Shown here: piece by piece, positions 1 through 64,000 of the stretch | How positions within the stretch are numbered: position 1 is the first letter of the stretch | Layout of the letters: the number at the start of each line of letters is the position of its first letter | From: Planctomycetota bacterium | Lineage (GTDB): Bacteria > Pseudomonadota > Gammaproteobacteria > Eutrophobiales > Eutrophobiaceae | Reading direction: 5' to 3' | Length of the DNA stretch: 64,000 nt | Assembly: GCA_047638675.1 (NCBI GenBank) | Contig: JBLIML010000004.1 | Location: 1,360 to 65,359 of the forward strand | Notes under the pieces: generated by a model | Databases searched by the model: none | What the model was told of the DNA's origin: nothing | Seen by the model: the letters and a program-made list of their open reading frames with translations, nothing else | Program-made: the position numbers and the translations under genes

Positions 1-1
1 T

Positions 2-736
2 AAGCCAGCAATGAAGGGAGGGCCGAATGGAGCGGATTTTTCAGATACATCCTGGAACGAATGGTTCTGTTTAAAGCTCTGTAATACCTTTGGCTTGAAT
101 ACAGCAGAAGCGGATGTTCGCTTGTTCGATAATAAGCCGGTCATTATCGTAGAACGCTTTGACCGTGTATGGAGAGACGGCACTCTATATCGTATTCCTC
201 AAGAAGACTTATGTCAGGCAACTGGCGTTTCGCCAACCAGGAAATATCAGAATGATGGTGGTTTGAGTATGGTTGATATTCTGGGTTTTCTGGATGGGGC
301 GGCAGATCCAAAGAAAGATAAGCTAACTCTTTTGAAAGCGCAGATTGTGTTTTGGCTTCTATCGGCCATTGATGGTCATGCCAAGAATTTTTCAATATTT
401 CTAACGCCAGGTGGATATGAGTTAACTCCCCTTTACGACGTTATGTCAGCGGCACCTTATCCCGAGCTTTCACCGCATAAAATTAAATTGGCAATGTCGG
501 CAGGTGATAATCGTCATTATCGCATCAAAGAAATTCTTCCCAGGCATTTTTATCAGACGGCGAAAAAAGGTGGGTTATCAGAAGAGGATATGGATGCGAT
601 ATTCGGAGAGATAAAAGAAAGACTTGGTCGTGGATTTGATGAGGAGATTGCTGAAGCGCTTGCGATAGGAATGCCAGAAGCTTGTTACGCATCAATACTA
701 GATGCCTTAGGAAATAAGGCAAAACGGCTAGAGTGA
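2..736 (+). CDS. hipA: HipA-family toxin kinase, C-terminal part (5' end lies outside the window)
   Basis: The frame is open to the window edge. HipA C-domain pattern is present: IIVERFDR, QEDLCQATG, KYQNDGG, DGHAKNFS. Confidence 0.8.
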   Translation, partial: KPAMKGGPNGADFSDTSWNEWFCLKLCNTFGLNTAEADVRLFDNKPVIIVERFDRVWRDGTLYRIPQEDLCQATGVSPTRKYQNDGGLSMVDILGFLDGAADPKKDKLTLLKAQIVFWLLSAIDGHAKNFSIFLTPGGYELTPLYDVMSAAPYPELSPHKIKLAMSAGDNRHYRIKEILPRHFYQTAKKGGLSEEDMDAIFGEIKERLGRGFDEEIAEALAIGMPEACYASILDALGNKAKRLE

Positions 737-751
737 TCCGGATCCGTCCTG

Positions 752-3334
752 TTGCGATGCAAGCCAACCCAATATTTAAAGACTACGCCATTGAATCCTA
801 CTGATATTAGATTGCCTGTTGTCGAAATTCTCGATGAGTTGAAGTCGACACTCAAACGGCAGCATGAGGCAATTCTGCAGGCGCCACCCGGCGCAGGAAA
901 AACCACCCTTGTGCCGCTAGCACTGGTAGATGAACCCTGGCTAGAGCAAAAGAAAATATTAATGCTGGAGCCACGCCGCATTGCAACTCGCGCAGCGGCG
1001 CACCGTATGGCGGATCTGCTTCACGAAGCTGTGGGCCAGACCGTGGGATATCGAATGCGACTTGATACCAGGGTTTCCTCTCACACAAAAATCGAAGTGA
1101 TTACAGAAGGCATCCTCACCCGGATGCTTCAGGAGGACCCCTCCCTTAGCGACGTAGGTTTGGTTATTTTCGATGAGTTTCATGAACGTAGCCTGGACGC
1201 GGATCTGGCGCTTGCCTTGTGCCTGAAGGGTCGATCCTTATTCAGGGAGGACGATCCACTTAAAGTACTCATCATGTCGGCAACGCTTGATAGCCATAAG
1301 CTGGCGGAGTTACTCAGGGCACCTGTTATCCAAAGTGAAGGCAAGCAATTTCCGGTAGATGTCATCTACGGCAAAGCTGTTCAGCCGCGAGAATCAATCA
1401 ATAACAAGACGGTTGCGGCAACCCTAAGCGCACTGTCTGACAACCCCGAGAGCAGTATTCTCGTATTCCTCCCCGGCCAGAGTGAAATCAGGAGCGTGGA
1501 AGACTCGCTTAGGATCGAGTTACATAATAGAAAAATTAGCGGCGTTCATCTGTGCTCCCTGTATGGCAATCTTTCCCTGGAAGCACAACAAAGTGCTGTC
1601 GCACCGGTAGCAAAGCCCGGTGAGAGAAAAATCGTACTGGCAACCAATATCGCAGAAACCAGCTTAACCATCGATGGTGTGGATGTTGTCATCGACACGG
1701 GTCTCGCCAGGGAATCTGTCTTCGATCCGACAACGGGAATGACACGGCTGCACACACGAAAAATATCCCAGGCATCGAGCACACAACGAATGGGCCGGGC
1801 AGGCAGATTGCGCCCCGGAAAATGCTATCGGCTCTGGTCAAAAAGTCAGCAGGATCAGTTGGCGCCTCATGCAACGCCAGAGATATTAAGCGCCGACCTC
1901 ACCTCGGTCGCGCTGCAACTTCTACAATGGGGGATAAATGATCCGATGGAACTCGCCTGGCTGGATCCACCAGCAAGCGGTCCCTGGTTGCAGGCAGTAT
2001 CGTTGTTGCTGAGACTCGGCGCGATAGTAAAGTCAGATAAGGGACTACAATTAACTGAACACGGCACCCAGATGGCGGGCCTTGCCGTGCACCCTCGCCT
2101 TGCGCATATGCTGATCTGCGGCGAATCGATTGGGCATGCAGACACAGCCAGTCTCATTGCGAGCATCCTGTCCGATCGCGATCCATTGAGTCGGGAGACG
2201 CCTGATATGAACGAGAGAATTGATATCCTGCAGGGACAATCAACATGCCCGAATCAACATCGTGGCTGGTGCCGTCGCACCCGTCAGCTCGCCGAAAAAA
2301 TTTCTGCGCAAATCAAACAGCTCGTCATCGCTACAGTGACGAACCCACTTAAGCCTCATCAGGTATCAGGCTATCTCATCGCCTGCGCCTACCCTGATCG
2401 GATTGCCAGGCGTCGACACGCTGGTGGCTTTCAATTGGCGAATGGCCGGGGAGCAAGCATCCCGGGAAACCATGCTCTGGAGGAGTCCAAGTGGCTAGCC
2501 GTCGCTGAGATCGGCGGCATCGCGAGATCGAAAGGCGACATGATTCGATCGGCTGCAACGTTAGATGAAACACTATTCGAATCACTACTCTCAGAGCAGG
2601 TGACGAACAACACCATTGTTGAGTGGGACAGCAAAACAAAACGCTTCATTGCCGAAGAAAGACAACAAATTGGCGATCTCGTTTTAAGCCGCAACAAACT
2701 CGCAAAGGTGCCGGCTGAGGCCAAGAAAGAAGCGCTCATAAAACATGTCCAAACCTCAGGCCTGGAAATCTTACCGTTTACACCGGAGCTTCGACAATGG
2801 CAGGCTCGCGTTGAACTCATCCGCGCTAATAGCGGCGATCTTACCTTGCCGGACGTGTCCGATGAACACCTGCTGGTTTCCATGAATGAGTGGCTTGGGC
2901 CGTATCTTGAACCCGTCAACCTGCTAAGCCATTTTAAGAAGCTTGATTTAAAATCCATTCTTACCTCGCTACTGACGTGGGAGCAGAATCAACAACTGAA
3001 TGCACTGGCACCGCAACGCTTGCAGGTGCCTTCCGGTTCGAGTTACGCGATTGATTACACAACTACGCCGCCGGTACTCGCAGTCAAGCTGCAGGAAATG
3101 TTTGGATGTGTTGATACACCGACAGTCCTCAATGGCCAGGTGCCAATCACTGTCCATCTGCTATCGCCCGCCGGCAGACCTCTACAGGTTACTCAGGATC
3201 TGGCGGGGTTCTGGCAAACTTCCTATCAGGACGTCAGAAAGGAAATGAAGGGGCGCTATCCAAAACATCCGTGGCCGGAAGACCCGCAAAATGCCGTACC
3301 AACAAGAAGAACAAAACCGAGACGAAAGGATTAG
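752..3334 (+). CDS. hrpB: ATP-dependent RNA helicase HrpB (DEAH-box)
   Basis: Motifs: GAGKTT (Walker A), DEFHERS (motif II), MSATLD, TNIAETSLTIDGV, QRMGRAGR. Long HrpB-type C-terminal domain. Listed start is TTG at 752; in-frame TTG at 791 gives an N-terminus closer to E. coli HrpB. Confidence 0.92.
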   Translation: MRCKPTQYLKTTPLNPTDIRLPVVEILDELKSTLKRQHEAILQAPPGAGKTTLVPLALVDEPWLEQKKILMLEPRRIATRAAAHRMADLLHEAVGQTVGYRMRLDTRVSSHTKIEVITEGILTRMLQEDPSLSDVGLVIFDEFHERSLDADLALALCLKGRSLFREDDPLKVLIMSATLDSHKLAELLRAPVIQSEGKQFPVDVIYGKAVQPRESINNKTVAATLSALSDNPESSILVFLPGQSEIRSVEDSLRIELHNRKISGVHLCSLYGNLSLEAQQSAVAPVAKPGERKIVLATNIAETSLTIDGVDVVIDTGLARESVFDPTTGMTRLHTRKISQASSTQRMGRAGRLRPGKCYRLWSKSQQDQLAPHATPEILSADLTSVALQLLQWGINDPMELAWLDPPASGPWLQAVSLLLRLGAIVKSDKGLQLTEHGTQMAGLAVHPRLAHMLICGESIGHADTASLIASILSDRDPLSRETPDMNERIDILQGQSTCPNQHRGWCRRTRQLAEKISAQIKQLVIATVTNPLKPHQVSGYLIACAYPDRIARRRHAGGFQLANGRGASIPGNHALEESKWLAVAEIGGIARSKGDMIRSAATLDETLFESLLSEQVTNNTIVEWDSKTKRFIAEERQQIGDLVLSRNKLAKVPAEAKKEALIKHVQTSGLEILPFTPELRQWQARVELIRANSGDLTLPDVSDEHLLVSMNEWLGPYLEPVNLLSHFKKLDLKSILTSLLTWEQNQQLNALAPQRLQVPSGSSYAIDYTTTPPVLAVKLQEMFGCVDTPTVLNGQVPITVHLLSPAGRPLQVTQDLAGFWQTSYQDVRKEMKGRYPKHPWPEDPQNAVPTRRTKPRRKD

Positions 3335-3367
3335 AATGGTGCTCCAGGATAATAATATGAGACAAGC

Positions 3368-4231
3368 ATGCTGACCCTCGGGCAAACCTACAACTTGCGT
3401 GTAGTAAAAATAATTGATCAGGGCGCCTATGTGGATGGGGAGGAACTGGGCGAAATCCTGTTGCCAACCAAACATTGCCCCCCTGACCTTGCGGTAGACA
3501 GTGAGCTACCTGTTTTCCTTTATCAGGATTCTGAAACCCGACTCATCGTCACGACACAAACTCCCAAAGTACAGGTTGGGGAATTCGCTTACCTGAAAGT
3601 TGTTGAGAACACAGATTACGGTTCTTTTATGGACTGGGGTCTGGACAAAGACTTGCTGCTACCTTTTGGCGAGCAGCACAGGCCAATGGAGGTGGACCGA
3701 TCCTATCTGGTGTATGTCTATTTGAACAAGGCTGATGGCAGAATTACCGCTTCATCCAAAGTAGAAAAGTTTCTAGATACTCAATCGGCACACGACTTCG
3801 CACCAGGCCAACAGGTTGACCTTATTATCGCAAACAGCACTGACCTGGGATTTAAGGCCATTATCAATCACAGCCATTGGGGACTACTCTACAAAGATGA
3901 GGTGCATGAACGGCTTAGTTTTGGTCAATCGAGGCGTGGTTTCATTAAATTTGTGAGACCTGATGGCAAGATTGACCTGGCCCTCAGGGAGGAACAAATC
4001 ACACGAGACCAATACACCATGACAGTTGTTAATTACCTCAAGGAGCACGATGGATTTGCAGCCGCTCATGACAAAACAGATCCTGAGATAATTCAGGCGC
4101 TTTTCGGTATGAGTAAAAAATCCTTTAAGAAAGTCATCGGCAGACTCTACAAACAGCGTATTATTAAGATTCAAACCGATGGCATTCGCCTCAACAATGA
4201 GACCACCAAGCCAACAAAAAACGGAACTTAA
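3368..4231 (+). CDS. CvfB/YitL-family S1-like RNA-binding protein
   Basis: 287 aa. Repeated S1-like segments (YNLRVVKIIDQGAYVD, EFAYLKVVENTDYGSFMDWG, DLIIANSTDLGFKAII) and a basic C-terminal winged-helix-like tail. Confidence 0.7.
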   Translation: MLTLGQTYNLRVVKIIDQGAYVDGEELGEILLPTKHCPPDLAVDSELPVFLYQDSETRLIVTTQTPKVQVGEFAYLKVVENTDYGSFMDWGLDKDLLLPFGEQHRPMEVDRSYLVYVYLNKADGRITASSKVEKFLDTQSAHDFAPGQQVDLIIANSTDLGFKAIINHSHWGLLYKDEVHERLSFGQSRRGFIKFVRPDGKIDLALREEQITRDQYTMTVVNYLKEHDGFAAAHDKTDPEIIQALFGMSKKSFKKVIGRLYKQRIIKIQTDGIRLNNETTKPTKNGT

Positions 4232-4233
4232 CT

Positions 4234-4719
4234 ATTAACAACAACGATATTCTCCGCCGACTTCGCTATGCATTTGATTTTAGCGATTCGAAAATGATCG
4301 CCGTCTTCGCACAAGCTGAGCTCGAAGTAAGCCGCAGCCAGGTAAGTGACTGGTTGAAAAAGGACGAAGACTCCGAGCAGCAGCCGTGCGATGACAGGAT
4401 TTTGGCCTGCTACCTAAATGGCCTGATTAACGAGATGCGCGGCAAGAAAGAAGGTAGGCAACCGGAACCGGAAGACAAACTCGATAACAACATTATCTTC
4501 AGGAAACTCAAGATAGCCCTTAACCTGCAGGCTGAAGACATATTAAGAATTCTGGCGCTTGTCGATATTACGATAAGCAAGCATGAACTCAGCGCATTTT
4601 TCAGAAAGAAAGGGCACAAGCATTACAGAGAGTGTCAGGAACAAATCCTGAGAAATTTCCTACACGGTATCCAGATAAAATACCGAGACGAAACAGAGAT
4701 CGAAAATAACGCAGACTAG
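4234..4719 (+). CDS. DUF1456 (YehS-like) protein, probably with a non-canonical ATT start
   Basis: The ORF track starts at ATG 4294. The conserved-looking N-terminal motif NNDILRRLRYAFDFSDSK is encoded in-frame upstream. No ATG, GTG or TTG lies between the in-frame stop at 4198-4200 and 4294. Confidence 0.6.
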   Translation: MNNNDILRRLRYAFDFSDSKMIAVFAQAELEVSRSQVSDWLKKDEDSEQQPCDDRILACYLNGLINEMRGKKEGRQPEPEDKLDNNIIFRKLKIALNLQAEDILRILALVDITISKHELSAFFRKKGHKHYRECQEQILRNFLHGIQIKYRDETEIENNAD

Positions 4720-5077
4720 TTCAGCAGCATAACGGCGAACCGCCCCAGCATCACGGGTTCAAACTTATGTGGCCAATATGATTTAATCTCTTAACCGGGG
4801 TTAGGGTAATCCTATCCCAGTTTGACGCGCACATTCTAAAAGGGACTGGACTGAGGCAATTCCAGCGTCGATTGATGTTGTTTTGCGTTCCCGAAAAGAT
4901 CCAAAGACGCAGACCCTATTAATTCTATTAGCAGCAAGAGGGCCAGGAGTTTTTACTCGCCATGTGCGCTTTTTGTGTGTCACAATTGTGCCCTGTTATG
5001 CTCAGTTAGGCATATTTTGCAACGAACGCCCTGTCTAACTATTTGTTAATTAAAATGTTATATTTCCCAAAATAAAT

Positions 5078-5122
5078 CTGAAAATCCCTATGTCGGTGGT
5101 TCAATTCCACCCCCGGCCACCA
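5078..5122 (+). other. 3' half of a tRNA-Phe(GAA) gene without a 5' half (att-like remnant)
   Basis: Reads CTGAAAA / TCCCT / ATGTC / GGTGG-TTCAATT-CCACC / CCCGGCC / A / CCA. These are the anticodon loop, 3' anticodon stem, variable loop, T arm, 3' acceptor strand, discriminator and CCA. No GGCCGGG acceptor 5' strand or D arm lies upstream. Confidence 0.75.
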
Positions 5123-5147
5123 TCTTCTTAAATACTGGTATTTAATT

Positions 5148-6095
5148 ATGGAAAAATCGATCGATCAAGCCGTGCATCGCAGTAATTTGTACGGCACAAA
5201 CCCCGAGCAAACCTATAGTGGTGCTCTCAGTTTCATGCGTCGTTTGTATACGCGTGAACTTAAAGGTGTGGATGTGGCTGTTACTGGCATTCCGTTTGAT
5301 ACGGCCACAACCAATAGGCCGGGAACACGTTTTGGACCGCGTTCAATTCGGGAGGCTTCCACGCAAATTGCCTGGGCGCAGATGGATGGCTGGGATTTTG
5401 ATGCCTTTGATAAACTGGCGGTGATTGACTACGGGGACTGTGATTTTGACCACGGTCGGCCTGAAAAAGTACCAGCACGTATTCAGAAACATACGAAAGC
5501 GATAATTTCCGAAAATGTTGGCTTGCTAACATTGGGTGGTGATCATTTTATAACTTATCCGATTTTGAAAGCACACGCTGAGCTTTACGGCCCTTTATCC
5601 CTCATTCATTTTGATGCACATTCCGATACCTGGGCAGATGAAGAGGGTCGGATTGACCATGGCACCATGTTTTATCATGCCGCGAAAGAAGGGATTGTGA
5701 ATGCGGAAAAATCAGTTCAAATTGGTTTACGTACGCACAATGATGATGCCTGGGGTTTTAATGTATTAAAGGCACCGTGGGTACATGAGCAGGGAATAAA
5801 TGCAGTGGTCGAACGAACAAAGGAAATCGTTGGCGATAACTTATGTTATTTAACATTTGATATAGACTGTCTTGATCCGAGTTACGCTCCGGGCACGGGG
5901 ACACCGGTGATCGGTGGTTTAACGACGCATCAGGCACAACAGATTTTGCGCGGCTTTGCCGGGATAAACCTGGTGGGTATGGATCTGGTGGAAGTAGCGC
6001 CGGCCTATGATGTCGGCGATATCACCTCACTAGCTGGCGCCAGTCTGGCCCTGGAGATGTTGTATGTTTATGCTTCCAATCCAAACCGCAAGTAG
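5148..6095 (+). CDS. speB: Agmatinase (ureohydrolase family)
   Basis: Collinear with E. coli SpeB. Mn-site motifs: GGDHFITYP, HFDAHSDT, LTFDIDCLDPSYAPGTGTPVIGGLT, VEVAPAYD. Confidence 0.85.
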   Translation: MEKSIDQAVHRSNLYGTNPEQTYSGALSFMRRLYTRELKGVDVAVTGIPFDTATTNRPGTRFGPRSIREASTQIAWAQMDGWDFDAFDKLAVIDYGDCDFDHGRPEKVPARIQKHTKAIISENVGLLTLGGDHFITYPILKAHAELYGPLSLIHFDAHSDTWADEEGRIDHGTMFYHAAKEGIVNAEKSVQIGLRTHNDDAWGFNVLKAPWVHEQGINAVVERTKEIVGDNLCYLTFDIDCLDPSYAPGTGTPVIGGLTTHQAQQILRGFAGINLVGMDLVEVAPAYDVGDITSLAGASLALEMLYVYASNPNRK

Positions 6096-6113
6096 TTGCG
6101 TGTTTCGGCGTTG

Positions 6114-7400
6114 TTAGCGTAAATCCATTAAACGAAAATAAATCATACCGAGCGCGACAAGGTTGTTTCCGATCCATTGACTGCCGGGAATGCGGAAATG
6201 TCTGACATCATTGAACAAATCAAATCTTTCGAAGGTGCCGGAAATCGTCTCAGCCAATATTTCCCCGACAAGGTGGGTGACGTTTACGCCGTGACCTGAA
6301 TAACCCTGTGCATAATAGATATTGTCATCCAGTCTGCCGATGTGAGGAATACGGTTAATCACGATGCCGATTTTACCACCCCATTCATAGTCGATTTTTA
6401 CCTCTTTTAGTTGAGGGTATATTTTTATCATTCTCGGCAGCATGGTTTTTTTGATACTTAAGGGATCACGCCCGGAATAATTACAACGTCCACCAAACAA
6501 CATGCGTTTATCTGCGCTTAATCTGAAGTAATCAAGCACGTAATTTGGATCACACACGGCCATATCAAGCGGGTTTATTTCATGAGCCAATTCATCCGAC
6601 AAAGGCTCGGTGGCAATGATGAAGCTTCCCGCGGGAAAGACTACGCCGCTAAGTTTTTGCTGTTCAAGTGCATGATAAGCATTGCCAGCCAGAATAACGA
6701 AATCACTTTCAACATAACCGTTTTCGGTATGCACTCTGGGTCTTTTACCGTGTTCAATTCGGGTGACAGGCGATTGTTCAAATAGGCTCGCGCCCTGCTC
6801 TACAGCGGCCTTCGCTTCACCTATACACAAGTTCAAAGGATGCAGGTGACCATTCGCCATGTTAATCAAACCTGATCGGTATGCTGTTGTCCCCAGTACA
6901 TCCGACATTTCTTCTGTGGGAACCATTCTTACTTCGTGAGGGAAATTATGCTTTTGAAATTCTTCGTATTGTTCGATTAAATCGCGTTCGTGTCGTGCTT
7001 TGATGGCGACGTCCATGTAGCCGAACTTCAGATCGCAATTGATTTTGTATTTTTCGACACGCAGCTTCACTATTTCGTTGCCCGCCCAGCGCATTTGCCA
7101 GAGAAGGTCACTTATATTTTTATCCTGGTATTTTTGCAGGCGCGCCTCACCACTTATACCACCAATCAGCTGTCCGCCATTTCGACCGGAAGCGCCCCAG
7201 GAAACCTGATTGCTTTCCACAACACAGACCTTGTAACCACGTTCGGCCAGGTGCAAGGCTGAAGATATACCGGTAAAACCCGCACCAATGATACAAACAT
7301 CCGCGCTATGTGCGCCTTCGAGTACTGGATAATCAGGAATACTATTTGCAGTTGCTGCGTAATAGGAGCCGGTGTGGGGCTGTGGCGAATTGCTGGACAT
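6114..7400 (-). CDS. FAD-dependent oxidoreductase, gamma-glutamylputrescine oxidase-like (PuuB/PauB family)
   Basis: 428 aa. N-terminal DVCIIGAGFTGISSALHLAERG dinucleotide fold (DAO family). Last gene of the spu-like operon. Confidence 0.8.
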   Translation of the reverse strand: MSSNSPQPHTGSYYAATANSIPDYPVLEGAHSADVCIIGAGFTGISSALHLAERGYKVCVVESNQVSWGASGRNGGQLIGGISGEARLQKYQDKNISDLLWQMRWAGNEIVKLRVEKYKINCDLKFGYMDVAIKARHERDLIEQYEEFQKHNFPHEVRMVPTEEMSDVLGTTAYRSGLINMANGHLHPLNLCIGEAKAAVEQGASLFEQSPVTRIEHGKRPRVHTENGYVESDFVILAGNAYHALEQQKLSGVVFPAGSFIIATEPLSDELAHEINPLDMAVCDPNYVLDYFRLSADKRMLFGGRCNYSGRDPLSIKKTMLPRMIKIYPQLKEVKIDYEWGGKIGIVINRIPHIGRLDDNIYYAQGYSGHGVNVTHLVGEILAETISGTFERFDLFNDVRHFRIPGSQWIGNNLVALGMIYFRLMDLR

Positions 7401-7414
7401 AAGGTGATTACTCG

Positions 7415-8824
7415 TTAAAGACTGGGATGGTTATCTTGCCATTTCAAATGTGTTTGCAGGTTTGCGCCGATTTGTAAAACGGTTAAATCATCATAAGTTC
7501 GGCCAACTATTTGAATGCCGGTGGGCACGCCGTTTTCGGCTTTGCCGGAAGGCACCGATAATACGGGGCATCGACCAAGCATATTAAATGGCCAGGTCAT
7601 GCACTCATCAAGAATCAGTTTAAATGCCTGAGGTTTGCCTTCTGCTGGCCAGCCGCTCGTTGCTATGCTCGGGCAAATCAGGGCTTCAAAATCATCGAGA
7701 ATATCGCCAAGGTCCTTATACATTTCACCTGCCGCGCTGATTGATTGAAGATATTCTTCCGTGCTTGTGGCGAGACCCATTTCCGCCCATTCAATACTGT
7801 AATCATCCATTTTTTCTTTTCCCTGAGAAAAGCGTTTGGCAATATCCCTGCCGGTGCGAAAACCAAGATGCGCTTTTGCAGCATTGCCCACCGTCACTTT
7901 CCAGGGAATATCGACTTCCTCAACTGTTGCGCCCAGATCTCTCAATGCCTGACAGGCTGTGTTCATGTTATTGCGCACAACTGGCGCTACATTAAAAAAC
8001 CCGAGGTCAAAGGAACAGGCGATCCGCATGTCCTTGATCTTATCGAAGCGACTGGGTACTTCGAGTTTTGGTCGGAGACTGGCTATGTCGTGAGGGTGAG
8101 GTCCATTGATCACCTGAAACATCAGCGCGCAATCTTCGACTGTTCGCGCCATGGGTCCGTTATGGTTATAGCTATCGAGGGCGTAATAAGCCTCACCCTC
8201 CGGTACCCGGCCGTAACTTGGTTTTAAACCCACAAGGCCACACAAACTTGCCGGGACTCTGATTGAACCGGCAATATCAGAACCGCTTGCCAGAGTACTT
8301 GTGCCAGCAGCGAGCGATGCACCGGCGCCACCTGAGGACCCGCCGGGACTGTAGTCGAGATTCCATGGATTACGCGTTATGCCATGCAAACGATTACGGG
8401 TAAATACGGCGCTGGAAAATTCCGGGACATTGCTGCGCGCATGTATGACAGCTCCGGCATCAATCAGTCTTGTTACTAAAGGATGGTCACTCTCATCAAT
8501 ATTGTCTTTGAATAACAAAGAACCTTGCGTCGTATTTTCCCCGCGCATGTTTGTTTCATCTTTAAGGGCGACACTTATTCCCGTCAGAGGTCCCAGCTTA
8601 TCCGGCGATTTCAGGTAGGCAAGTTCAGCCTGTTTGGCCAGGGCTCTCGCTATTTCGAAGCGCTCGTAGGAGAAGGCATTTATTTTGGGTTCAACAATTT
8701 CCGCTCTGGCAATTTGTGCATCCAGCAGCTCAAGTGGTGAGAGAGACTTAGTTTTGAACAGCGTTATTGCTTCAGTGGCGCTTAAATAGCAAAGCTCGTC
8801 GTTTTTACTGACAGTCGATTGCAT
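7415..8824 (-). CDS. Amidase-signature family amidase
   Basis: 469 aa. GGSSGGAGASLAAG signature with downstream GSDIAGSIRVPA. Confidence 0.85.
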   Translation of the reverse strand: MQSTVSKNDELCYLSATEAITLFKTKSLSPLELLDAQIARAEIVEPKINAFSYERFEIARALAKQAELAYLKSPDKLGPLTGISVALKDETNMRGENTTQGSLLFKDNIDESDHPLVTRLIDAGAVIHARSNVPEFSSAVFTRNRLHGITRNPWNLDYSPGGSSGGAGASLAAGTSTLASGSDIAGSIRVPASLCGLVGLKPSYGRVPEGEAYYALDSYNHNGPMARTVEDCALMFQVINGPHPHDIASLRPKLEVPSRFDKIKDMRIACSFDLGFFNVAPVVRNNMNTACQALRDLGATVEEVDIPWKVTVGNAAKAHLGFRTGRDIAKRFSQGKEKMDDYSIEWAEMGLATSTEEYLQSISAAGEMYKDLGDILDDFEALICPSIATSGWPAEGKPQAFKLILDECMTWPFNMLGRCPVLSVPSGKAENGVPTGIQIVGRTYDDLTVLQIGANLQTHLKWQDNHPSL

Positions 8825-8841
8825 AAGGTCTTGCTTTCGAC

Positions 8842-10671
8842 TTATTTGGAAAGCGACAGACGCTCGAGAGTAGCCGTTAATGGCACACCGTTCTCATCCC
8901 AACCTCGCAATTTATAATAGTCAGGCAACATTTCATCTAGACGACATACCAGTCCTTTTGCTGACCCGCTAGTTGCCGGTTCATTAAGAATTCTGGGAGG
9001 CAAAGAATCGTCCTTAATGGTGAGATGGGCGATCAGGTTAAATTGCTTCTCCAGATTCCATATGCGTTCGCCGGTTTCCAGCAAACGTTCTAGATCCCAA
9101 TTGCCTTCACATGCCATGTTAATTTGCCCGGCGAAAAGCTCCTCTGACATTCCTGCGTCCCCGGGGAAAAGGCATAAGCCGCTGGAGTCAACAGCGGCGA
9201 TATAATCTTGAGAGTCTTTTACCACCTGCGCTTTGTTATCAGGTTCTGTTGTTTCGAAATCATCTTCGTAGGGACTGGCGCGTAAGTGACAGGCGCCGCG
9301 ATTACTGGTCGCATAGGCCAGACCCATGCCCTGCATACTGCGCCCATCATAGGCCGCGAATTCCTGGCCTTTTACTGACATGGAAAGTTCAGGGTGCCCG
9401 TATTTTTCACACAGTCGGCGAGATCCCTTACCAATATCGATACCAAATCCTTCTGCCCTGGCAGTCGCTTCTGTCATCGCACATAAGGCTTCGGCAGAAC
9501 CAAAATTCAGTTCAATACCACCTGTATCTTTTACAGTTATAGCACCAATGTCATATAATTCCATTGCCGCCGCGATAGAACCGCCGAGTGAAATCGGATC
9601 CATTCCATACTCGTTACACAGAAAACCGCAGTAAGTTGCCGCATCTATATCCGCAACGCCCACCGCCGAGCCAAGTGCAAAGGCAGTTTCGTACTCAAGC
9701 CCACCTGAGGCACCATGGTATTGCGGTTTGTCTTTTACGGAAAAGTGTTCAGGGTCTATGTGACATATACGCCCACATGCAATAGTGCAGCCGAAGCAGG
9801 CACTGTTTGTTATCAGGTTCGTATGCTCGTGCGCATTCGGAGAGTGCATCGCTTCAACATTTATTTTATCTGCGCCCTCAAACTGGACTTCTCGAAAATT
9901 ACGCGTGGGTAGTGTGCCAAAGGTGTTGGTGATATCCATCATTGAAAGCGTTCCTTCGCGAGTTAAGGCGGCTCGATCGTCACTTTTCTGCATAACAGCT
10001 TTGACTTCATTCGTTATTCGCATAAACCCGGCTGGGTCTGAAACAGTGACACCTCGATAACCTCTTACCGCGATCGCTTTCAGGTTTTTTGATCCCATTA
10101 CGGCTCCCACACCCGAACGTCCGGCTGCCCTGTGCATATCGTTGACGATGCAGGCAAAGCGGCAGGTATTCTCACCGGCAGGTCCGATGGAGGCGATGCG
10201 AATCAGTGGGTCCTGGTGAATGGTTTTAATAAGGGGCTCTGTTGCCCACACTGTTTTTCCCCAGAGGTGATCAGCAGCTAATAACTCCACATGATCGTTT
10301 TCGATATAGAGATAAACAGGGTTAAGCGCTTTTCCTTCGATGATGACCAGGTCGTAGCCGGCCATTTTTAATTCTGCGCCAAATTGGCCGCCGGAGTTTG
10401 AGCAGGCGATGGCTCCTGTTAGCGCACCTTTTGTAATAACAGAATAACGGCCGCCCGTTGATGCCATTGTCCCGGTCAGGGGACCCGTAGCGAAGATAAG
10501 TTTGTTCTCTGCTGACAAAGGATCGACGGCGGGATCGATTTCTTCAAATAGATATTTTGTCCCCAGACCCCTTTGGCCCAGATAGGACATTGCCCACTCC
10601 ATATTGAGTGGCTCGGTAACACATTCGAGGGAGGCGAGATTAACTCGCAGTAATTGACGTTGCCAGGCCAT
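8842..10671 (-). CDS. Aldehyde:ferredoxin oxidoreductase (AOR family, tungsten/molybdopterin plus 4Fe-4S)
   Basis: 609 aa. AOR N-domain (LLRVNL..., GQRGLGTKYL, GRSGVGAVMGSKNLKAIAVRG). CxxCxxxC cluster motif (CFGCTIAC) plus the distal Cys in DSSGLCLF. Confidence 0.88.
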   Translation of the reverse strand: MAWQRQLLRVNLASLECVTEPLNMEWAMSYLGQRGLGTKYLFEEIDPAVDPLSAENKLIFATGPLTGTMASTGGRYSVITKGALTGAIACSNSGGQFGAELKMAGYDLVIIEGKALNPVYLYIENDHVELLAADHLWGKTVWATEPLIKTIHQDPLIRIASIGPAGENTCRFACIVNDMHRAAGRSGVGAVMGSKNLKAIAVRGYRGVTVSDPAGFMRITNEVKAVMQKSDDRAALTREGTLSMMDITNTFGTLPTRNFREVQFEGADKINVEAMHSPNAHEHTNLITNSACFGCTIACGRICHIDPEHFSVKDKPQYHGASGGLEYETAFALGSAVGVADIDAATYCGFLCNEYGMDPISLGGSIAAAMELYDIGAITVKDTGGIELNFGSAEALCAMTEATARAEGFGIDIGKGSRRLCEKYGHPELSMSVKGQEFAAYDGRSMQGMGLAYATSNRGACHLRASPYEDDFETTEPDNKAQVVKDSQDYIAAVDSSGLCLFPGDAGMSEELFAGQINMACEGNWDLERLLETGERIWNLEKQFNLIAHLTIKDDSLPPRILNEPATSGSAKGLVCRLDEMLPDYYKLRGWDENGVPLTATLERLSLSK

Positions 10672-10685
10672 ATAGTCGTAGGAGA

Positions 10686-12071
10686 TTAATTACTTTGAGA
10701 AATGCCGAGTTCCTTCGCTGTCAAATCAAGACATTTATGAGCAAGCTCAATCAATTCATCTATATTTTCTTTTGTCATGGTCAGTGGCGGTGAAATGATC
10801 ATGGTCTCTCCAACAGCTCTCATTACCAGGCCATTATCGAAGCAAAAATCACGACACATCTGTCCTACATTATCAGCGGATTCAAAAAATTCGCGACTGG
10901 CCTTATCCTTTACTATCTCAAGAGCACCAATAAAACCAATGCCTCTTGCCTCACCAACCAGGGGATGATCTGCCAATTCCTTCCAGCGTTTTTGTAAGTA
11001 GGGGCCTGTATTTTTTGCTACATTTTCAATGATTTTTTCATCGCGCAAGATATTGACGTTGGCGAGCGCGACAGCGCAGGCTGCGGGATGACCGGAGTAG
11101 GTAAAACCATGGGCGAACTCTTCCCCTTCAGATATGAGCAAATCCGCAACGCGATCGCCGACCATGACGCCGCCAATGGGCAGGTAACCCGATGAGAGAC
11201 CTTTGGCGATGGGAGTAAGATCGGGTTTTATTTGAAAGTAATCCGATCCAAACCAGGTGCCGAGTCGACCAAAGCCGCAGATAACTTCATCTGCTATTAG
11301 TAAAATGTCGTACTCGTTACAGATGCGTTGTATTTCCGGCCAATAGGTATCAGGAGGAATGATGACGCCACCAGCCCCCTGGACAGGCTCGGCTATAAAG
11401 GCCGCGACCTGGTCTGCGCCGAGGCTAAGAATTTTTTCTTCGAGTAAACGTGCGGTTTTAAGTCCGAATTCCTCCGGCGATAAATCACCGCCATCACGAT
11501 ACCAGTAGGGAGGCGCGATATGTGTGATCCCGGGAATGGGCAAGTGCCCCTGTTCATGAACGGCCTTAAATCCACCCAGGCTGGCAGCGGCGATCGTACT
11601 GCCGTGATAAGCATCAAAACGACTGATGATCATTTTTCTATCAGGCTTGCCCGCGAGATCCCAGTAACGTCGCACTAATCTGATTACCGTATCATTTGCT
11701 TCCGATCCGGAATTTGTGAAAAAAACGCGATTCAAATGCGGGGGAGTCACCTCGGTGAGCAGCTTTGATAGTTCAATGGCAGGTGGGTGCGATGACTGAA
11801 AAAAACTATTGTAAAAAGGCAATTCAAGAAGTTGTTTATAGGCCGCATCAGCAAGTTCTTTTCTGCCATAACCAATATTCACGCACCACAAACCAGCCAT
11901 GGCATCGAGCAGCCGTTTACCCTCAGAGTCCCATATGTAAACGCCATCGGCACGCGTGATTACCCGACAGCCTTTTTCCCCCAAAGCTCTGGTGTCTGTA
12001 AAAGGGTGTAAATGATGATCACGGTCAAATGCCTGCCAACTTGCTGTATCTTTTGCCGTCGCGGTATTCAT
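10686..12071 (-). CDS. spuC: Putrescine-pyruvate aminotransferase (class III PLP)
   Basis: Near full-length collinearity with P. aeruginosa SpuC: GLWCVNIGYGR, SGSEANDT, AFIAEPVQGAGGVIIPPDTYWPEI, ADEVICGFGRLG, GFTYSGHP. Confidence 0.9.
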   Translation of the reverse strand: MNTATAKDTASWQAFDRDHHLHPFTDTRALGEKGCRVITRADGVYIWDSEGKRLLDAMAGLWCVNIGYGRKELADAAYKQLLELPFYNSFFQSSHPPAIELSKLLTEVTPPHLNRVFFTNSGSEANDTVIRLVRRYWDLAGKPDRKMIISRFDAYHGSTIAAASLGGFKAVHEQGHLPIPGITHIAPPYWYRDGGDLSPEEFGLKTARLLEEKILSLGADQVAAFIAEPVQGAGGVIIPPDTYWPEIQRICNEYDILLIADEVICGFGRLGTWFGSDYFQIKPDLTPIAKGLSSGYLPIGGVMVGDRVADLLISEGEEFAHGFTYSGHPAACAVALANVNILRDEKIIENVAKNTGPYLQKRWKELADHPLVGEARGIGFIGALEIVKDKASREFFESADNVGQMCRDFCFDNGLVMRAVGETMIISPPLTMTKENIDELIELAHKCLDLTAKELGISQSN

Positions 12072-12076
12072 GAGCC

Positions 12077-13411
12077 TTATACCTTCAATAATAAATGTTC
12101 ACGTTCCCATGAACTAATCACCTGGGAAAATGTTTCATATTCTAACTCCCTTACTGCCGTGTAGAGTTTGACGAACTTGTCACCGAGGATATTTCGAAGT
12201 GGTTTACAATTTAGAAGAAGGTCAATTGACGAGTGCAGATCTCTCGGCAGTGAAATATCATTTTCATAAGCGCTGCCCTCAAGCGGTTTCGTGGGCACCA
12301 GTTTCTCCTGCATCCCCAGATATCCGGACGCCAACGATGCCGCTATTGCAAGGTAGGGGTTAGTATCGGCACCCGCTATCCTGTTTTCGACGCGTGTATT
12401 CTCGGCAGTTGATATTGGAATACGCAGGCCGACGGTTCGATTATCAAATGCCCAATCTACATTAATAGGTGCCGAATTGTGTGGGGCGATGCGCCTGTAA
12501 GAATTAACATTAGGCGCAAATATCGACATGGCTGCCGGGATATAGGTTTGCTGACCGGCAATGTAATTTCTAAAAACGTTATTGGGCTTACCTGACTTAT
12601 TGATAAAAATATTTTTACCTGTTTTCCGACTGACAATACTTTGGTGTAAATGCGTTGAGCTGCCGGGTTCATCTTGATGTGGCTTGGCCATAAAAGTTGC
12701 ATACATGCCATGTTTGAAAGCGGCTTCACGAACAGTTCGCTTAAATATGAACACCTGATCCGCGAGATTCAGGGCATCACCATGTTTAAAGTTAACTTCG
12801 AGCTGAGCAATGCCATCTTCGTGAGAGAGTGTTTCGAGATCAAGTCCCTGTATTTCAGAGAAACCATAAATATCTTCAACAACACCTTCAAATTCATTCA
12901 GCGCATCGAGACTAAGGGTTTGTCTCGATTTTTCCTGTCGCCCGGATCGACCCACAGGTGGTTCGAGTGGCTGGTTTGCGTCTGTATTAACTTTGACCAG
13001 GTAGAATTCAATTTCAGGTGCAATGACGGGTCTCCATCCTTTTCTTTTATATAATTCCAGCACATGTTTTAGCACATAACGGGGAGCAGTTTGGATGGGG
13101 CTTCCATCAAGACTATAACAATTATGGATAATTTGAGCCGTGGGTTCCGAGGCCCAGGGGACTTTGCGAAGTGATTCGAGGACGGGTCTGGCTTCCATAT
13201 CAATGTCAGTAGGGTTTATGTCATCGACGTAATCTGTGTATTCACCACTAATTGTTTGTGTGAACATAGCTTCCGGAATACGGACACCGTTATCTTCCAG
13301 GTAGCGATCCGCGGGCACAATTTTTCCTCGCGCAGTTCCGGCGAAATCGGGAATTATCGCTTCCACTTCTTCAATTCGGTTTTCTTCAAACCACTGTTTG
13401 ATAAGAGTCAT
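12077..13411 (-). CDS. Glutamine synthetase-family gamma-glutamylpolyamine synthetase (SpuB/PauA/PuuA-like)
   Basis: 444 aa GS catalytic-domain protein (NVNSYRRIAP, VENRIAGADTNPYL). Lies immediately upstream of spuC, as in the Pseudomonas spu cluster. Confidence 0.82.
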   Translation of the reverse strand: MTLIKQWFEENRIEEVEAIIPDFAGTARGKIVPADRYLEDNGVRIPEAMFTQTISGEYTDYVDDINPTDIDMEARPVLESLRKVPWASEPTAQIIHNCYSLDGSPIQTAPRYVLKHVLELYKRKGWRPVIAPEIEFYLVKVNTDANQPLEPPVGRSGRQEKSRQTLSLDALNEFEGVVEDIYGFSEIQGLDLETLSHEDGIAQLEVNFKHGDALNLADQVFIFKRTVREAAFKHGMYATFMAKPHQDEPGSSTHLHQSIVSRKTGKNIFINKSGKPNNVFRNYIAGQQTYIPAAMSIFAPNVNSYRRIAPHNSAPINVDWAFDNRTVGLRIPISTAENTRVENRIAGADTNPYLAIAASLASGYLGMQEKLVPTKPLEGSAYENDISLPRDLHSSIDLLLNCKPLRNILGDKFVKLYTAVRELEYETFSQVISSWEREHLLLKV

Positions 13412-13702
13412 TTTCTTTGGCTACTATTGGTGATAAATATTTTTCTTAGTCCACAATTTTGAAAATTCATTGGATTAAGCGTGTATTAAAGCTAGTGATA
13501 ATAGCGACAGCCCAAGGAGCAGGAAGTTGCCTGAAAGCTTTAAAGGTAATGTCGAAAGGTCAAAACTGCTTCACAGTAAAGCATCGTCCAGCCCTTGTGC
13601 TAATAATTTAAGCGCCAGGGTGCTGTGGAGCTGTTAAGCCTTCGGTACTCCAGTATCTTAATTCAAGTGTTGTGTAAAACACAAGCGCTAAGGGACAGAA
13701 TT

Positions 13703-13722
13703 ATGAATGAGGGTTCATTCAT
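13703..13722. promoter_or_regulatory. Palindrome ATGAATGA-N4-TCATTCAT, a putative second site for the TetR regulator encoded at 19733-20374
   Basis: 8-4-8 inverted repeat sharing the 16-nt core and spacing of the perfect palindrome at 20453-20480. Lies in the divergent intergenic region between the GS-like/spuC operon and the hydroxylase gene. Confidence 0.5.
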
Positions 13723-13912
13723 TAATAATTATTAACTAATTGATATAAATATAAAATATATTATTACCTTATGTCTCTATTTCTTTAAAAATCATCAGAA
13801 AATTAAAATTTGAAGTTGTATATGCACAACGAATACGATATTAATCCGCCATTACTGGAGAATTTTAGTATCCTCCCATTTTTCACGACAAGTTCTCATT
13901 GGTGCTTACGTA

Positions 13913-14479
13913 ATGGATATAGCTGAACCGTTAAAGATACTGGGTAAGGTTGACATCGCCGAACTGCAAAGCCGGATCCTCTCTCTGGATGATGAGGCCT
14001 GGCTTGAGCAGGACTATCGACAAAAAGAATATGATGTACACCGTTACACGGAATCGGTGGTTCTCATATTTACCGATGGCTCTGGTTGGCCAGATATAGA
14101 AGTGAGCAAGCAGCCCGGTTGGGACAAGTTGGCCGATGTCGCCGTGCCGGTTATGCACAATATAGTGGAAAACTTTTATCCCGCTGGCGGTACTATCATC
14201 CGCGCAATGGCGGCCAAACTGCTTCCTGATGGAAAAATAAAACCACACCGGGATTCACATCCTTCCTTTCACCATGGCCACAGAATTCATGTTCCAATCA
14301 CAACAAATTCCAGAGTAAGGTTCATGATAGACGGGCGACCCTATAAATTTGAAGTGGGTCAGGCCTATGAAATAAATAATCAAAAAACGCACAGTGTGAT
14401 GAATAAGGGAAAAGAAGGGAGAATTACCTTTATTTTTGACTATGTCCCACCCAACTTAATTGATCGCTCTGGCCAATAA
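13913..14479 (+). CDS. Aspartyl/asparaginyl beta-hydroxylase-family (cupin, 2-OG/Fe) protein
   Basis: 188 aa. KPHRDSHPSFHHGHRIHVPI and EINNQKTHSVMN fit the His/Asp...His facial triad of this family. Confidence 0.65.
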   Translation: MDIAEPLKILGKVDIAELQSRILSLDDEAWLEQDYRQKEYDVHRYTESVVLIFTDGSGWPDIEVSKQPGWDKLADVAVPVMHNIVENFYPAGGTIIRAMAAKLLPDGKIKPHRDSHPSFHHGHRIHVPITTNSRVRFMIDGRPYKFEVGQAYEINNQKTHSVMNKGKEGRITFIFDYVPPNLIDRSGQ

Positions 14480-14528
14480 GTAAATCCACATTTAGCATGA
14501 ATGGTGTATTGATGCAGTTCATTGAAAT

Positions 14529-15371
14529 CTAGGATCCGGCTCTAACAATAAGTTGCTCGTCTGTTTTTCGTTGTTTTTCCTGTCGTATCAATAGCCAACC
14601 TGCAAGCGCGACGCCAATGCTTACGATAGTAATAATGAGAGTGGCCAGGGCGTTTATGTCCGGTGTTACGCCGAGTCGGATCTTGGAATAGATCCACATT
14701 GGTAGCGTACTGGCGCCCGGTCCGGAAACGAAGCTGGCAATAATAAGATCATCGAGAGACAGGGTGAACGCCAGTAGCCAGCCGGATAACATTGCGGGAA
14801 AGATCAAAGGTAAGGTAATGTCCAGCGTTACGCGAAACGGTCTGCCGCCCAGGTCCATCGCGGCTTCTTCCAGTGACTGATCCATCGAGATTAATCGTGA
14901 TTGGACAATGACAGCGACATAAGCCATTGAGAAAGTGATGTGTCCAATCATGATGGTGGTTGCGCCTCGTTCACCGGGCCAACCCGTTAAATCCTGCATA
15001 GTGACAAACAACAAAAGCAAAGATAGCCCTGTGATAACTTCCGGCATCGCCAACGGTGCTGCAATCATCCCGGTAAAAAGCAATCTGCCACGGAAACGGC
15101 CCATTCGAGTCAGCGCAAGGCCCGCCAGTGTCCCCATAAGGGTAGCAAAGGTAGCGCTAATAAGGGCGATACGAAGACTGAGTAAAGTCGCTTCGATTAT
15201 TTGTCTGTTTTCCAATAAAGCCAGGTACCAACGAAATGAAAAGCCGCCCCACACAGATACAATTCTTGAATCATTAAAGGAGTAAACCATTACCAGAATA
15301 ATGGGTACATAAAGGAAGGCATAACCAAAGCAAAGCACAGTGATCAAAAAGCTTGATCGCTTGCTATTCAT
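14529..15371 (-). CDS. Polyamine-type ABC transporter permease (PotI/PotC-like)
   Basis: Multi-TM permease. The likely start, ATG at 15371 (MNSKRSS...), overlaps the upstream stop as ATGA. The longer listed ORF (to 15473) would overlap the upstream gene by about 100 nt. Confidence 0.85.
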   Translation of the reverse strand: MNSKRSSFLITVLCFGYAFLYVPIILVMVYSFNDSRIVSVWGGFSFRWYLALLENRQIIEATLLSLRIALISATFATLMGTLAGLALTRMGRFRGRLLFTGMIAAPLAMPEVITGLSLLLLFVTMQDLTGWPGERGATTIMIGHITFSMAYVAVIVQSRLISMDQSLEEAAMDLGGRPFRVTLDITLPLIFPAMLSGWLLAFTLSLDDLIIASFVSGPGASTLPMWIYSKIRLGVTPDINALATLIITIVSIGVALAGWLLIRQEKQRKTDEQLIVRAGS

Positions 15372-16285
15372 GGTGCGTCCTGTGATTCCGGTGCCTGAAA
15401 GTGTTGAAAAAGCATCATTGGCAAGATCAGGATTAGCAAGAGAATAGTGGCAACGGCTGCTGACAATGGCCAATCACGATTACCGAAAAATTCATCGTAA
15501 AGTGTTCGACCAATCATCAGCGAATCCAGTCCGCCCAGTAAAGATGGAATAACAAATTCCCCCAGGGCGGGAATAAATACCAGCAAACTACCGGCGACGA
15601 TGCCGGGCAGGGAAAGTGGCAGCGTGATATCGCGAAAGATAACCAGCGGTTTCGCACCTAGATCAGCGGCGGCGTCATTCAAATCAAAATCCAGTTTTTC
15701 CAGATTAGCGAAAAGTGGCAGGATCATAAAAGGCAAATAAGAGTAAACAATACCCAGATAGACAGCGAAATCGGTATATAGCAGTTTCAGAGGTTGTTCG
15801 ATAAGTCCCAGTGCGATTAAGGAATTATTGATTAAACCGTGGGTGCTCAACATTCCCATCCAGGCATAGACTCTGAGTAAAAACGATGTCCAGAACGGCA
15901 GGATGATCAGGAACAGAAAAATATTGCGCCATACTGAATCTGCCCGAGCTATAGCGTAAGCCATTGGATATCCAATGAGTAAGCAAAGACAGGTCGATAT
16001 AAAGGCAATTTTTAGTGATTTGAAATAGCTTATCCAGTAAAGATCATCCTCCATCAGGAATCGATAGTTATCCAGAGTGAAATGAAAAGAGATGTTTGCG
16101 TTTTCCGAAAACTCAAGCAATGGTGTAAAAGGCGGGAGCGCCACTACAGGGTCAGAAAAACTGATCTTGAAAATAATGGCGAAAGGCATGAGGAAAAAAA
16201 TCAGAAGCCATAAATAGGGTGCCAAAATAACAAAACGTCGCCACAATATATCCAGCGTTCTTTGTTGAGACAAAGGGGCATTCAT
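15368..16285 (-). CDS. Polyamine-type ABC transporter permease (PotH/PotB-like)
   Basis: 305 aa, six hydrophobic spans, EAA-like loop (DLGAKPLVIFRDITLP). 4-nt overlap with the ATPase gene. Confidence 0.85.
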   Translation of the reverse strand: MNAPLSQQRTLDILWRRFVILAPYLWLLIFFLMPFAIIFKISFSDPVVALPPFTPLLEFSENANISFHFTLDNYRFLMEDDLYWISYFKSLKIAFISTCLCLLIGYPMAYAIARADSVWRNIFLFLIILPFWTSFLLRVYAWMGMLSTHGLINNSLIALGLIEQPLKLLYTDFAVYLGIVYSYLPFMILPLFANLEKLDFDLNDAAADLGAKPLVIFRDITLPLSLPGIVAGSLLVFIPALGEFVIPSLLGGLDSLMIGRTLYDEFFGNRDWPLSAAVATILLLILILPMMLFQHFQAPESQDAP

Positions 16286-17421
16286 TCGGTTAGCACGACG
16301 CTGCTTTGCGCATCCCAGGACAGGTAGACTTCTTCATCCCATTCAAGAACACGTTCAGCTGAGCGCACTCTGTTTTGTGCACTAACCTGAACAATTTTAC
16401 CCGAGGCTGTTTTAACCCTGTAAATTGACAAATTACCGTGATAACCCAGATCCCAGACAACACCTTTTATAACGGACAAACCATTTCCCTGTGGTCGATC
16501 TTTATCTATAGTTATTTTTTCTGGTCTGACGGCAATAGTTAGTTCAGAACCCACTACTGTATCAATAGGATTCACGGCCAGTATTGTTGTCCCCGTTTCC
16601 TTACATTTCATTTCCAGTTCTCTGTCATTGAGTTTACTTACAACACCTTCAAACAAGTTTATGCTGCCAAAAAAATCGGCGACATAGCGATTGACAGGAT
16701 ATTCGTAGATTTGCTTTGGTGTGCCAGTTTGTATCACTTTGCCACTATGCATAACCGCTATACGTGAGGAGAGAATCATGGCTTCATCTTGATCATGGGT
16801 CACAACGATAAAAGTTATGCCGATTTGATCCTGAATATTCATCAATTCAAATTGAGTATGCTCACGCAGTTTTTTATCAAGTGCGGCAAGCGGTTCATCC
16901 AGCAATAAAACTTTTGGTTTTTTAATAAGCGCTCTGGCCAGCGCAACGCGTTGTCGCTGTCCCCCAGATAATTGATGAGGCTTACGTTTTGCAAACTCCG
17001 TCATTTGTACCAGTTCGAGCATTTCCTCTACACGGTTTTGTATTTCCTGTTTTCTTACGCCTTCTTTTTTTAGACCATAGGCAACATTTTTCTCAACCGA
17101 CATATGTGGAAATACTGCATAAGACTGAAACATCATGTTCACCGGGCGCTCGTATGGCGGCACGGTAGTCATGTCAACTCCGTCAATAAGGATCCTGCCA
17201 GCGGCAGGTGTTTCGAATCCGGCAAGCATGCGCAATAATGTGGTCTTACCGCAGCCGGATCCACCGAGAATAGCAAAAAATTCATTCTTATAAATATTGA
17301 GATTTACATTATCCACCGCCAGATAACCATCAAAGTCTTTTGAAATATTTTCAATCTGAATGAAGGGCGCTTCATCCGGAGCCTGCCAGACGGGTTTTAG
17401 TTGAGATGTTGCATCAATCAT
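16282..17421 (-). CDS. Polyamine-type ABC transporter ATPase (PotA/PotG-like)
   Basis: Walker A GGSGCGKTT, signature LSGGQRQRVALARAL, Walker B LLLDEP, C-terminal TOBE-like domain. Confidence 0.9.
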   Translation of the reverse strand: MIDATSQLKPVWQAPDEAPFIQIENISKDFDGYLAVDNVNLNIYKNEFFAILGGSGCGKTTLLRMLAGFETPAAGRILIDGVDMTTVPPYERPVNMMFQSYAVFPHMSVEKNVAYGLKKEGVRKQEIQNRVEEMLELVQMTEFAKRKPHQLSGGQRQRVALARALIKKPKVLLLDEPLAALDKKLREHTQFELMNIQDQIGITFIVVTHDQDEAMILSSRIAVMHSGKVIQTGTPKQIYEYPVNRYVADFFGSINLFEGVVSKLNDRELEMKCKETGTTILAVNPIDTVVGSELTIAVRPEKITIDKDRPQGNGLSVIKGVVWDLGYHGNLSIYRVKTASGKIVQVSAQNRVRSAERVLEWDEEVYLSWDAQSSVVLTE

Positions 17422-17440
17422 TTTGAATGGTTAGCTATCT

Positions 17441-18529
17441 TCAAATTCCGGTTTTCATTCGCGTCCATGCCCTCGAACGTGGACGTTCCTTTTTGGGTGA
17501 GAAAACTACCACAGCTTGCAATCTTTTTCTCACGCTTGCATTGGGGTAAATCCCGGGATCGCTCGTGATCTCAATATCTACAAGCGGAGTAGCGGATTTA
17601 TTGCCGTTAGCATAACCGGTAAAATTGGAGATAGCTGCAATAACTTCCGGGCGTAACAAATAGTTTATAAGAAGGAGTGCATTACCTGGGTGTGGGGCAT
17701 CGGCCGGTATAACCAGTGTGTCGAACCAGTTATGCACACCCCTGGAGAACATGGCAAAACCCAGATTAATATCAATGTCAGCTTCTTTAGCCCGTCTTTT
17801 TGCGACGGAGTAATCACCCGACCAGCTCATGGCTGCACAAACTTCCTTATTCGGCATATCAATCAACATTTTTCCCGAACTGAAATATTTTATATAGGGG
17901 CGAATTGCCTTTACTACCTGCTCGGCCTCTTTCAAGTGTTGTGGTTCGATCGAGTTTGCGTGATGACCAAGATAATTCATTACCGAAGGTATCGTATCAA
18001 TCGAACCGTCCAGTAAACTGACGCCACAATCGCTTATGCGGGACAGAATTTTCGGATCGAAAAAAAAGTCAGCAGTCTCCAATGATACTTCGGGGATACG
18101 TTCCTTTAGCAAGTCAATGTTGAAGGCGACGCCGGTTGTTCCCCACATATAAGGTGCTGCATGTCGATTGTCCGGATCGAAGGCAGATAGCTTATTCAAA
18201 AGCTCGGGATCAAGGTGATGCCAGTTAGAGAGTTTGCTCCGGTCCAGTGTCTGATAAATACCTGCAGTAATTAGTCTTGCGGAAAATGATGCTGAATGGA
18301 GAACAAGATCATAGCCACTTTTACCTGCCAGCAATTTGGCATCTACAATGTCGGTCGTATCGTAAATATCGTAATTGACCTTGATACCGTATTCTTTCTC
18401 AAAATTGCTCAGGGTATCTGGTCCGATATAATCTGCCCAGTTGTAAAAATTAACAATTTTTTCTTCTCCTGCATACAAATTCTGTAGCAGAAAAAAAGTC
18501 GCCAGTAGAATAAATAGATTTCTAATCAT
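17441..18529 (-). CDS. Periplasmic substrate-binding protein, PotF/PotD family
   Basis: 362 aa. Signal peptide MIRNLFILLATFFLLQNLYA. PotF-like N-terminus (NFYNWADYIGPDTL..FEKEYGIKV). Confidence 0.85.
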   Translation of the reverse strand: MIRNLFILLATFFLLQNLYAGEEKIVNFYNWADYIGPDTLSNFEKEYGIKVNYDIYDTTDIVDAKLLAGKSGYDLVLHSASFSARLITAGIYQTLDRSKLSNWHHLDPELLNKLSAFDPDNRHAAPYMWGTTGVAFNIDLLKERIPEVSLETADFFFDPKILSRISDCGVSLLDGSIDTIPSVMNYLGHHANSIEPQHLKEAEQVVKAIRPYIKYFSSGKMLIDMPNKEVCAAMSWSGDYSVAKRRAKEADIDINLGFAMFSRGVHNWFDTLVIPADAPHPGNALLLINYLLRPEVIAAISNFTGYANGNKSATPLVDIEITSDPGIYPNASVRKRLQAVVVFSPKKERPRSRAWTRMKTGI

Positions 18530-18564
18530 TATTAACCTGGCTTTGTAAGCCAGAGATAGTCTGT

Positions 18565-19719
18565 CTACATATCTGCGAGACCGCGTTTTAGCAGGCCTTT
18601 CGCAATAATCATACGCTGTATTTCACTTGTGCCTTCCCAGATACGATCAACACGCAACTCTCTGAAATACCGTTCGGCCAGGTTTTCGCGCATATAGCCG
18701 CGACCACCGAATATTTGTACTGCGCGATCTGCCACTCGATTGGCCATCTCAGATGCATAGAGTTTTGCCATAGAACAACGCGCATGTAATTGTTTCAAGT
18801 CATCACCACGATCATGTGCCTGTGCTGCCTCAAAAGTCATGAGTCGAGCGGCCCAGAGTTCTGTGACGCTGTCTGCCAACATAAATTGAATGGCCTGTTT
18901 GCTTGCCAAAGGCTCACCCTGAATATCACGGTTTTTGGCGAATTCAGCCGCTTCCTCTATCAAACGTGCCGCCGCTCCACAACATCGGGCTGCTATCATC
19001 ATACGTTCGTGACGAAACCAGCTTCTCGAGTACTGCATGCCCTCTCCTTCGGCACCAATGCGCATCGCATCCGCTACGAAGACATCTGTGAAGCGATAAG
19101 TTGGGTGATGAGCGGCGTATGTATGACTGAATAAAGGGTTGGCGATAACTTCTACGCCCGCTGTATTAATATCAAGAAAGAAGAGCGCGTGTTCGCCATT
19201 TTCTAATTTAGCCTGTATAAAAAAATAGTCGGCAAGATTGGCACTGGTTACGTACCATTTTTCACCGTTGATGGTATAACCACCTTTACACTTCGTTGCC
19301 CTTGTATTTATCGTCTCGTTTGAACCTGCCTCCGCTTCAGTGATGGCGTAGCACTCTTTTCGAGAGCTATCTATGAGAGGCAATATATAATTTTCTATCT
19401 GCTGTTTGCTGCAGGCTTCAAACATCCACTGTTGCGCTTCGGAAAAACACCAGCATAAGGCATTGGTTACTTTTCCAAGTTGCTCCCAAACCGCAACTTG
19501 TTCCGTCATACCAAGTTCGAGACCGCCGAACTTTTTCGGCACATCCATTTTGCTAAAACCCAGTTCTATCGCAAGTAAGTTGTGTCGTTTACTTATCTTC
19601 TCTGGCAGCACGCCTCCGTTAAATTCGGCCTCAATTTCCCAGGGCTTTAACTCTTCTTCGGTAAACTTGAAAGCTTTCCCCTGCCATTCTCTGGCGTTAT
19701 CACTTAATACGAGATCCAT
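18565..19719 (-). CDS. Acyl-CoA dehydrogenase family protein
   Basis: ACAD C-terminal motifs (QIFGGRGYMRE, IWEGTSEIQR). The preferred start, ATG at 19719 (MDLVLSD), lies 13 nt after the tetR stop. The listed ORF start at 19791 would overlap tetR. Confidence 0.85.
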   Translation of the reverse strand: MDLVLSDNAREWQGKAFKFTEEELKPWEIEAEFNGGVLPEKISKRHNLLAIELGFSKMDVPKKFGGLELGMTEQVAVWEQLGKVTNALCWCFSEAQQWMFEACSKQQIENYILPLIDSSRKECYAITEAEAGSNETINTRATKCKGGYTINGEKWYVTSANLADYFFIQAKLENGEHALFFLDINTAGVEVIANPLFSHTYAAHHPTYRFTDVFVADAMRIGAEGEGMQYSRSWFRHERMMIAARCCGAAARLIEEAAEFAKNRDIQGEPLASKQAIQFMLADSVTELWAARLMTFEAAQAHDRGDDLKQLHARCSMAKLYASEMANRVADRAVQIFGGRGYMRENLAERYFRELRVDRIWEGTSEIQRMIIAKGLLKRGLADM

Positions 19720-19732
19720 AAGGTCTAATCGC

Positions 19733-20374
19733 TTAGTTGTTACTGAAATGATTTGGAAACATAACGGCGAGATAATCAAAACATATCTCACAGGCTTCTT
19801 TACGATTTATCGCGTTTGGCGTCATTAAAAGATCCAGCCACAGACCGTTTACGAGGGCAGATAAACCAACCGCAAATGACTGTGATTTGATATGCTTGTA
19901 GGCAGGGTCTTTTTTCAATTCGTCACATAGTTTTGCCAGCACATTATTGGCTATTTCGTCACTTTTCGCACAAATCTGCAAGTAAGTTGGTCTGGACTTT
20001 GCTTCGCCCCAATAAGCGAACCATACGGCGAGTTTTTTCCTGTCACAAACTTTTGCACTAAAATCGAGGTTCACCAATGCGGCCATTTTTTCTTCCGCTG
20101 AATCGCCTGCTTTGTTTACTGCCCTGGTGCAAATGTCCTGATACTCATTCGAAAGATATAACAAAGTCTCTTCAAGCAATTTATCTTTGCTCTGGAAATG
20201 CAGATTCACGATACCCAGGCTCAAGCCAGCATCCTTTGTGACATCGGCCATCGTCGTTCCGGCAATACCACGATTAGCGATACAATTTATCGTGGACTTG
20301 ATGAGCTGCTCGCGTCGACGTTCTTTGCCCGTGACTCTGCTATTTGAGACTGCCTTTTGCGCTGCAATTACCAT
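19733..20374 (-). CDS. TetR/AcrR-family transcriptional regulator
   Basis: N-terminal HTH: CIANRGIAGTTMADVTKDAGLSLGIVNLHFQSKDKLLEETL. 213 aa. Confidence 0.9.
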   Translation of the reverse strand: MVIAAQKAVSNSRVTGKERRREQLIKSTINCIANRGIAGTTMADVTKDAGLSLGIVNLHFQSKDKLLEETLLYLSNEYQDICTRAVNKAGDSAEEKMAALVNLDFSAKVCDRKKLAVWFAYWGEAKSRPTYLQICAKSDEIANNVLAKLCDELKKDPAYKHIKSQSFAVGLSALVNGLWLDLLMTPNAINRKEACEICFDYLAVMFPNHFSNN

Positions 20375-20452
20375 GAAAGATATTGTTTATCGCTCGTTTA
20401 AAAACATGAGTACATTACCTGCAAATTTGTATTTAGCAAGTATTTTATCACA

Positions 20453-20480
20453 AAATATGAATGAATAATCATTCATATTT
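20453..20480. promoter_or_regulatory. Perfect 12-4-12 palindrome AAATATGAATGA-ATAA-TCATTCATATTT, the probable TetR operator
   Basis: Read directly from the sequence. It lies 79 nt from the tetR start and 61 nt from the divergent aminotransferase start. Confidence 0.7.
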
Positions 20481-20540
20481 GTAGACAATTTATCTGGCGC
20501 GTGGCATGCTGACAGCCCAATCCAAACCAATGGAGGCTAT

Positions 20541-21884
20541 ATGAGTCGTGTACACACCAAATCAAATGCACAGTTTCAAAAGGCAATAAAACGCCTCCCG
20601 CTTGGCGTTTCTTCCAATTTTCGCTATTGGGGCGAAGACAAAACTATTTATGCGAAACGCGGTAAAGGTGGCCGCTTGTGGGATATCGATGATAACGAAT
20701 ACATCGATTACCGACTTGGCTATGGCCCGGCGATCCTTGGCTATGCAGATGAACGTGTCGATCAAGCCGCTCGTGATGGTATGAATGTTGGCGGCGTGTT
20801 TGCGCTCTCAACTGAACTCGAATATACGGTCGCCGATCGGATATGCAAAATGGTGTCATCAGCTGAGCTGGTGCGATTTTCCATATCCGGTACGGAGGCC
20901 GTCATGGCAGCATTACGGCTGGCTCGAGCTTACAGTGGCAAAGATGAATACGTATTGGTAGAGGGCGGTTATCACGGCGTCTTCAGTGAAGGTTTGTGGT
21001 ATTCAGAAGTTGAAGATTGGAAGGTGAGTGAGGGTGATCCGGAATTAATGCCATACAGTGAAGGGGTACCCGAACTTTACGGCCACCTTATTCATAGTGT
21101 CCCCTTAAACGATGCTAATCGTGTTGAGCGTTTGTTTCAGCGACATGCTGGCAAAATCGCGGCTTTTTTGATTGAACCCATGATGGGAAATTGTTGTTCC
21201 ATCACCGCTGAACAGCAATACCTGAAAGACGTACGTGAATTATGTACAAAGTATGATGTGATTTTGATCATCGATGAAGTTAAGACTGGTTTCCGGGTGG
21301 CTAAAGGTGGTGTTCAGGAGCTTTTAGGCGTTGATGCTGACCTCTCAACTTTTGCGAAATCAATGGCCAATGGATACCCGATTTCAGCCTTGGTGGGTCA
21401 GGAGGAGATCATGAGAATGATTGGTAACGGCGTTGTACATGGCGGCACCTATACGGCTCACTCTGTTTCAATAGCAGCGGCAAACAAGACACTTGAAATT
21501 CTCGATGAAACGCCTGCCCTGGCCAATATTGCTGAATATGGAATTAAACTTCGTGATGGCCTGGATAAAATATTGTCACGCCGAGGTATTCCGCATTGTT
21601 TTGTTGGCCATCCAGCTATGTCAGGTATGTTTTTTAGTGCAACGCCACCTAGTAACTACCGTGATTGGGTGAAAACCGATTACACATTTTACGACACGCT
21701 CGCGCCGAACTTGCATGATCTGGGTATTCTGGTTGAACCGGATTCTCGTGAACCCTGGTTCATGTGTGAAGCGCACGATGATAAGTGCTTTGACGAAACT
21801 ATTTTGAAATTTGAACAGGCAGTCGATATAACTATCGAGCAACTTCAACACACAACTAACAATCCGGTACAAAAAGTTAATTGA
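20541..21884 (+). CDS. Class III aminotransferase (glutamate-1-semialdehyde aminomutase-like)
   Basis: 447 aa. GYGPAILGY, SGTEAVMAALRLAR, IIDEVKTGFR, FAKSMANGYP. Confidence 0.85.
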   Translation: MSRVHTKSNAQFQKAIKRLPLGVSSNFRYWGEDKTIYAKRGKGGRLWDIDDNEYIDYRLGYGPAILGYADERVDQAARDGMNVGGVFALSTELEYTVADRICKMVSSAELVRFSISGTEAVMAALRLARAYSGKDEYVLVEGGYHGVFSEGLWYSEVEDWKVSEGDPELMPYSEGVPELYGHLIHSVPLNDANRVERLFQRHAGKIAAFLIEPMMGNCCSITAEQQYLKDVRELCTKYDVILIIDEVKTGFRVAKGGVQELLGVDADLSTFAKSMANGYPISALVGQEEIMRMIGNGVVHGGTYTAHSVSIAAANKTLEILDETPALANIAEYGIKLRDGLDKILSRRGIPHCFVGHPAMSGMFFSATPPSNYRDWVKTDYTFYDTLAPNLHDLGILVEPDSREPWFMCEAHDDKCFDETILKFEQAVDITIEQLQHTTNNPVQKVN

Positions 21885-21893
21885 GATGAAAAC

Positions 21894-23510
21894 ATGAAAA
21901 AGTATGACGCCATAGTGATTGGTGCTGGCCATAACGGCCTCACCAATGCTGCTTACTTAGCCAAGTCCGGTTTGAAGGTATTGGTAGTTGAAAAAAATCC
22001 CTGGATAGGCGGTGCGTCCGTGAGTCGTTCTCTCTATGAAGGCTGGACTTATTCGAATTGCTCCTATGTATGCAGTTTATTTCGCCCGGAAATTTATCGA
22101 GATCTTGAACTGGCGCGTCACGGTTTGCAGGTTATTCCTTATGAAGGTGGTCTTACCTTTATGCAAAATGGAGATTACTTCGGTAACTATCCGGATGCTG
22201 AACGCCATCATCGAGAAATTGCGAGACACTCCGCGCGTGATGCCAATGCTTATGACCGTTATAGCGCCGATGTGTCGAGGCAAACACGTCTTATTAGACC
22301 TTTTTTAATGAGAACACCCCCCGATCCTACCTCTTTCAAACCTGGTGATGTGATGGAGCTGATTCACATGATCAAGACTTACTGGGATCTCGGCGAGGAA
22401 ATTCTCTATGACACGATCCGTTTCTGGACGATGAGCGTGGGTGATTTTCTTGATGGGTATTTCGAATCCAATATTCTAAAAGCGCATCTTGCGGGCTCCG
22501 GCATTATCGGTACGGCGCTTGGTGTCTACTCACCGGGTACAGCTTACGTATTATTACACCATTATATGGGGGATGTGGACGGCAGTATTGGTTCATGGGG
22601 TTTTGCCCGTGGAGGAATGGGTTCGATTGCTAAAGCCCTGGCTGGTTCTTTCGAGTCATTTGGTGGTGAGATCATGGTCGATGCGGGTGTCGATAAAATT
22701 CTTGTTAAAGATGAAAAAGTGACTGGCGTGGTGCTCGAGAATGGCGATGAGCATTATGCGGACATTGTTATATCTAATCTGGATCCGAAGCGTACCTTTC
22801 TCAATATTATGAATGAAGAGGATTTGCCAGCAGATGTCGTTAAGAAGGCGAAGAATTTCAAGATTAGAGGCTCTTCTGGAAAACTGAATATTTCTCTGGA
22901 TGGCATGCCTTCTTTCAAAGCAATCCCTGATGGCCATGAATTGTTGAAAGCCGATTTTCATTTTATCGATTCAATGGAACGCATGGAACGCGCCTACGAC
23001 GACTGGAAGAACGGCATGTGGTCGAGAGATCCCTATGTAGATGCCTTGATTCCTACTCAGGTCGATCCGACCATGGCGCCTCCCGGGAAACACATGATGA
23101 CGGTGTTCGTTCAATACTGCCCACCAAAAGTAAAAGATGAGGAATGGACAGATGAGAAGCGTGACGCTTTTGGCCAGACAGTGATCGATCAAATTTCAGA
23201 ATATAGCCCCAACTTCAAAGATCTGATTCTTCATGCAGAAATTCGTACGCCACGAGAGATTGAAAATGAAGTGGGTCTTACCGAAGGCAACATATTTCAG
23301 GGAGAGCTGACCATGGATCAACTCTTGTTTAATCGACCTTTTCCTGGATATGCGCAATACCGGGGTCCGGTAAAAGGAATGTATATGTCCGGATCCGGCA
23401 CGCATCCGGGGGGCGGTGTTATGGGCGCGCCTGGCGTTAATTCCGCAAGAGAGATCCTCAGAGATCTAAATCGAAAGAATATTACTCCGGAGGCCTTCAG
23501 CGATGAGTAA
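21894..23510 (+). CDS. NAD(P)/FAD-dependent oxidoreductase, phytoene-desaturase-like (COG1233/PYROXD2-like), copy 1
   Basis: 538 aa. YDAIVIGAGHNGLTNAAYLAKSG, GGASVS, SLFRPEIYRDLELARHGL, C-terminal GSGTHPGGGVMG. Confidence 0.8.
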   Translation: MKKYDAIVIGAGHNGLTNAAYLAKSGLKVLVVEKNPWIGGASVSRSLYEGWTYSNCSYVCSLFRPEIYRDLELARHGLQVIPYEGGLTFMQNGDYFGNYPDAERHHREIARHSARDANAYDRYSADVSRQTRLIRPFLMRTPPDPTSFKPGDVMELIHMIKTYWDLGEEILYDTIRFWTMSVGDFLDGYFESNILKAHLAGSGIIGTALGVYSPGTAYVLLHHYMGDVDGSIGSWGFARGGMGSIAKALAGSFESFGGEIMVDAGVDKILVKDEKVTGVVLENGDEHYADIVISNLDPKRTFLNIMNEEDLPADVVKKAKNFKIRGSSGKLNISLDGMPSFKAIPDGHELLKADFHFIDSMERMERAYDDWKNGMWSRDPYVDALIPTQVDPTMAPPGKHMMTVFVQYCPPKVKDEEWTDEKRDAFGQTVIDQISEYSPNFKDLILHAEIRTPREIENEVGLTEGNIFQGELTMDQLLFNRPFPGYAQYRGPVKGMYMSGSGTHPGGGVMGAPGVNSAREILRDLNRKNITPEAFSDE

Positions 23511-25071
23511 GCAATACGACGCCACAATCATAGGGGCGGGTCACAACGGTCTGGTCTGTGCCACTTATCTCGCCAAAGCCGGGCAGAAGGTATTGATCCT
23601 GGAGGCAAATGAACAAGTTGGCGGTGCGGCAATCACACGTGAGTTCGCTAGTGGATTCTCTGTTTCTGCCTGTGCACATTTACTGCATTTGTTACACCCC
23701 CAGATAATTACTGATCTGTCCCTGCCGAGTCACGGTTTGAAAATGGCTGCGCAGGGTTTGAGTACTATCGCCTTGTCAGCAGACGGTGAGCATCTTACTC
23801 TTGATAGAGACACCATTAGTGGAGCGGGAATTTCAAATAGCGATCAAACTGCCTATCGCGATTTCCAAACCAGGCTCCGACGTTTTGCCAGGATTGTTCA
23901 AAAGACTTTCATGACGCGTCCGCCACGTCTTGTGCATAAAGACAGAAAAGATTTGATGACTCTTGCGAAGCTGGGTCTTAGCGTACGATTGTTGGGAAAA
24001 GAAGATATGCGCGAGCTGCTTCGCATTGGCGCAATAAATATCTATGACGTATTGCAGGAAGACTTTGAAAGTGAGCTGTTAAAAGGTGCACTTGGTTTTG
24101 ATGCGGTGCTGGGCAGTAATATGGGACCACGCTCTCCTAACTCGGTACTCTCCTATCTCTATCGTCTTACTGGACAACTTAATGGAAATGATACTGCAAT
24201 TTCAGTTCCAGCGGGTGGTATGGGCGCAGTTACAAAGGCATTGCGCAAGGCCGCTGAAGCTGCTGGTGTTGAAATTAGAACTGGCACACGAGTCAAACAG
24301 ATTATTCTGGATGTCGACAATGTTACCGGGGTAGAAACGACAGAAGGTGAAAAAATAAATTGCGGCCTGGTCGTTTCCAATGCAGATCCGAAGACAACCT
24401 TTTTAAAACTTATCGGTGCAAGAAACATTGAAACCGGCTTCGCTCGACGCGTTGATAATATACGTATGAAGGGCAAAGCGGCCAAACTACATTTGGCTTT
24501 GGATGGCGTTCCCAGTTTTGAAGGACTGCCTGAAAAGCTGCTTGGTAATCGTCTTGTGATCGCACCTACTCTGCAATACATTGAGCAGGCTTTTGATCAT
24601 TCAAAATATGGCGAATATTCAAATGAGCCTGCCATTGAAATCAGCATTCCATCGATTCATGATGATAGCCTCGCGCCGCCAAGCAGGCATGTGCTCTCTG
24701 CCGTGGTTCAATACGCACCTTATGAATTACGTACTGGCTGGGATTCGCATCGCGATACTTTCAAACAAGTGGTGATAGACAAAATCGCAGAGTATGCCCC
24801 CGGAATAAAAGATCAAATAACTGCGTCAGAGTTATTGGTGCCAGCAGACATAGAAAGGGAATTTAATATTCATGGCGGGCATTGGCATCATGGTGAATAC
24901 ACGCTTGATCAATTTATGATGCTGCGCCCAGTACCCGGTGCTGCACAATATTCCACACCAATAAATGGTTTGTACCTTTGTGGGGCGGGTTCGCATCCCG
25001 GTGGCGGTGTAATGGGTCTCGCCGGACGTAATGCCTCAACAGAAATAATAAATCGGGAGCACAAGTCATGA
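23503..25071 (+). CDS. NAD(P)/FAD-dependent oxidoreductase, phytoene-desaturase-like (COG1233/PYROXD2-like), copy 2
   Basis: 522 aa paralogue of the preceding gene (YDATIIGAGHNGLVCATYLAKAG, GAGSHPGGGVMG). The start overlaps the upstream stop by 8 nt. Confidence 0.8.
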   Translation: MSKQYDATIIGAGHNGLVCATYLAKAGQKVLILEANEQVGGAAITREFASGFSVSACAHLLHLLHPQIITDLSLPSHGLKMAAQGLSTIALSADGEHLTLDRDTISGAGISNSDQTAYRDFQTRLRRFARIVQKTFMTRPPRLVHKDRKDLMTLAKLGLSVRLLGKEDMRELLRIGAINIYDVLQEDFESELLKGALGFDAVLGSNMGPRSPNSVLSYLYRLTGQLNGNDTAISVPAGGMGAVTKALRKAAEAAGVEIRTGTRVKQIILDVDNVTGVETTEGEKINCGLVVSNADPKTTFLKLIGARNIETGFARRVDNIRMKGKAAKLHLALDGVPSFEGLPEKLLGNRLVIAPTLQYIEQAFDHSKYGEYSNEPAIEISIPSIHDDSLAPPSRHVLSAVVQYAPYELRTGWDSHRDTFKQVVIDKIAEYAPGIKDQITASELLVPADIEREFNIHGGHWHHGEYTLDQFMMLRPVPGAAQYSTPINGLYLCGAGSHPGGGVMGLAGRNASTEIINREHKS

Positions 25072-26255
25072 GTGTAAGAGAAGCTGATAAACGTGTATTA
25101 ACTACGCCATTTTATTCACGCACTTCTGCGCTATGTGAAACCAATCTTTGGTCGCCCTGGAAAGCCTATACCACGGTCGATTGCTATTCCGTGCTGTTCG
25201 AAGAATATTTTGCAATTCGTAATGCGACTGCCGTGTTTGATCTTACGCCAATGACCAAGTATCGAATAAGCGGTATTGATGGGCTCGCCTATCTTGATAA
25301 GTTAATGACTCGCAAGATGAGTAAACTCACGCCAGGACGCGTTATGTACGGGGCGTGGTGTAACGACTTGGGTCATGTTCTGGATGATGGAACCGTTTTT
25401 CACCTGGAGGAAAATGTATGGCGTTTATGTTCGCAGGAACGTCATATGGATTGGTTGCAAGCAACGGCGATGGGCTTCGAAGTTGAAATTGAAGATGAGA
25501 CTGACGATGTTGTTGGTCTGGCAGTACAGGGACCCACTTCCTGCCAAACATTAAAATCGATGGGTCTGCAGGGTGTTGAAAATATTAAACCATTCCAGAT
25601 GAGGTCCTTCCCTTTCGCAAACTCAGAATTGCTGGTGTCACGAACTGGATTTACCGGTGATCTTGGCTATGAACTCTGGGTCACGCCCGATCTTGCCGAG
25701 AAACTATGGGACGCACTGTTTGAAGCAGGCAAATCTCATGGCATTCTTCCCATCGGTTCCCACGCTCTTGATATAGCACGTATTGAAGCCGGCTTTATTC
25801 AGGCTGATGTCGATTTCGTACCCGCATTGAACGTCGTGCGTGCAGGTAGAGGACGATCGCCCTTTGAGTTGGGTCTGGACTGGCTGGTTCATTTCGACAA
25901 ACCAATATTTAATGGACGAAAGGCCCTGTTAAAAGAGAAAGAAACGGGTTCTCGATATCGTTTTGTGCGTCTTGACGTTGAAGGTAACAAGCCTGCAAAC
26001 GACTCGTTTGTTTACAATGGTAAAAAGGAAATTGTTGGGCATGTGACTTCAGCAACGTGGTCGCCCAGCGCAAAAAAGAATATTGCATTGGCTTCAGTGG
26101 AAATGCCCTGGGGTCGCCCGGAAGATGAATTATATGCGGAGATCTATTACAACCGCGAATTACAGTGGAATCGTCTCATGGCGCGTTGCCATGTCGTGGA
26201 AGGGGCGTTTTTTGATCCACCTCGACGACGTGAAACACCTCCCCTGGATTATTGA
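25068..26255 (+). CDS. GcvT-family (aminomethyltransferase fold, folate-binding) protein
   Basis: 395 aa. RTGFTGDLGYELW, ARIEAGF, SATWSP. ATGA overlap with the upstream gene. No gcvH or gcvP nearby. Confidence 0.8.
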   Translation: MSVREADKRVLTTPFYSRTSALCETNLWSPWKAYTTVDCYSVLFEEYFAIRNATAVFDLTPMTKYRISGIDGLAYLDKLMTRKMSKLTPGRVMYGAWCNDLGHVLDDGTVFHLEENVWRLCSQERHMDWLQATAMGFEVEIEDETDDVVGLAVQGPTSCQTLKSMGLQGVENIKPFQMRSFPFANSELLVSRTGFTGDLGYELWVTPDLAEKLWDALFEAGKSHGILPIGSHALDIARIEAGFIQADVDFVPALNVVRAGRGRSPFELGLDWLVHFDKPIFNGRKALLKEKETGSRYRFVRLDVEGNKPANDSFVYNGKKEIVGHVTSATWSPSAKKNIALASVEMPWGRPEDELYAEIYYNRELQWNRLMARCHVVEGAFFDPPRRRETPPLDY

Positions 26256-26359
26256 TTCATTCATACGGGAAAAGAAAAACCGGGATGTAAAACTACCAGA
26301 GAGTAATCGCTGGTCCTTATGCCTAATCATTTCATCTCTATCTTCATCGTCACATAACC

Positions 26360-28495
26360 ATGCCTCATAAGCTAGATTCATTGTTGCGACCCCGGTCTAT
26401 TGCGGTAGTGGGTGCAAGCCGACGTGATGGCGTTGTTGGCAATATGATTCTGAAGAATCTATTAAGAGGAGAGTATCCAGGTAATCTCTATGCAGTTAAC
26501 CCCGGCTATAACGAAGTAGAGGGGCTTGCCTGTTTCCCATCACTTTCTGAATTACCTGAAGCGGTTGAGCACGTAATTTTTGCCGTCAATGATGAGCGCA
26601 TTGAAAATGCACTTGATTCGGCAATAGCGCATGGAATTAAAGCTGGCACAATTTTCTCATCACTAATTCTCGCAAATGATACCTCACCTTTATTGAAAGA
26701 GAGGATATATAAAAAAGCGAAGGAGGCAAATTTGTTACTCTGCGGTGCCAATGGAATGGGTTACTACAACTTTACCGAGAGTATTTGGGCCTGCGGATTT
26801 GACACCCGCTGTCACCGTAAACAGGGTAATGTGACGTTAATCAGCCAGTCTGGTGCGGGTATGTCGGGAATTCTGGATGTAGATGAACGACTCGATTTTA
26901 ATTTTGCCGTATCTACCGGTCAGGAATTGATGGTGTCAGCGGAAGACTATCTTGATTACGCTTTGGATCAAAAGGAGACGCGTGTCATCGGCTTCTTTAT
27001 GGAAACCAGCCGTAGCCCTGATAAGCTCATTGCGGCTTTTGAAAAAGCCAATGAACGAAAAATCCCGATTGTCGTGATTAAAGTTGGACGCACGGCGCTT
27101 GCTTCAAAACTTGCTGTGTCTCATTCCGGTGCGATGGCAGGCGCTGACAATGTTTATAACGCGATTTTTGACCGTTATGGCGTGCAGCGAGTTGAGGACA
27201 TGGAAGAGCTTGCGACTACACTGATAATGTTTGCTCAACCACATTCAGTCGGCCCCGGAGGATTTGTTAGCCTTCATGATTCGGGCGGGGAGCGTCAATT
27301 GATTATTGACCTGGCTGATAAGGCGGATGTCACACTTGCCGATTTATCTGCCCAAACAATTCGCAAACTGGAAGGCTTGCTCGATCCTGGATTACCCGCG
27401 GTAAACCCGCTGGATGCATGGAGTGTAGGTGGCCCCGATTATGATAAAACAATGGCAGAATGTTTTGCTAGTTTGTTGTGTGATCCAGGCGCCGCTCTTG
27501 GCGCCGTTGTACATGACCGTGCGCCCTTCGGTCATATCTATCCGGAATACATTGGCTATTTACGCAGTGCGCACAAGGCCTCAGGTAAACCGGTTTTCCT
27601 GGTGTCGAACAGACAAGGCACAGGTGAGGATCCGATGGTGCTTGAATCCACCCGTGAGGGATTTCCAGTGCTTGACGGCGTTAGCGCTTTTCTGAGTGGC
27701 GTAAAGTGTCTGATGGCCTATCGGGACTTTCTTGAGCGGCCTCAGATGATTTTGCCCACTTTATCAAATGATACGATTAGCAGCTGGCGGACCAGATTTA
27801 GGGAAGGTCAGACAATTACAGAAAATGTGGCCAGTAGTTTTCTGGCAGCGTGCGGCCTGCCGATGAACAAATCAGTGTTGATTGAAACAGAGGCTGAGCT
27901 AGTAAACTCAATAGCAGAAGTCAGCTATCCTCTTGCCTTGAAAACAGCCAATCCAGAGATAAAGCATAAAACCGAACAAAAAGGGGTCATTCTTGATATC
28001 CAGAATGAGAAAGAATTATTGGAAGTCTATTCCGACATGTCATCGCGACTAGGTGGCAAAGTTCTTCTCTCGCCGATGATAGATTCGCCAGGCATTGAAA
28101 TGATACTGGGTATCGCCAGTGATGAGCAGTTTGGACCCATGATTGTAATGGGCTTTGGTGGGGTGTATACGGAAGTATTGGAGGACATAGTTATTCTCTT
28201 TCCTCCTTTTGATGCACAGTATGCTTTCCACAATCTTCGATGCTTGAGGATGAGGAAAATACTGGACGAAGTAAGAGGCAAGCCAGCATGGGATTTATCT
28301 GCATATTGTGAAGCCGCTGCTATTCTTTCCGTTGTCGCCCTTATGTTTAAAGATGAAATTATTGAACTGGATATTAACCCGGTGAAGGTTATGGAACATG
28401 GTTGCCTCGGATTAGATGCGCTTGTCGTCACAACAATCAAAGAGACAACTCGTCTTGCTGAATTACGGATGGAATCGAAAAACAGTTATGCTTGA
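26360..28495 (+). CDS. ADP-forming acyl-CoA synthetase (acetate-CoA ligase family; CoA-binding, ligase-CoA and ATP-grasp domains fused)
   Basis: 711 aa. PRSIAVVGASRR CoA-binding N-terminus, central SHSGAMAG phosphohistidine-loop-like segment, C-terminal ATP-grasp. Confidence 0.8.
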   Translation: MPHKLDSLLRPRSIAVVGASRRDGVVGNMILKNLLRGEYPGNLYAVNPGYNEVEGLACFPSLSELPEAVEHVIFAVNDERIENALDSAIAHGIKAGTIFSSLILANDTSPLLKERIYKKAKEANLLLCGANGMGYYNFTESIWACGFDTRCHRKQGNVTLISQSGAGMSGILDVDERLDFNFAVSTGQELMVSAEDYLDYALDQKETRVIGFFMETSRSPDKLIAAFEKANERKIPIVVIKVGRTALASKLAVSHSGAMAGADNVYNAIFDRYGVQRVEDMEELATTLIMFAQPHSVGPGGFVSLHDSGGERQLIIDLADKADVTLADLSAQTIRKLEGLLDPGLPAVNPLDAWSVGGPDYDKTMAECFASLLCDPGAALGAVVHDRAPFGHIYPEYIGYLRSAHKASGKPVFLVSNRQGTGEDPMVLESTREGFPVLDGVSAFLSGVKCLMAYRDFLERPQMILPTLSNDTISSWRTRFREGQTITENVASSFLAACGLPMNKSVLIETEAELVNSIAEVSYPLALKTANPEIKHKTEQKGVILDIQNEKELLEVYSDMSSRLGGKVLLSPMIDSPGIEMILGIASDEQFGPMIVMGFGGVYTEVLEDIVILFPPFDAQYAFHNLRCLRMRKILDEVRGKPAWDLSAYCEAAAILSVVALMFKDEIIELDINPVKVMEHGCLGLDALVVTTIKETTRLAELRMESKNSYA

Positions 28496-29321
28496 TAAGA
28501 ATAAATATCAGACAATAATTTACAAAACCGATGGGCCTGTCGCCACCTTAACACTTAATCGACCGGACAAGCTCAATGCTATCAACGCTCAGATGGTTAA
28601 GGAGTTAAACGAAGCGCTTGATGATGCCGAAAGCTGTGATCAAGTGCGCGCTATTATATTGTCTGGAGCTGGACGTGCGTTTTCGGCCGGATTTGATCTG
28701 ACTGCAGGCAACGACGGAAGCGCAGAATCTGATCTTGAGTTCTGGCGTCAGGAATTAAAACGCGATTTCGATATAATCATGCGTTTCTGGGATTGTCCGA
28801 AACCGACAATCGCCGCTGTTCATGGTTATTGTCTCGGCAGTTCGATGGAGATGGCCGTTGCCTGCGATATCACTATCTCATCAGAGGATTGCCTGTTTGG
28901 CGCACCGGAAGTTAAATTCGGTAGTGGCATCGTTGCATTGATTTTGCCATGGGTTATAGGCGTTAAAGCAGCGAAGGAACTTTTACTTACTGGCGATGAT
29001 AAAGTGACGGCAGTACGTGCTTTGTCACTAGGACTGATAAACCGGATCGTCGAGAATGTAGAACTTGAAGAGAGTGGCCTGTCGATTGCTCGCTCCATAG
29101 CAAATAACGACCGATTGGCGGTAAAGCTTACCAAGCAGGCAATAAACAGTAGTTGCGAAGCAATGGGAATGCGAGAGTCATTGTTGCAGGCGCTCGACGC
29201 GGACCTGATAATTGAAACCACGGAAACGCCAGAGTCAAAAGAATTTAACCAGATACTTAAACAACAAGGCGCCAGGGCAGCATTTGACTGGCGAAGCAAA
29301 AAAGTGAATAACGAAGAATAA
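28488..29321 (+). CDS. Enoyl-CoA hydratase/isomerase (crotonase) family protein
   Basis: LNRPDKLNA and GAGRAFSAGFDL oxyanion-hole motifs. The preferred start, ATG at 28488, overlaps the upstream stop by 8 nt. Confidence 0.85.
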   Translation: MLDKNKYQTIIYKTDGPVATLTLNRPDKLNAINAQMVKELNEALDDAESCDQVRAIILSGAGRAFSAGFDLTAGNDGSAESDLEFWRQELKRDFDIIMRFWDCPKPTIAAVHGYCLGSSMEMAVACDITISSEDCLFGAPEVKFGSGIVALILPWVIGVKAAKELLLTGDDKVTAVRALSLGLINRIVENVELEESGLSIARSIANNDRLAVKLTKQAINSSCEAMGMRESLLQALDADLIIETTETPESKEFNQILKQQGARAAFDWRSKKVNNEE

Positions 29322-29326
29322 TTATT

Positions 29327-30718
29327 ATGAAAATAGCAGATAGAGCAAGTGTCGAAGAATTGCAGGCTTTCCTGAAGAAAAATCCCGGGACAAAAATGAT
29401 TGAAGCTCTTATGGTCGACGTTAACGGCATGCTACGAGGCAAACGCATTGGCGTTAACGAATTTACGACTCTGTATGAAGAGGGTCTAAAGGCCTGTGGC
29501 TCAACGCCCTTTGTTGATAGTCGTGGTGAAATTGCCCTTGAAAATGGGCTTGGTACAAGGGATGGCGATCCCGACGTTATGAATTATGCCGTTAAAGATA
29601 CGCTGGTATCTGTTCCATGGCTCGATTCTCCCGTTGCTCAGGTGCTTACCTCACTGGCAAATTTTGATGGCTCACCTTATTATTCGGATCCCAGACACGT
29701 ATTACAAGGCACCTGCGAGAAACTTGTCGAATCGGGCTTTCATCCAGTCGTGGCAACTGAGTTTGAATTTTACTTACTCAAGGCAGGTAAGGGTATCGTA
29801 CCTGGACCGGAACTGGGTACTATTCCCGGCACCACACTGGAACAACAGGGTCTGCAATTCTCAAGCATGGAGGACTTGTGGGAAAGTGATCCTGTATTGA
29901 TGGATATACTGGCGTGCTGTGAAACGCAGGCTATACCTGCCACAACCGTCCTGTCCGAGTTCGCACCAGGTCAATTTGAAATCAATTTACAACACGTTAA
30001 GGATCCTTTGACTGCTTGCGATCATGGTGCAATGCTAAAACGTGCAATCAAAGGGACCACATTTAAACATGGACTTGGTGCCTCCTTCATGGCAAAACCT
30101 TTTGCTGAGTTTTCCGGCAGTGGCTTGCACATCCATGTGAGTTTATATGATGAGGATGGTAATAATGTCTTTGCAGATGACAACTCAAAGACAGTGCCGG
30201 CTTTATCCACGACAATTCGACATGCCATTGGCGGGCTACAACGCAGCATGGCAGATGCCATGGCCATATTTGCACCCAATGCTAATTCCTATCGTCGACT
30301 TCAGCCTAACTCCTTTGTACCCTTGTCGCCCCACTGGGGATATAACCATCGCGGCGTTGCCCTTCGCATACCTGTCAGCGATAGTCGTAATATGCGTATC
30401 GAACACAGGGTAGCGGGTGCAGACGCCAATCCCTACCTGGTCATGGCCGCTCTTTTGGCTGGAATTCATTATGGTATTTCTAATAAGTGTGAGCCAACGG
30501 AGATGATTGCTGAAGGGACACTGATTGAAAAGCAGGAGGTTACACTTCCTATTCGTTGGGAAGCGGCACTGCAGAAATTCAAAGATAGTGAAATTTTACC
30601 AATGTATCTGGGTGAAGAGTTTTGTCATGTTTTTGAAATTGCAAGACGCAGTGAAAGTGATCGCTTCCATGCACAGATTAGTAATCTTGATTACGAATGG
30701 TATTTACGTTCTGTTTGA
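29327..30718 (+). CDS. Glutamine synthetase-family gamma-glutamyl-amine synthetase (second paralogue)
   Basis: 463 aa GS catalytic domain (NANSYRRLQP, IEHRVAGADANPYL). Confidence 0.8.
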   Translation: MKIADRASVEELQAFLKKNPGTKMIEALMVDVNGMLRGKRIGVNEFTTLYEEGLKACGSTPFVDSRGEIALENGLGTRDGDPDVMNYAVKDTLVSVPWLDSPVAQVLTSLANFDGSPYYSDPRHVLQGTCEKLVESGFHPVVATEFEFYLLKAGKGIVPGPELGTIPGTTLEQQGLQFSSMEDLWESDPVLMDILACCETQAIPATTVLSEFAPGQFEINLQHVKDPLTACDHGAMLKRAIKGTTFKHGLGASFMAKPFAEFSGSGLHIHVSLYDEDGNNVFADDNSKTVPALSTTIRHAIGGLQRSMADAMAIFAPNANSYRRLQPNSFVPLSPHWGYNHRGVALRIPVSDSRNMRIEHRVAGADANPYLVMAALLAGIHYGISNKCEPTEMIAEGTLIEKQEVTLPIRWEAALQKFKDSEILPMYLGEEFCHVFEIARRSESDRFHAQISNLDYEWYLRSV

Positions 30719-30796
30719 TTCTTGTGCGCGGACAGTTGGTTCAATTTGAACCATGCTGATCAATTTTAATAACTGAATCACTACTGTCTTTTTCTA

Positions 30797-31462
30797 ATGT
30801 CAAATCCAGGCTATATAGCCATCAAGGAATTTTGCGTCAATTCACCGAAGACGGATCCGAAAGGAATATTTCTCATGGCACATGGGGCCGGCAAGGGAAT
30901 GGCAAGTCCTTTTCTGGAGGCGATCGCCAATGGTGTTGTCGACGCAGGCGTCAGAGTCGTCCGGTTTCATTTCCCGTATATGGAAGACATGTTGCGGACT
31001 GGGATACAAAAAAAACCGAATGGCGGCAGACTTTTGCGGCAGACTTTTGCTGAATTGATTGAACATTGCGTAGAACACGAAAAAATGTCCCGCAACAAAA
31101 TAATAATTGGCGGCAAATCCATGGGCGCCAGGGTTGCATCCATGATTGCCGATGAACAAAAAGTCGCTGGCGTTATTTGTCTAAGCTATCCCTTTCATCC
31201 TCCGAAGAAACCTGAGCGAATACGCATAGATCATCTTCTTAATATCCAGACGCCTACGCTAATATGTCAGGGAGATCGCAATCCGAATGGCAAGCGGAAA
31301 TCGCTTGAAGAGTTAAGGCTATCTAAATCGATTCAGTTCCATTGGCTGGAAGATGGTGACAATAACTTCAAGCCGCGTAAAAAATCTGGCCGAACTCTGG
31401 ATGACAATATGACTGAGGCGATTATAAGTTGTAACGCGTTTATCAAAGGCTTATTAGAATAA
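30797..31462 (+). CDS. Alpha/beta hydrolase (dienelactone-hydrolase/KANL3-like)
   Basis: 221 aa. Nucleophile elbow GGKSMGARV. Typical alpha/beta length and order. Confidence 0.65.
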   Translation: MSNPGYIAIKEFCVNSPKTDPKGIFLMAHGAGKGMASPFLEAIANGVVDAGVRVVRFHFPYMEDMLRTGIQKKPNGGRLLRQTFAELIEHCVEHEKMSRNKIIIGGKSMGARVASMIADEQKVAGVICLSYPFHPPKKPERIRIDHLLNIQTPTLICQGDRNPNGKRKSLEELRLSKSIQFHWLEDGDNNFKPRKKSGRTLDDNMTEAIISCNAFIKGLLE

Positions 31463-31565
31463 TGGTAGTGTCTGTGATTTCTGGTGGCTTTAGTAACATT
31501 GCAGCAAGGCAAAGCATTAATGCTCTCCATGCTAGTTTTGCTAGCACCACCTTGTAGATGTAGAC

Positions 31566-33917
31566 TTATTTGAAATTCTTTCTGAAATTGATGCCAAAAG
31601 TCCGCGGTTGATTCACAGTCAATCTTTGTTTGGCCCATCGATTGCTGTAGAAGCCTTCGCCGCGTTCATCCCAAACATTGTCTACATAGATCGATGCGCT
31701 CCAGAGTTCCCCTTCGAGGCCAATTTTCAAATCACCCGTGGTATATGGGTCTTGATTCGATGGTGGCGTGGCGGAAATAGCAGCTTCAATACCGTTCAGA
31801 GAGTTTACTGACGCGCCAGTATAGGCAAGATCAAAGCTAACATAGGGTTGCGCACCAAAGACTTCTCGTTGAAAATTGTATTCAACGCCGAGCGCTCCTT
31901 TCCATTCTGGCGCAATCGGCAGGCGATCACCTTCATTCGCACTTACCACAACCGGAGTACCAAAAGTGGCGTCCGCAGAAACCTTCGCACTGTTATAAGC
32001 ACCCGAGCCGTATACATTCCAGCCTTCTGCCGGAAGCCAGGCAAAATCCATTTCAAAACCTCTGATTTCTGCCTCTGGAAAATTAGCAAAGAACACCTGG
32101 AAGAAAGGAGAGGGGTCTTCAACCTGTACAATGATGTTGTCCCACTTCATGATATACGCCGTCGCATTAACACGGAGTCTGCCATCGAGCCAGGTGGTCT
32201 TAGTTCCCCACTCGAGATTTTTCAATTTGTCCGAATCGAAATTACCAAACAAAGACAAAACCTGGGCGCTGGAGCCTGGCTTAAGACCATTGACGCCGCC
32301 AACGCGAAACCCCTGTGAATAGGTCATGTAAATCATTTTGTCATCGTTAATATGATAAGAAACGTTAACCTTCGGCACGAAACCGGTTTCCTGTGTGCTG
32401 TCCTGAGCATCTTTAAAGAAAAATCCGCCGCTCGTTAAACCCTGTGGTTGTTCCTGACGACGGTTAATATCCTGCTTATATTTGAACCATCTCCCACCAG
32501 CCGTAATAGACAGGTTCTCAGTAAAATCAAATGTAACTTCACCGAATATGGAAACCTGTTTTTCGGTATCGTCATAGAGTCCGAGGAAACCCACTGTGGT
32601 GGGGTTCTGAATAAATGAACCGGTATAGTAATACTGTAGATAATTGAAGTAGGTAAAAGCGGCCGTACCGAGCAAGTCATCCTGAGTAGCCGTAAATATT
32701 GCTTCTTCTTTTTGGTTGTTGTAGAAAAATCCCAGGAGCCCGTGCCATTTACTGTCTGAATCACTGGGTGTTGCGATACGCGCTTCTACAGACACGCGTC
32801 TATCATCGCCACCGAGGAAAGCATACGAACGTGGATCACCGCCAAAAGCATAGGATACATAACCGTAATTGATGTAGCCCTGATTCAGGTTAAAGTTATA
32901 GTCTGCAGCATCGGCATTATATTCAAATTTGCGTTTATAGTAGGAAACTGCGAGCACGGTATCGGCGAACCCCAGCTTTCCTTCCACAGACAAGGCAAAT
33001 TGATACCACTTGTCGGTGAAATTTTCGTCATTAAAGCGCACCTGTTCCAGGTCACCGACATCGAGGTTTACATCACTAAACGCATCGTGTTTCAACTCCT
33101 GGTAGATAGCGCTAACATCAACAGTCCAATTATCATTCGGTGTCCAGCGTACAGCAGCACGACCACCGGTGGTTGTTTGAGTATTAACGTCATCTTCAAC
33201 CAGATCGGCGTTGGTAAACGTCCCACCCTGACTCGTACCTAATACATTATCGATATAACCCGCTTCCTCCGCGCGAAAGCCAACCATGCGAATGGCCAAT
33301 TCATTTTCAATAATAGGGAAATTGAGCATCGCACTGACGTCATATCCAGCATCACCGTGGTCGACCTTAGAGCCAGAGACGTCGATCCAGCTATCAAATT
33401 CATTAGCATCAGGCTTGTTTGTTATTATACGCAGAGTACCTGATTGTGAACTGGCACCAAAGAGAGTGCCTTGAGGTCCACTGAGTGCTTCGACCCGCTC
33501 TATATCAATAAGGCGAGGATCCGGATTAAATCCACCTGAGGTAAGGGGTTGCTCATCCAGGTAGACTGAACTGGATGGAATACCGCCAAACTGTAGACCA
33601 GCAGAGGCAACACCTCTGAATACAACAGAGGTCCCGCCGGGCTCACGTCTTGCAAATGAAAGACCGGGGACAAACTTCGCGTAATCGTCAATTTCGGCTA
33701 ATCGTTTCTTTTGAATGGCATCAGTAGAAAAGGCCGTAATGGCTACCGGCAGATCCTGCAAAGTGGATTCACGCTTTGATGCCGTGACGATGACTTCTTC
33801 CAGCACGCTTTGAGCATTGGCAGATTGCATACCACCGACTATTGCCGAAATGGCATAAGCTAGTGCGCGTTTGTGACTTGGCAAATAAGAAGGAATTCTA
33901 TTGTCCTGGATGCTCAT
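31566..33917 (-). CDS. TonB-dependent receptor (copy 1)
   Basis: 783 aa. Signal peptide, plug (EEVIVTASKRESTLQDLPVAITAF), long beta-barrel with aromatic-rich strands. Confidence 0.9.
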   Translation of the reverse strand: MSIQDNRIPSYLPSHKRALAYAISAIVGGMQSANAQSVLEEVIVTASKRESTLQDLPVAITAFSTDAIQKKRLAEIDDYAKFVPGLSFARREPGGTSVVFRGVASAGLQFGGIPSSSVYLDEQPLTSGGFNPDPRLIDIERVEALSGPQGTLFGASSQSGTLRIITNKPDANEFDSWIDVSGSKVDHGDAGYDVSAMLNFPIIENELAIRMVGFRAEEAGYIDNVLGTSQGGTFTNADLVEDDVNTQTTTGGRAAVRWTPNDNWTVDVSAIYQELKHDAFSDVNLDVGDLEQVRFNDENFTDKWYQFALSVEGKLGFADTVLAVSYYKRKFEYNADAADYNFNLNQGYINYGYVSYAFGGDPRSYAFLGGDDRRVSVEARIATPSDSDSKWHGLLGFFYNNQKEEAIFTATQDDLLGTAAFTYFNYLQYYYTGSFIQNPTTVGFLGLYDDTEKQVSIFGEVTFDFTENLSITAGGRWFKYKQDINRRQEQPQGLTSGGFFFKDAQDSTQETGFVPKVNVSYHINDDKMIYMTYSQGFRVGGVNGLKPGSSAQVLSLFGNFDSDKLKNLEWGTKTTWLDGRLRVNATAYIMKWDNIIVQVEDPSPFFQVFFANFPEAEIRGFEMDFAWLPAEGWNVYGSGAYNSAKVSADATFGTPVVVSANEGDRLPIAPEWKGALGVEYNFQREVFGAQPYVSFDLAYTGASVNSLNGIEAAISATPPSNQDPYTTGDLKIGLEGELWSASIYVDNVWDERGEGFYSNRWAKQRLTVNQPRTFGINFRKNFK

Positions 33918-34171
33918 GGTTAATCTGCCCCTTGAATTTAGGATAGGCGTGGACGCTTTATGCCTGTATACGTAATATACTAACCGATGTTGTAATTATT
34001 ACCAAATGAGTTCTTTGCCAATAGTTTAAGTAATTTAACAACTTAACACGACATCTAGAACTTAATTCAACATAAGGTGTGGTATTAATACTACATATAG
34101 GAGATCACTTTACCTCAAACTGAAGTGCACGCGTATGTGAGCCAATTATTTTTAAATAGAAAGCCGTTTTT

Positions 34172-35119
34172 ATGACCATTCTTATCGCAACTTCTGTTGT
34201 CCGTGGCGCGCATCAAGGTGAAAGTCACGGCGGCGTGTATCTCGTTGATATTGAACACGAGCGGGTAGTTCAAACAATTGACTGGAATACTGCCAATATC
34301 GATTGGCAGGGTCGAGGTTGGGATAGAGGCTTACGAGGGATTGCTTTTGACGGTGACAGGGTATTTATAGCAGCGAGCGATGAATTGTTTGAATATACGC
34401 CGGACTTTAGTCTGGTGGCCTCTTACCGCAATAAGTATCTAAAACATTGCCATGAAATTTGTTGTCATAAACGACGTCTGTTTTTAAGCTCGACCGGCTT
34501 TGATTCCATACTCGGTTTTGACCTGGACAACAACCGGTTCTCCTTCGGACTGAGCCTGTCTGATTTGGGAAACGAATTTCGTGGCTCACCTTTTAACCCT
34601 GAATCCGATCAGGGGCCGCAAGCGCATAACAGTCTTCATGTTAACAATATCGTTTGTAATAGCGATGCTATGTATGTCAGTGGCCTTCGAACAAGGGGTT
34701 TACTGGAGTACACGGGCCAGCACATTAAAAAATTGATAGAGTTGCCAGAAGGCATTCATAATGCGCGACCCTACGAGGAAGGGATTTTGTTCAATGACAC
34801 TGAATCTGACGTCGTAAGATATGTCAGCAAAGCCGGGCAACATGCGTTTAAAATTCCGAGGTATGATGAACAGCAATTAACCCATAGGGAGCTCGGCGAT
34901 GACAGAATTGCGAGACAGGGCTTTGGTCGTGGCCTGTGCAATTTGGATGACGGGATTATCGCTACGGGATCTTCTCCGTCGACCATTACTTTGCATAACC
35001 TCCACACGCTTAAAACATTCAAACAGATAACTTTGTCTTTTGACATACGAAATTCAATACATGGACTGGAAGTCTGGCCTTATGATTTTATCTTTCCGGC
35101 ACAAACGAATGAAAGATAA
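34172..35119 (+). CDS. Hypothetical protein, possibly beta-propeller-like (tentatively TIGR03032/DUF4915-like)
   Basis: 315-aa ORF with clean boundaries and no catalytic motif I recognise. The family assignment is from memory only. Confidence 0.4.
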   Translation: MTILIATSVVRGAHQGESHGGVYLVDIEHERVVQTIDWNTANIDWQGRGWDRGLRGIAFDGDRVFIAASDELFEYTPDFSLVASYRNKYLKHCHEICCHKRRLFLSSTGFDSILGFDLDNNRFSFGLSLSDLGNEFRGSPFNPESDQGPQAHNSLHVNNIVCNSDAMYVSGLRTRGLLEYTGQHIKKLIELPEGIHNARPYEEGILFNDTESDVVRYVSKAGQHAFKIPRYDEQQLTHRELGDDRIARQGFGRGLCNLDDGIIATGSSPSTITLHNLHTLKTFKQITLSFDIRNSIHGLEVWPYDFIFPAQTNER

Positions 35120-35165
35120 ATCATCTGAACAAGCTAATCACGCTGAAAATTTTTGAGGAACGTAT

Positions 35166-36068
35166 ATGTTTAATTTTAAGGCATCAATAACGGCTATTAC
35201 CATGATCTTCCTTTGCCATACACAGGTAGCATGGTCACAAAATGCCCTGGTATTTCAAACTGATTTTGGTCTCGAAGAACCTGCTGTCGCCTCCATGAAA
35301 GGCGTCGCCTATGGCGTGTCCTCGGAACTGAAAATGTTTGACATCACTCATGAGATTCCGGTGTTTAATATTTGGGAGGCAGCTTATCGTCTGAATCAAA
35401 CGGCAAAGTACTGGCCAGGCGGCACGGTGTTCGTTTCTGTCGTTGACCCAGGTGTGGGCACGGAGAGAAAGTCAGTGGTACTAAAAACAAATTCGGGACA
35501 TTACTTTGTCAGTCCTGATAACGGCTCATTAACACTGGTCGCTGAAACTTTAGGCATTGCTGCAGTAAGGCAAATCGACGAAGTCGTGAACAGATTGAAG
35601 GGCTCGGAAAAATCCCACACCTTCCACGGTCGCGATGTCTATGCCTATACCGGCGCTCGTCTCGCATCAGGGAAAATTACCTTTGAGGAAGTTGGGCCTC
35701 TTCTGGAAAACAGGGTGCTTAGTATCGAGTACCTTAAGCCGCTTATCGGCAACGGCAAAATTGAAGGTAATATTCCCATACTGGATATTCACTATGGAAA
35801 TGTCTGGACCAATATCGATAACGAATTTTTCACTCAACTTGGGTTGAATATCGGCGATAAGGTATGGGTAAAAATATCGCGGGGTAATAAGCTGCTGTTT
35901 AAAGAGAAGGTTCGCTTTGTGAGTTCATTTGGCGGAGTGGCGCCTGGTGAGCCTGCGCTTTATGTGAATGACGTGTTGAATATTGGTATAGCCATCAACC
36001 AGGGTAATTTTGCTGAGCACTATGGCATCTTACCCGGCCCTGATACGAACATAGAAATTTGGAAGTAG
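35166..36068 (+). CDS. SAM hydroxide adenosyltransferase/chlorinase-fluorinase family (DUF62) protein with an N-terminal signal peptide
   Basis: FQTDFGLEEPAVASMKGV, VDPGVGTERK, VSPDNGSLTL and TFHGRDVYA fit DUF62. The N-terminus MFNFKASITAITMIFLCHTQVAWS-Q looks like a Sec signal. Confidence 0.78.
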   Translation: MFNFKASITAITMIFLCHTQVAWSQNALVFQTDFGLEEPAVASMKGVAYGVSSELKMFDITHEIPVFNIWEAAYRLNQTAKYWPGGTVFVSVVDPGVGTERKSVVLKTNSGHYFVSPDNGSLTLVAETLGIAAVRQIDEVVNRLKGSEKSHTFHGRDVYAYTGARLASGKITFEEVGPLLENRVLSIEYLKPLIGNGKIEGNIPILDIHYGNVWTNIDNEFFTQLGLNIGDKVWVKISRGNKLLFKEKVRFVSSFGGVAPGEPALYVNDVLNIGIAINQGNFAEHYGILPGPDTNIEIWK

Positions 36069-36098
36069 GGTTGTCAGGAAGGATATGACGATGCAAAC

Positions 36099-38114
36099 TT
36101 AATTGTTGTTGTCTAATTCAAGCAGATGCTGATATCGGGGTAATATGGGCTCAAGCACTTCAATTAACTCACCGAGATGTTTGGCATACTTTTGCGAGTG
36201 ATTTATTGAGTTTGTATAGATCGGTTGACGAACCTGTTCCGAACTGGGGGTTCTAACCGGCCGCTGTGTTTCATAGAAAGTCAGGCAATTATCCTCCCAG
36301 GGTAAATTGCAATACTCCAGAATGCGTCGAACCTGGTTTTCAAAGTCGGTTACCAGTTCTTCATACTGAACAGTCAGTATGCGTCCTGGCAGGACATCGT
36401 GCCAATGGTCCATCATTCTCTGGTATTCAAGGTAGTATTCACCTATCTCGACGAGGTCGTAGGTAAAGGCCTGGCCTTTGGCGAATAATTGTCGATAGCA
36501 ACTGAGACAGGCATCCAGAGGGTGACGACGCGCATCTATAATCTTCGCATTGGGCAGAATTAAGTCCAGAAAACCTATCAATGAAAAGTTATTTGGCATC
36601 TTGTCGATAAAGTATGGAGTGCTATCAGATCTATGCATTTTTGCGTAGTGTAAATAATCATTTCCCAGTGCACTAAAATGAGATTCAGAGAGTTCTTTCA
36701 CCGCTTCGGGGTAATTGACACCATCAGCACGATTCCTGTTTAGTGAGGTTGCGACGCGACTTAGGTAGGGTAATTCGCTCGTTCCTTCAACCAGGCTATG
36801 ACTGGCAAGAATTTGCTCCTGGAGTGTTGAACCTGAACGAGGTAAGCCAAGTATAAAAATTGCTGACGCATCTTTAAGACCAGGGCCTGCATTTTTTTCG
36901 AATAACTCTCTGTTATAAACTTCTATAAGCCTATCGTGCAGTGTTTCTGTTAGCACGGGATCATAGTTTTCCGAGATTCGCCTGATAGCGTTGCCCTCTT
37001 CGTAATAGCGCCAGGCTTTATCATAATCATCCTTGTCTTCAAAGGACTTCGCCAGGGTAAAGAAAAAGCTGACCTTCGATTGATCATCTAACTCAGGATC
37101 CTTTACACATCGTTGCATCTCTTCTATATCGGCACTACTAAATTTATAGGTTTTGAGGTTTGATAAACTCCAATAGGCTTCACCATGATTCGGATTCAAT
37201 TCAATACATTTTCTGTATGCATCTATTGCGCCGTCCAGTTCGCCTACGGTTTTCAATACGTGACCCAGGCCAAGATGGGCTCCCGTATGATTTGGTTTTA
37301 CTTCTAGTGCTTTTCTATAGGCTTCAATCGCATCAAAAGTAAGAGAAGACGGTGCAAGTGTACTGCCGAGAAGGAAATGCGCCTTAACAGCGCCGGGATT
37401 TAGTTCAGTGGCCTTTTTGAAGCACTCAACAGCTTCTTCAAGGCGGTGGCTTTCTTTATACACATTCCCGAGATCAATGAGGGCATCAACAAAATCAGGT
37501 GCAAGTGAAAGCGCTTTGCGCAGATACTTTTCTGCTTCGTATTCGCGATTACCAATGAATACGACTAATCCTAATAAGCGTAATACATCAACGTTACCGG
37601 GATCATCGTCAAGAAGTTTTCGATAAACCCGTTCAGCTTCCTTAAATTTCCCTTCGCGATGTAAAGCAAGACCCTGAGCCATCAGTTTACGGTGTGGGGA
37701 TAATTCGAAAGATTTTTCGTAGGCTTCATCAGCCTCTTTACCGCGACCAAGGTTGCCGAGTGCCTTTCCAAGAGTAAAAAAGGCAGCATCAAGGCTCGGA
37801 TCGAGATTCACCGCCTTTTGCAGAACCGTGACAGCCTCTTCGTAGTTGGCCTTTTGAAATAACAATAGACCAAGATCTTCATGGGGTTTCGCAAATGTAG
37901 GTGCAAGCGCAACTGTTCGTCGCAGATATCGCTCGGCTTCATCCAGCTGGTTCGATTTAAATAATATTACGCCAAGCAATCCAAGCATGCTTACATCATC
38001 AGGACTAAGCGCTACAGCCGCCCGGCATTTTTGCTCTGCATGGGTTAAATCACCTTTGCCCAGTAATTCAATTATTTCATTGAACTGATATTTTGATGCT
38101 TGTGCGAGTGACAT
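36099..38114 (-). CDS. TPR-repeat protein fused to a C-terminal sulfotransferase domain (copy 1)
   Basis: 671 aa, about 10 TPR units. PAPS 5'-PSB motif LPRSGSTL, 3'-PB-like region IIDARRHPLD, and the paralogue-shared VRTPSSEQVRQPIY. Confidence 0.85.
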   Translation of the reverse strand: MSLAQASKYQFNEIIELLGKGDLTHAEQKCRAAVALSPDDVSMLGLLGVILFKSNQLDEAERYLRRTVALAPTFAKPHEDLGLLLFQKANYEEAVTVLQKAVNLDPSLDAAFFTLGKALGNLGRGKEADEAYEKSFELSPHRKLMAQGLALHREGKFKEAERVYRKLLDDDPGNVDVLRLLGLVVFIGNREYEAEKYLRKALSLAPDFVDALIDLGNVYKESHRLEEAVECFKKATELNPGAVKAHFLLGSTLAPSSLTFDAIEAYRKALEVKPNHTGAHLGLGHVLKTVGELDGAIDAYRKCIELNPNHGEAYWSLSNLKTYKFSSADIEEMQRCVKDPELDDQSKVSFFFTLAKSFEDKDDYDKAWRYYEEGNAIRRISENYDPVLTETLHDRLIEVYNRELFEKNAGPGLKDASAIFILGLPRSGSTLQEQILASHSLVEGTSELPYLSRVATSLNRNRADGVNYPEAVKELSESHFSALGNDYLHYAKMHRSDSTPYFIDKMPNNFSLIGFLDLILPNAKIIDARRHPLDACLSCYRQLFAKGQAFTYDLVEIGEYYLEYQRMMDHWHDVLPGRILTVQYEELVTDFENQVRRILEYCNLPWEDNCLTFYETQRPVRTPSSEQVRQPIYTNSINHSQKYAKHLGELIEVLEPILPRYQHLLELDNNN

Positions 38115-38447
38115 AACAAATACGAATGATTATAAGTTCTGAGTCCAAAAGTTAACTCAATGACAGGCTGATGTCGTGTTGTGATTTGTTAGCCATTATA
38201 GATAAACCTGTAGAATTAAACATAGATATATATGATTTCCTCCACAAATGGGTATTGGCGAATAAGATAGAAATTAAACTGCCCAGGCTTCATAAATAGC
38301 GCGCTGAAATGTCATGGTTTATATACGAAGAATGGAAAATTTGGTAAAATTCGGTGGCAGTTATGGCAATAATCAACTATTTAATGCTTTTAGTGTTTTT
38401 ACGTCTAACCAGCATAAAAAGCATAGACTAAATTTCCAGTATCCAGG

Positions 38448-39653
38448 ATGAAATACATGAGTTCAGCAGATATATCGACATTGTTTAAAGACCAAATAAA
38501 AGGTTTTTCCCTTCAACAAGCTTTCTATAAAGATGCTGATATTTATCAGCGCGAAATTGACCGGATTTTCATGAAGTCCTGGCTTTACGCTGGACACATA
38601 AGTCAGGTGCCTGAAGTCGGCGACTATTTTCTTTATGATCTGGATACAGAATCTGTAATTATTATCCGCGAGAGTAAGGATGATATTAAAGCCCTGATGA
38701 ACGTTTGCCGCCATCGAGGTTCAAGGGTGTGCCTCGATGCCAGCGGAAATAATAAATTGCTGGTTTGCCCCTATCATGGTTGGACCTATGAGAAAGATGG
38801 TGCATTACGCGGCGCCAGTTATACCGCTAGTGACTTTGATAAATCGAAATACTCTCTCAAGTCAGTTAGTCTCAAAATTTTTCATGGCATGATCTTTATT
38901 AATTTTGATAGTGATCCTGTTTCGTTTGATCCCATTGAAAGAGACCTGGACGAGAGTCTTCGCCCCTATCACATCGAAAAAACAAAAATCGCTCATAAGC
39001 AAAGTTATCCTATGAAAGCAAACTGGAAACTTGCTGTGGAAAATTATAGTGAGTGTTATCACTGTGTGTCTGCTCATCCTGAATATGCAGAGGCCCATGG
39101 ACGTTCTTTCTCCGATAAGGATATGGAAGACTTAACCAAAAAGGTAATGCAAAACGCTGAAAAAGCCGGTTTATCAAACTGCAGTATCAATTACGACTGG
39201 CTGGAATCCGGCGGAGTTGGTATAGATCGCAGCTATGATCGCTACCCACTTTTAAAGGGCTTCGTAACAGGAAGTCGAGATGGAAAACCAGTGGCGCCAC
39301 TTTTGGGAGAGCTCAAGGATTATGATGGTGGAACTGCGGACATGCATATTGGTCCGCCAACCTTTTTTCTTACGTACTGTGATCATGTTGTGGTTTATCA
39401 TTTCAAGCCACTTACTCTCGATACCGCTGATTGCGAAATTACCTGGCTCGTCAATGAGACGGCCGAAGAAGGTAAAGACTATCAACTGGAAGATCTGATT
39501 TGGCTTTGGGACGTGACTACACTCGCTGACAAACGAATTATTGAAAACAATCAGAAAGGCGTAAACTCACATTTTTATCAGCCAGGTCCCTATACGGCTA
39601 TGGAGGATTTTGCGCAAGGGTTTATAAATTGGTATCTGGCGCTAATGAAATAA
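38448..39653 (+). CDS. Rieske (2Fe-2S) non-haem-iron oxygenase alpha subunit, GbcA/CntA/Stc2-like
   Basis: Rieske motif CRHRG...CPYHGW. Mononuclear-iron region NWKLAVENYSECYHCVSAHPE. Confidence 0.82.
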   Translation: MKYMSSADISTLFKDQIKGFSLQQAFYKDADIYQREIDRIFMKSWLYAGHISQVPEVGDYFLYDLDTESVIIIRESKDDIKALMNVCRHRGSRVCLDASGNNKLLVCPYHGWTYEKDGALRGASYTASDFDKSKYSLKSVSLKIFHGMIFINFDSDPVSFDPIERDLDESLRPYHIEKTKIAHKQSYPMKANWKLAVENYSECYHCVSAHPEYAEAHGRSFSDKDMEDLTKKVMQNAEKAGLSNCSINYDWLESGGVGIDRSYDRYPLLKGFVTGSRDGKPVAPLLGELKDYDGGTADMHIGPPTFFLTYCDHVVVYHFKPLTLDTADCEITWLVNETAEEGKDYQLEDLIWLWDVTTLADKRIIENNQKGVNSHFYQPGPYTAMEDFAQGFINWYLALMK

Positions 39654-39677
39654 TAATTGCCAACAGGGCAGGCTAAG

Positions 39678-40913
39678 CTATTTCGCGAAATTGGAGCCCT
39701 TTTCAACAATTACATATTGATCTGAAGAGTAGCCGTTGAATCGAGTAGTGGTTGCCGATCCATAAGCACCAGTTAAGCCGAATTCTATCCAGTCACCTGT
39801 ATCAATGGACGAAGGCAGGAATATAGTTTCTGTAAAACAATCCGATGAATCACAGGTGGGTCCATAAACTTTAAACTCATCCAAAGTATCTAGAAGAATC
39901 TGCGACTCACGGTGCACTTTAATCGGTAATTTGAAAAAAGTAACAAACTGTTCCATGAACCCGCCATAGATCCCGTCATTTAAGAACAGGATGTTATCTT
40001 TCCTGCGATGTTTTACACGGGTCACTAATGAAGATGATGCGGCAACCAGACTTCGGCCAGGTTCACATACAAGCTCGCACTTAGATTTAGAGAACCAAAG
40101 ATGAAACTGCTCATCAATGGCCGCAAAGAATTCAGATAATGGTGGAATGCTTGAATTACGGTACTGTGCAGGAAAACCACCACCAACATTGAGCATTGTG
40201 ATATCGACTTTCGCCTTCTTTGCAATAATTGCCGCGGCATATATAAAGTCCTTATAGGCTTTGGGCGTAAAACATTGTGTGCCCGGATGAAAAGTAAGAG
40301 CAGGTCTATACCCGGCCTTGCTTATCATCTTCAATAGTACGCTCGCCTCTTCTGGTTGTGCTCCAAATTTCGTATTGAGGTCTTGCGCAGCATATGAGCC
40401 CTTAATCTTAAATCTTACTGTGAGTTGGACTGAAGGATCCTTGCCAATGACGGATTGAATCTTCTGCAGTTCGATTTCGTCATCCAGTGCAAACGAGCGG
40501 ACACCATATTGAAAATAGGCTTGTTCAATTTCGTAAACGGATTTTATTGGGTTGTCATAAAAAATAGTGGCTTGTGCATCCAGTTGTCGCACCAGGGCGA
40601 TTTCAGGAATTGAGGCCGCGTCAAAGAAATGTATCCCGGCTGCAATGAGATGTTCAAGCACGAGGGCTTCGCCATTGGACTTGACGGCGTAAGCGACTTT
40701 ACCGGGAAAATTATTAACGAAAAGATCAACACGTTTACTTAGCTCTTCAGGGCAGAAACAATGAACAGGGAAATCCGGGCGTAAGCGTTGAATAAGGTCT
40801 GCTGTATCCTTAAATCGTTCTATTGCCTGATTATCCTTGCCTGAAGGGAAAGAATCGAGACGGCTTATTTGATGGAAATCTGCTGCAGTCTGGCTGTTCA
40901 TCATTTTGCTCAC
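39678..40913 (-). CDS. Fold-III PLP-dependent decarboxylase (ornithine/lysine/arginine/DAP decarboxylase family)
   Basis: 411 aa. PLP lysine motif YAVKSN, GGGFP motif (NVGGGFPAQY), C-terminal CDS..D substrate loop (GPTCDSSD). Confidence 0.82.
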   Translation of the reverse strand: MSKMMNSQTAADFHQISRLDSFPSGKDNQAIERFKDTADLIQRLRPDFPVHCFCPEELSKRVDLFVNNFPGKVAYAVKSNGEALVLEHLIAAGIHFFDAASIPEIALVRQLDAQATIFYDNPIKSVYEIEQAYFQYGVRSFALDDEIELQKIQSVIGKDPSVQLTVRFKIKGSYAAQDLNTKFGAQPEEASVLLKMISKAGYRPALTFHPGTQCFTPKAYKDFIYAAAIIAKKAKVDITMLNVGGGFPAQYRNSSIPPLSEFFAAIDEQFHLWFSKSKCELVCEPGRSLVAASSSLVTRVKHRRKDNILFLNDGIYGGFMEQFVTFFKLPIKVHRESQILLDTLDEFKVYGPTCDSSDCFTETIFLPSSIDTGDWIEFGLTGAYGSATTTRFNGYSSDQYVIVEKGSNFAK

Positions 40914-41043
40914 TTTGTTGCCTGGAAGTCGTTTACAAGTTGTTACAGTATCGGCAATAAACCAGTCAGAATGAAGATGTTAAACTGTCATTATTATGTA
41001 TAATTCTAGAGAATATGACACTATAACCAGGCAAATAGACTAA

Positions 41044-41490
41044 ATGAGTGAGATAAAACCGCTAAGCGACAAAGATGAGGCGCTAATACATTTACTACAA
41101 TTGAATGCTCGAGAGTCCATCAGCAATCTGGCAAGACAACTGGGTGTTTCCCGAACTGCGGTTCAGGAAAGGTTAAATCGGCTTACTCGTCTTGGCATTA
41201 TTGAAGGATTTACAGTAAAACTAAACCCCAATTGGCAGAAGAATCGGATATCGACCTTTATTGAATTGGTCATTGTTCCAAAAGAAGCCAGACAGGTTAT
41301 ATCGGCTCTGGAGAGCATGCCCTATATAAAAGCATTATGGAGTGTAAGCGGACGTTTTGATTTGTTGGCTGAAGCAAGTGCACCAACCACAGAAAAAATT
41401 GATCTCCTACTTGACGACGTTGGCGATATAGAGGGTGTTACTCGTACTGAATCCTCGGTGGTGTTGTCGACAAAATTTGAACGCAGATAA
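41044..41490 (+). CDS. Lrp/AsnC-family transcriptional regulator
   Basis: 148 aa. HTH (ARESISNLARQLGVSRTAVQERLNRL) plus a RAM-like C-domain. Divergent from the decarboxylase. Confidence 0.88.
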   Translation: MSEIKPLSDKDEALIHLLQLNARESISNLARQLGVSRTAVQERLNRLTRLGIIEGFTVKLNPNWQKNRISTFIELVIVPKEARQVISALESMPYIKALWSVSGRFDLLAEASAPTTEKIDLLLDDVGDIEGVTRTESSVVLSTKFERR

Positions 41491-41708
41491 GACTATTCAT
41501 CGTCCTGACTTCAGCAAGAAGTTAGTCAGATAGAATCAGCTTCGATCAATTTAAAGATGGCTCTTCCGCAGAATCGGTGGGTGAAAATATACTATTCTTT
41601 TGAGCCCGGAAAAACAAAGCACGCGGGAAGCGCGAAGCCTGCCCTTGGGGTATGACAGTGTTTTTTTAACTGCCTTTCCTGTTAACCCATAAATTCTGCT
41701 GAAGACCC

Positions 41709-42413
41709 TCAAAGATTGTCAGACCAAAGACTATAGAGCTGCTTAGCCAGTTTACGACTCAATTCATAATTATCGACGCTTAACTTCAAGATCTCTTCGC
41801 TCGTTTGAACGCCATCACCCGGGGCAGGATGTTTTTCATGCAGTTCACTTGCCCAGTGCTTTATCATATCAAGCTCAATTTCTACATGAAATTGCATTGC
41901 CAACATTTTCTCGTATACGAATGCCTGGTTGGTACAAAAGTCACCACCAAGTATTTTTGTAGCGCCTTTTGGAATAGTAAACGTGTCGCTATGCCACTGC
42001 ATGGCTTTCAGGTTTTCAGAAGAATTACCCAGCCATTGTGAAGCTATTTGATTAGTCTCCGGATATAAAGTCGACCAACCGAACTCAACAAGCGAGTGTT
42101 GTGTTACTTCGCCACCGAGGGCTTTACTGATTAATTGACCACCCAAACAATGACCAATCACTGGTTGACCAGTTTTTTTCGCCGCTTTAATCAAGGTAAT
42201 TTCCCTGAGCATAGCTTGGCTCGGCTGAGTAACACTTTCTATTCCGCCCAGAAAACATAAACCTGAGAAACTGGAAAGATCCGATGGATCCGGAATCTCG
42301 TCTCCATTATTCGGATATAGAATTTGATAGGGCAATGAGCGAAGTTTAAGAAACGCCTCAAACAAACCGGCCTTGCTGGTATTAATGTGTTCGAAAATCA
42401 GTATTGGTTTCAT
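41709..42413 (-). CDS. Class I glutamine amidotransferase-like protein
   Basis: 234 aa. Nucleophile elbow IGHCLGGQL and His-x-Glu (FHVE). Confidence 0.8.
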   Translation of the reverse strand: MKPILIFEHINTSKAGLFEAFLKLRSLPYQILYPNNGDEIPDPSDLSSFSGLCFLGGIESVTQPSQAMLREITLIKAAKKTGQPVIGHCLGGQLISKALGGEVTQHSLVEFGWSTLYPETNQIASQWLGNSSENLKAMQWHSDTFTIPKGATKILGGDFCTNQAFVYEKMLAMQFHVEIELDMIKHWASELHEKHPAPGDGVQTSEEILKLSVDNYELSRKLAKQLYSLWSDNL

Positions 42414-42658
42414 TTAGAGGTGATCCGTATTGTTCGGAGACTGTGCTCACAGTAGTGACTGCAAGCGCTCGCTTTGCTATTTCATTCAATGTCATCTTTA
42501 AGAGTTGTTTTCGCGGACTAAGACTTCTATCCGTCGTAAATCGAGTTTTTCGGCGGCGCTGGACATCATTCGCTTTTCTTGTAGGATTGGTCGATAAGCT
42601 TCAGTCTATATATTCTGTTTGCCAGCACAATGCTGATTAATAAAAAGGCGTATCACCA

Positions 42659-42829
42659 ATGAAACAATGGGAATGCATTATGTGTGGTTTTATATACGAT
42701 GAAGCGAAAGGGATTCCTGAAGAAGGTATTGAGCCAGGTACAAGTTGGGATAACATTCCGGATAGCTGGTTATGTCCGGATTGTGGTGTGGGCAAAGCCG
42801 ACTTCATCATGGTTGAGATTGATACCTGA
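42659..42829 (+). CDS. Rubredoxin (56 aa; below the ORF-track length cut-off)
   Basis: Own translation: [56 protein letters not shown]. It has the two CxxCG knuckles. The listed minus-strand ORF 42637-42840 is its antisense shadow. Confidence 0.9.
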
Positions 42830-42857
42830 TCACAGACCAATATAACGAGAGAATCAT

Positions 42858-43919
42858 TTGTTCTTGGTGAGAAAATTGAAAAAGATAATTAAGTTATTCA
42901 AAGAACCTCAAGGTGCCATTTATCACAGCCTCGCCTGTGGCTATGCAATTTTGATGTATATCCTGGGTATTGCAGGTCTATTTCAAACTAACTGGTTGAT
43001 TAACTTTCTCTCCACTATAAGCCTGGCTCATGGAATGACCATAGCGGCCTACATGATTCACGAGAGTGGTCACAACACCATCTTTCGTAGTAATGAAAAT
43101 AATGCAAAATTAGGAAAATTCCTGACATGGATATGTGGTGCTTGCTACGGCACTTTTGAAGATATCCGATACAAACATTTTCGGCATCACGTCGATAATG
43201 ATGATGTCGCCTGGTTCGATCATACGAATTATTTTCGACGACACCCTGTTTTCACAAAGCTGGTAGAAATACTGGAATGGTTTTATATACCAGCGCATGA
43301 TTTATTAATGCACTTTATCATGGTCTTTACTTCGTTCATTATTTCTCAACGCCGTTACCAACGCGGGCATAATTTGGCAGCGATTTTAATAAGGGGTTTC
43401 ATCTTCTTAGCGGTTCTCTACTTCAATACGAAAGCCGCTATTCTTTATGCCACGGCTTATATGATCATGATTCAAATACTTCGTTTCATGGATAGTCTGC
43501 AGCATGACTATGGGTATCATTTAACATTATTTAGTAAGGAAGACGCACCTCTAAAGGGAAACAGCGAATACGAACAAGCTCACACTTTTAGCAATCCACA
43601 TACCCTCAAATATGATTGCTTAAACTGGTTTACGTTGAATTTCGGCTTCCATAACGCACATCACGCACGTCCAATTGTGCCCTGGTACAGATTACCAGCG
43701 CTGCATCGAGAACTTTATGGAGATAGTCTGGATCTGGTCATACCTTTACTTGCACAGTTGAAGATGTTTCACAATTTTCGTGTTGAACGGGTGGTCTTTG
43801 GCGAGGCAAGAGAAGATTCGACAGTCGATACTAACGACGCTGAAAGTAATTTTCTCTTAGCTGCACAGCAAGCACAGGTATCCGGTGGCAATGCGGCATC
43901 ATTTCTAACTTCATTCTAG
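42858..43919 (+). CDS. Membrane fatty-acid-desaturase/hydroxylase-family di-iron enzyme
   Basis: Three His boxes (HESGHN, HFRHH, HNAHH) and hydrophobic spans. TTG start 28 nt after rubredoxin. Confidence 0.8.
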   Translation: MFLVRKLKKIIKLFKEPQGAIYHSLACGYAILMYILGIAGLFQTNWLINFLSTISLAHGMTIAAYMIHESGHNTIFRSNENNAKLGKFLTWICGACYGTFEDIRYKHFRHHVDNDDVAWFDHTNYFRRHPVFTKLVEILEWFYIPAHDLLMHFIMVFTSFIISQRRYQRGHNLAAILIRGFIFLAVLYFNTKAAILYATAYMIMIQILRFMDSLQHDYGYHLTLFSKEDAPLKGNSEYEQAHTFSNPHTLKYDCLNWFTLNFGFHNAHHARPIVPWYRLPALHRELYGDSLDLVIPLLAQLKMFHNFRVERVVFGEAREDSTVDTNDAESNFLLAAQQAQVSGGNAASFLTSF

Positions 43920-45445
43920 CTGTTGACTGGAAAAGAAAACTGCGCTTTTTCAATCGTGTCATCAGGCCAACGTTGTGTAATGGTTTTTCGTTGCGTATAA
44001 AAACGCACTGAGTCCGGACCATAAGCACTGAGGTCACCAAAAAGCGATCGTTTCCAGCCACCAAAACTATGGTAGGCAGCAGGCACTGGTAAAGGCACGT
44101 TCACACCCACCATGCCGACCTTAATGTTCTCAGTAAAGTAACGCGCCATCCCGCCATCACGAGTGAAAATACATGTGCCATTACCGTATTCATGATCGTC
44201 AATCAGTTGCATAGCATGTTCCATAGAATCCGTTCTAAGCACACATAAAACAGGGCCGAATATTTCTTCCTGATAAATACGCATATGCGGTTTAACGTTA
44301 TCGAACAAACAGCCCCCTAGAAAAAAACCGTTCTCATGATTACTAACAGATAAGTTTCGACCATCCACCACAAGTGTCGCGCCCTCTTCCTGGCCAAGAT
44401 CAACATAAGCTCTCACTTTTTCGTGATGTTGTTTTGACACTAATGGACCCATATCATTATTATTATCGCTGCCGGGGCCAATTTTCAGATTAGAGATGCG
44501 TTTTGATAACTTGCCAACAAGTTCATCGGCGACTTCATCTCCTATACAGACTGCAACAGAGATCGCCATGCAACGTTCCCCACAGGAGCCGAAAGCGGCG
44601 CCCATTAGCGCATTTACCGTGTTGTCCATGTCAGCGTCGGGCATCACCAGGGCGTGATTTTTTGCGCCACCCAGTGCTTGAACGCGTTTACCATTTGCCG
44701 TACCTGTGGCGTAGATATACTCGGCGATGGGCGTTGAGCCAACAAAACTTACCGCTTGTACGCGCGGGTCATGCAACAAAGTATCGACGGCTTCCTTGTC
44801 TCCATTGATGACATTGAATACTCCCTCAGGTAGTCCGGCCTCGCTAAAAAGTTCTGCGATAAATAACGAACAACTGGGATCTTTTTCAGAAGGCTTTAAT
44901 ATAAAGGTATTACCACAAACAATAGCCATCGGAAACATCCACATGGGTACCATTGCAGGAAAGTTAAAGGGCGTAATGCCAGCGACAACGCCCAGAGGAT
45001 GGAATTCTGACCAGCTATCAATCGCCGGACCCACATTTCTGGAATGCTCACCCTTTAATAATTCAGGCGCCGCACAAGCATATTCAACTACTTCGATGCC
45101 ACGAATGAACTCGCCCCTGGCGTCGTCAAGTACCTTTCCATGTTCTTCTGTAATCAGGGCGGCGATAGCATCCGCATTTTGTTCCAGAAGTTCTTTAAAC
45201 CTGAACATAATGCGGGCACGTTTTAAGGACGGCGTATCGCGCCAGGCGGGGAAAGCCGCCTGGGCGTCCTTTATAGCATCCTCAACAATATCTTTGCTGG
45301 CTGCAGCAACATTTCGAATTACCTGCCCGGTTGCGGGATTAGTTACGGCTAACAATCGATCGTAAACGTTAACTTTTCTACCATTAATGTAGTGACCAAC
45401 AATATCACTTGTGGATTCATGCTTTGCTAGTTGTATAGATGTCAT
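43916..45445 (-). CDS. mmsA: CoA-acylating methylmalonate/malonate-semialdehyde dehydrogenase
   Basis: 509 aa ALDH. CGNTFILKPSEKDP and catalytic-Cys region FGSCGERCMA, typical of MMSDH. Lies downstream of the beta-alanine transaminase gene. Confidence 0.85.
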   Translation of the reverse strand: MTSIQLAKHESTSDIVGHYINGRKVNVYDRLLAVTNPATGQVIRNVAAASKDIVEDAIKDAQAAFPAWRDTPSLKRARIMFRFKELLEQNADAIAALITEEHGKVLDDARGEFIRGIEVVEYACAAPELLKGEHSRNVGPAIDSWSEFHPLGVVAGITPFNFPAMVPMWMFPMAIVCGNTFILKPSEKDPSCSLFIAELFSEAGLPEGVFNVINGDKEAVDTLLHDPRVQAVSFVGSTPIAEYIYATGTANGKRVQALGGAKNHALVMPDADMDNTVNALMGAAFGSCGERCMAISVAVCIGDEVADELVGKLSKRISNLKIGPGSDNNNDMGPLVSKQHHEKVRAYVDLGQEEGATLVVDGRNLSVSNHENGFFLGGCLFDNVKPHMRIYQEEIFGPVLCVLRTDSMEHAMQLIDDHEYGNGTCIFTRDGGMARYFTENIKVGMVGVNVPLPVPAAYHSFGGWKRSLFGDLSAYGPDSVRFYTQRKTITQRWPDDTIEKAQFSFPVNS

Positions 45446-45454
45446 TGCTATCCC

Positions 45455-46807
45455 TTAATCTATTTTTTTAATAATTTTAGCGATCTTGGCGAAAGCCTCT
45501 TCATATAAGTCCTGAGTAAAATTGAGGAAGGGAGAAAAAACCAGTGTGTCCATCCCATTGCGCACCAGTAAGCCTTCAGCAAAACATTGTTTATGTATTT
45601 CAAAGCCGCGTGCGCCAGGCTCACCCTGCCGAGGGGCCAGTTCAATAGCGCCCATCAATCCAAAATTGCGTATATCGATGACATTTTCAGTCCCTTTAAA
45701 CGAATGCAGAACTTCCTCAAACATAAGCTCGTTTTCCCGTGCACGCTCAAACAAACCTTCTTCTTCATAGACATCGAGCGTAGCAAGTCCTGCTGCAGCT
45801 GCAACAGGATGTCCTGAGTAGGTGTAGCCGTGAAAAATCTCAGCAGCATTTTCAGGACCCTGCATAAAAGCATCATGTATTTCTTTACGCACCAGCACTC
45901 CGCCCATGGGAATGACACCATTGGTTATTCCTTTGGCCATAGTGATGATATCGGGAATGACATCAAAACGCTGACAGGCAAAGGCTGAACCCACGCGACC
46001 AAATGCGGTAATGACTTCATCAAATATTAGAAGAATTCCATGTCGATCGCAGATCTCGCGTAATCTTCTTAGGTAATCAACAGGCGGCACTAACACACCG
46101 GCAGACCCCGCAACCGGTTCAACAATCACAGCAGCAATATTTGAAGCATCCTCCAGCGTGATAATGCGTTCAAGGTCATCAGCCAGATGCGCACCCCAAT
46201 GTGGTTGCCCACGACTAAATGCATTTTTTTCCAAATTGTGTGTGTGGGAAATATGGTGGGTGTTTGGCAGTAATGATGCGCTAAACATTTTTCTGTTTGC
46301 GGGTAGTCCACCAACAGACATGCCACCAAAATTCACGCCGTGGTAACCCTTTTCTCTACCGATTAAGCGAGTACGTGAAGGATTGCCGGATAGATAATGA
46401 TAGCCGAGGGCAATCTTTAACGCGGTCTCAACCGCTTCCGATCCGGAATTTGTAAAGAAACAATGATCAAAACCATCGGGCGCCAATCGTGTAAGGCGAT
46501 CGGCCAATTCAAAGGCACCACGATGTCCCACCTGAAAGGTAACGGAGTAATCAAGTTTCGCGACTTGTTTTTGTACGGCTTCAACAATTTTAGGATGACA
46601 ATGCCCGGCGCCACTGGTCCAGAGTCCGGAGATCATATCGAGAATCTTCCGCCCATCGTTCGATGTGTAGTAAAAACCCTCTGCTGACTCAATCATGCGG
46701 GGACTTTCTTTAAATGCCCGATTGGCGGTATACGGCATCCAATATGCGTCCATATTCGGGGCGGATTCAACTTCCCTTAGATGCTTATTCTGGATTTGCG
46801 ATGACAT
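45455..46807 (-). CDS. bauA: Beta-alanine/omega-amino acid-pyruvate aminotransferase
   Basis: Long collinear blocks with P. aeruginosa PA0132: GLWTSGAGH, DASNIAAVIVEPVAGSAGVLVPPVDYLRRLREICDRHGILLIFDEVITAFGRVG, HGYTYSGHP. Confidence 0.85.
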   Translation of the reverse strand: MSSQIQNKHLREVESAPNMDAYWMPYTANRAFKESPRMIESAEGFYYTSNDGRKILDMISGLWTSGAGHCHPKIVEAVQKQVAKLDYSVTFQVGHRGAFELADRLTRLAPDGFDHCFFTNSGSEAVETALKIALGYHYLSGNPSRTRLIGREKGYHGVNFGGMSVGGLPANRKMFSASLLPNTHHISHTHNLEKNAFSRGQPHWGAHLADDLERIITLEDASNIAAVIVEPVAGSAGVLVPPVDYLRRLREICDRHGILLIFDEVITAFGRVGSAFACQRFDVIPDIITMAKGITNGVIPMGGVLVRKEIHDAFMQGPENAAEIFHGYTYSGHPVAAAAGLATLDVYEEEGLFERARENELMFEEVLHSFKGTENVIDIRNFGLMGAIELAPRQGEPGARGFEIHKQCFAEGLLVRNGMDTLVFSPFLNFTQDLYEEAFAKIAKIIKKID

Positions 46808-46995
46808 AACGGTTTTCTCTTTAATGTTAAAAATTAATTTGCAAGACGCAGCCTATGTTATTAAACTAAATTTAACAATATTTAAATAAGGATACTTAAC
46901 TACCTGTTTTTAAAAAATAATTTATATTTAAATTAAGTAATATTTAACAGTTTAATGAGTGCTTAAACATCAGACCCATAAAATAAGACATTGCT

Positions 46996-47544
46996 ATGGA
47001 AGACATTGGTATACGACTAAAAAAAGCGCGACTGGCAAAAGGTTTGTCACAGCGTCAGTTGGCACTTTCATCGGGAGTCAGTAATGCGATGATTTGCCTC
47101 ATCGAGAGAGGGAAAAGTAATCCTTCTCTGGGACTGTTGAAGAAAATTCTCGATAAATTACCAATTTCAATTTCAGAGTTCTTTAGCTTTGAACTGGAAG
47201 ATGAGCCTGCAAAAGTTTTTTATGAGAAAGATGATTTGACGGAAATAGGTAGCGGTCTGATTTCTTATCTCCAATTGGGCAGTAACCGGCAGAAAATAAA
47301 TTTGCAACTCATGTACGAGTGTTATCAACCAGGTGCCGATACGGGTCGTTCGATGTTGCATCATGAAGCGGAAGAAGGAGGTATCGTTATTAGTGGTCGC
47401 ATAGAATTAACTGTGGGTGACAGAACACGAATCCTTGGCCCTGGTGATGCCTACTTATTTAATAGCCGAACACCACATCGATTCAGGAATATCGACAAGG
47501 AAGCCTGTACGCTGGTAAGCGCCTGCACTCCGCCCAGTTTTTAA
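46996..47544 (+). CDS. XRE-HTH plus cupin regulator, PuuR-like
   Basis: 182 aa, collinear with E. coli PuuR: HTH GLSQRQLALSSGVSNAMICLIERGK, LSISEFF, cupin YECYQPGADTG...PHRFRN. Confidence 0.82.
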   Translation: MEDIGIRLKKARLAKGLSQRQLALSSGVSNAMICLIERGKSNPSLGLLKKILDKLPISISEFFSFELEDEPAKVFYEKDDLTEIGSGLISYLQLGSNRQKINLQLMYECYQPGADTGRSMLHHEAEEGGIVISGRIELTVGDRTRILGPGDAYLFNSRTPHRFRNIDKEACTLVSACTPPSF

Positions 47545-47593
47545 AAGACAAAAGAGATAAATCAATAATAGTAGAAGTACATAGCGAATTAAT

Positions 47594-48364
47594 ATGACGA
47601 AGATACGAAAACAAAATAAAACCAGATTGCCGGTGGTCGGCGTGCCAACTTGTCGTCACCAAATCGGCGAGCTGGATTACGATTGCACCCAACATAAATA
47701 TCTCAAAGCGCTCTATACCAGTGCAAAGGTATTGCCACTGCAAATCCCGTTATTTGCCGAACGTATAGAAGTAGATGCAATATTGGATAATATTGATGGC
47801 CTTATGCTGACGGGTAGTCATTCGAACGTTCACCCTCGTCATTATGAAGCGACGACTGAAAAACCAGACTTCATGCTCGATACAGAGCGTGATGCTACCG
47901 TACTGCGATTGATTAGACCGGCAGTTGAAAGAGGTATCCCACTTTTGGCGATTTGTAGAGGGTTTCAGGAATTGAATGTGGCTTATGGTGGCACATTACA
48001 TTCAAGATTGGATCTTGTCGGTTCTTTCAACGAACATCGAGAGGATAAAAGCCTGGCTCTAGAGCTGCGATATAATAACGCGCATAGTGTTAATCTCGTA
48101 TCCGGAGGACAACTGAATAAAATGTTAGATCTTGAGTTCATAGAAGTTAATTCGCTTCATGGGCAAGGTATAAACAAGCTGGGAGAGGATCTCTTTGTTG
48201 AAGGTCGCGCAGAAGATGGATTAGTAGAAGCCGTAAGTGTAAAAGGCAGCGATAGTTTCGCAATTGGGGTGCAATGGCACCCGGAGTGGAAATCAACAGA
48301 AAATGCCGTGTCTTCTGTACTATTTTCAGAATTTGGCAAAGCCTGTCTTAAGGCGACAAGCTAG
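47594..48364 (+). CDS. puuD: Gamma-glutamyl-gamma-aminobutyrate hydrolase family (peptidase C26, class I GATase)
   Basis: LAICRGFQELNV nucleophile and GVQWHPE His/Glu motif. 256 aa. Confidence 0.82.
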   Translation: MTKIRKQNKTRLPVVGVPTCRHQIGELDYDCTQHKYLKALYTSAKVLPLQIPLFAERIEVDAILDNIDGLMLTGSHSNVHPRHYEATTEKPDFMLDTERDATVLRLIRPAVERGIPLLAICRGFQELNVAYGGTLHSRLDLVGSFNEHREDKSLALELRYNNAHSVNLVSGGQLNKMLDLEFIEVNSLHGQGINKLGEDLFVEGRAEDGLVEAVSVKGSDSFAIGVQWHPEWKSTENAVSSVLFSEFGKACLKATS

Positions 48365-48598
48365 CGCTATTAATAATTTTGCTTAATTACTTCGTCAGCC
48401 CAATAGTGCTAATTTTTCATCTCGACAGAGTTGGTTTCAGTGACTTTACGACTCACAATGGCGCATCTTTTAATGTTGTGTTTGAAGGAATTACAACGAT
48501 GTTTCAAATTAACTCATCCAGAGAGAAAATATTCCCGGGTGTTAAAGTATATTGGTCAGCATTAAGCCTGAAAGACAGTGTCAGAAATGATTGAGTTC

Positions 48599-48708
48599 GA
48601 ATGTCCGCTTCCGTTGGTATAGCAGACCTTAATAACAAGCAAAATCACCTTGTGGGAATGACGGCTATGTGCCATAAGCGGACATTTTCGACATTTTCGA
48701 CATTCTGG
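48599..48708. repeat. Palindromic intergenic repeat element (REP/MITE-like) with an adjacent 9-nt tandem repeat
   Basis: 11-bp inverted repeat AATGTCCGCTT (48600-48610) / AAGCGGACATT (48676-48686) around a 65-nt spacer. It is followed by ACATTTTCG x2 and a degenerate third copy (48682-48708). Confidence 0.55.
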
Positions 48709-48907
48709 CGAATTCCAGAATCCAGTCTATTTTTAAAGTATCCTTCCCTTATCAATAACAAAATGGGGAGGAAGCATCATGAATTCACTGACACTGGAGC
48801 TGTCCAACTATAAGTCGCTCAACGACGACGCCAAAAAGCGGCGCGCGTTAGCGAGTCGTTAGCTTGTCAATACTTAACTTTCACCTTGGACTGAGGATTT
48901 TACTATA

Positions 48908-49552
48908 GTGATCAAACTACAAAAGCTTGGAGGCTCAGCAGCAATTGCAGAAGCCCTAATTTACATAGCCATGTTCATTTTTTACGGTGCTTTATGGGAC
49001 TTCCCACATGAAGCCAGCGTCGTTCAAAAGTTAGCTTTTTTATCAGAAAACCAGTTATCTTTATCTATAATGAATTTCATAGGCTACGTTTTATTCGGGG
49101 TGTTGTTAGCCATTCTTGTACAGTCCCTCTACTCTATGCTCGAAGGAAATCAAAGGCCTCTAATTCAAACCGCAACAATATTTGGTCTCATTTGGGTTTG
49201 CATTATTATCTCTGGAGGGATGATTGCCAACTTAGGATTACAATCTATTATAGATCTATCTATTTCTGAGACAGAACACGCTAGGGCTGTTTGGTTGGCT
49301 AACAATATTGTAGTAGAAGGTTTAGGTGGCGGCATTGAAATTGTCGGGGGGCTATGGATGTTTCTTTTATGCGTTGATACTGTAAAAAATGGTGGACTCC
49401 CAAAAGGTTTGAGTGTTCTGGGCTTACTAATTGGCGCTGCTGGAATACTAACAATTCACCCGGCAGATGTTCTAACTGAAATATTTGGTATAGGTCAGAT
49501 TGTTTGGTTTATATGGCTTGGAACCTTCATGTTACGTAACACTAAAAGCTAA
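48908..49552 (+). CDS. Small integral membrane protein (about 6 TM; possibly DUF4386-like)
   Basis: 214 aa, GTG start, six hydrophobic segments. The family name is a recollection only. Confidence 0.55.
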   Translation: MIKLQKLGGSAAIAEALIYIAMFIFYGALWDFPHEASVVQKLAFLSENQLSLSIMNFIGYVLFGVLLAILVQSLYSMLEGNQRPLIQTATIFGLIWVCIIISGGMIANLGLQSIIDLSISETEHARAVWLANNIVVEGLGGGIEIVGGLWMFLLCVDTVKNGGLPKGLSVLGLLIGAAGILTIHPADVLTEIFGIGQIVWFIWLGTFMLRNTKS

Positions 49553-49950
49553 CGACGCTTACGTATATTCGGTAATGGCTAATGTTTGCAGTGGGTCGAT
49601 TGCTGCCAGTCGTAGGCAAGAGGTGTGACCGTCTGCTATCAAGAGTAAAGCATCCTGTGGCAGAAGCAGACCTGTCTACCGAACTCACCCGCCGCTACTT
49701 TTTACGTTCGGGTGGGGTGCCTTATTATGCATTTATTCTTGTTCTTCTCAACGCAGATAGGTAGAAAAGCTGCCTGACTGAACATATAGCCTGATACATT
49801 TTCAGGTTTAGTACCTAATTCAAGCATATCCCAATTGCTCTCATAAGATGGTCTTGTGATTCTTTGTTCAAGGCAGAGTAATAACTTGTTTGTGCATTGG
49901 GGTTTGCAATTGAGCACTCTGAACTTTCGCTATTCACTAACTTACGACGC

Positions 49951-51930
49951 TTATAACAATACGGGTTTGAGACTTGTCTTCAACGAGTCCAACCAAGGTT
50001 CGAAGTTCTTCCATTCCTTCAGGCCATCGCGGTAGATGGGTTGCCTGACCTGTTCCGAACTGGGAGTCCGGACTGCCCGTTCTGTTTCATGATATTCCAG
50101 GCATTGCTTTTCAAAGGGCAACTTTAGGAACTCCAGTATCCTGCGAACTTGTGTTTCCAAATCACCAACCACTTCTTCGTACTGGACGCTTAAAACAAAA
50201 CCTGGCAACACTTCGCCCCAATGATTCATTAATGACACATAGTCGCTGTAATACCTGCCCACCTCATCCAGACCATAGGTAAATTCCTGGCCTTCCGCGA
50301 ACAGTTGTTTGAAGTTACTGAAGCAACAGGACATGGGATTGCGACGTGCGTCGATGATTTTTGCGTTGGGCAATATCAATTTTATCAGACCGATGTGTCG
50401 GAAGTTATTTGGCATCTTATCGATGAAAAAAGGCGCGCCTTGTCGGTGTATTTGGGTATCGTTAATGAATTGTTCACCGAATTGCCGCAGTTGTTCTGCA
50501 TCCAGTTCGCGTAAAATTGTGGGATAACGCTTATCACCATTTTGTCCTTCCCCCCTTCGTAGTCTGTGCGAGAGGGACAGGATGTTGGGCAGTTCCAGCG
50601 TGCCATCGACCTGGCTATGAGATGAGATGATCTGTTCCAGCAGAGTTGATCCCGCCCGCGGCATGCCAACGATAAAGATGGGATCCGGTGCAGGACATCC
50701 CAACCCTTGTTTTTCTTCGAAAAGCTCCGGCGTACAGACAATATGCTGAGCATTTAGATCCTCACTCATCTGCTCCGCCTTGTAACGGCATTGGACCTTC
50801 TTCAGTCGATTACCACTTTCGTAGCAGCTAAAGGACTTAGGATAATCGTCCCTGTCTTCGTAAGCTTTACCCAGTGCAAAGTACAAGTAGATCCTGTCCA
50901 GATGAGACAGGTTGGGATTGTCCTCCAGGCTGCGCATCTTTGAGATCTCATCGTCCGTAAACACATAGACTTTGAGATTGGCCAGGGCATACCAGGCCTC
51001 GCCATGTTGCAGGTTGCTTTCCAATGCGCTCTGAAATGAATTGACCGCATCCTGATAGCGACCCGATGTTTTCAGTGCGTAGCCTAAGGAGGTCAGGGTA
51101 ATGGGATCTCCGGGTAATTGTTCAAGTACCTTGTTAAACAGGTCAATTGCTTTATCAAATTCTCCGGTCTGCATGCACTCGACGGCATACAGGGAAAGAA
51201 ACTGGGGATTATCGGGTGCGCGATCCAGCAGGACTTTCGCTTGTTCCAGGGCCTGGTGAAATTTCTGTCGTTTTCGCAAGGTCTGCACGTAATCGATGCG
51301 CACCTGTACATTCTCGGGTTCGAACTCCACCGCACTTTCCAGAAGGAACTCGGCATCGTCCAGCACACCGAGGCGGACACCGATATCGGCGAGCAAACGC
51401 ATTGCTTCAACATGCTGTGGTACCTTTAGCAGGAATTGACGACAAATATCTTCCGCTTTTAATAATCTGCCCTGGGCAATTAAATCAGTGACGGCGAGGA
51501 TTGTTTTTGGCAGGTTCTCCAGGCGCTCAAGCTGAACACGGATCTGAGAGGCCTGTTGTTGTAAACCTTCCCTTGTCAGGATTTCAAGTTGTGCTCGCCA
51601 ACTTGACAACAGGGCTGGGTTCATACGGCAAGCCCGGTTATAGGCCTGTAAGGCCTGGTCGCTGCGCCCCATGTCTCTGTAGATGTGACCTTCTTCCTGA
51701 TGGGCGCGGCCATGTTCCGGTACCAGGTCCTTTAATTGATTCAGGTATTCAATTGCCTTGTTGAATTCGCCGCGGTAGCGATGACATACCGCTACCATAT
51801 ACAGTGCCTCGGTATTCTCGGGTTCCAATTGCCTGAGTTCGGACAGATCAACCAGAGCGTCGTCAAATTGTCTGGCAACAATTTTCTCCTGGATCGATTG
51901 CAGGATCGAATCGATTTCCGCAGCTTGCAC
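49951..51930 (-). CDS. TPR-repeat protein fused to a C-terminal sulfotransferase domain (copy 2)
   Basis: 659 aa paralogue of 36099-38114. MPRAGSTL, FIDKMPNNF, ILPNAKIIDARRNP, VRTPSSEQVRQPIY. GTG start with a GGGAG RBS. Confidence 0.85.
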   Translation of the reverse strand: MQAAEIDSILQSIQEKIVARQFDDALVDLSELRQLEPENTEALYMVAVCHRYRGEFNKAIEYLNQLKDLVPEHGRAHQEEGHIYRDMGRSDQALQAYNRACRMNPALLSSWRAQLEILTREGLQQQASQIRVQLERLENLPKTILAVTDLIAQGRLLKAEDICRQFLLKVPQHVEAMRLLADIGVRLGVLDDAEFLLESAVEFEPENVQVRIDYVQTLRKRQKFHQALEQAKVLLDRAPDNPQFLSLYAVECMQTGEFDKAIDLFNKVLEQLPGDPITLTSLGYALKTSGRYQDAVNSFQSALESNLQHGEAWYALANLKVYVFTDDEISKMRSLEDNPNLSHLDRIYLYFALGKAYEDRDDYPKSFSCYESGNRLKKVQCRYKAEQMSEDLNAQHIVCTPELFEEKQGLGCPAPDPIFIVGMPRAGSTLLEQIISSHSQVDGTLELPNILSLSHRLRRGEGQNGDKRYPTILRELDAEQLRQFGEQFINDTQIHRQGAPFFIDKMPNNFRHIGLIKLILPNAKIIDARRNPMSCCFSNFKQLFAEGQEFTYGLDEVGRYYSDYVSLMNHWGEVLPGFVLSVQYEEVVGDLETQVRRILEFLKLPFEKQCLEYHETERAVRTPSSEQVRQPIYRDGLKEWKNFEPWLDSLKTSLKPVLL

Positions 51931-51949
51931 GTATCACTCCCGGTTAAAT

Positions 51950-51976
51950 AAAAAACGCCCCTCAAGAGGGGCGTTT
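51950..51976 (-). terminator. Rho-independent terminator downstream of TonB-dependent receptor 2
   Basis: On the minus strand: AACGCCCCT-CTTG-AGGGGCGTT followed by TTTTTATTT. It ends about 20 nt before the TPR-sulfotransferase RBS. Confidence 0.8.
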
Positions 51977-52012
51977 GAAATTACATCACATTACGAAGTT
52001 TGACACTACACC

Positions 52013-54682
52013 TTAGAAATTATAATTCACCCTTACGCCAATAGTGCGTGGACGTACATAAGTGACTTGTTGTGTATCAAAAACAAAGTTACGGGCAATT
52101 TCCGCTCGCTTGTCGGTGATGTTGTTCACATAGAGCTCGGCCCCCCATTTATCACCAGTAACACCGGCGGTAAGGCCTCCCATCACCCAGCTATCAATTT
52201 CATCCCTGTTAATGGTGACAATATCGCTGAAAGACTTTGCGGAAAAGGAGATGTTGGGCATGAAATGCGCCGTTAAACCACTATCGCTGAGGTTCCATTC
52301 GTATCTCGCTCGAAGATTACCCTGGTAGTCTGGCGCAAAGGCGAGTTCATCACCTTTCCTGACATCATTCGTGGGTGTCAGCACTTCTGTAATTTTTGTA
52401 TCGAGAATCGAAAACGCACCGAATATAGTCAGTCCGTCGATAGACTCCGGTGTCCAGATGATGTCACCCTCAAGACCCAGAATCTCGGCATTAGCCGCAT
52501 TGTCTGAAAAGAAAAGATTGACGACGCTAGGATCAAAAATAGTCGTCTGCAGTTTATCTATCTCCACATAAAAGAGGCTGCCGTTAAAACGCAGGGTGTT
52601 ATTGAGGTAACTGGACTTCCAGCCAAACTCGTAATTAGTGATTTCGTCAGTATCGAGTACGAAGGGTACGGTGAAGGTCCCCGCAGGATTGGTAGCACCG
52701 CCAGGCCGGTTCAAAAGACCGGGACGAAAGCCCTCCGAATAGGTGGCGTAATAAAGCTGGTCGCCGGTGGGCGTCCAGGTAAAGGTCCCCTTGAAAATAA
52801 CGCCACTGGTTTTGGCTTTGTTCGGCGCGCGGGTGGCATTGAATATGGCCGTTGCCTGGGCCAGGCTGAGCGCAGGATCAACGCCCTGGATATCGGCGAT
52901 ACTTTGCGTGTCGTTGTAAACGGTATGTCGCGTTGTATCGCAGGTACCGATAAATTCAAACTCGCCATCACCGTTATAAAGATCGCTGATATCGGTGCCA
53001 AAGGCATTGGCATCGGCCTGGAAGCCGTTACAGAAGGAGGAGTTTGCGCTACCGTCGAAATCCACGCCGATATCGTAGTAGCGGGCACCAAAGGTGGCGG
53101 AGAACTGATCGTTAAAATCATAGCTCATTTCTCCAAAAATGCCGTACTGCTCGTCAGTGCGCTTGATATCGTTTCTGAATATCACGCCACTGGGAAATGG
53201 TCCAGGATCCGATATAAAACCCGTCGTTTGCGGAGAGTTAGATGAAAAGCCGGGGGAACCAAACACAACAGGATTGACCGAACCAGGATAAGTAAAGTCG
53301 TTACGTTCTTTCAATTCAAGGTCGCTGTAAAAACCACCGGCTGTTGCGCGCCATCGATTCGAGGCGTCAGTTGATACCCTGATTTCGTGGGTCATGACCT
53401 CCGTCCGTGTGCGACTTTTGACGAGCAGATTAGGTGCCTGGCAGGTACCGCCGGGAACGTCCTGGGTAAAGCCGGGATAAAAATTATTGTAGACCGGGTA
53501 GCTTACCGTTGAGTCGCAGATGTAGTAAGGCAGGTACTGGCCGACAAACAAGTAGTCCGTGTAATCCACATTCTGATCGGTTTCACGATCTGTGTAAGCA
53601 CCTGTATAGACGACTTCCAGTTCCCCCATGCGCCCGGCATCGAAGGCACCGGTCAGGGTCCAGTTTGTATTGTGATACTTGTCTTCAATGGAATCATCCT
53701 CAAAGCGTTCGATAGCAAGATCATCAGACAAGGTCGGGTCAGCAAAAAAAACACCGTCCGAATCGACATCCTGACGCGCGTGAGCGACGAGCAGGCTCAA
53801 GTTATCATTAATGTCCCAGAGTCCACTGATACGGCCCCCTGTATAGGTGGTCTCATTGAAGTTCTTTTCTGCCCTTGCGCTGTTGTCGGCAGCGATAAAG
53901 GTGACACCACTTAGATCCTGACCTGCCTGAAAACCCGCTCGTCCGGCACTTACTACCGAGCCGTTATCACGCACTGTACCGGCGGATCTAAAACGGGCGC
54001 TCCCTGAAAGATCCCGGGTCCCGGCAACATTATCGATATAGCCACCCTGGTTATCGACGTAGACCACGGCTCGCAGGGTAAAGTTATCAGCAACAGGGAT
54101 ATTGATCATGCCGGTGACGTTGGCGCTCATTTCCCCTCCTTCTGTGAACCCCGTGCCAAACTTCATGTTGCCATAGGTTTCAGAAGGATCGGGCTTGTTT
54201 GTGATCAGCCGTACCGTACCCGCCTGTGAACTTGCACCGAACAGGGTACCCTGCGGGCCGGAAAGGGTTTCGATTCGGGCAAGATCGGCCGCATACACGT
54301 CCAGGTTCCGCCCCGGCTGAGACAAGGGCTGTTCATCAAGATAGAGGGCTACGTTAGGTGCTAGACCCGCAACACCCGCCGTCGTCAGGTTGGGCGTTGT
54401 CGAGGCCACGCCACGGATGTAAATAGTATTCTGCCCGGGGCCGCTGCCGCCAGCCGTAATGCCCGGAAGTTGCATCATGTAATCAGTAAAGTTGGAAATG
54501 CCTAGCTGGTCCATGGATTCTTCAGTTAGCGCCGATATAGCAATGGGCACGTCCTGCATTGATTCTGCTCGTTTCGTTGCGGTCACGACCACTTCTTCAA
54601 TCTCACCACTGGCGGGGCCGGTAATTGATGCCATAGCCATGGCAGTAATGATCGCTTCACTGATTTTTTTGCGTTTAAACAT
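52013..54682 (-). CDS. TonB-dependent receptor (copy 2)
   Basis: 889 aa. Signal peptide, plug (IEEVVVTATKRAESMQDVPIAISAL), C-terminal ...GVRVNYNF barrel-closing Phe. Confidence 0.9.
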   Translation of the reverse strand: MFKRKKISEAIITAMAMASITGPASGEIEEVVVTATKRAESMQDVPIAISALTEESMDQLGISNFTDYMMQLPGITAGGSGPGQNTIYIRGVASTTPNLTTAGVAGLAPNVALYLDEQPLSQPGRNLDVYAADLARIETLSGPQGTLFGASSQAGTVRLITNKPDPSETYGNMKFGTGFTEGGEMSANVTGMINIPVADNFTLRAVVYVDNQGGYIDNVAGTRDLSGSARFRSAGTVRDNGSVVSAGRAGFQAGQDLSGVTFIAADNSARAEKNFNETTYTGGRISGLWDINDNLSLLVAHARQDVDSDGVFFADPTLSDDLAIERFEDDSIEDKYHNTNWTLTGAFDAGRMGELEVVYTGAYTDRETDQNVDYTDYLFVGQYLPYYICDSTVSYPVYNNFYPGFTQDVPGGTCQAPNLLVKSRTRTEVMTHEIRVSTDASNRWRATAGGFYSDLELKERNDFTYPGSVNPVVFGSPGFSSNSPQTTGFISDPGPFPSGVIFRNDIKRTDEQYGIFGEMSYDFNDQFSATFGARYYDIGVDFDGSANSSFCNGFQADANAFGTDISDLYNGDGEFEFIGTCDTTRHTVYNDTQSIADIQGVDPALSLAQATAIFNATRAPNKAKTSGVIFKGTFTWTPTGDQLYYATYSEGFRPGLLNRPGGATNPAGTFTVPFVLDTDEITNYEFGWKSSYLNNTLRFNGSLFYVEIDKLQTTIFDPSVVNLFFSDNAANAEILGLEGDIIWTPESIDGLTIFGAFSILDTKITEVLTPTNDVRKGDELAFAPDYQGNLRARYEWNLSDSGLTAHFMPNISFSAKSFSDIVTINRDEIDSWVMGGLTAGVTGDKWGAELYVNNITDKRAEIARNFVFDTQQVTYVRPRTIGVRVNYNF

Positions 54683-54819
54683 AATTTCTCTTTTTTAGGT
54701 GATGAAATTAATTACAACAAGAAAGTTATAACTGTAATCTTTTATTTTCAATAAAATAATATAAATCTATATATTTCAATGATATAGTTATTATAGATGA
54801 AATTATTTATCTTATTGCT

Positions 54820-54846
54820 GTAAGTATCTTATCAAATAATACTTAC
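54820..54846. promoter_or_regulatory. Inverted repeat GTAAGTAT-N11-ATACTTAC in the AT-rich region between the TBDR-2 and BCCT genes
   Basis: Perfect 8-bp arms read directly from the sequence. The binding protein is unknown; the MarR encoded downstream is a candidate. Confidence 0.3.
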
Positions 54847-54975
54847 ACATTGAATTAATTTAAATAGAAGCGTTGTAGAATCAGCGCAATAAAAAAATCA
54901 ACCACTGAATAATTGTTAAGGGGCGTTAATTATGTGGACACTCAAACCTGCCCTTGATCTTTCTGAGTCAATTAC

Positions 54976-56535
54976 ATGAATACAACAGACACTGAGCCAC
55001 AAACGAAAACCAGGGGAAAATTCTTCGAATTCGATTTGCATCCGGTTGTTTTTGGTTTCTCCCTCTTGATAATCCTGATTTTCATCGTCTTCACACTATC
55101 CAACATCGATGCTGCTGAAGACATGTTCTCGACGATGAAAACCTACATCGCCTCTTCGTTTGGCTGGTTTTTCATACTCAGCGTCCAACTGTGCCTGCTT
55201 TTCTGTATCTACCTGGCCCTGAGTCGTTTCGGTAACATCCGTATCGGCGGTCCCGGTGCCGCGCCGACGTATTCCAGAATTTCTTGGTTTGCCATGCTGT
55301 TCAGTGCCGGCATGGGCATTGGCCTGATGTTCTGGGGTGTCGCTGAACCCATACAGCACTTCCAGAACCCGCCCGGTCTTGAGCCCTTAACGAGACAGGC
55401 CGCTGTTCGCGCGATGGACCTGACTTTCCTGCACTGGGGATTTCACGCCTGGGCTATCTATGCCCTGGTGGGCCTGTCACTGGCCTTTTTCGGATTTAAC
55501 CGGAAGCTGCCATTGAGCATGAGAAGTTCGTTCTACCCCGTATTTGGTGAACGGATACACGGGCACCTCGGTAACGTCATCGATACTCTTGCCGTCGTCG
55601 CCACCTTGTTCGGCGTGGCGACATCTCTTGGTTTTGGTGTCACCCAGATCAATACGGGTTTGAATTATCTTTTTGGTATTGGTATTTCCAGTAGCACCCA
55701 GATCGTGCTCATAGCCAGCATCACCTGTGTCGCCACCATTTCCGTGGTTTCGGGACTTGATCGCGGTATTCTCAGATTAAGCCAGTTGAACTTCTTTGCC
55801 GCCCTGCTGTTATTGATTTTTCTGTTGATTACAGGACCGACCTTATTTTTGTTCAACAGTTATGTACAGAATACCGGTCATTATCTGCAGAACCTGTTCA
55901 CCCTGGGTAGCTGGACTGAAACCTATAGTCGCAACCCTGGTTGGCAGGGAAATTGGACTGTGTTCTATTGGGCCTGGTGGATCTCCTGGTCGCCATTCGT
56001 CGGCATGTTTATTGCTCGTATCTCCTTTGGCCGAACCGTAAGGGAATTTATACTCGGCGTATTGATCGTACCCTCGCTGTTGACATTCGTCTGGATAAGC
56101 ACCTTTGGTGGTTCGGCCATTCAAACGGTGTTGCAGGGAGATAATACGGTGCTAATGGCGGTAGATGCGAATATTGCCACCGCCCTGTTCGAACTCCTCA
56201 AACACTACCCATTGGCAAGTGTCAGTTCCTTTATCAGTATCGTGCTGATTTTTATATTCTTCATCACCTCATCAGATTCCGGTTCCCTGGTTATTGATAT
56301 CATTACCTCAGGCGGCAATCTTAATCCTCCGGTCATCCAACGAATTTTCTGGGCGGTGATGGAAGGTATTGTGGCGGCGGTTCTTCTTGTTAGCGGTGGA
56401 CTTACCGCCTTGCAGGCCGCTACCATCAGTACGGCATTGCCGTTATTGCTCGTGCTTATTCTGATGGCTTATTGCCTATTGCGGGCGTTTCAGGAAGAAT
56501 TACCACCCTACCATTACAACGGAAAAAGTCATTAG
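54976..56535 (+). CDS. BCCT-family (betaine/carnitine/choline-type) transporter
   Basis: 519 aa, 12 TM. SAGMGIGLMFWGVAEP and Trp-rich WTVFYWAWWISWSPFVGMFIARIS signatures. Confidence 0.9.
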   Translation: MNTTDTEPQTKTRGKFFEFDLHPVVFGFSLLIILIFIVFTLSNIDAAEDMFSTMKTYIASSFGWFFILSVQLCLLFCIYLALSRFGNIRIGGPGAAPTYSRISWFAMLFSAGMGIGLMFWGVAEPIQHFQNPPGLEPLTRQAAVRAMDLTFLHWGFHAWAIYALVGLSLAFFGFNRKLPLSMRSSFYPVFGERIHGHLGNVIDTLAVVATLFGVATSLGFGVTQINTGLNYLFGIGISSSTQIVLIASITCVATISVVSGLDRGILRLSQLNFFAALLLLIFLLITGPTLFLFNSYVQNTGHYLQNLFTLGSWTETYSRNPGWQGNWTVFYWAWWISWSPFVGMFIARISFGRTVREFILGVLIVPSLLTFVWISTFGGSAIQTVLQGDNTVLMAVDANIATALFELLKHYPLASVSSFISIVLIFIFFITSSDSGSLVIDIITSGGNLNPPVIQRIFWAVMEGIVAAVLLVSGGLTALQAATISTALPLLLVLILMAYCLLRAFQEELPPYHYNGKSH

Positions 56536-56607
56536 CGAATGACAACGATATTACCTAATTTTCCTTAAATGTATACTCAATCCTGAACTCGACATTTACA
56601 AATTAAT

Positions 56608-57087
56608 ATGGAAAAACACGAGGAAGTCCTGGTTGCATTGCGTCGGATTATCCGAGCGACGGATTCTCACTCCAAGCGGCTAAGTAAGGAGTTTGGACTG
56701 ACCACGCCGCAGCTGCTTATCTTGCGATCCATCAGAGATCTTGGAGACGTGACCATCGGGCTTCTATCCAATGAAGTCAACCTGAGCCAGGCGACGGTCA
56801 CAACGATTATCGACAGGCTGGAAGATCGTGGACTGGTAAGCAGACGCCGTAGTGAACAGGACAGGCGAAAAGTCTATACCACGCTAACAAGAGAAGGAAA
56901 GAAGATCCTGAAAAATGCGCCAGCCCCAATTCAGGAAGAATTTATCAATTCGTTTCAGGACCTGAATGACTGGGAACAAAGTCTCATTCTGTCTACCGTC
57001 CAACGCGTGGCAGCAATGATGGATGCGGGGAAAATTGATGCAGCTCCCCTTCTGGATGTAGGCGAACCCGGACGGCATAATAATTAG
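56608..57087 (+). CDS. MarR-family transcriptional regulator
   Basis: 159 aa. Winged HTH: LTTPQLLILRSI..., QATVTTIIDRLEDRGLVSRRRSEQDRRKV. Confidence 0.88.
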   Translation: MEKHEEVLVALRRIIRATDSHSKRLSKEFGLTTPQLLILRSIRDLGDVTIGLLSNEVNLSQATVTTIIDRLEDRGLVSRRRSEQDRRKVYTTLTREGKKILKNAPAPIQEEFINSFQDLNDWEQSLILSTVQRVAAMMDAGKIDAAPLLDVGEPGRHNN

Positions 57088-57131
57088 ATCGCCCATTGTC
57101 TATAATCAGAAAGGGAACGTAACCGGTCTAA

Positions 57132-58055
57132 CTACTTATTGAGATCCGCCAGTACTTCAATATGTCCAGGTGACAGACCACAACAGCCACCAACAATTTG
57201 TACACCCGAGTCCACCCAGCTATTGGCAAAATCTAAAAATTCAGCGGGTGGGATAATATTTTTGAATTGCCATTTAGGCATAGTGAAATAACCTGAATCG
57301 GGATAGGCCATCAGGCTCCCCGTGAATTCTTCGCGCAAAATACTGATCGCCTCATCAATCAGGTTGGATGGGGTATGCATCACCCCGGCCACATCTAATT
57401 CATAATCTTTCAGGATGTGAACGATGTCAGCGAATGGGATTTCTCTGTCCTGGGCAAAACTGATTAGTTGTCCATTGTCACCACGCCGTGCCGATAGACC
57501 AAGCCATACCGGCAAACCGCTTGCAAGTGCAGCCTCAATTGCAATGGGAATTCTTTCGGGGAAATACATCATTTCCAGCAAGATGAAATCGCAACCTTCA
57601 TCTTTAATAAGCAACGCTAGCTCTCTGAAGCATTCCTTCATTTTGGTTTGAGATGGCGCCCGCTGTGGATCCGCTACAGCGCTTCCACTGCCAAGTGGTG
57701 TCATATGCGATAGAGAACCTGCCACCAGAACATCATGCCGGCCACTTTCCTTTCGTGCTTGTTGCGCCGCAGAGATCGCGTTTTTATTTATTTCCGTAAA
57801 CCGATCGCCAAACCCTGCGGGTTCCAACATCAATCGTGAAGATGCATAAGTATTGGCCGTTATTATGTCCGCACCAGCTGCGATATAATCTTTATGGATG
57901 TCGATCAGGGCTCTTACGTTTCCAAGTGATGCTGTCCCACACCAGACATCGGGATCCATGACAATGCCGCGCCTTTCCAGCTCAGTTCCCGTTCCCCCGT
58001 CAAGAATCAGGGTCTCACCTGTTTGAAGTCGTTGTTTTACGTTTGCATAACTCAT
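57132..58055 (-). CDS. Homocysteine S-methyltransferase family protein (MmuM/BHMT-like)
   Basis: 307 aa. N-terminal ILDGGTGTELERRG, ADIITANTY, C-terminal zinc-site GGCCG. Confidence 0.85.
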   Translation of the reverse strand: MSYANVKQRLQTGETLILDGGTGTELERRGIVMDPDVWCGTASLGNVRALIDIHKDYIAAGADIITANTYASSRLMLEPAGFGDRFTEINKNAISAAQQARKESGRHDVLVAGSLSHMTPLGSGSAVADPQRAPSQTKMKECFRELALLIKDEGCDFILLEMMYFPERIPIAIEAALASGLPVWLGLSARRGDNGQLISFAQDREIPFADIVHILKDYELDVAGVMHTPSNLIDEAISILREEFTGSLMAYPDSGYFTMPKWQFKNIIPPAEFLDFANSWVDSGVQIVGGCCGLSPGHIEVLADLNK

Positions 58056-58376
58056 TGGGATTTCTTAAGTATTTTATGGCGTTTATATATCAAAATAGCC
58101 TGATCCTTATATTAATTCGTCCGCTACTACAGCTGTTACAGTAATCGTGCTTTGGGGAGCGCAACACAGCCAGTCAAACCGCGAGCAGCTGCACCACACC
58201 ATCTGGACGAGACCCCATTAGTTTTGCCCTTATTGAAGTAATCCGCAATAGAAAAGAGGACAGAGGGTTAATATGTTGTGGAAGTTGAAATCACCTGGGT
58301 TTAGCGGTCATTCAGACAAGATGAAATGCCGCCCAATACAGTTAATGTCATCTATGTAGAATTCATGGCCACTGAT

Positions 58377-60854
58377 CTACTTTCCGGGCGAACCTTGTTC
58401 CAAACCCTGAGCTGATTTCTGTGCCTTGGATAGTAAAAATTGGTTAAGCGTTGTTCTCTCAATCGTTCCTTCACTCATACCTTTCTCTAATACCTCAATT
58501 GCTTTTAAGGGCTTGTCGCGTAGAAGATATAGACTGGCAAAGTTTACTTGTTGGGTGCCTGTCTTTAATTCACCTTGCTCATAAAGCATTTCCATAACGG
58601 TGATTTGATTTTCATGTTGAGCCAGTGCGGAGTAGGCGCCAGCCAAAGATAACCAGTAATCCGTTTTCGGGTATAGCGATACCATCTTTTTAAGGACATT
58701 GACCATGTTCTTGTAATCACCCAACTTATGATAGTTAGCACTCATGAGTTGCAGCAGAGTTTCCCTGGGTTCGTCACCGCTATCCATAGTCATTTTGTAG
58801 GATTTTTTCAGCGGCTCTAGCGATTTCGTAAATTCATCCATGCTGTAGTAGATTTGTGCCAATGAATATAGTGCGCGAGTGATCATAGCCTCCGGCAGAT
58901 CTGCCTGCTCCAGGACTTTCTCATAAGAGCGAACCGCATCATTAGGCTTTTCCAAAGTGAAATAGGTCAAGCCAAAAGAATTATATAACTGTGCTTTCTC
59001 ATAAGGGGTAAGGTTCTTTTCGAGCTCGAGCGCCCGTAAAACCTCCAGTCCCTGGTCGTATTTTTTTGCCTCGAATAACTCCTGCGCTTCCATGAGATTG
59101 TCGTAGACTTTATTGTTCATTGACAATCTATTCTGCGCTGTTAATTCTTCTTTACGTTTAATTTTTTCCGCTTCCCTGGCGCGCGTCGCGTTCGCTGCGC
59201 GCTTTGCCTGTTCCGTTTCAGCCTGTAAGTTGTTTGTCTTTTCTCGTTCTGTGGCATCGTTCAGAAGTCGTCTAGCTCCAAGCAACCTGGTTGAATCTGG
59301 ATGAATGGCCCGGATCCGCTCAATGTATTCTGCTGCCTGATCAAACTGTTGACTAGCAAGTGATTCATTAAAGGATGACTGGTAAGAGTCCAGTATCTTT
59401 TCGATACCGGCGACAGCTTTTTTGTTGCCGAAGTTGAGTTCCAATACTTTATTATATTTATCGTAAGCATTATTGCCCGAAGGACTTGTTAAACGATTCT
59501 CCTGCAGGTCGTTTTCCGCGCTCTCTAAAAGCTTCTCTATTTGTCTATCCTTAATTTTGGTCGCGTCCCTAAGTTTTGCCGATGTAGCATTTTGTTCGGC
59601 TATAAGTTGTTTTTGTTTTATACTTTCGGCCATCTCTACAGATTGTTGAACTGGTTTTTCTTTCGAATACTCTCGCGAGAAAAGGTAAATACCAACGCCA
59701 ATTAGAACGAGTAGAACTAGCGAAATCGTGAGATGTGTATTGACAGAATTCCTGGGAGTATTTTGAGATGCGGCTTTCTGTGATTGGGGTGGAGGTGGAT
59801 CTTGTTTTACGACTTCCTCGACTTCTGGTTTTAAAGTTGATTGGTTTACATTATAGGTTCTAGCAGTTTCATAAGCTTCTTCGAGATTTTTCGAAAGACT
59901 TAATTCAGCATCCCTTTTCTCGCTTATCTGTTTTTGGGCCTTAGACTTAATAGTAGTTGCCACTGGTACCTCAAAATCCTTCAACCATTCCTCAATAGTC
60001 TGCGGGCGCTCCTCCGCCTTGAATTGGATTGCATGGTCAATGGCCATCAAAATATGATCTGGATACTTGCCCTTTGCAATTTCGGATGCACTCACAATGG
60101 CATCTTTCGATGTAGTCAGTATGGATTTACCGCGCTCAATAGCATCGATTGGAGCGATACCCGTGACAGCACGATAAAGCGTTGCTCCCATTCCGTAGAT
60201 ATCTGAAAACGGTCCCTGTTCATCACTCCTGGAGTAATATTGCTCAAAAGGCGCATAACCTGGTGTCACCAAACTTGTTAAGGTTTTGGTCTCTTCGCTC
60301 AAAGCCTGTCTGGCTGAACCAAAGTCAAGTAGTACCGGGCTGCCGTTTTTGCGTATATAGATATTATCGGGTTTGATATCCCTGTGAATAAAGCCTCTCC
60401 TGTGAATTTGTTCTAATCCGCCGAGGAGGGGAAGAACAATTTTTTGGAGTTCTTGAGCATCCAGTGTCTTTTTGCCTTCCAATATTTCTCGAAGACTACG
60501 TCCAAGCTCATACTGCATGACCATGTAGCCGGTATTGTTGTCCTCAAAAACAGAATCAACGCGGACAATATTAGGATGATTGAATTTGGCCAGAGTGCGT
60601 GCCTCGGAGATAAATCGGTCGAGACCCCACTTATATTTATTACCGTGGTCATCCGAGAGAGGATGGACAGAAAAATCCTTTTCACGCATAGCGATTTCAA
60701 CAGGCAGGTATTCCTTGATAGCAACATTTCTCATGAGGTTTACATCATGTGCAAGATAGGTAATACCAAAGCCACCCTGCCCGAGGATTTCTTTTATCTC
60801 ATACCATTGCAGTTTGTGACCAGGTTTTAATGAATTGCGGTGAACTTTGTTCAT
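58377..60854 (-). CDS. Transmembrane Hanks-type Ser/Thr protein kinase with coiled-coil and TPR-like extracytoplasmic region
   Basis: GQGGFGITY, VAIKEY, HRDIKPDNI, DFGSAR, TPGYAPFEQ. One TM span (LTISLVLLVLIGVGIYLF). About 430-aa C-terminal helical repeat region. Confidence 0.88.
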   Translation of the reverse strand: MNKVHRNSLKPGHKLQWYEIKEILGQGGFGITYLAHDVNLMRNVAIKEYLPVEIAMREKDFSVHPLSDDHGNKYKWGLDRFISEARTLAKFNHPNIVRVDSVFEDNNTGYMVMQYELGRSLREILEGKKTLDAQELQKIVLPLLGGLEQIHRRGFIHRDIKPDNIYIRKNGSPVLLDFGSARQALSEETKTLTSLVTPGYAPFEQYYSRSDEQGPFSDIYGMGATLYRAVTGIAPIDAIERGKSILTTSKDAIVSASEIAKGKYPDHILMAIDHAIQFKAEERPQTIEEWLKDFEVPVATTIKSKAQKQISEKRDAELSLSKNLEEAYETARTYNVNQSTLKPEVEEVVKQDPPPPQSQKAASQNTPRNSVNTHLTISLVLLVLIGVGIYLFSREYSKEKPVQQSVEMAESIKQKQLIAEQNATSAKLRDATKIKDRQIEKLLESAENDLQENRLTSPSGNNAYDKYNKVLELNFGNKKAVAGIEKILDSYQSSFNESLASQQFDQAAEYIERIRAIHPDSTRLLGARRLLNDATEREKTNNLQAETEQAKRAANATRAREAEKIKRKEELTAQNRLSMNNKVYDNLMEAQELFEAKKYDQGLEVLRALELEKNLTPYEKAQLYNSFGLTYFTLEKPNDAVRSYEKVLEQADLPEAMITRALYSLAQIYYSMDEFTKSLEPLKKSYKMTMDSGDEPRETLLQLMSANYHKLGDYKNMVNVLKKMVSLYPKTDYWLSLAGAYSALAQHENQITVMEMLYEQGELKTGTQQVNFASLYLLRDKPLKAIEVLEKGMSEGTIERTTLNQFLLSKAQKSAQGLEQGSPGK

Positions 60855-61100
60855 CTTCCCGACATCCAGTTATTCTGATTTCTTTATGAATAATAGCATG
60901 TATTCAAATGACACCCAGAATAGAGTGGGGTCATAAGTAGAGACACAGGGCAAATGAATTAGGATAGACTTTAGTCCTTCTGATCATTGAGTGGTTTTTC
61001 CTGATGTGTGGATCGATTTTTCAGAAAATCATGCTTTTCTCCGCGTCACCTTAGAGTATAGTTCGTCATGTCCGGTTGTGATTAAACGAGGGTAATTACT

Positions 61101-61760
61101 ATGATGAGAACACGCGCCACATATATCTTTTGCTTTTTTATCTTTTCTTATTCCCAGTTAATTTATGCCGACACCTTCAAAGAGGGCGGAGAAGCTTATG
61201 TGAAAGGCGATTATTCAACTGCAGCCAAAAAATTTCTCGAGGTTGCAGAAAAAGGCGATCATCGTTCAATGTATGCGCTTGGTTCAATGTATGCCGGAGG
61301 CACTGGAGTAGAAAAAGATTACAAGAAGGCTTTTAGTTGGTTTTCCAGGGCGGCAAAATATGGGCGTATTGATGCTCAATACAAAATCGGCCTGTTGTAT
61401 GAATTAGGTGTTGGTGTCCCGCAAAATTACAAAAGGGCAGCGCGATATTATAATAACGTCGCAACCAAAGGTTACGCCCATGCACAGTTCAAACTCGGTA
61501 TGATGTTTGCGAACGGACTTGGTGTTAATCAGAGTAATGTTAAGGCATATGCGTGGTTAATCGTTGCAAGTCAAAATCTCAAAAATAGCGCATCGACAGA
61601 GCAGAAAGCAATCGGTGAAATAGAACAACCGGCGGGAGACGTGTTCGCAAGCATTCATGGGGATTTAATTGTCGAGGAACTGGCAAAAATTGAAAAAAAT
61701 ATTCTACCTGAGCAGATGGCTGAAGCAAAAAAGCTTGCTCAGGAATATATTCAGTATTGA
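61101..61760 (+). CDS. Secreted Sel1-like repeat (SLR) protein
   Basis: Signal peptide (IFCFFIFSYSQLIYA). Four or more SLR units (A...Y.LG.MY..G.GV..D...A..W). Confidence 0.82.
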   Translation: MMRTRATYIFCFFIFSYSQLIYADTFKEGGEAYVKGDYSTAAKKFLEVAEKGDHRSMYALGSMYAGGTGVEKDYKKAFSWFSRAAKYGRIDAQYKIGLLYELGVGVPQNYKRAARYYNNVATKGYAHAQFKLGMMFANGLGVNQSNVKAYAWLIVASQNLKNSASTEQKAIGEIEQPAGDVFASIHGDLIVEELAKIEKNILPEQMAEAKKLAQEYIQY

Positions 61761-61881
61761 TAAACGAATATGCGGCTATGGGAGACAAAAAATTGTCTGA
61801 TGCGATCAAATAGTCGATTAATAATCATTAAAAAATAGTTGTGCGGGCCCTTTAAATGTTTCTTTTTTATAACAAAAATAT

Positions 61882-62928
61882 TTAAGCGGTTATTGTGGGC
61901 TCTGGTTGTTGTTGTGTGATGCAGTGAATAGCTCCCCCGCCTTCTGCAATAGCCAGAATTTCAACCTGCACAATTTCCCTTTGCGGATATAAACGCGCAT
62001 AAGTCTCTACGGCTTGCACGTCTCGCTCGCTATTGTAAGCAGGTACGATAACCGCCCCATTTGCTAAATATGAGTTGACGTAAGAGCGACAATCTTTATC
62101 AGATTCGACGTTTGCATAAGAACTCGTACAAATAAACTCCAGGCGCAAAGGGCGTCCTTTGGCATCCGTTTGACCGTGTAGCGCGGCAGTATTTAGCTCG
62201 CCGGTAGCATAATATGGATCATCCTCATCCGCGCCAATTTCCACAAGAACCACACCAGGTTTTACAAATGCAGCTATGCCATCGATATGTCCGTTGGTTT
62301 CAATTTCTGCCACATCTCCGGGTATCCAGATCACCTTTTCAGCACCCAGGGTACGGCACAATTCATGTTCAATTTTCTCTCTGCTCCAACCGGGGTTTCG
62401 ATTCGAATGAGGAAAGCAGGACTCAGTGGTAATGATTGTTCCTTCACCGTCAACAGTTATCCCACCCCCTTCTGCTATCAGCTCAGAGGAAAATACTCTC
62501 AACTTTTCATGCGCAAGAATGCGTTCGCCCATTAATGCATCTTGATCATAGGGTTGATAATTTCCTCCCCAGGCGTTGAACTTCCAGCAAGAACCGGCTA
62601 CATCACCGCTTTTGTTGACCAGGAAGTTTGGGCCAGTATCACGAGTCCAGGAATCGTCAATTTCCATTTCGACTACCTCGACCCCTTCGTCCAAATGGTC
62701 ACGCGCACCATTAACATGTCTGGGCGATGCCAGCATTTTTACAGGTTCAAATTGGGCAATAGCATTGGCCACATTGGCGTAGGCTTGCCTTGTGGCAGGC
62801 TCATTTTTCCACATACCATCACGACACGGCCATGCCATCCAGGTACAGCTATGTGGAGTCCATTCTGCAGGCATATAAAAACCGGAATCCGCGGGGCTTT
62901 CCAGCCTGGATTGATCGGATGAGTTCAT
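61882..62928 (-). CDS. aguA: Agmatine deiminase
   Basis: 348 aa. PAD_porph family pattern (YMPAEWTPH, WTRDTGP, catalytic GGGAIHCITQQQP). Confidence 0.88.
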   Translation of the reverse strand: MNSSDQSRLESPADSGFYMPAEWTPHSCTWMAWPCRDGMWKNEPATRQAYANVANAIAQFEPVKMLASPRHVNGARDHLDEGVEVVEMEIDDSWTRDTGPNFLVNKSGDVAGSCWKFNAWGGNYQPYDQDALMGERILAHEKLRVFSSELIAEGGGITVDGEGTIITTESCFPHSNRNPGWSREKIEHELCRTLGAEKVIWIPGDVAEIETNGHIDGIAAFVKPGVVLVEIGADEDDPYYATGELNTAALHGQTDAKGRPLRLEFICTSSYANVESDKDCRSYVNSYLANGAVIVPAYNSERDVQAVETYARLYPQREIVQVEILAIAEGGGAIHCITQQQPEPTITA

Positions 62929-62932
62929 ATTG

Positions 62933-63718
62933 CTAAACCTGTTTTAAATAAAATTCCCAATCAAAGCTGGTATCGCCGATGACCAGGAAATGTGGGTTCA
63001 AAATCGATTCCTTCCTGTTGTATTCCAATGGTCTGAGTTGGGTATCGGTGACGATTCCGCCGGCTTCGCTAACGATGGCATGGGCGGCGGCGGTGTCCCA
63101 TTCGGAAGTCAGGCCAAAACGTGGATAAATATCCACTTTTCCTTCAGCAACCAGGCAAAGTTTGAGCGAGCTGCCAATGGCGATGACTTCAACTTCATTT
63201 CCTAATGCTGCAAAAAATTTTTGTTGCTCTTCACTTCCATGTGATCGACTACCTGCTACGGTAAATGAGTCAGCTGTGGTGCCTTTCGTTTTTATTCTTT
63301 CTGCTGCCTGTCCGGCTAATTGTTTGTATGCGCCTTGCCCTTTGCGCGCATAAAAACAGAGTTGGGTGGCGGGAACATAGACGACGCCGAGAATGGTCTG
63401 GTGATTTTCAATCAGGGCAATATTGACGGTAAACTCACCATTGCGTTTGACAAATTCCCTCGTCCCATCAAGAGGATCGACCAGCCAGTATCGTTGCCAC
63501 GTTTGTCTGGTTTTATACGGAATCGTTGCAGACTCTTCTGACAGTATAGGAATGTCGGGTGTCAGTTGGGTCAATCCTGATATGATGACTTCGTGTGAAG
63601 CCATATCGGCTGCGGTAAGAGGCGAATTATCATCTTTGTTTTCTACAGAAAATTCAGTTTGATAAACTTCAAGTATTTCTCTTGCCGCATGTTCTGCGAC
63701 AGTGATTATGGACGGCAA
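62933..63718 (-). CDS. cysQ: 3'(2'),5'-bisphosphate nucleotidase
   Basis: 261 aa. Inositol-monophosphatase fold motifs (LSEES, WLVDPLDGTREF, WDTAAAHAI). Confidence 0.85.
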   Translation of the reverse strand: MPSIITVAEHAAREILEVYQTEFSVENKDDNSPLTAADMASHEVIISGLTQLTPDIPILSEESATIPYKTRQTWQRYWLVDPLDGTREFVKRNGEFTVNIALIENHQTILGVVYVPATQLCFYARKGQGAYKQLAGQAAERIKTKGTTADSFTVAGSRSHGSEEQQKFFAALGNEVEVIAIGSSLKLCLVAEGKVDIYPRFGLTSEWDTAAAHAIVSEAGGIVTDTQLRPLEYNRKESILNPHFLVIGDTSFDWEFYLKQV

Positions 63719-63823
63719 AAGCTCAGATGAATTGATGTCCAGTGTGATACTCCTTAATGTTGTTGAATACGAACGATGGCCTGAGTTTACGATTATAAAG
63801 TTCTAATACTTATTAATAATACT

Positions 63824-64000
63824 GTGATTAACTGGAACGAAATAGACACCGTTTTGCTGGATATGGATGGTACCTTATTGGATCTGCATTTCGATAATTA
63901 TTTTTGGCAGGAACAACTCCCACAGAAATGGGGTGAGCTTAATGGCATGGATACTGCGACTGCAAAAACAATGTTGGCGCCAATTTTTAAAAGTACGGAG
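63824..64000 (+). CDS. HAD-IA hydrolase, GMP/IMP nucleotidase YrfG-like (5' part; runs off the window)
   Basis: Own translation from GTG 63824: MINWNEIDTVLLDMDGTLLDLHFDNYFWQEQLPQKWG... It is collinear with the E. coli YrfG N-terminus. It is not in the ORF track because it is truncated. Confidence 0.7.
   Translation, partial: MINWNEIDTVLLDMDGTLLDLHFDNYFWQEQLPQKWGELNGMDTATAKTMLAPIFKSTE

Follow-up and report, generated by a model that had tools for sequence, protein, structure and literature searches.

In an uncultured marine lineage that uses oxygen and is closely related to gammaproteobacterial MAGs, the gene of an aldehyde oxidoreductase (AOR) lies at the heart of a putrescine-breakdown operon that is ordinary in other respects. 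In the 64 kb stretch of DNA analysed here (the window), five tightly packed minus-strand ORFs encode, in order, a GS-like synthetase, SpuC, the AOR, an amidase and a flavoprotein, separated by gaps of 5, 14, 17 and 14 nt (Table 1). An earlier note on this DNA had described this compact operon and read it as a polyamine operon of the spu/pau/puu type; we recovered exactly the same five ORFs, and the gene identities support that reading. We lean towards the view that it is a spu/pau-type operon for putrescine and agmatine catabolism, in which SpuC and the flavoprotein supply aminoaldehydes that the AOR then oxidises, with a PuuD-family hydrolase and a shared operator completing the system. This would give a W/Mo-pterin enzyme family that is normally tied to anaerobes a concrete, testable role in an oxygen-using organism.

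In the pathway that we propose, putrescine would be imported through PotFGHI or formed from agmatine by agmatinase, and gamma-glutamylated by the SpuB/PauA-like synthetase. The free or gamma-glutamylated amine would be converted to the aminoaldehyde by SpuC (transamination) and by the PuuB-like flavoprotein (oxidation). The AOR, predicted to be a single-subunit enzyme of the AorB subfamily and inserted right behind spuC, would convert 4-aminobutanal, gamma-glutamyl-4-aminobutanal or both to the acid, and perhaps 3-aminopropanal as well; its electrons would leave through the [4Fe-4S] cluster to a soluble ferredoxin or flavodoxin whose gene lies elsewhere. Cleavage of gamma-glutamyl-GABA would fall mostly to the PuuD-family hydrolase at 47.6 kb, with the amidase as an optional extra hydrolase, maybe a second one for gamma-glutamyl amides. 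A palindromic operator, probably bound by a TetR protein, would co-regulate the operon and tetR-acd-potFGHI.

Table 1. Features of the window relevant to polyamine catabolism
Feature	Position	Strand	Evidence and remarks
Agmatinase, SpeB-type, convergent with the operon	5148..6095	+	NF002564 452 bits (cut-off 302); TIGR01230 236 bits (cut-off 174)
PuuB/PauB-like FAD-dependent amine oxidase/dehydrogenase	6114..7400	-	PF01266 DAO 230 bits, 428 aa
Amidase-signature enzyme, variable accessory operon gene	7415..8824	-	PF01425 306 bits, 469 aa
Putative AorB-type aldehyde oxidoreductase (W/Mo-bis-pterin + one [4Fe-4S])	8842..10671	-	AFOR_N 262 bits, AFOR_C 422 bits, 609 aa
SpuC-type polyamine/putrescine:pyruvate aminotransferase	10686..12071	-	Aminotran_3, 461 aa; NF005682 785 bits (cut-off 510)
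GS-like gamma-glutamyl-polyamine synthetase (SpuB/PauA/PuuA-like)	12077..13411	-	Gln-synt_C 328 bits, 444 aa; operon gene 1
Candidate operator upstream of the operon, perfect 18 bp palindrome TGAATGA-N4-TCATTCA	13704..13721	.	Intergenic conservation
Asp/Asn beta-hydroxylase-like protein (cupin, 2-oxoglutarate oxygenase-type), divergent from the operon	13913..14479	+	PF05118 47.6 bits
potI-potH-potG-potF putrescine ABC transporter	14529..18529	-	ABC_tran/TOBE_2 and BPD_transp_1 domains
Acyl-CoA dehydrogenase between tetR and potF	18565..19791	-	Acyl-CoA_dh domains; position conserved in L168-L170
TetR/BetI-type regulator, candidate palindrome binder	19733..20374	-	TetR_N and TetR_C_6
Second perfect palindrome copy	20458..20475	.	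84 nt upstream of tetR, 66 nt upstream of divergent aminotransferase gene
CoA-acylating methylmalonate/malonate-semialdehyde dehydrogenase, beta-alanine branch	43916-45445	-	TIGR01722 691 bits (cut-off 448)
AptA-type omega-transaminase, beta-alanine branch	45455-46807	-	NF052567 686 bits (cut-off 500)
PuuR-like HTH-cupin regulator	46996..47544	+	HTH_3 and Cupin_2; PuuR model NF007408 135 bits (cut-off 211)
PuuD-family gamma-glutamyl-GABA hydrolase (class I GATase/Peptidase C26)	47594..48364	+	PF07722 219 bits
Agmatine deiminase-like protein	61882..62928	-	PF04371 357 bits; TIGR03380 348 bits (cut-off 382)

Gene identities, operon conservation and the operator

The GS-like protein scores under every NCBIfam equivalog cut-off, including that of GGputSyn (177 vs 650), and is 56-63% identical to the GS whose gene directly precedes spuC in metagenome loci of the canonical spuA-spuB-spuC-potFGHI layout. 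SpuC matches the solved putrescine/polyamine:pyruvate transaminases 6gwi, 9j4z, 6hx9 and 5ti8 at 668-719 bits. The flavoprotein reaches no NCBIfam equivalog and is 39-44% identical to its DAO counterpart in the canonical spu loci, while for PotI (NF007889, 348 bits) and PotF (NF007962, 356 bits) the top-scoring models are the expected ones, both below their equivalog cut-offs.

The GS-SpuC-AOR block is contiguous in nine related lineages (the window with L081, L067, L168 with L083, L169, L170, the P0014 locus, L001, L003 and L064) and lies behind a conserved operator. The genes downstream of the AOR vary: seven of the nine lineages have the flavoprotein gene, and the amidase gene is present in three and missing from six. 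Agmatinase occupies the same position in L003, L064, L067, L168 and L170, the beta-hydroxylase-like gene is kept in place at 74-81% identity in L001, L067, L083 and L168-L170, and tetR is syntenic in L169, L170 and the P0014 locus.

The palindrome has two perfect matches in the window, one before the operon and the other at the tetR promoter of the potFGHI unit. In six lineages the intergenic DNA has otherwise diverged, and the main block that stays invariant has the palindrome as its core. The palindrome stands perfect or near-perfect before every operon, with one match per related operon locus. No match was found in 168 other loci, including AOR loci that lack polyamine genes. The conserved TetR is probably the protein that binds this shared site.

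The aldehyde oxidoreductase in an oxygen-using host

By sequence, the operon AOR is a member of the bacterial AorB subfamily, with 59.7% identity (796 bits) to Aromatoleum AorB (PDB 8C0Z, chain 8c0z_A) and 46.7% to PfAOR. The 4Fe-4S ligands and the pterin-domain motif reported in the earlier note were confirmed: C292-x2-C295-x3-C299 and C500 correspond to PfAOR Cys288/291/295/494, and the motif reads D495-S-S-G-L-C500-L-F. All 17 cofactor and second-shell positions checked are conserved or match AorB, and the FeS, pterin, Mg and second-shell residues are intact in the window AOR and in 77 of 77 relatives. Its dN of 0.13-0.18, at saturated dS, resembles that of SpuC, and it is the only aldehyde-oxidising candidate within the five-gene operon. 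In an NJ tree, the polyamine-linked AORs form one clade. Since three AORs nested in that clade (L005-L007) stand alone, with neither polyamine genes nor the operator, the enzyme is not restricted to the polyamine pathway. A link to amine genes recurs outside the operon: an aminotransferase gene precedes the AOR gene in L023, L025, L038 and L051, and potFGHI adjoins it in L077.

The earlier note had seen no AorA or AorC gene next to the AOR, and this absence extends over the whole 64 kb, where we found no ORF with a ferredoxin-type CxxCxxCxxxCP motif and no AorC-like gene. Nor does the window contain genes for W/Mo uptake or cofactor synthesis, and no gene for the electron acceptor of the AOR was identified. 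Oxic seawater is poor in tungsten, and the metal of the AOR could be either tungsten or molybdenum. The PuuB-like flavoprotein of the same operon may yield H2O2, which would be awkward beside an FeS/pterin enzyme. The AorB branch has been described from aerobic and denitrifying mesophiles, as enzymes that are air-stable in extracts and accept a broad range of aldehydes (PMC6365974), and aor genes have been noted in the aerobic marine Cycloclasticus (PMC12510462). Because the branch is known from such bacteria, an AOR in an aerobe is less surprising than in the earlier note, which had called it unusual, oxygen-sensitive and typical of anaerobes.

Aldehyde oxidation and gamma-glutamyl amide hydrolysis

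The AOR had been proposed to replace the usual aldehyde dehydrogenase (ALDH). As a positional claim this is not supported: in the canonical comparison set (80 metagenome loci, with SpuC 63-71% identical to the operon SpuC) all 80 spuC loci are without an operon ALDH. Therefore, the AOR is an addition and not a swap. A replacement at the level of the whole genome is plausible. No PuuC/KauB-type ALDH is encoded in the 64 kb window, where every other pathway step is; the sole PF00171 protein there is the methylmalonate-semialdehyde dehydrogenase, paired with the beta-alanine-type omega-transaminase. An analogous cluster in Rugamonas has an ALDH gene at the place that the AOR gene occupies here. 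An NAD-dependent aminoaldehyde dehydrogenase may nevertheless be encoded elsewhere in the genome.

If such an ALDH carries the flux, the AOR could be a general aldehyde detoxifier, incidentally co-transcribed in one lineage and using aminoaldehydes as minor substrates, a possibility to which we give perhaps one chance in a handful. An ALDH encoded elsewhere suffices for canonical spu operons, known AORs are broad-spectrum (PMC6365974, PMC12096430), L005-L007 retained the AOR after losing the polyamine genes, and most of the 80 AOR relatives are monocistronic and surrounded by unrelated genes, among them rsmI, mraZ/rsmH and prkA-yeaH-spoVR. Incidental co-transcription, however, fits poorly with a GS-SpuC-AOR order and a short spuC-aor spacing kept in nine dS-saturated lineages while the downstream genes vary, with an operator that tracks the operon, and with 64 kb that hold an otherwise whole pathway and no PuuC/KauB-type ALDH.

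The fuller proposal of the earlier note, in which the AOR replaces PuuC/PauC and the amidase replaces PuuD so that five genes make up a complete alternative Puu pathway, seems unlikely to us. The amidase has GGSSGG at residues 161-166 and, as judged from motifs, an intact K88/S163/S187 triad, and no spuA (PuuD-like) precedes the GS gene here as it precedes spuB in canonical loci. The enzyme is a family-level relative of GatA (similarity at 216 bits). GatA hydrolyses a gamma-glutamyl amide; to our knowledge, the amidase-signature family contains no characterised gamma-glutamyl-amine hydrolase. The amine cluster in Rugamonas, which encodes an amidase, an amine oxidase, an ALDH, a second such amidase, a TetR and a GS-like protein, has no PuuD. 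Against the substitution of PuuD, the window contains a PuuR/PuuD-family pair (46996-48364), whose hydrolase matches NF008471 (PRK11366, gamma-glutamyl-GABA hydrolase) over its full length at 212.5 bits vs a cut-off of 266. Moreover, the amidase is absent from six of nine sister operons, evolves fastest of the five genes (dN 0.21-0.30), and has homologs at up to 61% identity whose contexts were unrelated to amines in five of the six places checked. Its closest solved relatives, NylA, GatA and aryl acylamidase (PDB 3a2p, 2df4 and 4yj6), are generic: fold family, GGSSGG signature and Lys/cis-Ser/Ser triad are common to them and the amidase, and because the similarity is only about 160 bits, a substrate cannot be transferred from them.

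The AOR and the amidase might instead form a two-step module, converting delta1-pyrroline (or the carbinolamine) to 2-pyrrolidinone and opening this lactam to GABA, which we regard as very improbable. Indeed, 4-aminobutanal cyclises spontaneously, a mammalian Mo-pterin aldehyde oxidase converts it to 2-pyrrolidinone, among solved structures the amidase is closest to NylA, a cyclic-amide hydrolase (at just 165 bits), and the amidase, where present in the operon, always directly follows the AOR. However, gamma-lactam hydrolysis is usually ATP-driven, most of the operons have the AOR without the amidase, and the only substrates known for the AOR family are aldehydes, acids and acylsulfonates (PMC12096430). 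We give equally little credence to a non-functional relic or a carboxylate reductase running in reverse to feed SpuC for amine synthesis: classical AORs are oxygen-labile, and the Aromatoleum enzyme can reduce acids given very low-potential donors (PMC6365974, PMC9295118), but such donors lie far below physiological aerobic redox carriers, the catalytic residues are all conserved in an intact frame with low dN against saturated dS, and the uptake, agmatinase and hydrolase genes form a catabolic setting.

Comparison with known systems

One close model for the operon as a catabolic unit is the spuABCDEFGH/pau polyamine pathway of Pseudomonas aeruginosa, said to have been described by Lu et al. 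in 2002 and Yao et al. in 2011. Both have the GS-like synthetase immediately upstream of SpuC, a PotF-type ABC transporter, a PauB-like flavoprotein, a PuuD-type hydrolase in the region and a beta-alanine branch. Unlike in P. aeruginosa, the GS gene of the operon has no spuA in front of it, spuC and the flavoprotein gene are separated by the AOR gene and sometimes also by the amidase gene, the transporter genes form a unit of their own upstream, and a TetR-type operator is predicted to exert control. An AOR is absent from all 80 canonical spu loci. With the Escherichia coli Puu pathway (PuuA, PuuB, PuuC, PuuD, PuuR and PuuP), reportedly worked out by Kurihara et al., the proposed route shares the sequence gamma-glutamylation, aldehyde, acid and hydrolysis, as well as PuuR-like and PuuD-family genes in the window. 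It differs from it in including the SpuC transaminase and in having a pterin/FeS AOR where the activity of the NAD-dependent PuuC, missing from the window, is needed; none of the Puu-specific NCBIfam models reaches its cut-off.

The operon AOR shares with Aromatoleum aromaticum AorABC (PDB 8C0Z; PMC6365974, PMC10413684) the AorB-specific 11-residue insertion after CxxCxxxC and all cofactor ligands, and like AorB it has Asn where PfAOR has Asp338, whereas its loop behind the catalytic His is 7 residues shorter. Unlike in Aromatoleum, no aorA (polyferredoxin), aorC (FAD/NAD subunit) or aorD/E lies beside it. Such neighbours are likewise absent at 75 of its 80 relatives; a polyferredoxin gene precedes the AOR gene in only five, alphaproteobacterial, loci, and in both of those examined (L066 and L068; Pfam on L066) a Pyr_redox_2 and ThiS-like gene follows. 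The published claim that all bacterial AORs are three-subunit enzymes does not fit this clade. Compared by description, the single-subunit AORs of the oxygen-respiring Brevibacillus massiliensis (PMC12096430) and Cycloclasticus (PMC12510462) are similar, being stand-alone catalytic subunits proposed to oxidise pathway-derived or toxic aldehydes. The substrates proposed for them, however, are gut aldehydes or alkane-derived aldehydes, and the operon AOR differs from both enzymes in lying within an amine-catabolic operon.

Operon content and the polyamine island

The aldehyde oxidoreductase (AOR) gene is the third of five closely packed ORFs (Table), separated by 5, 14, 17 and 14 nt, and the ORF scan and Pfam searches agreed with the description of this minus-strand operon that the earlier note had made from the sequence. 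The second gene could be clearly assigned to spuC from its scores, since the protein reached 785 bits with NF005682 (cut-off 510) and 668-719 bits with solved putrescine/polyamine:pyruvate transaminases. The GS-like protein contains the GS catalytic domain (328 bits) and reached no equivalog cut-off in NCBIfam (177 bits for GGputSyn, cut-off 650). However, because of its position and its 56-63% identity to the GS gene immediately 5' of spuC in canonical spuA-spuB-spuC-potFGHI loci, we infer that it is a SpuB/PauA-type gamma-glutamyl-polyamine synthetase. The flavoprotein was placed at family level only (DAO, 230 bits), with 39-44% identity to the DAO genes of the canonical spu loci. A promoter and terminator scan of positions 4700-19000 gave counts equal to the shuffled expectation and was uninformative, and searching the window for Rfam families and tRNAs returned no matches.

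Features of the window, and copies of the palindromic element in the window and in relatives' loci (L numbers, fetched genome loci); the five operon genes come from the ORF scan and Pfam
Feature	Position	Strand	Remarks
Agmatinase	5148-6095		
DAO (PuuB-like flavoprotein)	6114-7400	-	428 aa
Amidase	7415-8824	-	469 aa
AOR (AFOR_N + AFOR_C)	8842-10671	-	609 aa
SpuC (Aminotran_3)	10686-12071	-	461 aa
GS-like synthetase (Gln-synt_C)	12077-13411	-	444 aa
Palindrome, perfect	13704-13721		upstream of the GS gene
Asp/Asn-hydroxylase-like gene	13913-14479		divergent
potIHGF	14529-18529		
Acyl-CoA dehydrogenase and TetR regulator			operon neighbours, beside potIHGF
Palindrome, perfect	20458-20475		only other copy in 64 kb; 84 nt from the tetR start, 66 nt from a divergent aminotransferase gene
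Second GS-like gene	29327-30718		
SAM hydroxide adenosyltransferase (DUF62-type)	35166-36068	+	unrelated to the finding
TPR-sulfotransferase protein, paralog 1	36099-38114	-	unrelated to the finding
AptA-type omega-transaminase and CoA-acylating malonate/methylmalonate-semialdehyde dehydrogenase	43916-46807		
PuuR-like regulator and PuuD-family hydrolase	46996-48364		
PuuD-family hydrolase	47594-48364		Peptidase_C26 219 bits; PRK11366 212.5 bits, cut-off 266; adjoins the PuuR-like gene
TPR-sulfotransferase protein, paralog 2	49951-51930	-	unrelated to the finding
Ser/Thr kinase with TPR repeats	58377-60854	-	unrelated to the finding
Orn/DAP-type decarboxylase			in window
Agmatine deiminase-like gene			in window
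Palindrome, perfect, in relatives	L067 5156; L083 3159; L168 5985; L169 6076; L170 6035		
Palindrome, one mismatch, in relatives	L001 2515; L003 2694; L064 2592		

The window as a whole is a polyamine island. The AptA-type transaminase and the semialdehyde dehydrogenase make up the beta-alanine branch that one expects for the breakdown of spermidine; the PuuR/PuuD pair is divergent from them, and together the four genes look like a beta-alanine/gamma-glutamyl branch of polyamine catabolism. No class I GATase (PuuD/PauD/SpuA) is encoded inside the operon. The proposal that the amidase replaces PuuD is nevertheless weakened by the candidate PuuD-family gene present elsewhere in the window.

Neither the operon nor the 64-kb window encodes a PuuC/PauC/KauB-type ALDH. 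The sole ALDH in the window is a methylmalonate-semialdehyde dehydrogenase (TIGR01722, 691 bits), which scored 228 bits for PuuC (cut-off 850) and 224 bits for ABALDH (cut-off 909). The lack of such an ALDH from a pathway set that is otherwise present is suggestive, although not proof, that the AOR supplies the aminoaldehyde-oxidising activity, and its weight is limited because 80 canonical spuC loci from metagenomes also carry no ALDH in the operon. Positional displacement of an ALDH by the AOR was rejected, as a metagenome scan with SpuC found no relative with an ALDH at the AOR position and the canonical operons have neither enzyme beside spuC. A guanidinobutyrate route (agmatine to 4-guanidinobutanal to 4-guanidinobutyrate) is only a minor possibility, the arginase-family gene scoring as a SpeB-type agmatinase above both NCBIfam cut-offs.

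The AOR protein and the absence of partner-subunit genes from the window

The AOR matched PF02730 (262 bits) and PF01314 (422 bits) over its full length, which is the architecture of the AOR/WOR family of tungsten/molybdenum bis-pterin aldehyde oxidoreductases. It scored 796 bits (59.7% identity) against AorB, the catalytic subunit of Aromatoleum aromaticum (8C0Z chain A), and 509 bits (46.7% identity) against the Pyrococcus enzyme, PfAOR (1aor). With AorB it shares an 11-residue insertion after CxxCxxxC and the Asn that takes the place of PfAOR D338, and it branches beside AorB in a NJ tree; by these sequence features the catalytic subunit groups with AorB and not with archaeal AOR.

Residues were checked in a MAFFT alignment with the sequences of both structures and 77 relatives. 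The [4Fe-4S] ligands that the earlier note had recognised are present as C292, C295, C299 and C500 (PfAOR C288, C291, C295 and C494) and are invariant in 77/77 relatives. Equally kept in all 77 are the pterin/Mg contacts R75, N92, R181, A182, D358 and D495 (PfAOR R76, N93, R182, A183, D343 and D489) and, from the residue list of a 2025 review (PMC12096430), the second-shell T241, E328, Y441 and H462 (PfAOR T243, E313, Y427 and H448); PfAOR Y312 has a conserved counterpart in Y327. The loss of cofactor-binding residues, which the note had allowed for, was thus not seen at any of these Fe-S, pterin/Mg or second-shell positions. Against the sister operons, the AOR showed a dN of 0.13-0.18, similar to that of SpuC (dS was saturated, so dN alone is reported), and the gene looks functional and under purifying selection.

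One difference from Aromatoleum AorB lies just after the catalytic His, where the loop (AOR residues 463-480) is 7 residues shorter, as it is in 77/77 relatives. PfAOR Y452 falls in this shortened loop and has no aligned counterpart in the window AOR; AorB is also gapped there, and nevertheless has a Tyr two residues past the aligned Arg near that position. The shortened loop and the missing Tyr452 counterpart are common to all 77 relatives, including the five with the polyferredoxin AorA.

No ORF with a ferredoxin motif (CxxCxxCxxxCP, Fer4) was found anywhere in the 64-kb window and no Pyr_redox_2 gene adjoins the AOR, in keeping with the first reading that no ferredoxin-like or FAD subunit gene is adjacent. 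Unlike the AorABC system of Aromatoleum, in which AorA is a four-cluster polyferredoxin and AorC the FAD/NAD subunit, the window AOR is accompanied by neither aorA nor aorC within these 64 kb. Of the 80 genome loci whose AOR shares 62-79% identity with that of the window, only five have a polyferredoxin directly 5' of the AOR, and all five are alphaproteobacterial. Of these, L066 has Fer4 upstream and Pyr_redox_2 and ThiS downstream by Pfam, which is the canonical aorABCD arrangement, and L068 has the same downstream ORFs. The other AOR loci are orphans. Bacterial AorB-type enzymes have been described as always composed of three subunits (PMC6365974), a statement that does not fit this AOR clade.

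Two recurrent neighbours were observed at the orphan loci of other Gammaproteobacteria (L008-L063). A divergent ABM-domain gene (~103 aa) lies immediately upstream of the AOR in 18 loci (e.g. L013 7570-7929). In 8 loci the AOR is directly followed by a ThiS/MoaD-like gene whose product ends in GG (e.g. L033 9818-10099), which resembles the aorD/aorE maturation genes.

The earlier note had considered the cofactor choice unusual for an apparent aerobe. Enzymes that depend on oxygen are encoded in the window (a Rieske oxygenase, a fatty-acid desaturase, the Asp/Asn-hydroxylase-like protein and the DAO). The surprise of an oxygen-sensitive enzyme in an aerobe is weakened because the AorB branch is found in aerobic and denitrifying mesophiles and air does not affect the enzyme in extracts (PMC6365974). 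An aor gene has also been invoked for alkane-derived aldehydes in Cycloclasticus (PMC12510462).

Conservation of the operon and of a palindromic element

The exact window proteins occur in the same order on two other metagenome contigs, and GS-SpuC-AOR is contiguous in nine lineages. What comes after the AOR varies: amidase and DAO in the window (with L081) and in L067, amidase only in L168 (and in L083, which has an IS element as well), DAO only in L170, L001, L003, L064 and a further related operon (the P0014 locus), and neither in L169. Since the amidase is present in 3/9 lineages and the flavoprotein in 7/9, both are optional, and the invariant partnership is that of synthetase, transaminase and AOR. 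Comparison of L083 with the near-identical L168 revealed an IS element (HTH_Tnp_1 + rve; L083 9569-10722) inserted after the amidase, which truncates the agmatinase gene in L083; the DAO gene is missing from both.

In the NJ tree the polyamine-linked AORs form one clade, in which the stand-alone AORs of L005-L007 are nested beside that of L004, with its decayed DAO. This placement suggests that the polyamine genes were secondarily lost in L005-L007 and the AOR retained. In L004 only a 122-aa N-terminal DAO fragment (9947-10315) follows the AOR and the ORFs upstream are broken; either the polyamine operon is decaying there or the long-read MAG contains frameshift errors. Among the distant orphans, an aminotransferase and a hydrolase lie upstream of the AOR in L023, L025, L038 and L051, and potFGHI lies beside it in L077.

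Alignment of the DNA 5' of the GS gene from six lineages revealed an 18-bp palindrome, TGAATGA-N4-TCATTCA, that is invariant in otherwise diverged intergenic sequence; after it comes a conserved block similar to -35 and -10 elements. By our estimate a 14-base specified pattern is expected by chance ~2e-4 times per 64 kb; the second perfect copy in the window lies at the tetR gene heading a tetR-acd-potFGHI unit. In the 2.18 Mb of loci fetched, perfect copies were confined to operon-bearing loci, one per locus, and lay 5' of the GS gene or of a TonB receptor preceding it; L001, L003 and L064 have the version with one mismatch. The palindrome was absent from 168 other loci; L002 and L004-L007, all of which are without GS and spuC 5' of the AOR, have no copy.

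The palindrome is a likely operator candidate for a conserved TetR/BetI-type regulator. Since it occurs both 5' of the AOR operon and at the tetR of tetR-acd-potFGHI, that operon probably forms one regulon with the unit for putrescine transport, under this TetR. PuuR was rejected as the binder, and TetR is the better candidate, because no copy of the palindrome lies between puuR-puuD and aptA. The shared palindrome is the closest available stand-in for expression data.

Just past the second palindrome lies a co-directional plus-strand cluster (20541-31462) encoding a GntE/GSA-aminomutase-like aminotransferase, two CrtI/amine-oxidase-like flavoproteins, a GcvT-like aminomethyltransferase, an ADP-forming acyl-CoA synthetase, an enoyl-CoA hydratase, the second GS-like protein and an Abhydrolase_11 protein. 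This cluster may be another amine-degradation route of the same regulon.

The amidase, where present, always directly follows the AOR. It belongs to PF01425 (306 bits), with GGSSGG at 161-166 and the triad K88, S163 and S187 in the expected motifs ALKD and GSIRVPA, assigned by motif and not by alignment to a solved structure; the solved relatives (NylA, GatA, aryl acylamidase) are distant, at ~160 bits. In five of the six neighbourhoods examined for more distant homologs, the surroundings have no relation to amines: homologs at 56-61% identity occur alone or with ectoine-synthase-like, creatinase-like and xanthine-dehydrogenase-like neighbours, and two at 51-53% come after mazG. The only amine-related context is a cluster of Rugamonas apoptosis with the gene order amidase, permease, amine oxidase, ALDH, second amidase, TetR and GS-like, which is Puu-like, has an ALDH at the place of the AOR and is without PuuD. 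This single case keeps alive the idea that the amidase is a gamma-glutamyl-amide hydrolase, a function that by this analogy is possible, though not likely.

The identical amidase protein (P0121) is labelled "Planctomycetota bacterium" in NCBI. As all syntenic relatives are Gammaproteobacteria MAGs, this label is probably wrong and due to mis-binning; unlikely bin names (Polaribacter, Klebsiella pneumoniae, Acidimicrobiia) are also attached to related AORs.

Proposed pathway and comparison with known systems

The gene identities and the conservation of residues, operon and operator are results of the sequence comparisons; in the scheme proposed here, the AOR substrate, metal and acceptor, the regulator and the amidase function are predicted. 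Putrescine, imported or formed from agmatine, would be gamma-glutamylated and/or transaminated, and the AOR would oxidise the resulting aminoaldehydes, its electrons leaving through the [4Fe-4S] cluster to a soluble carrier. The PuuD-family enzyme would then strip the gamma-glutamyl group, perhaps assisted by the amidase, and GABA and beta-alanine would be handled by other transaminase/dehydrogenase pairs. Taken together, we tentatively propose, while regarding the whole as rather doubtful, that a widespread single-subunit AorB-type clade exists in oxygen-respiring marine Gammaproteobacteria and that in one lineage it became the dedicated aminoaldehyde step of polyamine catabolism under the operator of the polyamine operon, passing very low-potential electrons to a ferredoxin pool, possibly with Mo and not W, the amidase being an alternative gamma-glutamyl-amide hydrolase in some strains.

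If true, an AOR-family enzyme would for the first time have a defined role in a catabolic pathway of an aerobe. What the family does in organisms other than fermenting anaerobes is largely guesswork ("aldehyde detoxification"). The genomic context described here points to likely substrates, the putrescine-derived aminoaldehydes, and to a likely regulon, and it offers natural variants that have or lack the amidase and the flavoprotein oxidase, so that the role of the AOR is directly testable. Polyamines are a significant source of dissolved organic nitrogen in the sea, and a W- or Mo-dependent step in their turnover would tie nitrogen cycling to trace-metal supply. For the biocatalysis field, an air-tolerant single-subunit AOR that accepts aminoaldehydes, or amino acids in the reverse direction, would also be of interest.

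Our literature searches found no paper joining AOR with putrescine, spermidine, aminobutyraldehyde, polyamine or aminoaldehyde metabolism, and on that account we call the combination new; a search on W enzymes of aerobic haloarchaea yielded no usable result. Pathways of this type are known, and so is the enzyme family. What is new is their combination, the predicted common regulation and the finding that most AorB relatives recovered in this analysis are orphans, which corrects the published view of these enzymes as always made of three subunits.

Follow-up and report, generated by a model that had tools for sequence, protein, structure and literature searches.

The described systems with which the gene cluster presented here was compared are the DmdABCD, Puu, N-methylglutamate, Gbc/Dgc/Sox and Cai pathways. 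In the Dmd pathway the CoA ligase is AMP-forming, and the functional SAR92 dmd cluster has the order dmdA-acuH-dmdB-dmdC, without flavoproteins (PMC10746254). S. meliloti ligates gamma-butyrobetaine to CoA with BcoAB (PMC8364193). DMGDH, sarcosine oxidase and LSD1 oxidise N-methyl groups and transfer the carbon to tetrahydrofolate, but on flavoprotein folds other than those of the cluster. As the first-pass annotation had proposed, no named pathway fits: the ligase of the cluster is ADP-forming, in contrast to that of Dmd; the CaiA model gives 158 bits against a cut-off of 540, with CaiD absent from the best 25 matches; and a literature search found no paper describing the cluster.

The cluster lies in a window of 64 kb (the whole stretch of DNA that was analysed) and is a real, widely conserved yet uncharacterised bacterial gene set under a single repressor. 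It is tentatively explained, at somewhat less than an even chance, as a catabolic regulon repressed by a BetI-like TetR protein and directed at an imported N-methylated polyamine-type cation; the substrate of the version in the window would probably also contain aminopropyl (C3) units. Families were assigned with Pfam and NCBIfam profiles, and NCBIfam model cut-offs are given beside the scores. All 14 genes listed earlier were found, with their families and coordinates, and the overall gene list is confirmed; the interpretation placed on it is supported in part. The two divergent arms and their intergenic region comprise:

14529-15371, minus strand: PotI-like ABC permease (Pfam BPD_transp_1); its ATG at 15371 overlaps the preceding gene's stop as ATGA
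15368-16285, minus strand: PotH-like ABC permease (BPD_transp_1), conserved in 28 loci
16282-17421, minus strand: PotG-like ABC ATPase with a TOBE domain (ABC_tran, TOBE_2)
17441-18529, minus strand: periplasmic binding protein whose pocket is a PotF/PotD hybrid (E. coli PotF structures matched at 346 bits)
18565-19719, minus strand: generic short/medium-chain acyl-CoA dehydrogenase (Pfam ACAD N, M and C domains)
19733-20374, minus strand: BetI-like TetR-family repressor (TetR_N, TetR_C_6)
20453-20480: operator in the divergent tetR/aminotransferase promoter region, a perfect 12+12 nt inverted repeat, AAATATGAATGA-ataa-TCATTCATATTT
20541-21884, plus strand: class III aminotransferase of the GSA-aminomutase/GntE-like subfamily (AT3; NCBIfam GntE 457 bits, cut-off 525)
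21894-23510, plus strand: FAD1, a CrtI/CrtO-family flavoprotein of the CrtI/amine oxidase superfamily (Pfam, NCBIfam, structure comparison)
23503-25071, plus strand: FAD2, a paralogous flavoprotein (Amino_oxidase, full length, 76 bits)
25068-26255, plus strand: GcvT-like folate-dependent aminomethyltransferase-family protein (GCV_T 187 bits, GCV_T_C)
26360-28495, plus strand: fused NDP(ADP)-forming acyl-CoA synthetase (CoA_binding_2, Succ_CoA_lig, ATP-grasp_5)
28488-29321, plus strand: crotonase-family enoyl-CoA hydratase (ECH_1, 155 bits)
29327-30718, plus strand: GS-like gamma-glutamyl-amine synthetase (Gln-synt_C, 304 bits)
30797-31462, plus strand: Abhydrolase_11 protein, unrelated to the cluster

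Relative to a mechanical ORF call, starts were corrected to ATG 19719 for the acyl-CoA dehydrogenase, ATG 15371 for the second permease and ATG 28488 for the crotonase. Both arms are as tightly packed as had been described: neighbouring genes overlap by ATGA or by 8 nt or lie 5-35 nt apart, except for one wider gap of 104 nt located 5' of the synthetase gene. The hydrolase, formerly a possible member, is placed outside the cluster because it co-occurs in 0/83 related loci.

The gene arrangement goes far beyond what chance would produce. Many Gammaproteobacteria share it, and orthologs of the GcvT-like protein occur in at least 590 stretches from species-representative genomes. Co-occurrence counts come from the 41 loci whose flanks are complete, and presence or absence was scored in 83 loci. 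Among the former, FAD1 is found in 41, FAD2 in 39 (beside FAD1), the GS-like gene in 29, AT3 in 26, the TetR gene in 25, the acyl-CoA dehydrogenase in 22, the synthetase and the binding protein in 21 each, the Rieske monooxygenase in 19 and the crotonase in 16. The 17 kb therefore cannot be read as a single indivisible pathway: the invariant core is the translationally coupled trio of two CrtI-family flavoproteins and the GcvT-like folate protein. Its usual partners are the PotF/PotD-hybrid ABC importer, an omega-aminotransferase and a GbcA/Stc2-like Rieske N-demethylase, and the CoA ligase, acyl-CoA dehydrogenase, crotonase and GS-like genes are accessory yet frequent. The alphaproteobacterial versions combine the trio with a Rieske gene, an aminotransferase and an NADH:flavin oxidoreductase of 678 aa from the OYE/FadH family.

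Within the core, FAD2 is 36% identical to FAD1; the two genes share 8 nt at their junction, and the FAD2 and GcvT-like genes share 4 nt at theirs, start over stop in both cases. The flavoproteins, first labelled PYROXD2-like, are assigned here at the level of the CrtI/flavin amine oxidase superfamily. The best 120 homologues of FAD1 are 74-93% identical and 537-558 aa long (mostly 538). An AF2 model of FAD1 (pLDDT 75.5, pTM 0.82) places the protein within the CrtI/flavin amine oxidase superfamily; Foldseek searches with this model returned CrtD and CrtI first, followed by MAO, putrescine oxidase and NicA2. That the closest structural relatives are C-C desaturases rather than amine oxidases counts against the preferred reading. 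Among NCBIfam models, the GcvT-like protein is matched best, at 249 bits, by the C-terminal half of TMAO demethylase; the DmdA model gives 137 bits (cut-off 410). PDB matches of the protein are GcvT (163 bits), Tdm (159), DMGDH (100) and DmdA (94). The demethylase-like module recognised earlier is borne out by relatives in which the trio is joined to a GbcA/Stc2-like Rieske N-demethylase; by analogy, an N-demethylating role is proposed for the trio.

The binding protein scores 356 bits on the NCBIfam PotF model (cut-off 636), and its best PDB match is the engineered PotF 7oyx, with which it shares the PotD-type residues F276W, F88Y and A182D. Across 29 cluster-linked orthologs, the pocket residues W37, D39, Y40, W244, D247, D278 and Y314 are invariant, as are the substitutions V248Y and F276W. 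All acidic and aromatic polyamine contacts of PotF, three of them acidic, are thus retained, with PotD-like residues added. Residue 182 follows the CoA module, being D/E in 14/14 loci that carry synthetase/acyl-CoA dehydrogenase genes and A in 6/6 loci without them. An acidic and aromatic pocket of the PotF type disfavours import of a carboxylate-bearing betaine; of the candidate substrates named at first, methylated polyamines would therefore fit best. The binding protein of the alphaproteobacterial clusters is non-orthologous, which weighs against the preferred reading.

At 113.4 bits, the repressor stays under the cut-off (118) of the NCBIfam BetI model PRK00767. The operator core TGAATGA-N4-TCATTCA is kept in 30/32 orthologous intergenic gaps between tetR and AT3 or FAD1, and 40 of the 41 matches to this motif in 1.33 Mb of related loci are at that position. 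This conservation across lineages upholds the earlier claim that the two arms form one conserved unit, predicted to be co-regulated. Exactly two zero-mismatch operator matches occur in the 64 kb window, the second of them upstream of the divergon. The features on that side, and the displaced Rieske gene, are:

5148-6095, plus strand: agmatinase-family ureohydrolase, a loosely associated neighbour (NCBIfam PRK02190 452 bits, cut-off 302)
6114-7400, minus strand: DAO-family FAD oxidoreductase in a PuuB/PauB-like position, the operon's last gene (DAO 230 bits)
7415-8824, minus strand: amidase-signature amidase (Amidase 306 bits; under the cut-offs of NCBIfam amidase models)
8842-10671, minus strand: aldehyde:ferredoxin oxidoreductase (AFOR) family protein (AFOR_N 262 bits, AFOR_C 422 bits)
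10686-12071, minus strand: class III omega-aminotransferase of the PRK07480 subfamily (785 bits, cut-off 510)
12077-13411, minus strand: second GS-like gamma-glutamyl-amine synthetase, the operon's first gene (Gln-synt_C 328 bits; under every NCBIfam equivalog cut-off)
13703-13722: second perfect operator copy, ATGAATGAGGGTTCATTCAT, flanked by the start of the GS-like operon (13411) and by the AspH-like gene (13913)
13913-14479, plus strand: small Asp/Asn beta-hydroxylase-family (AspH-like) protein of 188 aa (Asp_Arg_Hydrox 47.6 bits)
38448-39653, plus strand: GbcA/Stc2-like Rieske monooxygenase, a displaced cluster member (NCBIfam GbcA 328 bits, cut-off 670)

Because of the second operator copy, the upstream Puu-like operon (6114-13411) joins the regulon. 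The repressor would bind both palindromes (20453-20480 and 13703-13722), and co-control of both arms and of this operon is proposed on that basis. Homologues of several upstream genes accompany the cluster elsewhere: DAO proteins directly 3' of the trio or Rieske gene in loci L012, L020, L030, L049, L071, L076 and L079-L081; AspH-like proteins (58-62% identity) beside FAD1 or the acyl-CoA dehydrogenase in L020, L030, L041, L050 and L057; PRK07480-type aminotransferases, a kind usually annotated as SpuC-like, in Porticoccaceae and alphaproteobacterial versions; and agmatinase-family proteins (45-47% identity) at the end of Porticoccaceae/SAR92 versions. The AFOR gene occupies the place of the relatives' NAD-dependent aldehyde dehydrogenase and is found in 0/83 related loci. 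The amidase may be a gamma-glutamyl-amide hydrolase.

The aminotransferase AT3 scores 341 bits on the HemL subfamily model (cut-off 398) and matches GSA aminomutases in the PDB at about 238 bits. The GS-like protein of the divergon has type III GS (TIGR03105) as its best NCBIfam match, at 209 bits against 470, and reaches 201 bits on the gamma-glutamylputrescine synthetase model (cut-off 650). In relatives, the Rieske gene is almost always directly 3' of the GS-like gene; the closest relative (L004) has a 71%-identical Rieske ortholog in this position. Judged from sequence, the Rieske gene at 38448-39653, whose PDB matches 3n0q, 3vca and 4qup score about 231-236 bits, belongs to the cluster and is separated from it here by a 7.7 kb insertion. 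The divergon was thus correctly recognised but drawn too small, because the Rieske gene and the operator-linked upstream operon are also included.

In the CoA module, the best PDB matches of the acyl-CoA dehydrogenase are generic, and the synthetase is far under the cut-offs of the NCBIfam models for ADP-forming acetate-, 3-hydroxypropionate- and 4-hydroxybutyrate-CoA ligases. The crotonase, whose gene shares its first 8 nt with the end of the synthetase gene, matches the uncharacterised 4k29 (270 bits) and then 3-hydroxypropionyl-CoA dehydratase 5zai (141 bits). In L004, the gene for a bona fide AcuI acrylyl-CoA reductase (531 bits, cut-off 440) separates those for the synthetase and the crotonase. 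Its presence is indicative of a C3 acyl-CoA and agrees with the earlier suggestion of a short acyl-CoA as end product, here taken as probably C3. A PuuC/BADH-like aldehyde dehydrogenase is present in 26 loci, mostly between the same two genes, and its scores on betaine-aldehyde dehydrogenase models nearly match its PuuC score. AptA (686 bits) and MmsA (691 bits) adjoin the cluster in the window, and MmsA also does so in L004 and L005.

In the proposed sequence of steps, the PotF/PotD-hybrid ABC system would import the cation, and the GSA/GntE-like omega-transaminase would convert its terminal primary amine to an aldehyde. Oxidation to the acid would be performed in relatives by the PuuC/BADH-like dehydrogenase and here, likely, by the AFOR-family protein from the operon with the second operator copy. 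The ADP-forming synthetase would then yield a CoA thioester, from which the acyl-CoA dehydrogenase and crotonase may detach a carbon unit: a beta-amino acyl-CoA could be desaturated and then hydrated, as in the DmdC/DmdD logic, or beta-elimination could act instead. The products would be acryloyl-, 3-hydroxy- or 3-oxopropionyl-CoA (the C3 unit) and a shortened amine. The Rieske monooxygenase would strip some N-methyl groups; others would be oxidised by a complex of both flavoproteins and the GcvT-like protein, with transfer of the carbon to tetrahydrofolate. Finally, the GS-like enzyme could gamma-glutamylate a primary amine intermediate or product. N-demethylation is favoured by the BetI-like regulator, by the usual joining of the trio to a GbcA/Stc2-like Rieske gene and by a paralogous FAD+GcvT pair in the carnitine-type cluster described below. 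Against this scheme, the divergon contains no gamma-glutamyl hydrolase and no Rieske reductase, and the arm in the window contains no aldehyde dehydrogenase; the acyl-CoA dehydrogenase, crotonase and synthetase reach none of the NCBIfam equivalog models; AcuI is present in just 1/83 loci; CoA genes are absent from about 40% of full loci (present in 25/41); and the trio stands alone in 7/41. Carriers, among them the cultured Shinella zoogloeoides ATCC 19623 and Parasedimentitalea marina W43, also include soil and freshwater lineages, and we know of no abundant N-methylated aminopropyl polyamine from such habitats.

A rather unlikely alternative is that the pathway acts on a quaternary ammonium carboxylate (gamma-butyrobetaine, beta-alanine-betaine or valerobetaine type). 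Following Bco/Cai logic, this compound would be activated to a CoA ester and processed in that form, after which the Rieske enzyme and the trio would take off its methyl groups step by step, leaving an omega-amino acid for deamination by the aminotransferase. The BetI-like regulator, the GbcA/Stc2-like Rieske protein, the aldehyde dehydrogenase scores and the S. meliloti BcoAB precedent agree with such a substrate, as does a paralogous cluster of the same families in Shinella sumterensis, a carnitine-type cluster in which an FAD+GcvT pair accompanies an ADP-forming synthetase, a CaiD-like hydratase (crotonase), a carnitine dehydrogenase-like protein and BKACE. However, the synthetase is only 30% identical to that of Shinella, neither carnitine dehydrogenase nor BKACE occurs in the window or in orthologous loci, the CaiA and CaiD comparisons are poor, and the binding pocket is unfavourable to a carboxylate. 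This explanation would overlap with the methylated polyamine regulon if the betaine were made intracellularly from a methylated diamine.

Ordinary catabolism of unmethylated spermidine, norspermidine or putrescine, with the flavoprotein pair as a polyamine oxidase/dehydrogenase and the GcvT-like protein in an accessory or other role, is unlikely. It would suit the hybrid binding protein, the putrescine oxidase among the structural neighbours of FAD1, and the polyamine island of the window (agmatinase, SpuC-like aminotransferase, two GS-like genes, DAO, PuuR-like, PuuD-like, AptA and MmsA), but the same window already encodes separate canonical plain-polyamine routes. An accessory role for the GcvT-like protein is hard to reconcile with the constant presence of its gene and the translational coupling of that gene to those of the flavoproteins, and both the recurrence of the trio with GbcA/Stc2-type N-demethylating Rieske enzymes and the BetI-like regulator speak for methylated substrates.

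More doubtful is a methylamine-oxidation module, in which the Rieske enzyme and the trio would remove methyl groups from precursor-derived TMA, DMA or MMA, with the GS-like protein as gamma-glutamylmethylamide synthetase; the trio might oxidise gamma-glutamylmethylamide to glutamine/glutamate and methylene-THF, replacing the N-methylglutamate enzymes. A gamma-glutamyl hydrolase would then be unneeded, consistent with its absence from the divergon, and the type III GS and Tdm matches point the same way; however, the former is well under its cut-off, the GS-like gene is missing in 12/41 full loci and in the alphaproteobacterial clusters, and volatile methylamines require neither a PotF-type importer nor omega-transaminases. 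A DmdABCD-like variant for demethylation of DMSP or another sulfonium is highly improbable: a GcvT-family protein, CoA ligase, acyl-CoA dehydrogenase and crotonase are all present, and AcuI in L004 is a DMSP/acrylate-associated enzyme, but the DmdA model and structure scores are low, the ligase is not AMP-forming, the SAR92 dmd cluster has no flavoproteins, the importer is of the polyamine type, and the aminotransferase, GS-like and Rieske genes would have no role in DMSP demethylation.

All genes that the first-pass annotation had named in the divergon at 14529-31462 were recovered at their positions by open reading frame listing with Pfam and NCBIfam scans; the starts of the acyl-CoA dehydrogenase, second permease and crotonase were set by reading the DNA.

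Genes of the divergon, in window positions
19733-20374, minus arm: BetI-type TetR regulator (Pfam TetR_N and TetR_C_6)
Start ATG 19719, 13 nt past the tetR stop, minus arm: acyl-CoA dehydrogenase (ACAD)
17441-18529, minus arm: PotF-like binding protein
Minus arm, importer gene: ABC ATPase
Minus arm: two ABC permeases, the second with start ATG 15371 and an ATGA overlap
20541-21884, plus arm: class III aminotransferase of the GSA-aminomutase/GntE-like subfamily (AT3)
21894-23510, plus arm: FAD1, a CrtI/CrtO-family flavoprotein, paralog of FAD2
23503-25071, plus arm: FAD2, a CrtI/CrtO-family flavoprotein, paralog of FAD1
25068-26255, plus arm: GcvT-like protein
26360-28495, plus arm: fused NDP-forming acyl-CoA synthetase
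Start ATG 28488, plus arm: crotonase
29327-30718, plus arm: glutamine synthetase (GS)-like protein
30797-31462, plus arm: Abhydrolase_11 protein

The crotonase start reproduces the 8-nt overlap with the synthetase stop that had been read earlier. Base composition varies little over the region (GC 0.43-0.47, with no anomaly) and thus gives no sign of recent foreign origin. Rfam models had zero matches in the whole window, which therefore offers no riboswitch or RNA-based hint about the ligand.

Species-representative genomes were scanned with an alignment of the GcvT-like orthologs, which matched at least 590 stretches. The best 80 of these are all from Gammaproteobacteria (Halieaceae, Porticoccaceae/SAR92, Steroidobacteraceae, Woeseiaceae, Cellvibrionales and unclassified MAGs) and come from marine, sediment, lake and soil samples. 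When all window proteins were mapped onto the related loci, the neighbourhood search proposed earlier found the divergon layout repeated: the exact order of permeases, ATPase, binding protein, ACAD and TetR, divergent from aminotransferase, FAD1, FAD2, GcvT, synthetase, crotonase and GS, recurs in about 20 loci, with protein identities as low as 50-60%. Module counts were restricted to loci with at least 9.5 kb of sequence upstream and at least 8 kb downstream, 41 in all. FAD1 is present in all 41, FAD2 in 39, the GS-like protein in 29, AT3 in 26, TetR in 25, ACAD in 22, the synthetase and the binding protein in 21 each, a Rieske oxygenase in 19, the crotonase in 16 and an extra aldehyde dehydrogenase in 15. 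This recurrence and these counts identify the divergon as a real conserved unit, whose invariant core is the trio of FAD1, FAD2 and the GcvT-like protein and whose remaining genes are frequent modules. The alpha/beta hydrolase, previously listed as a possible member, drops out: the Abhydrolase_11 gene is found in none of the 83 related loci and lies in a 7.7 kb insertion missing from L004, the closest relative.

A Rieske oxygenase gene at 38448-39653 is a displaced member of the cluster. In relatives the Rieske gene nearly always directly follows the GS-like gene, or GcvT where GS is missing. In L004, whose GcvT-like protein is 87% identical, the order is GS, Rieske (71% identical), GATase1 and, farther on, MmsA; this adjacency of GS and Rieske indicates that the window carries the 7.7 kb insertion between the two genes. 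The block at 30797-38447 looks like an insertion and encodes the Abhydrolase_11 protein, a TonB-dependent receptor, a 315-aa protein with no Pfam or NCBIfam match, a SAM hydroxide adenosyltransferase (DUF62 family) and a TPR-sulfotransferase. GbcA/Stc2-like in type, the Rieske protein scores 328 bits with the GbcA model (cut-off 670), and its top PDB matches are 3n0q, 3vca (the stachydrine demethylase Stc2 of S. meliloti) and the demethylase 4qup. No reductase gene adjoins it, its neighbours being the TPR-sulfotransferase and a decarboxylase. The latter, an Orn/DAP/Arg decarboxylase-fold protein (39678-40913, minus strand; LysA model 118 bits against 298), lies immediately past the Rieske gene in convergent orientation and is absent at the corresponding position in L004.

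The regulator combines a TetR_N helix-turn-helix with a BetI-type C-terminal domain, is divergent from its putative target operon and has a palindrome in the divergent gap, as expected of a TetR-family repressor. Its score of 113.4 bits with the BetI model PRK00767 (cut-off 118) marks it as BetI-like and not as BetI itself. The palindrome is a perfect inverted repeat, AAATATGAATGA-ataa-TCATTCATATTT, at 20453-20480. Its core, TGAATGA-N4-TCATTCA, is retained in 30 of 32 orthologous gaps between TetR and the aminotransferase or FAD1. Across 1.33 Mb of related loci the core has 41 matches with at most two mismatches; 36 lie exactly between TetR and AT3 or FAD1, and 4 upstream of AT3. The conserved palindrome is thus the phylogenetic footprint of a predicted operator.

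Within the window there is one further zero-mismatch copy and no other, at 13703-13722, flanked on one side by an AspH-like gene (13913-14479) and on the other by a minus-strand operon at 6114-13411. In this operon lie the genes for a second GS-like protein, a SpuC-like aminotransferase (785 bits, exceeding the cut-off), an aldehyde:ferredoxin oxidoreductase (AFOR)-family protein, an amidase and a DAO flavoprotein. Homologs of the DAO, SpuC-like aminotransferase, AspH-like and agmatinase genes are directly joined to the trio elsewhere (loci L020 and L030, and Porticoccaceae). The second operator copy and these linkages point to a regulon beyond the divergon, and the predicted regulon probably extends from about 6.1 to 30.7 kb and includes the Rieske gene. 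The AspH-like protein, a small member of the Asp/Asn beta-hydroxylase family with zero NCBIfam matches, has homologs beside FAD1 or ACAD in five loci (L020, L030, L041, L050 and L057). The AFOR-family (tungsto-/molybdopterin) protein, at 8842-10671 on the minus strand, occupies the slot where an NAD-dependent aldehyde dehydrogenase would be expected in a Puu-like operon, and is present in 0 of the 83 related loci. An aldehyde dehydrogenase resembling PuuC and betaine-aldehyde dehydrogenase occurs in 26 related loci, mostly between synthetase and crotonase, and is missing from the window arm, where the AFOR-family protein of the operator-linked operon is the obvious candidate to substitute for it.

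The GcvT-like protein belongs to the GcvT family, with an intact GCV_T domain (Pfam GCV_T 187 bits, GCV_T_C 42 bits). Its invariant columns include DDG and TGxxGxxGYE motifs, presumably folate contacts as in GcvT. Closest to it are GcvT, the C-terminal half of TMAO demethylase (Tdm) and DMGDH, with DmdA clearly farther (PDB scores of 163 bits for GcvT, 159 for Tdm and 94 for the DmdA structure 3tfh). FAD1 and FAD2 have N-terminal dinucleotide-binding motifs and Pfam Amino_oxidase matches. The best 120 homologs of FAD1 are 74-93% identical and 537-558 aa long, mostly 538; this constraint, much tighter than that on FAD2 or the GcvT-like protein, suggests a catalytic subunit with several partners. 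A structure search with the AlphaFold model of FAD1 (pLDDT 75.5, pTM 0.82) placed carotenoid desaturases on top (4rep, TM 0.71), followed by monoamine oxidases, putrescine oxidase, nicotine oxidoreductase and cyclohexylamine oxidase (TM 0.55-0.60). The predicted fold allows amine oxidation without proving it, desaturase and amine oxidase not being separated by the search. Translational coupling of the trio, the constant folate-type C1 acceptor, the recurrent GbcA/Stc2-type Rieske protein and the BetI-like regulator are the grounds on which N-demethylation is proposed.

Versions of the trio also occur in Alphaproteobacteria, in Shinella zoogloeoides (L084) and Parasedimentitalea marina plasmids (L085), with FAD1 63-65% identical. 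Their partners are TetR, Rieske, a SpuC-like aminotransferase, a PotGHI-type ABC importer with a binding protein non-orthologous to that of the window, and a 678-aa NADH:flavin (OYE/FadH-family) oxidoreductase. A related palindrome, CTGAATATTCATTCAG, lies in the L084 gap. This gene set parallels the three-tier glycine betaine demethylation. DgcA belongs to the broad OYE/FadH NADH:flavin oxidoreductase family, and the 678-aa protein is one likeness to the Gbc/Stc2-Dgc/StcD-SoxBDAG system; others are a Rieske N-demethylase of the same subfamily, a BetI-type regulator and, as proposed here, flavin demethylation with a GcvT-type folate module taking the C1 unit. Unlike that system, the cluster has CrtI-family paralogs rather than DAO-family flavoproteins, a GcvT module that is a separate protein, a polyamine-type importer and an integral omega-aminotransferase. 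The glycine betaine pathway itself is rejected: the Rieske score falls far below the GbcA cut-off, there is no adjoining GbcB, DgcAB and DAO-type sarcosine oxidase subunits are absent, and the SoxA model gives the GcvT-like protein 143 bits against a cut-off of 1164. DMGDH/SARDH, heterotetrameric sarcosine oxidase and LSD1 would share with the trio the flavin-dependent conversion of an N-methyl group to an iminium and tetrahydrofolate capture at a GcvT-type site; they differ from it in that the trio comprises two CrtI-type subunits and a GcvT-like protein, a proposed three-protein assembly.

The binding protein of the importer matches E. coli PotF with 346 bits in a PDB sequence search and scores 356 bits with the PotF equivalog model (cut-off 636). 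Ten of 14 PotF pocket residues are retained, the changes being S38A, A182G, E185D and F276W; the neighbouring residue, V248Y, also differs. In 29 cluster-linked orthologs aligned to PotF, W37, D39, Y40, W244, D247, D278 and Y314 are invariant, as are the extra aromatics V248Y and F276W, and position 38 is mostly A or P. The top PDB match, 7oyx, is a PotF variant with S38T, F88Y, A182D, F276W and L348Q relative to wild type, substitutions that represent the spermidine-type PotD residues of the PotF/PotD grafting work. Residue 182 is D or E, as in PotD, in all 14 loci of Steroidobacteraceae and Porticoccaceae with the CoA genes, A, as in PotF, in all six loci without them, and G or S in the remaining loci, the window included. 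The pocket residues and the pattern at position 182 point to a di- or tri-cationic polyamine rather than a carboxylate betaine as the predicted ligand, and a longer, spermidine-like ligand would go with the CoA module. Among the substrates put forward in the first-pass annotation, methylated polyamines such as diatom long-chain fragments consequently gain from the importer pocket, whereas the betaine candidates lose.

The aminotransferase, aldehyde dehydrogenase (in relatives), ADP-forming synthetase, ACAD and crotonase read as a route from amine to aldehyde, acid, acyl-CoA, enoyl-CoA and hydrated product. For chain length, L004 gives the strongest clue: there a bona fide AcuI acrylyl-CoA reductase (13433-14428; 531 bits, cut-off 440) lies after the stop of the synthetase and before the start of the crotonase. 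AcuI is found at the cluster in this one of the 83 loci. Close to its cluster, the window also encodes the beta-alanine:pyruvate aminotransferase AptA (686 bits) and, at 691 bits, a CoA-acylating malonate/methylmalonate-semialdehyde dehydrogenase, which adjoins the cluster in L004 and L005 too. The weak best matches of the three CoA enzymes, all far below cut-off, are AcrC acryloyl-CoA reductase, 3-hydroxypropionate-CoA ligase and 3-hydroxypropionyl-CoA dehydratase, and all hint at C3 chemistry; an aminopropyl group would yield a C3 acyl-CoA from the amine terminus. Glutaryl-CoA dehydrogenase, the ACAD of a C5 dicarboxylate route, was rejected: it is not among the 35 best PDB matches, and of the models considered only non-decarboxylating Acd matched (111 bits against 470). 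PDB sequence searches with ACAD, crotonase, aminotransferase, GS-like protein and FAD1 returned generic or uncharacterised relatives only.

The best reading of the cluster, still tentative and a little short of an even chance, is catabolism of an imported N-methylated, aminopropyl-type polyamine. In the proposed order of steps, the terminal amine of the imported compound would be transaminated and the aldehyde oxidised to an N-substituted beta-alanine, which would be activated with CoA. ACAD and crotonase would then release a C3 unit and a shortened amine, as DmdC and DmdD act on the sulfur analogue, or beta-elimination would give acryloyl-CoA. N-methyl groups would be removed by the Rieske protein and a flavoprotein/GcvT complex, passing onto tetrahydrofolate, and the GS-like enzyme would gamma-glutamylate a primary amine intermediate. 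Gene content, conservation, the operator footprint, the pocket signature and family memberships are observed; the catalytic roles, the order of steps and the substrate are proposed. The soil and freshwater origin of many carriers is a weak point of this reading.

An unlikely alternative is that a quaternary ammonium carboxylate is processed as its CoA ester. It draws on L086, a paralogous carnitine-type cluster with the same enzyme families (Shinella sumterensis plasmid NZ_CP132306.1, 5026-14164), in which LysR is divergent from a CaiD-like hydratase, an ADP-forming synthetase, a carnitine 3-dehydrogenase-like protein, a single CrtI-like flavoprotein and GcvT; genes for a class II aldolase and BKACE lie close by, and identities to the window proteins are about 30-38% (synthetase 30%, CrtI-like flavoprotein 38%). 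The acidic importer pocket argues against it, as does the lack of carnitine dehydrogenase and BKACE in the window. The Cai/Bco systems (CaiABCD; BcoAB-C-D of S. meliloti, where BcoAB is gamma-butyrobetaine:CoA ligase; PMC8364193) resemble the cluster in that a CoA ligase, an ACAD and a crotonase together process an ammonium-bearing acid. They differ in that carnitine dehydrogenase and BKACE are missing at the cluster and the Cai models miss its proteins: CaiA gives 158 bits against a cut-off of 540, and CaiD is not in the top 25 crotonase matches.

Catabolism of a plain polyamine is likewise improbable, and ranks next; the invariance of the folate protein speaks against it. The Puu/Pau pathways (E. 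coli puu; P. aeruginosa pauA-D/spuC) share with the region GS-like synthetases, a DAO-type oxidase, a SpuC-like aminotransferase, a PotF-type importer and, elsewhere in the window, PuuR- and PuuD-like genes, but have no counterpart to the folate-linked trio, the Rieske protein or the CoA module. The full Puu/Pau set was rejected: PuuB, PuuC and PuuD are not in the divergon, and the upstream operon has DAO, AFOR-family and amidase genes, the last two in place of PuuC and PuuD. The two GS-like proteins score 201 and 177 bits with the gamma-glutamylputrescine synthetase model (cut-off 650), the PuuD-like gene 17 kb away 212 bits against 266, and the PuuC-like aldehyde dehydrogenase, found only in relatives, 541 bits against 850.

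The reading as a methylamine-oxidation module, in which the GS-like protein would serve as GmaS, is decidedly improbable. The N-methylglutamate pathway (GmaS, MgsABC, MgdABCD) was rejected, with 209 bits against 470 for the type III GS model and no GltB-like or Sox-like subunit genes among the open reading frames of the region. DMSP demethylation is barely credible, model scores, ligase type and context all rejecting it. Resemblance to Dmd/AcuH lies in a GcvT-family C1 step and in CoA activation, ACAD desaturation and crotonase hydration that strip a C3 heteroatom substituent from a propionyl unit. Here the heteroatom would be nitrogen instead of sulfur, the partners differ, and the ligase is NDP-forming (CoA_binding_2, Succ_CoA_lig and ATP-grasp_5), whereas DmdB is AMP-forming. 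The DmdA model NF009133 gives the GcvT-like protein 137 bits against 410, and no protein of the cluster reaches a Dmd model; an ACAD and a crotonase are present, as DmdC and DmdD/AcuH would be, with matches to generic models only. The functional SAR92 cluster is dmdA-acuH-dmdB-dmdC (PMC10746254), an order from which the window differs.

The claim that no characterised pathway has this composition has held up. DmdABCD, Puu/Pau, N-methylglutamate, GbcAB-DgcAB-Sox and Cai/Bco all fail as assignments on model scores and gene content, the cluster borrowing logic from several of them; the homarine hom operon uses unrelated enzyme families (PMC13236597); and a full-text literature search returned no description of the cluster or of a CrtI-family/GcvT demethylase. 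The novelty lies in known families in an undescribed combination, forming a repressor-controlled amine catabolic cluster, and possibly in a new type of demethylase. A stronger and rather doubtful form of the N-methylated polyamine reading holds that the trio, with flavoproteins of CrtI/PYROXD2 type, is an unrecognised class of tetrahydrofolate-coupled N-demethylase and that the cluster is the first pathway for N-methylated aminopropyl polyamines, for example the long-chain polyamines of diatom or sponge biosilica, working by repeated transamination, oxidation, CoA activation, C3 release and demethylation.

At species level, the trio and cluster are found in at least several hundred genomes, with all members annotated only generically. 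Among the carriers are abundant Gammaproteobacteria of coasts, sediments, freshwater and soil (SAR92/Porticoccaceae, Halieaceae, Woeseiaceae and Steroidobacteraceae) and some Alphaproteobacteria. Methylated amines and polyamines are major currencies of dissolved organic nitrogen cycling, and assigning the substrate would fill a gap there and identify a route of methyl carbon into the folate pool. A CrtI-family folate-coupled demethylase would be new enzymology. It would also supply a concrete biochemical hypothesis for human PYROXD2, a functionally orphan flavoprotein whose locus is a QTL for urinary trimethylamine and plasma dimethylamine signals (PMC3169529). The cluster lends itself to testing, with a binding protein, a repressor with a clear predicted operator and a three-gene enzyme, and cultured carriers exist, among them Shinella zoogloeoides ATCC 19623, Parasedimentitalea marina W43, Halieaceae WSDMB12 and SAR92 isolates.

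Downstream in the window, 41709-48364 forms a further polyamine/beta-alanine block, composed of a GATase1-like protein, the CoA-acylating malonate/methylmalonate-semialdehyde dehydrogenase, AptA, a PuuR-like regulator and a PuuD-like hydrolase. Together with an agmatinase gene at 5148-6095, this makes an amine catabolic island of most of the 5-48 kb interval.

What the first reader, a model, noticed from the sequence alone, without database searches (positions are those of the whole stretch)
20453..20480. Perfect 28-nt palindromic operator whose core recurs upstream of the spu-like operon, suggesting one regulon over two clusters
Seen in the sequence:
- AAATATGAATGA-ATAA-TCATTCATATTT (12-4-12, perfect) sits between tetR and the divergent aminotransferase operon.
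- The same core and spacing, ATGAATGA-GGGT-TCATTCAT, occurs at 13703-13722. That is the divergent region between the GS-like/spuC/AOR/amidase/oxidase operon and the beta-hydroxylase gene.
- A 16-nt specified match is very unlikely by chance in 64 kb, on the order of 1e-5.
- A lone half-site TCATTCAT lies at 26257-26264, just after the GcvT-like stop and before the acyl-CoA synthetase gene.

Established knowledge: TetR repressors bind palindromes in their own divergent promoter regions.

Inference: the TetR encoded at 19733-20374 co-controls both catabolic clusters, about 25 kb in total.
Basis: partly seen in the sequence, partly recalled or inferred. Interest (0 to 1): 0.6.

Follow-up and report, generated by a model that had tools for sequence, protein, structure and literature searches.

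The report
Shared TetR operator linking two clusters
Two copies of one palindromic DNA site, conserved next to the same TetR-type regulator gene in dozens of uncultured marine and soil bacteria, very probably place two neighbouring amine-breakdown gene clusters under one switch; this is a solid but ordinary regulon prediction.

Summary
AAATATGAATGA-ATAA-TCATTCATATTT lies at 20453-20480, and the same 8-4-8 core at 13703-13722. These are the only two matches in the window.

- In 80 species-level genomes carrying an orthologous TetR (45-72% identity), the motif sits in the tetR/aminotransferase promoter region in about 70.
- All 82 strong sites in 1.32 Mb lie in promoter regions.
- Where the operon has moved 8.5 kb from tetR, the site moved with it.
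- The second site is conserved in six lineages, between the hydroxylase gene and the GS-like/aminotransferase/AOR operon. In a sister clade it lies upstream of a TonB receptor gene that heads that same operon.

- The lone half-site at 26257 is at chance level.
- The operator is not new. It fits the Bacillus FadR (YsiA) box WTGAATGAMTANTCATTCAN, which binds two dimers in structure 5GPC.
- It is not a betI box, and the regulator is BetI-like but fails the BetI cut-offs.

Binding, the sign of regulation and the inducer are inferred.

Verdict: new member of a known kind, moderate interest.

The parts
20453..20480 (.). Operator O1: perfect 12-4-12 palindrome. Its core ATGAATGA-ATAA-TCATTCAT (20457-20476) fits the FadR/YsiA box WTGAATGAMTANTCATTCAN.
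   Evidence: 33.2 bits. The arms are invariant in alignment A3 of eight species. The box consensus is from PMC5397183.
13703..13722 (.). Operator O2: ATGAATGA-GGGT-TCATTCAT. The arms are the same, the spacer is off-consensus, and the score is lower.
   Evidence: 26.2 bits. The arms are invariant in six species while the flanking intergenic DNA has diverged.
19733..20374 (-). tetR: a 213-aa TetR-family regulator with a BetI-type C-terminal domain, the presumed binder of O1 and O2.
   Evidence: Pfam TetR_N and TetR_C_6. It falls below both BetI equivalog cut-offs. The recognition helix AGLS[LQ]GI[VI]NLHF is near-invariant in the orthologues aligned; 74 of the 80 loci carry the motif.
14529..19791 (-). 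The rest of the tetR operon: acyl-CoA dehydrogenase, PotF-like binding protein, ABC ATPase and two permeases.
   Evidence: The gene order is conserved in L004, L006, L052, L206 and L209.
20541..31462 (+). Divergent operon under O1: class-III aminotransferase, two PYROXD2-like flavoproteins, GcvT-like protein, ADP-forming acyl-CoA synthetase, enoyl-CoA hydratase, GS-like enzyme and hydrolase.
   Evidence: The operator stays upstream of the aminotransferase even when the operon lies 8.5 kb from tetR (L018, L019, L024, L038).
6114..13411 (-). Second cluster under O2: GS-like enzyme, class-III aminotransferase, aldehyde:ferredoxin oxidoreductase, amidase and DAO-type flavoprotein.
   Evidence: An orthologous operator lies upstream in L004, L006, L206 and L209, and upstream of the TBDR-GS-like-AT-AOR-DAO operon in L205, L211 and L212.
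13913..14479 (+). Asp/Asn beta-hydroxylase-like gene, divergent from the second cluster. It shares the O2 intergenic region and may be a co-target.
   Evidence: It is adjacent to O2 in the six lineages with this layout. Hydroxylase genes in L008, L013, L014, L063, L067 and L070 have no site.
20482..20510 (+). Candidate promoter of the aminotransferase operon: TAGACA (20482-20487), 17 nt, then TGnCATGCT (20502-20510). The -35-like box begins 2 nt after O1.
   Evidence: Read from alignment A3. T(G/A)GACA-17 nt-TGnCATGCT is kept in the window, L006 and L052. The consensus scan did not list it. This is inference only.
13655..13684 (-). Candidate promoter towards the GS-like operon: TTGTGT (13684-13679), 18 nt, then TAAGAT (13660-13655). 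This block is conserved and starts 18 nt beyond O2.
   Evidence: The block GCTTGT..ACACAA..TAAGAT is conserved in six species. This is inference only.
26257..26264 (+). Lone half-site TCATTCAT. It is not part of the system.
   Evidence: The octamer occurs at chance frequency, and no weight-matrix hit of 8 bits or more lies here.

Best explanation
The 213-aa BetI-like TetR regulator (19733-20374) binds both palindromes.

- O1 lies between its own operon (tetR, acyl-CoA dehydrogenase, PotF-type ABC importer) and the divergent aminotransferase/flavoprotein/GcvT/acyl-CoA operon.
- O2 lies between the GS-like/aminotransferase/AOR/amidase/oxidase operon and the beta-hydroxylase-like gene.
- The operator is of the FadR/YsiA type. 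Each arm is a tandem ATGA-ATGA, so the site holds two overlapping 16-bp inverted repeats offset by 4 bp. It is probably occupied by two dimers, as in the Bacillus halodurans FadR-DNA structure.
- The most likely mode is repression at or next to the -35 boxes of back-to-back promoters. Repression would be relieved when the regulator binds the pathway's substrate or an acyl-CoA intermediate.
- O2 has an off-consensus spacer (GGGT). It is probably the weaker site and would be released first.

Shown here: the sites, their non-random occurrence, their conservation, and their co-occurrence with this TetR.

Inferred: physical binding, two-dimer stoichiometry, the sign of regulation and the inducer.
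For: - Both sites exist and are the only matches in the window.
- In 80 genomes with an orthologous TetR, 60 have a site with at most 2 mismatches near tetR, against 8 of 1560 background windows.
- The weight matrix gives 82 sites of 14 bits or more in 1,318,901 bases. All are in promoter regions, against 0.25 expected from shuffles.
- In L018, L019, L024 and L038 the aminotransferase operon is co-directional and about 8.5 kb from tetR. The site sits upstream of the operon there, not of tetR.
- O2 orthologues lie between the hydroxylase and GS-like genes in L004, L006, L052, L206 and L209. The arms are invariant, the spacers vary and the flanks have diverged.
- In the sister clade the GS-like/AT/AOR/DAO genes follow a TonB receptor gene, and the operator lies upstream of that receptor gene (L019, L024, L038=L205, L211, L212; in L210 a transposase-like gene is inserted between them).
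- In L035 a second site lies between two aldehyde dehydrogenase genes.
- The recognition helix is near-invariant in the loci that carry the motif. The two Rhodospirillales orthologues with a changed helix (AGLSRGIVNFHF) carry TTGGCTGA-N4-TCAGTCAA instead.
- O1 fits the experimentally defined FadR box, and 5GPC shows two dimers on it.
- In a motif-first metagenome scan, 65 of 120 exact sites have a TetR gene starting within 300 nt.
Against: - There is no binding, expression or transcription-start data. The only RNA hit was one 213-nt contig inside the aminotransferase gene.
- The own genome could not be scanned, so other sites, or a paralogous TetR that uses the same box, cannot be excluded.
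- The box is shared by at least three TetR subfamilies.
- My consensus-only promoter guesses put the operator centre at about -50 (aminotransferase), -61 (tetR) and -64 (GS-like). That is upstream of the -35 boxes rather than over the core promoter.
- The closest solved relative, 3E7Q, was docked with palmitoyl-CoA as a model of PvrA, which is reported as a positive regulator.
- O2 is not universal. It is absent in L204 and L208 (TBDR-GS-like operon with a different upstream region; in L204 the cluster is 116 kb from tetR) and in L048 and L070.
Confidence: 0.75

Rival explanations
1. The same TetR binds both sites but activates, or acts in both directions, instead of simply repressing. For example, it could recruit RNA polymerase from about -60 when loaded with an acyl-CoA.
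For: Candidate promoters read from the alignments lie downstream of the operator, with operator centres near -50 to -64. The best solved relative, 3E7Q (E 9e-23), was docked with palmitoyl-CoA as a model of PvrA. PvrA binds palmitoyl-CoA, and loss of pvrA lowers target expression.
Against: The promoter positions are consensus guesses only. The scan tool found no promoter at O1. Most TetR regulators, including FadR on this same box and BetI, are repressors whose footprints reach the -35 box. In the co-directional clade the site centre is only 67-91 nt from the start codons, which fits overlap with a core promoter.
Confidence: 0.14
2. Another TetR encoded elsewhere in the genome, of the FadR/YsiA type or the soil-type group, is the real or an additional binder, because it uses the same box.
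For: The identical motif sits next to YsiA-type (TetR_C_4) and other TetR genes in metagenomes. The own genome could not be searched.
Against: The motif tracks this TetR subfamily and its operons across about 70 species. It changes where the recognition helix changes. The only other TetR-like sequence in the window is a decayed 72-codon fragment without a start codon.
Confidence: 0.07
3. Site 2 is a chance or relic palindrome with no regulatory role, and only the tetR-proximal site is functional.
For: Its spacer is off-consensus and its score is lower, 26.2 against 33.2 bits. It lies 292 nt from the GS-like start codon. Some genomes have the GS-like cluster without any site.
Against: No shuffle gave two matches. 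The arms are invariant in six lineages within otherwise diverged spacer DNA. An equivalent site precedes the same operon in the sister clade.
Confidence: 0.04

Closest known systems
FadR (YsiA) of Bacillus subtilis and B. halodurans: a TetR-family, acyl-CoA-responsive repressor with the FadR box (PMC5397183; PDB 5GPC)
   Same: The operator sequence is the same. The box WTGAATGAMTANTCATTCAN fits O1 exactly, and the crystallised site ATGAATGAATACTCATTCAT differs from O1 only in the spacer. Both regulators are autoregulated, both sit beside acyl-CoA-metabolising genes, and both have several boxes per regulon. The tandem ATGA-ATGA arm explains binding by two dimers offset by 4 bp.
   Different: The protein is only distantly related (5gpa/5gp9, E about 1e-6; NCBIfam FadR model 27.7 bits against a cut-off of 200). 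It has a BetI-type (TetR_C_6) ligand domain, not a YsiA-type (TetR_C_4) one. The host is a Gammaproteobacterium, and the regulon is an amine importer plus an amine-to-acyl-CoA pathway, not beta-oxidation.
BetI, the choline-responsive TetR repressor of the bet genes
   Same: It shares the TetR_C_6 architecture and gives the best NCBIfam hits. It sits in a divergent promoter, and its operator reaches the -35 box. Public annotations call the orthologues 'BetI'.
   Different: The scores fall below both equivalog cut-offs (113.4 against 118; 111.8 against 201.3). The betI box is ATTGACG*CGTCAAT, not TGAATGA-N4-TCATTCA. No bet genes are adjacent.
PvrA (PA2957) of Pseudomonas aeruginosa, for which structure 3E7Q served as the docking model
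   Same: It is the closest solved relative (E 9.2e-23 over residues 17-200). It is a TetR regulator linked to acyl-CoA metabolism with an acyl-CoA ligand.
   Different: PvrA is reported as a positive regulator of fatty-acid and phospholipase genes. Its motif is given only in a figure and could not be compared. That 3E7Q is PvrA is my inference from the paper's docking section.
QacR-type binding by two dimers
   Same: A long (28-bp) palindrome is occupied by two dimers on overlapping half-sites (cited within PMC5397183).
   Different: The sequence, ligand class and regulon are unrelated. Stoichiometry was not tested here.

Membership tests
TetR family transcriptional regulators | N-terminal TetR_N helix-turn-helix domain plus an all-helical C-terminal ligand domain, about 200 aa | tested here: met
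   PF00440 (38.6 bits) and PF13977 TetR_C_6 (60.2 bits), 213 aa.
TetR family transcriptional regulators | Palindromic operator in its own, often divergent, promoter region | tested here: met
   O1 lies 92 nt from the tetR ATG and 74 nt from the aminotransferase ATG. It is conserved in about 70 of 80 orthologous loci.
TetR family transcriptional regulators | Physical binding to the operator, released by a small ligand | not testable with these tools
   This needs EMSA or footprinting and a ligand screen.
BetI (choline-binding repressor of bet genes) | Score above the curated equivalog cut-off | tested here: not met
   NF001978 gives 113.4 bits against a cut-off of 118. TIGR03384 gives 111.8 against 201.3.
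BetI (choline-binding repressor of bet genes) | betI box (ATTGACG*CGTCAAT-like) and adjacent betA/betB/betT genes | tested here: not met
   The operator is TGAATGA-N4-TCATTCA. The betI box is from PMC12442346. The neighbours are an aminotransferase, flavoproteins, an acyl-CoA dehydrogenase and an ABC importer.
FadR/YsiA-type TetR (Bacillales fatty-acid regulator) | FadR box WTGAATGAMTANTCATTCAN | tested here: met
   O1 reads ATGAATGA-ATAA-TCATTCAT and fits every specified position. O2 fits the arms but not the TA of the spacer.
FadR/YsiA-type TetR (Bacillales fatty-acid regulator) | YsiA-like C-terminal domain (PF08359) or a score above the NCBIfam FadR cut-off | tested here: not met
   There is no TetR_C_4 hit. 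NF053878 gives 27.7 bits against a cut-off of 200.
FadR/YsiA-type TetR (Bacillales fatty-acid regulator) | Acyl-CoA as the releasing ligand, and two dimers per box | not testable with these tools
   This is an analogy only.

The most novel reading that the evidence does not exclude
A widespread, misannotated 'BetI' subfamily of Gammaproteobacteria uses the Firmicute FadR box. It may sense an acyl-CoA or amine intermediate. It ties four modules into one inducible pathway for a still unidentified amine: a PotF-type importer, a PYROXD2-like/GcvT module, a gamma-glutamylation/tungsten-type AOR module and, in some lineages, a TonB receptor. If so, the regulon boundary and its inducer would give a direct experimental handle on the substrates of the PYROXD2-like flavoproteins and of an AOR in aerobes.
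Probability: 0.3. Interest if true: 0.6.

Novelty: new member of a known kind. Interest (0 to 1): 0.4.

Why it matters
The shared operator says that two orphan catabolic clusters respond to one signal and so probably belong to one pathway. One cluster carries PYROXD2-like flavoproteins with a GcvT-like protein. The other has an AOR embedded in a gamma-glutamyl-amine operon. This narrows the search for their substrate: whatever releases this TetR is the substrate or an intermediate.

The result also gives a compact reporter (PO1 or PO2 plus tetR) for inducer screening in a laboratory host.

It further shows that automatic 'BetI, repressor of bet genes' labels on this subfamily are wrong. The FadR box is a much more widely used TetR operator than the Bacillales literature suggests.

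Tried and rejected
- **Own-genome scan.** I substituted 1.32 Mb of orthologous loci, 120 motif-first metagenome loci and 9 GS-like gene loci.
- **RNA evidence for transcription starts.** Only one metatranscriptome run held any of the region, as a single 213-nt contig inside the aminotransferase gene. It was uninformative.
- **Sigma-54 promoter at TGGCATGCTGACAGC (20502-20516).** Rejected. The GG is not kept in L052 (TGTCAT), and the block fits a 17-nt-spaced TGnCATGCT extended -10 after T(G/A)GACA.
- **Riboswitch or structured leader in the 292-nt GS-like leader.** There was no Rfam match at E up to 1, and the folding z-score was +0.40.
- **Lone half-site at 26257 as a third site.** It is at chance level.
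- **Canonical betI box.** The sequence is different.
- **TonB receptor gene in the window (31566-33917) as a regulon member, as in the sister clade.** No site of 8 bits or more lies upstream.
- **Second TetR in the window.** Only a decayed fragment is present.
- **Consensus promoter scans.** They gave nothing at O1 and only AT-rich noise at O2.

Full report
**1. Observation**

The + strand at 20453-20480 reads AAATATGAATGA ATAA TCATTCATATTT, a perfect 12-4-12 inverted repeat. At 13703-13722 it reads ATGAATGA GGGT TCATTCAT.

- Searching ATGAATGA-N4-TCATTCAT with up to 2 mismatches finds only these two places in 64 kb. None of 100 dinucleotide-preserving shuffles gave two matches (mean 0.05).
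- The lone half-site at 26257 is not significant. TCATTCAT occurs 8 times, 4 of them inside the two palindromes, against 4.3 expected.

**2. Gene context**

| Coordinates | Strand | Genes |
|---|---|---|
| 6114-13411 | - | GS-like enzyme, class-III aminotransferase, aldehyde:ferredoxin oxidoreductase (AOR), amidase, DAO-type flavoprotein |
| 13913-14479 | + | Asp/Asn beta-hydroxylase-like protein |
| 14529-20374 | - | tetR, acyl-CoA dehydrogenase, PotF-like binding protein, ABC ATPase, two permeases |
| 20541-31462 | + | GSA-like aminotransferase, two amine-oxidase-fold flavoproteins, GcvT-like protein, ADP-forming acyl-CoA synthetase, enoyl-CoA hydratase, second GS-like enzyme, hydrolase |

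- O1 lies in the 166-nt tetR/aminotransferase spacer.
- O2 lies in the 501-nt spacer between the GS-like gene and the hydroxylase gene.
- The regulator has TetR_N plus a BetI-type TetR_C_6 domain. It scores below both BetI equivalog cut-offs (113.4 against 118; 111.8 against 201.3) and far below the Bacillus FadR model (27.7 against 200).

**3. Is the site tied to this TetR?**

A profile of 36 homologues retrieved 80 loci from species-representative genomes. These are mostly uncultured Gammaproteobacteria, with TetR identity of 45-72%.

- The exact or near-exact motif lies just upstream of tetR in most loci.
- 60 of 80 loci have at most 2 mismatches within -400 to +120 of the ORF start, against 8 of 1560 random windows from the same loci. 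Several apparent misses were ORF-start artefacts.
- A weight matrix built from these sites finds 82 separate sites of 14 bits or more in 1,318,901 bases. Shuffles give 0.25 hits per run on average.
- Every one of these sites lies in a promoter region.

Three further observations argue for a functional link rather than shared ancestry of a spacer.

- *The site follows the operon.* In L018, L019, L024 and L038 the aminotransferase operon is co-directional with tetR and about 8.5 kb upstream of it. There the motif sits 67-74 nt before the aminotransferase start, not before tetR.
- *Only the arms are conserved.* In alignments of the spacers, only the arms are invariant, while the spacer and flanks vary.
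- *Helix and site change together.* The recognition helix AGLS[LQ]GI[VI]NLHF is near-invariant in the orthologues aligned, 74 of which carry the motif. Two Rhodospirillales orthologues have AGLSRGIVNFHF and carry a palindrome of the same 8-4-8 geometry with different bases, TTGGCTGA-N4-TCAGTCAA. These two genomes are closely related, so this covariation is suggestive only.

**4. Is the second site real?**

- Orthologues of O2 lie between the hydroxylase gene and the GS-like gene in L004, L006 and L052.
- After I retrieved loci through GS-like homologues, O2 orthologues also appeared in L206 and L209.
- Across the six lineages the arms TGAATGAA/TCATTCAT are invariant. The spacer varies (ACCC, ATTT, ATAC, ATGC) and the surrounding intergenic DNA has largely diverged.
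- In a sister clade the GS-like, aminotransferase, AOR and DAO genes directly follow a TonB-dependent receptor gene. The operator sits about 80-240 nt upstream of that receptor gene in L019, L024, L038 (=L205), L211 and L212.
- In L210 the site is retained, but a transposase-like gene has been inserted between it and the receptor gene.
- In L035 a second site lies between two divergent aldehyde dehydrogenase genes. These are functional counterparts of the AOR.

The link is not universal.

- L204 and L208 have the receptor/GS-like operon with different upstream genes and no site. In L204 the operon is 116 kb from tetR on the same contig.
- More distant GS-like genes in L048 and L070 also lack a site.

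The peripheral regulon therefore varies between lineages, while the core (tetR plus the aminotransferase operon) stays constant.

**5. What kind of operator is it?**

- Only about 12 of these loci are this system.
- 65 of the 120 have a TetR-family gene starting within 300 nt of the site, and 25 more are too close to a locus end to judge.
- Of ten neighbours sampled, six are YsiA-type (TetR_C_4). Four belong to another TetR group whose site is ATGAATGAACGTTCATTCAT.

The literature explains this.

- The Bacillus subtilis FadR (YsiA) box is WTGAATGAMTANTCATTCAN.
- The B. halodurans FadR-DNA crystal used ATGAATGAATACTCATTCAT. It shows two dimers on two 16-bp inverted repeats offset by 4 bp, with each monomer reading ATGA(A/G)T (PMC5397183).
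- O1 fits that box at every specified position. O2 fits the arms but not the central TA.
- The tandem ATGA-ATGA arm also explains the secondary hits shifted by 4 nt in my scans.
- The canonical betI box, ATTGACG*CGTCAAT, is different (PMC12442346).

So the DNA element is a known operator type. Here it is used by a BetI-like, not YsiA-like, TetR.

**6. Mechanism**

- *Shown:* two conserved FadR-type boxes in the two divergent control regions, co-evolving with this TetR.
- *Inferred:* the TetR binds both, probably as two dimers per box, and is released by a ligand.

The sign of regulation is uncertain. From the alignments I read three candidate promoters:

| Target | Elements | Basis |
|---|---|---|
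| Aminotransferase operon | TAGACA (20482-20487), 17 nt, TGnCATGCT | |
| tetR | TTGCTA, 16 nt, TAATGT | |
| GS-like operon | TTGTGT (13684-13679), 18 nt, TAAGAT (13660-13655) | |

- These would put the operator immediately upstream of, or abutting, the -35 boxes, with centres at about -50, -61 and -64.
- A complex of two dimers with a footprint of 30-40 bp could still occlude both -35 boxes of back-to-back promoters.
- These promoter positions are consensus guesses. The scan tool gave nothing usable.
- The closest solved relative, 3E7Q, was docked with palmitoyl-CoA as a model of PvrA, a reported positive regulator.
- I therefore keep activation or dual control as a rival at about 0.14.

The inducer is unknown.

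- BetI-type domains bind a quaternary amine.
- FadR and PvrA bind acyl-CoAs.
- The regulon contains both an amine importer and an acyl-CoA synthetase, dehydrogenase and hydratase.

**7. Other checks**

- The only other TetR-like sequence in the window is a decayed fragment at 42385-42600(-) with no start codon.
- There is no Rfam family and no unusual fold in the long GS-like leader.
- RNA runs were uninformative.

**8. Verdict**

The half-site is dropped, and the operator is identified as the known FadR/YsiA box.

This is a new member of a known kind: a TetR regulator with a palindromic operator and a small catabolic regulon. Interest is moderate. Its main value is that it joins two orphan clusters into one inducible pathway and provides a reporter for finding the substrate.

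Noticed in passing
window 42385-42600 (-): A 72-codon stop-to-stop frame resembles a TetR N-terminal domain (phmmer E 2e-5 against the local TetR). It has no start codon and overlaps the start of a 234-aa ORF (41709-42413) whose function I did not check. It is probably a decayed regulator gene.
   Followed up: partly
window 13655-13700 (-); L004, L006, L052, L206 and L209 equivalents: Next to O2 is a second conserved block, GCTTGT-N6-ACACAA...TAAGAT. In the window it contains the perfect small palindrome TTGTGT-AAA-ACACAA. It could be the -35/-10 of the GS-like operon or the site of a second regulator.
   Followed up: partly
window 13412-13600: The window has about 190 nt of extra leader between O2 and the GS-like start codon compared with L004, L006 and L209, which have about 100-116 nt. 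There is no Rfam match and no significant fold.
   Followed up: yes
L205, L211, L212, L204, L208, L210 (relatives); window 31566-38114: In the sister clade the order is unknown protein, TPR-sulfotransferase, TonB receptor, GS-like, aminotransferase, AOR, DAO, all co-directional and directly after the ABC importer. In the window the homologous TonB receptor and TPR-sulfotransferase genes lie on the other side of the aminotransferase operon and have no operator. The locus has been rearranged.
   Followed up: partly
L210 3899-5471: A transposase-like gene (HTH_23/28/29) is inserted between the conserved operator and the TonB receptor/GS-like operon. This may uncouple the operon from the regulator in that lineage.
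   Followed up: no
L092, L115, L136, L156 and about 30 further soil metagenome loci: The perfect 20-bp palindrome ATGAATGAACGTTCATTCAT recurs in contigs of about 55% GC, directly upstream of a separate TetR group with only a weak TetR_C_6 match. This looks like a third subfamily using the FadR-type box.
   Followed up: partly
window 18565-19791, 25068-29321: The regulon combines a GcvT-family protein, a CoA ligase, an acyl-CoA dehydrogenase and an enoyl-CoA hydratase. This mirrors the enzyme classes of DMSP demethylation (DmdA to DmdD), and the GcvT-like protein does hit the DMSP demethylase model, though below its cut-off. It may hint at a demethylation followed by a C3-acyl-CoA route for a nitrogen analogue.
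   Followed up: no
orthologues in public records: JGI and NCBI name many members of this subfamily 'BetI / repressor of bet genes'. They fail the BetI cut-offs, have no bet neighbours and carry a different operator.
   Followed up: yes
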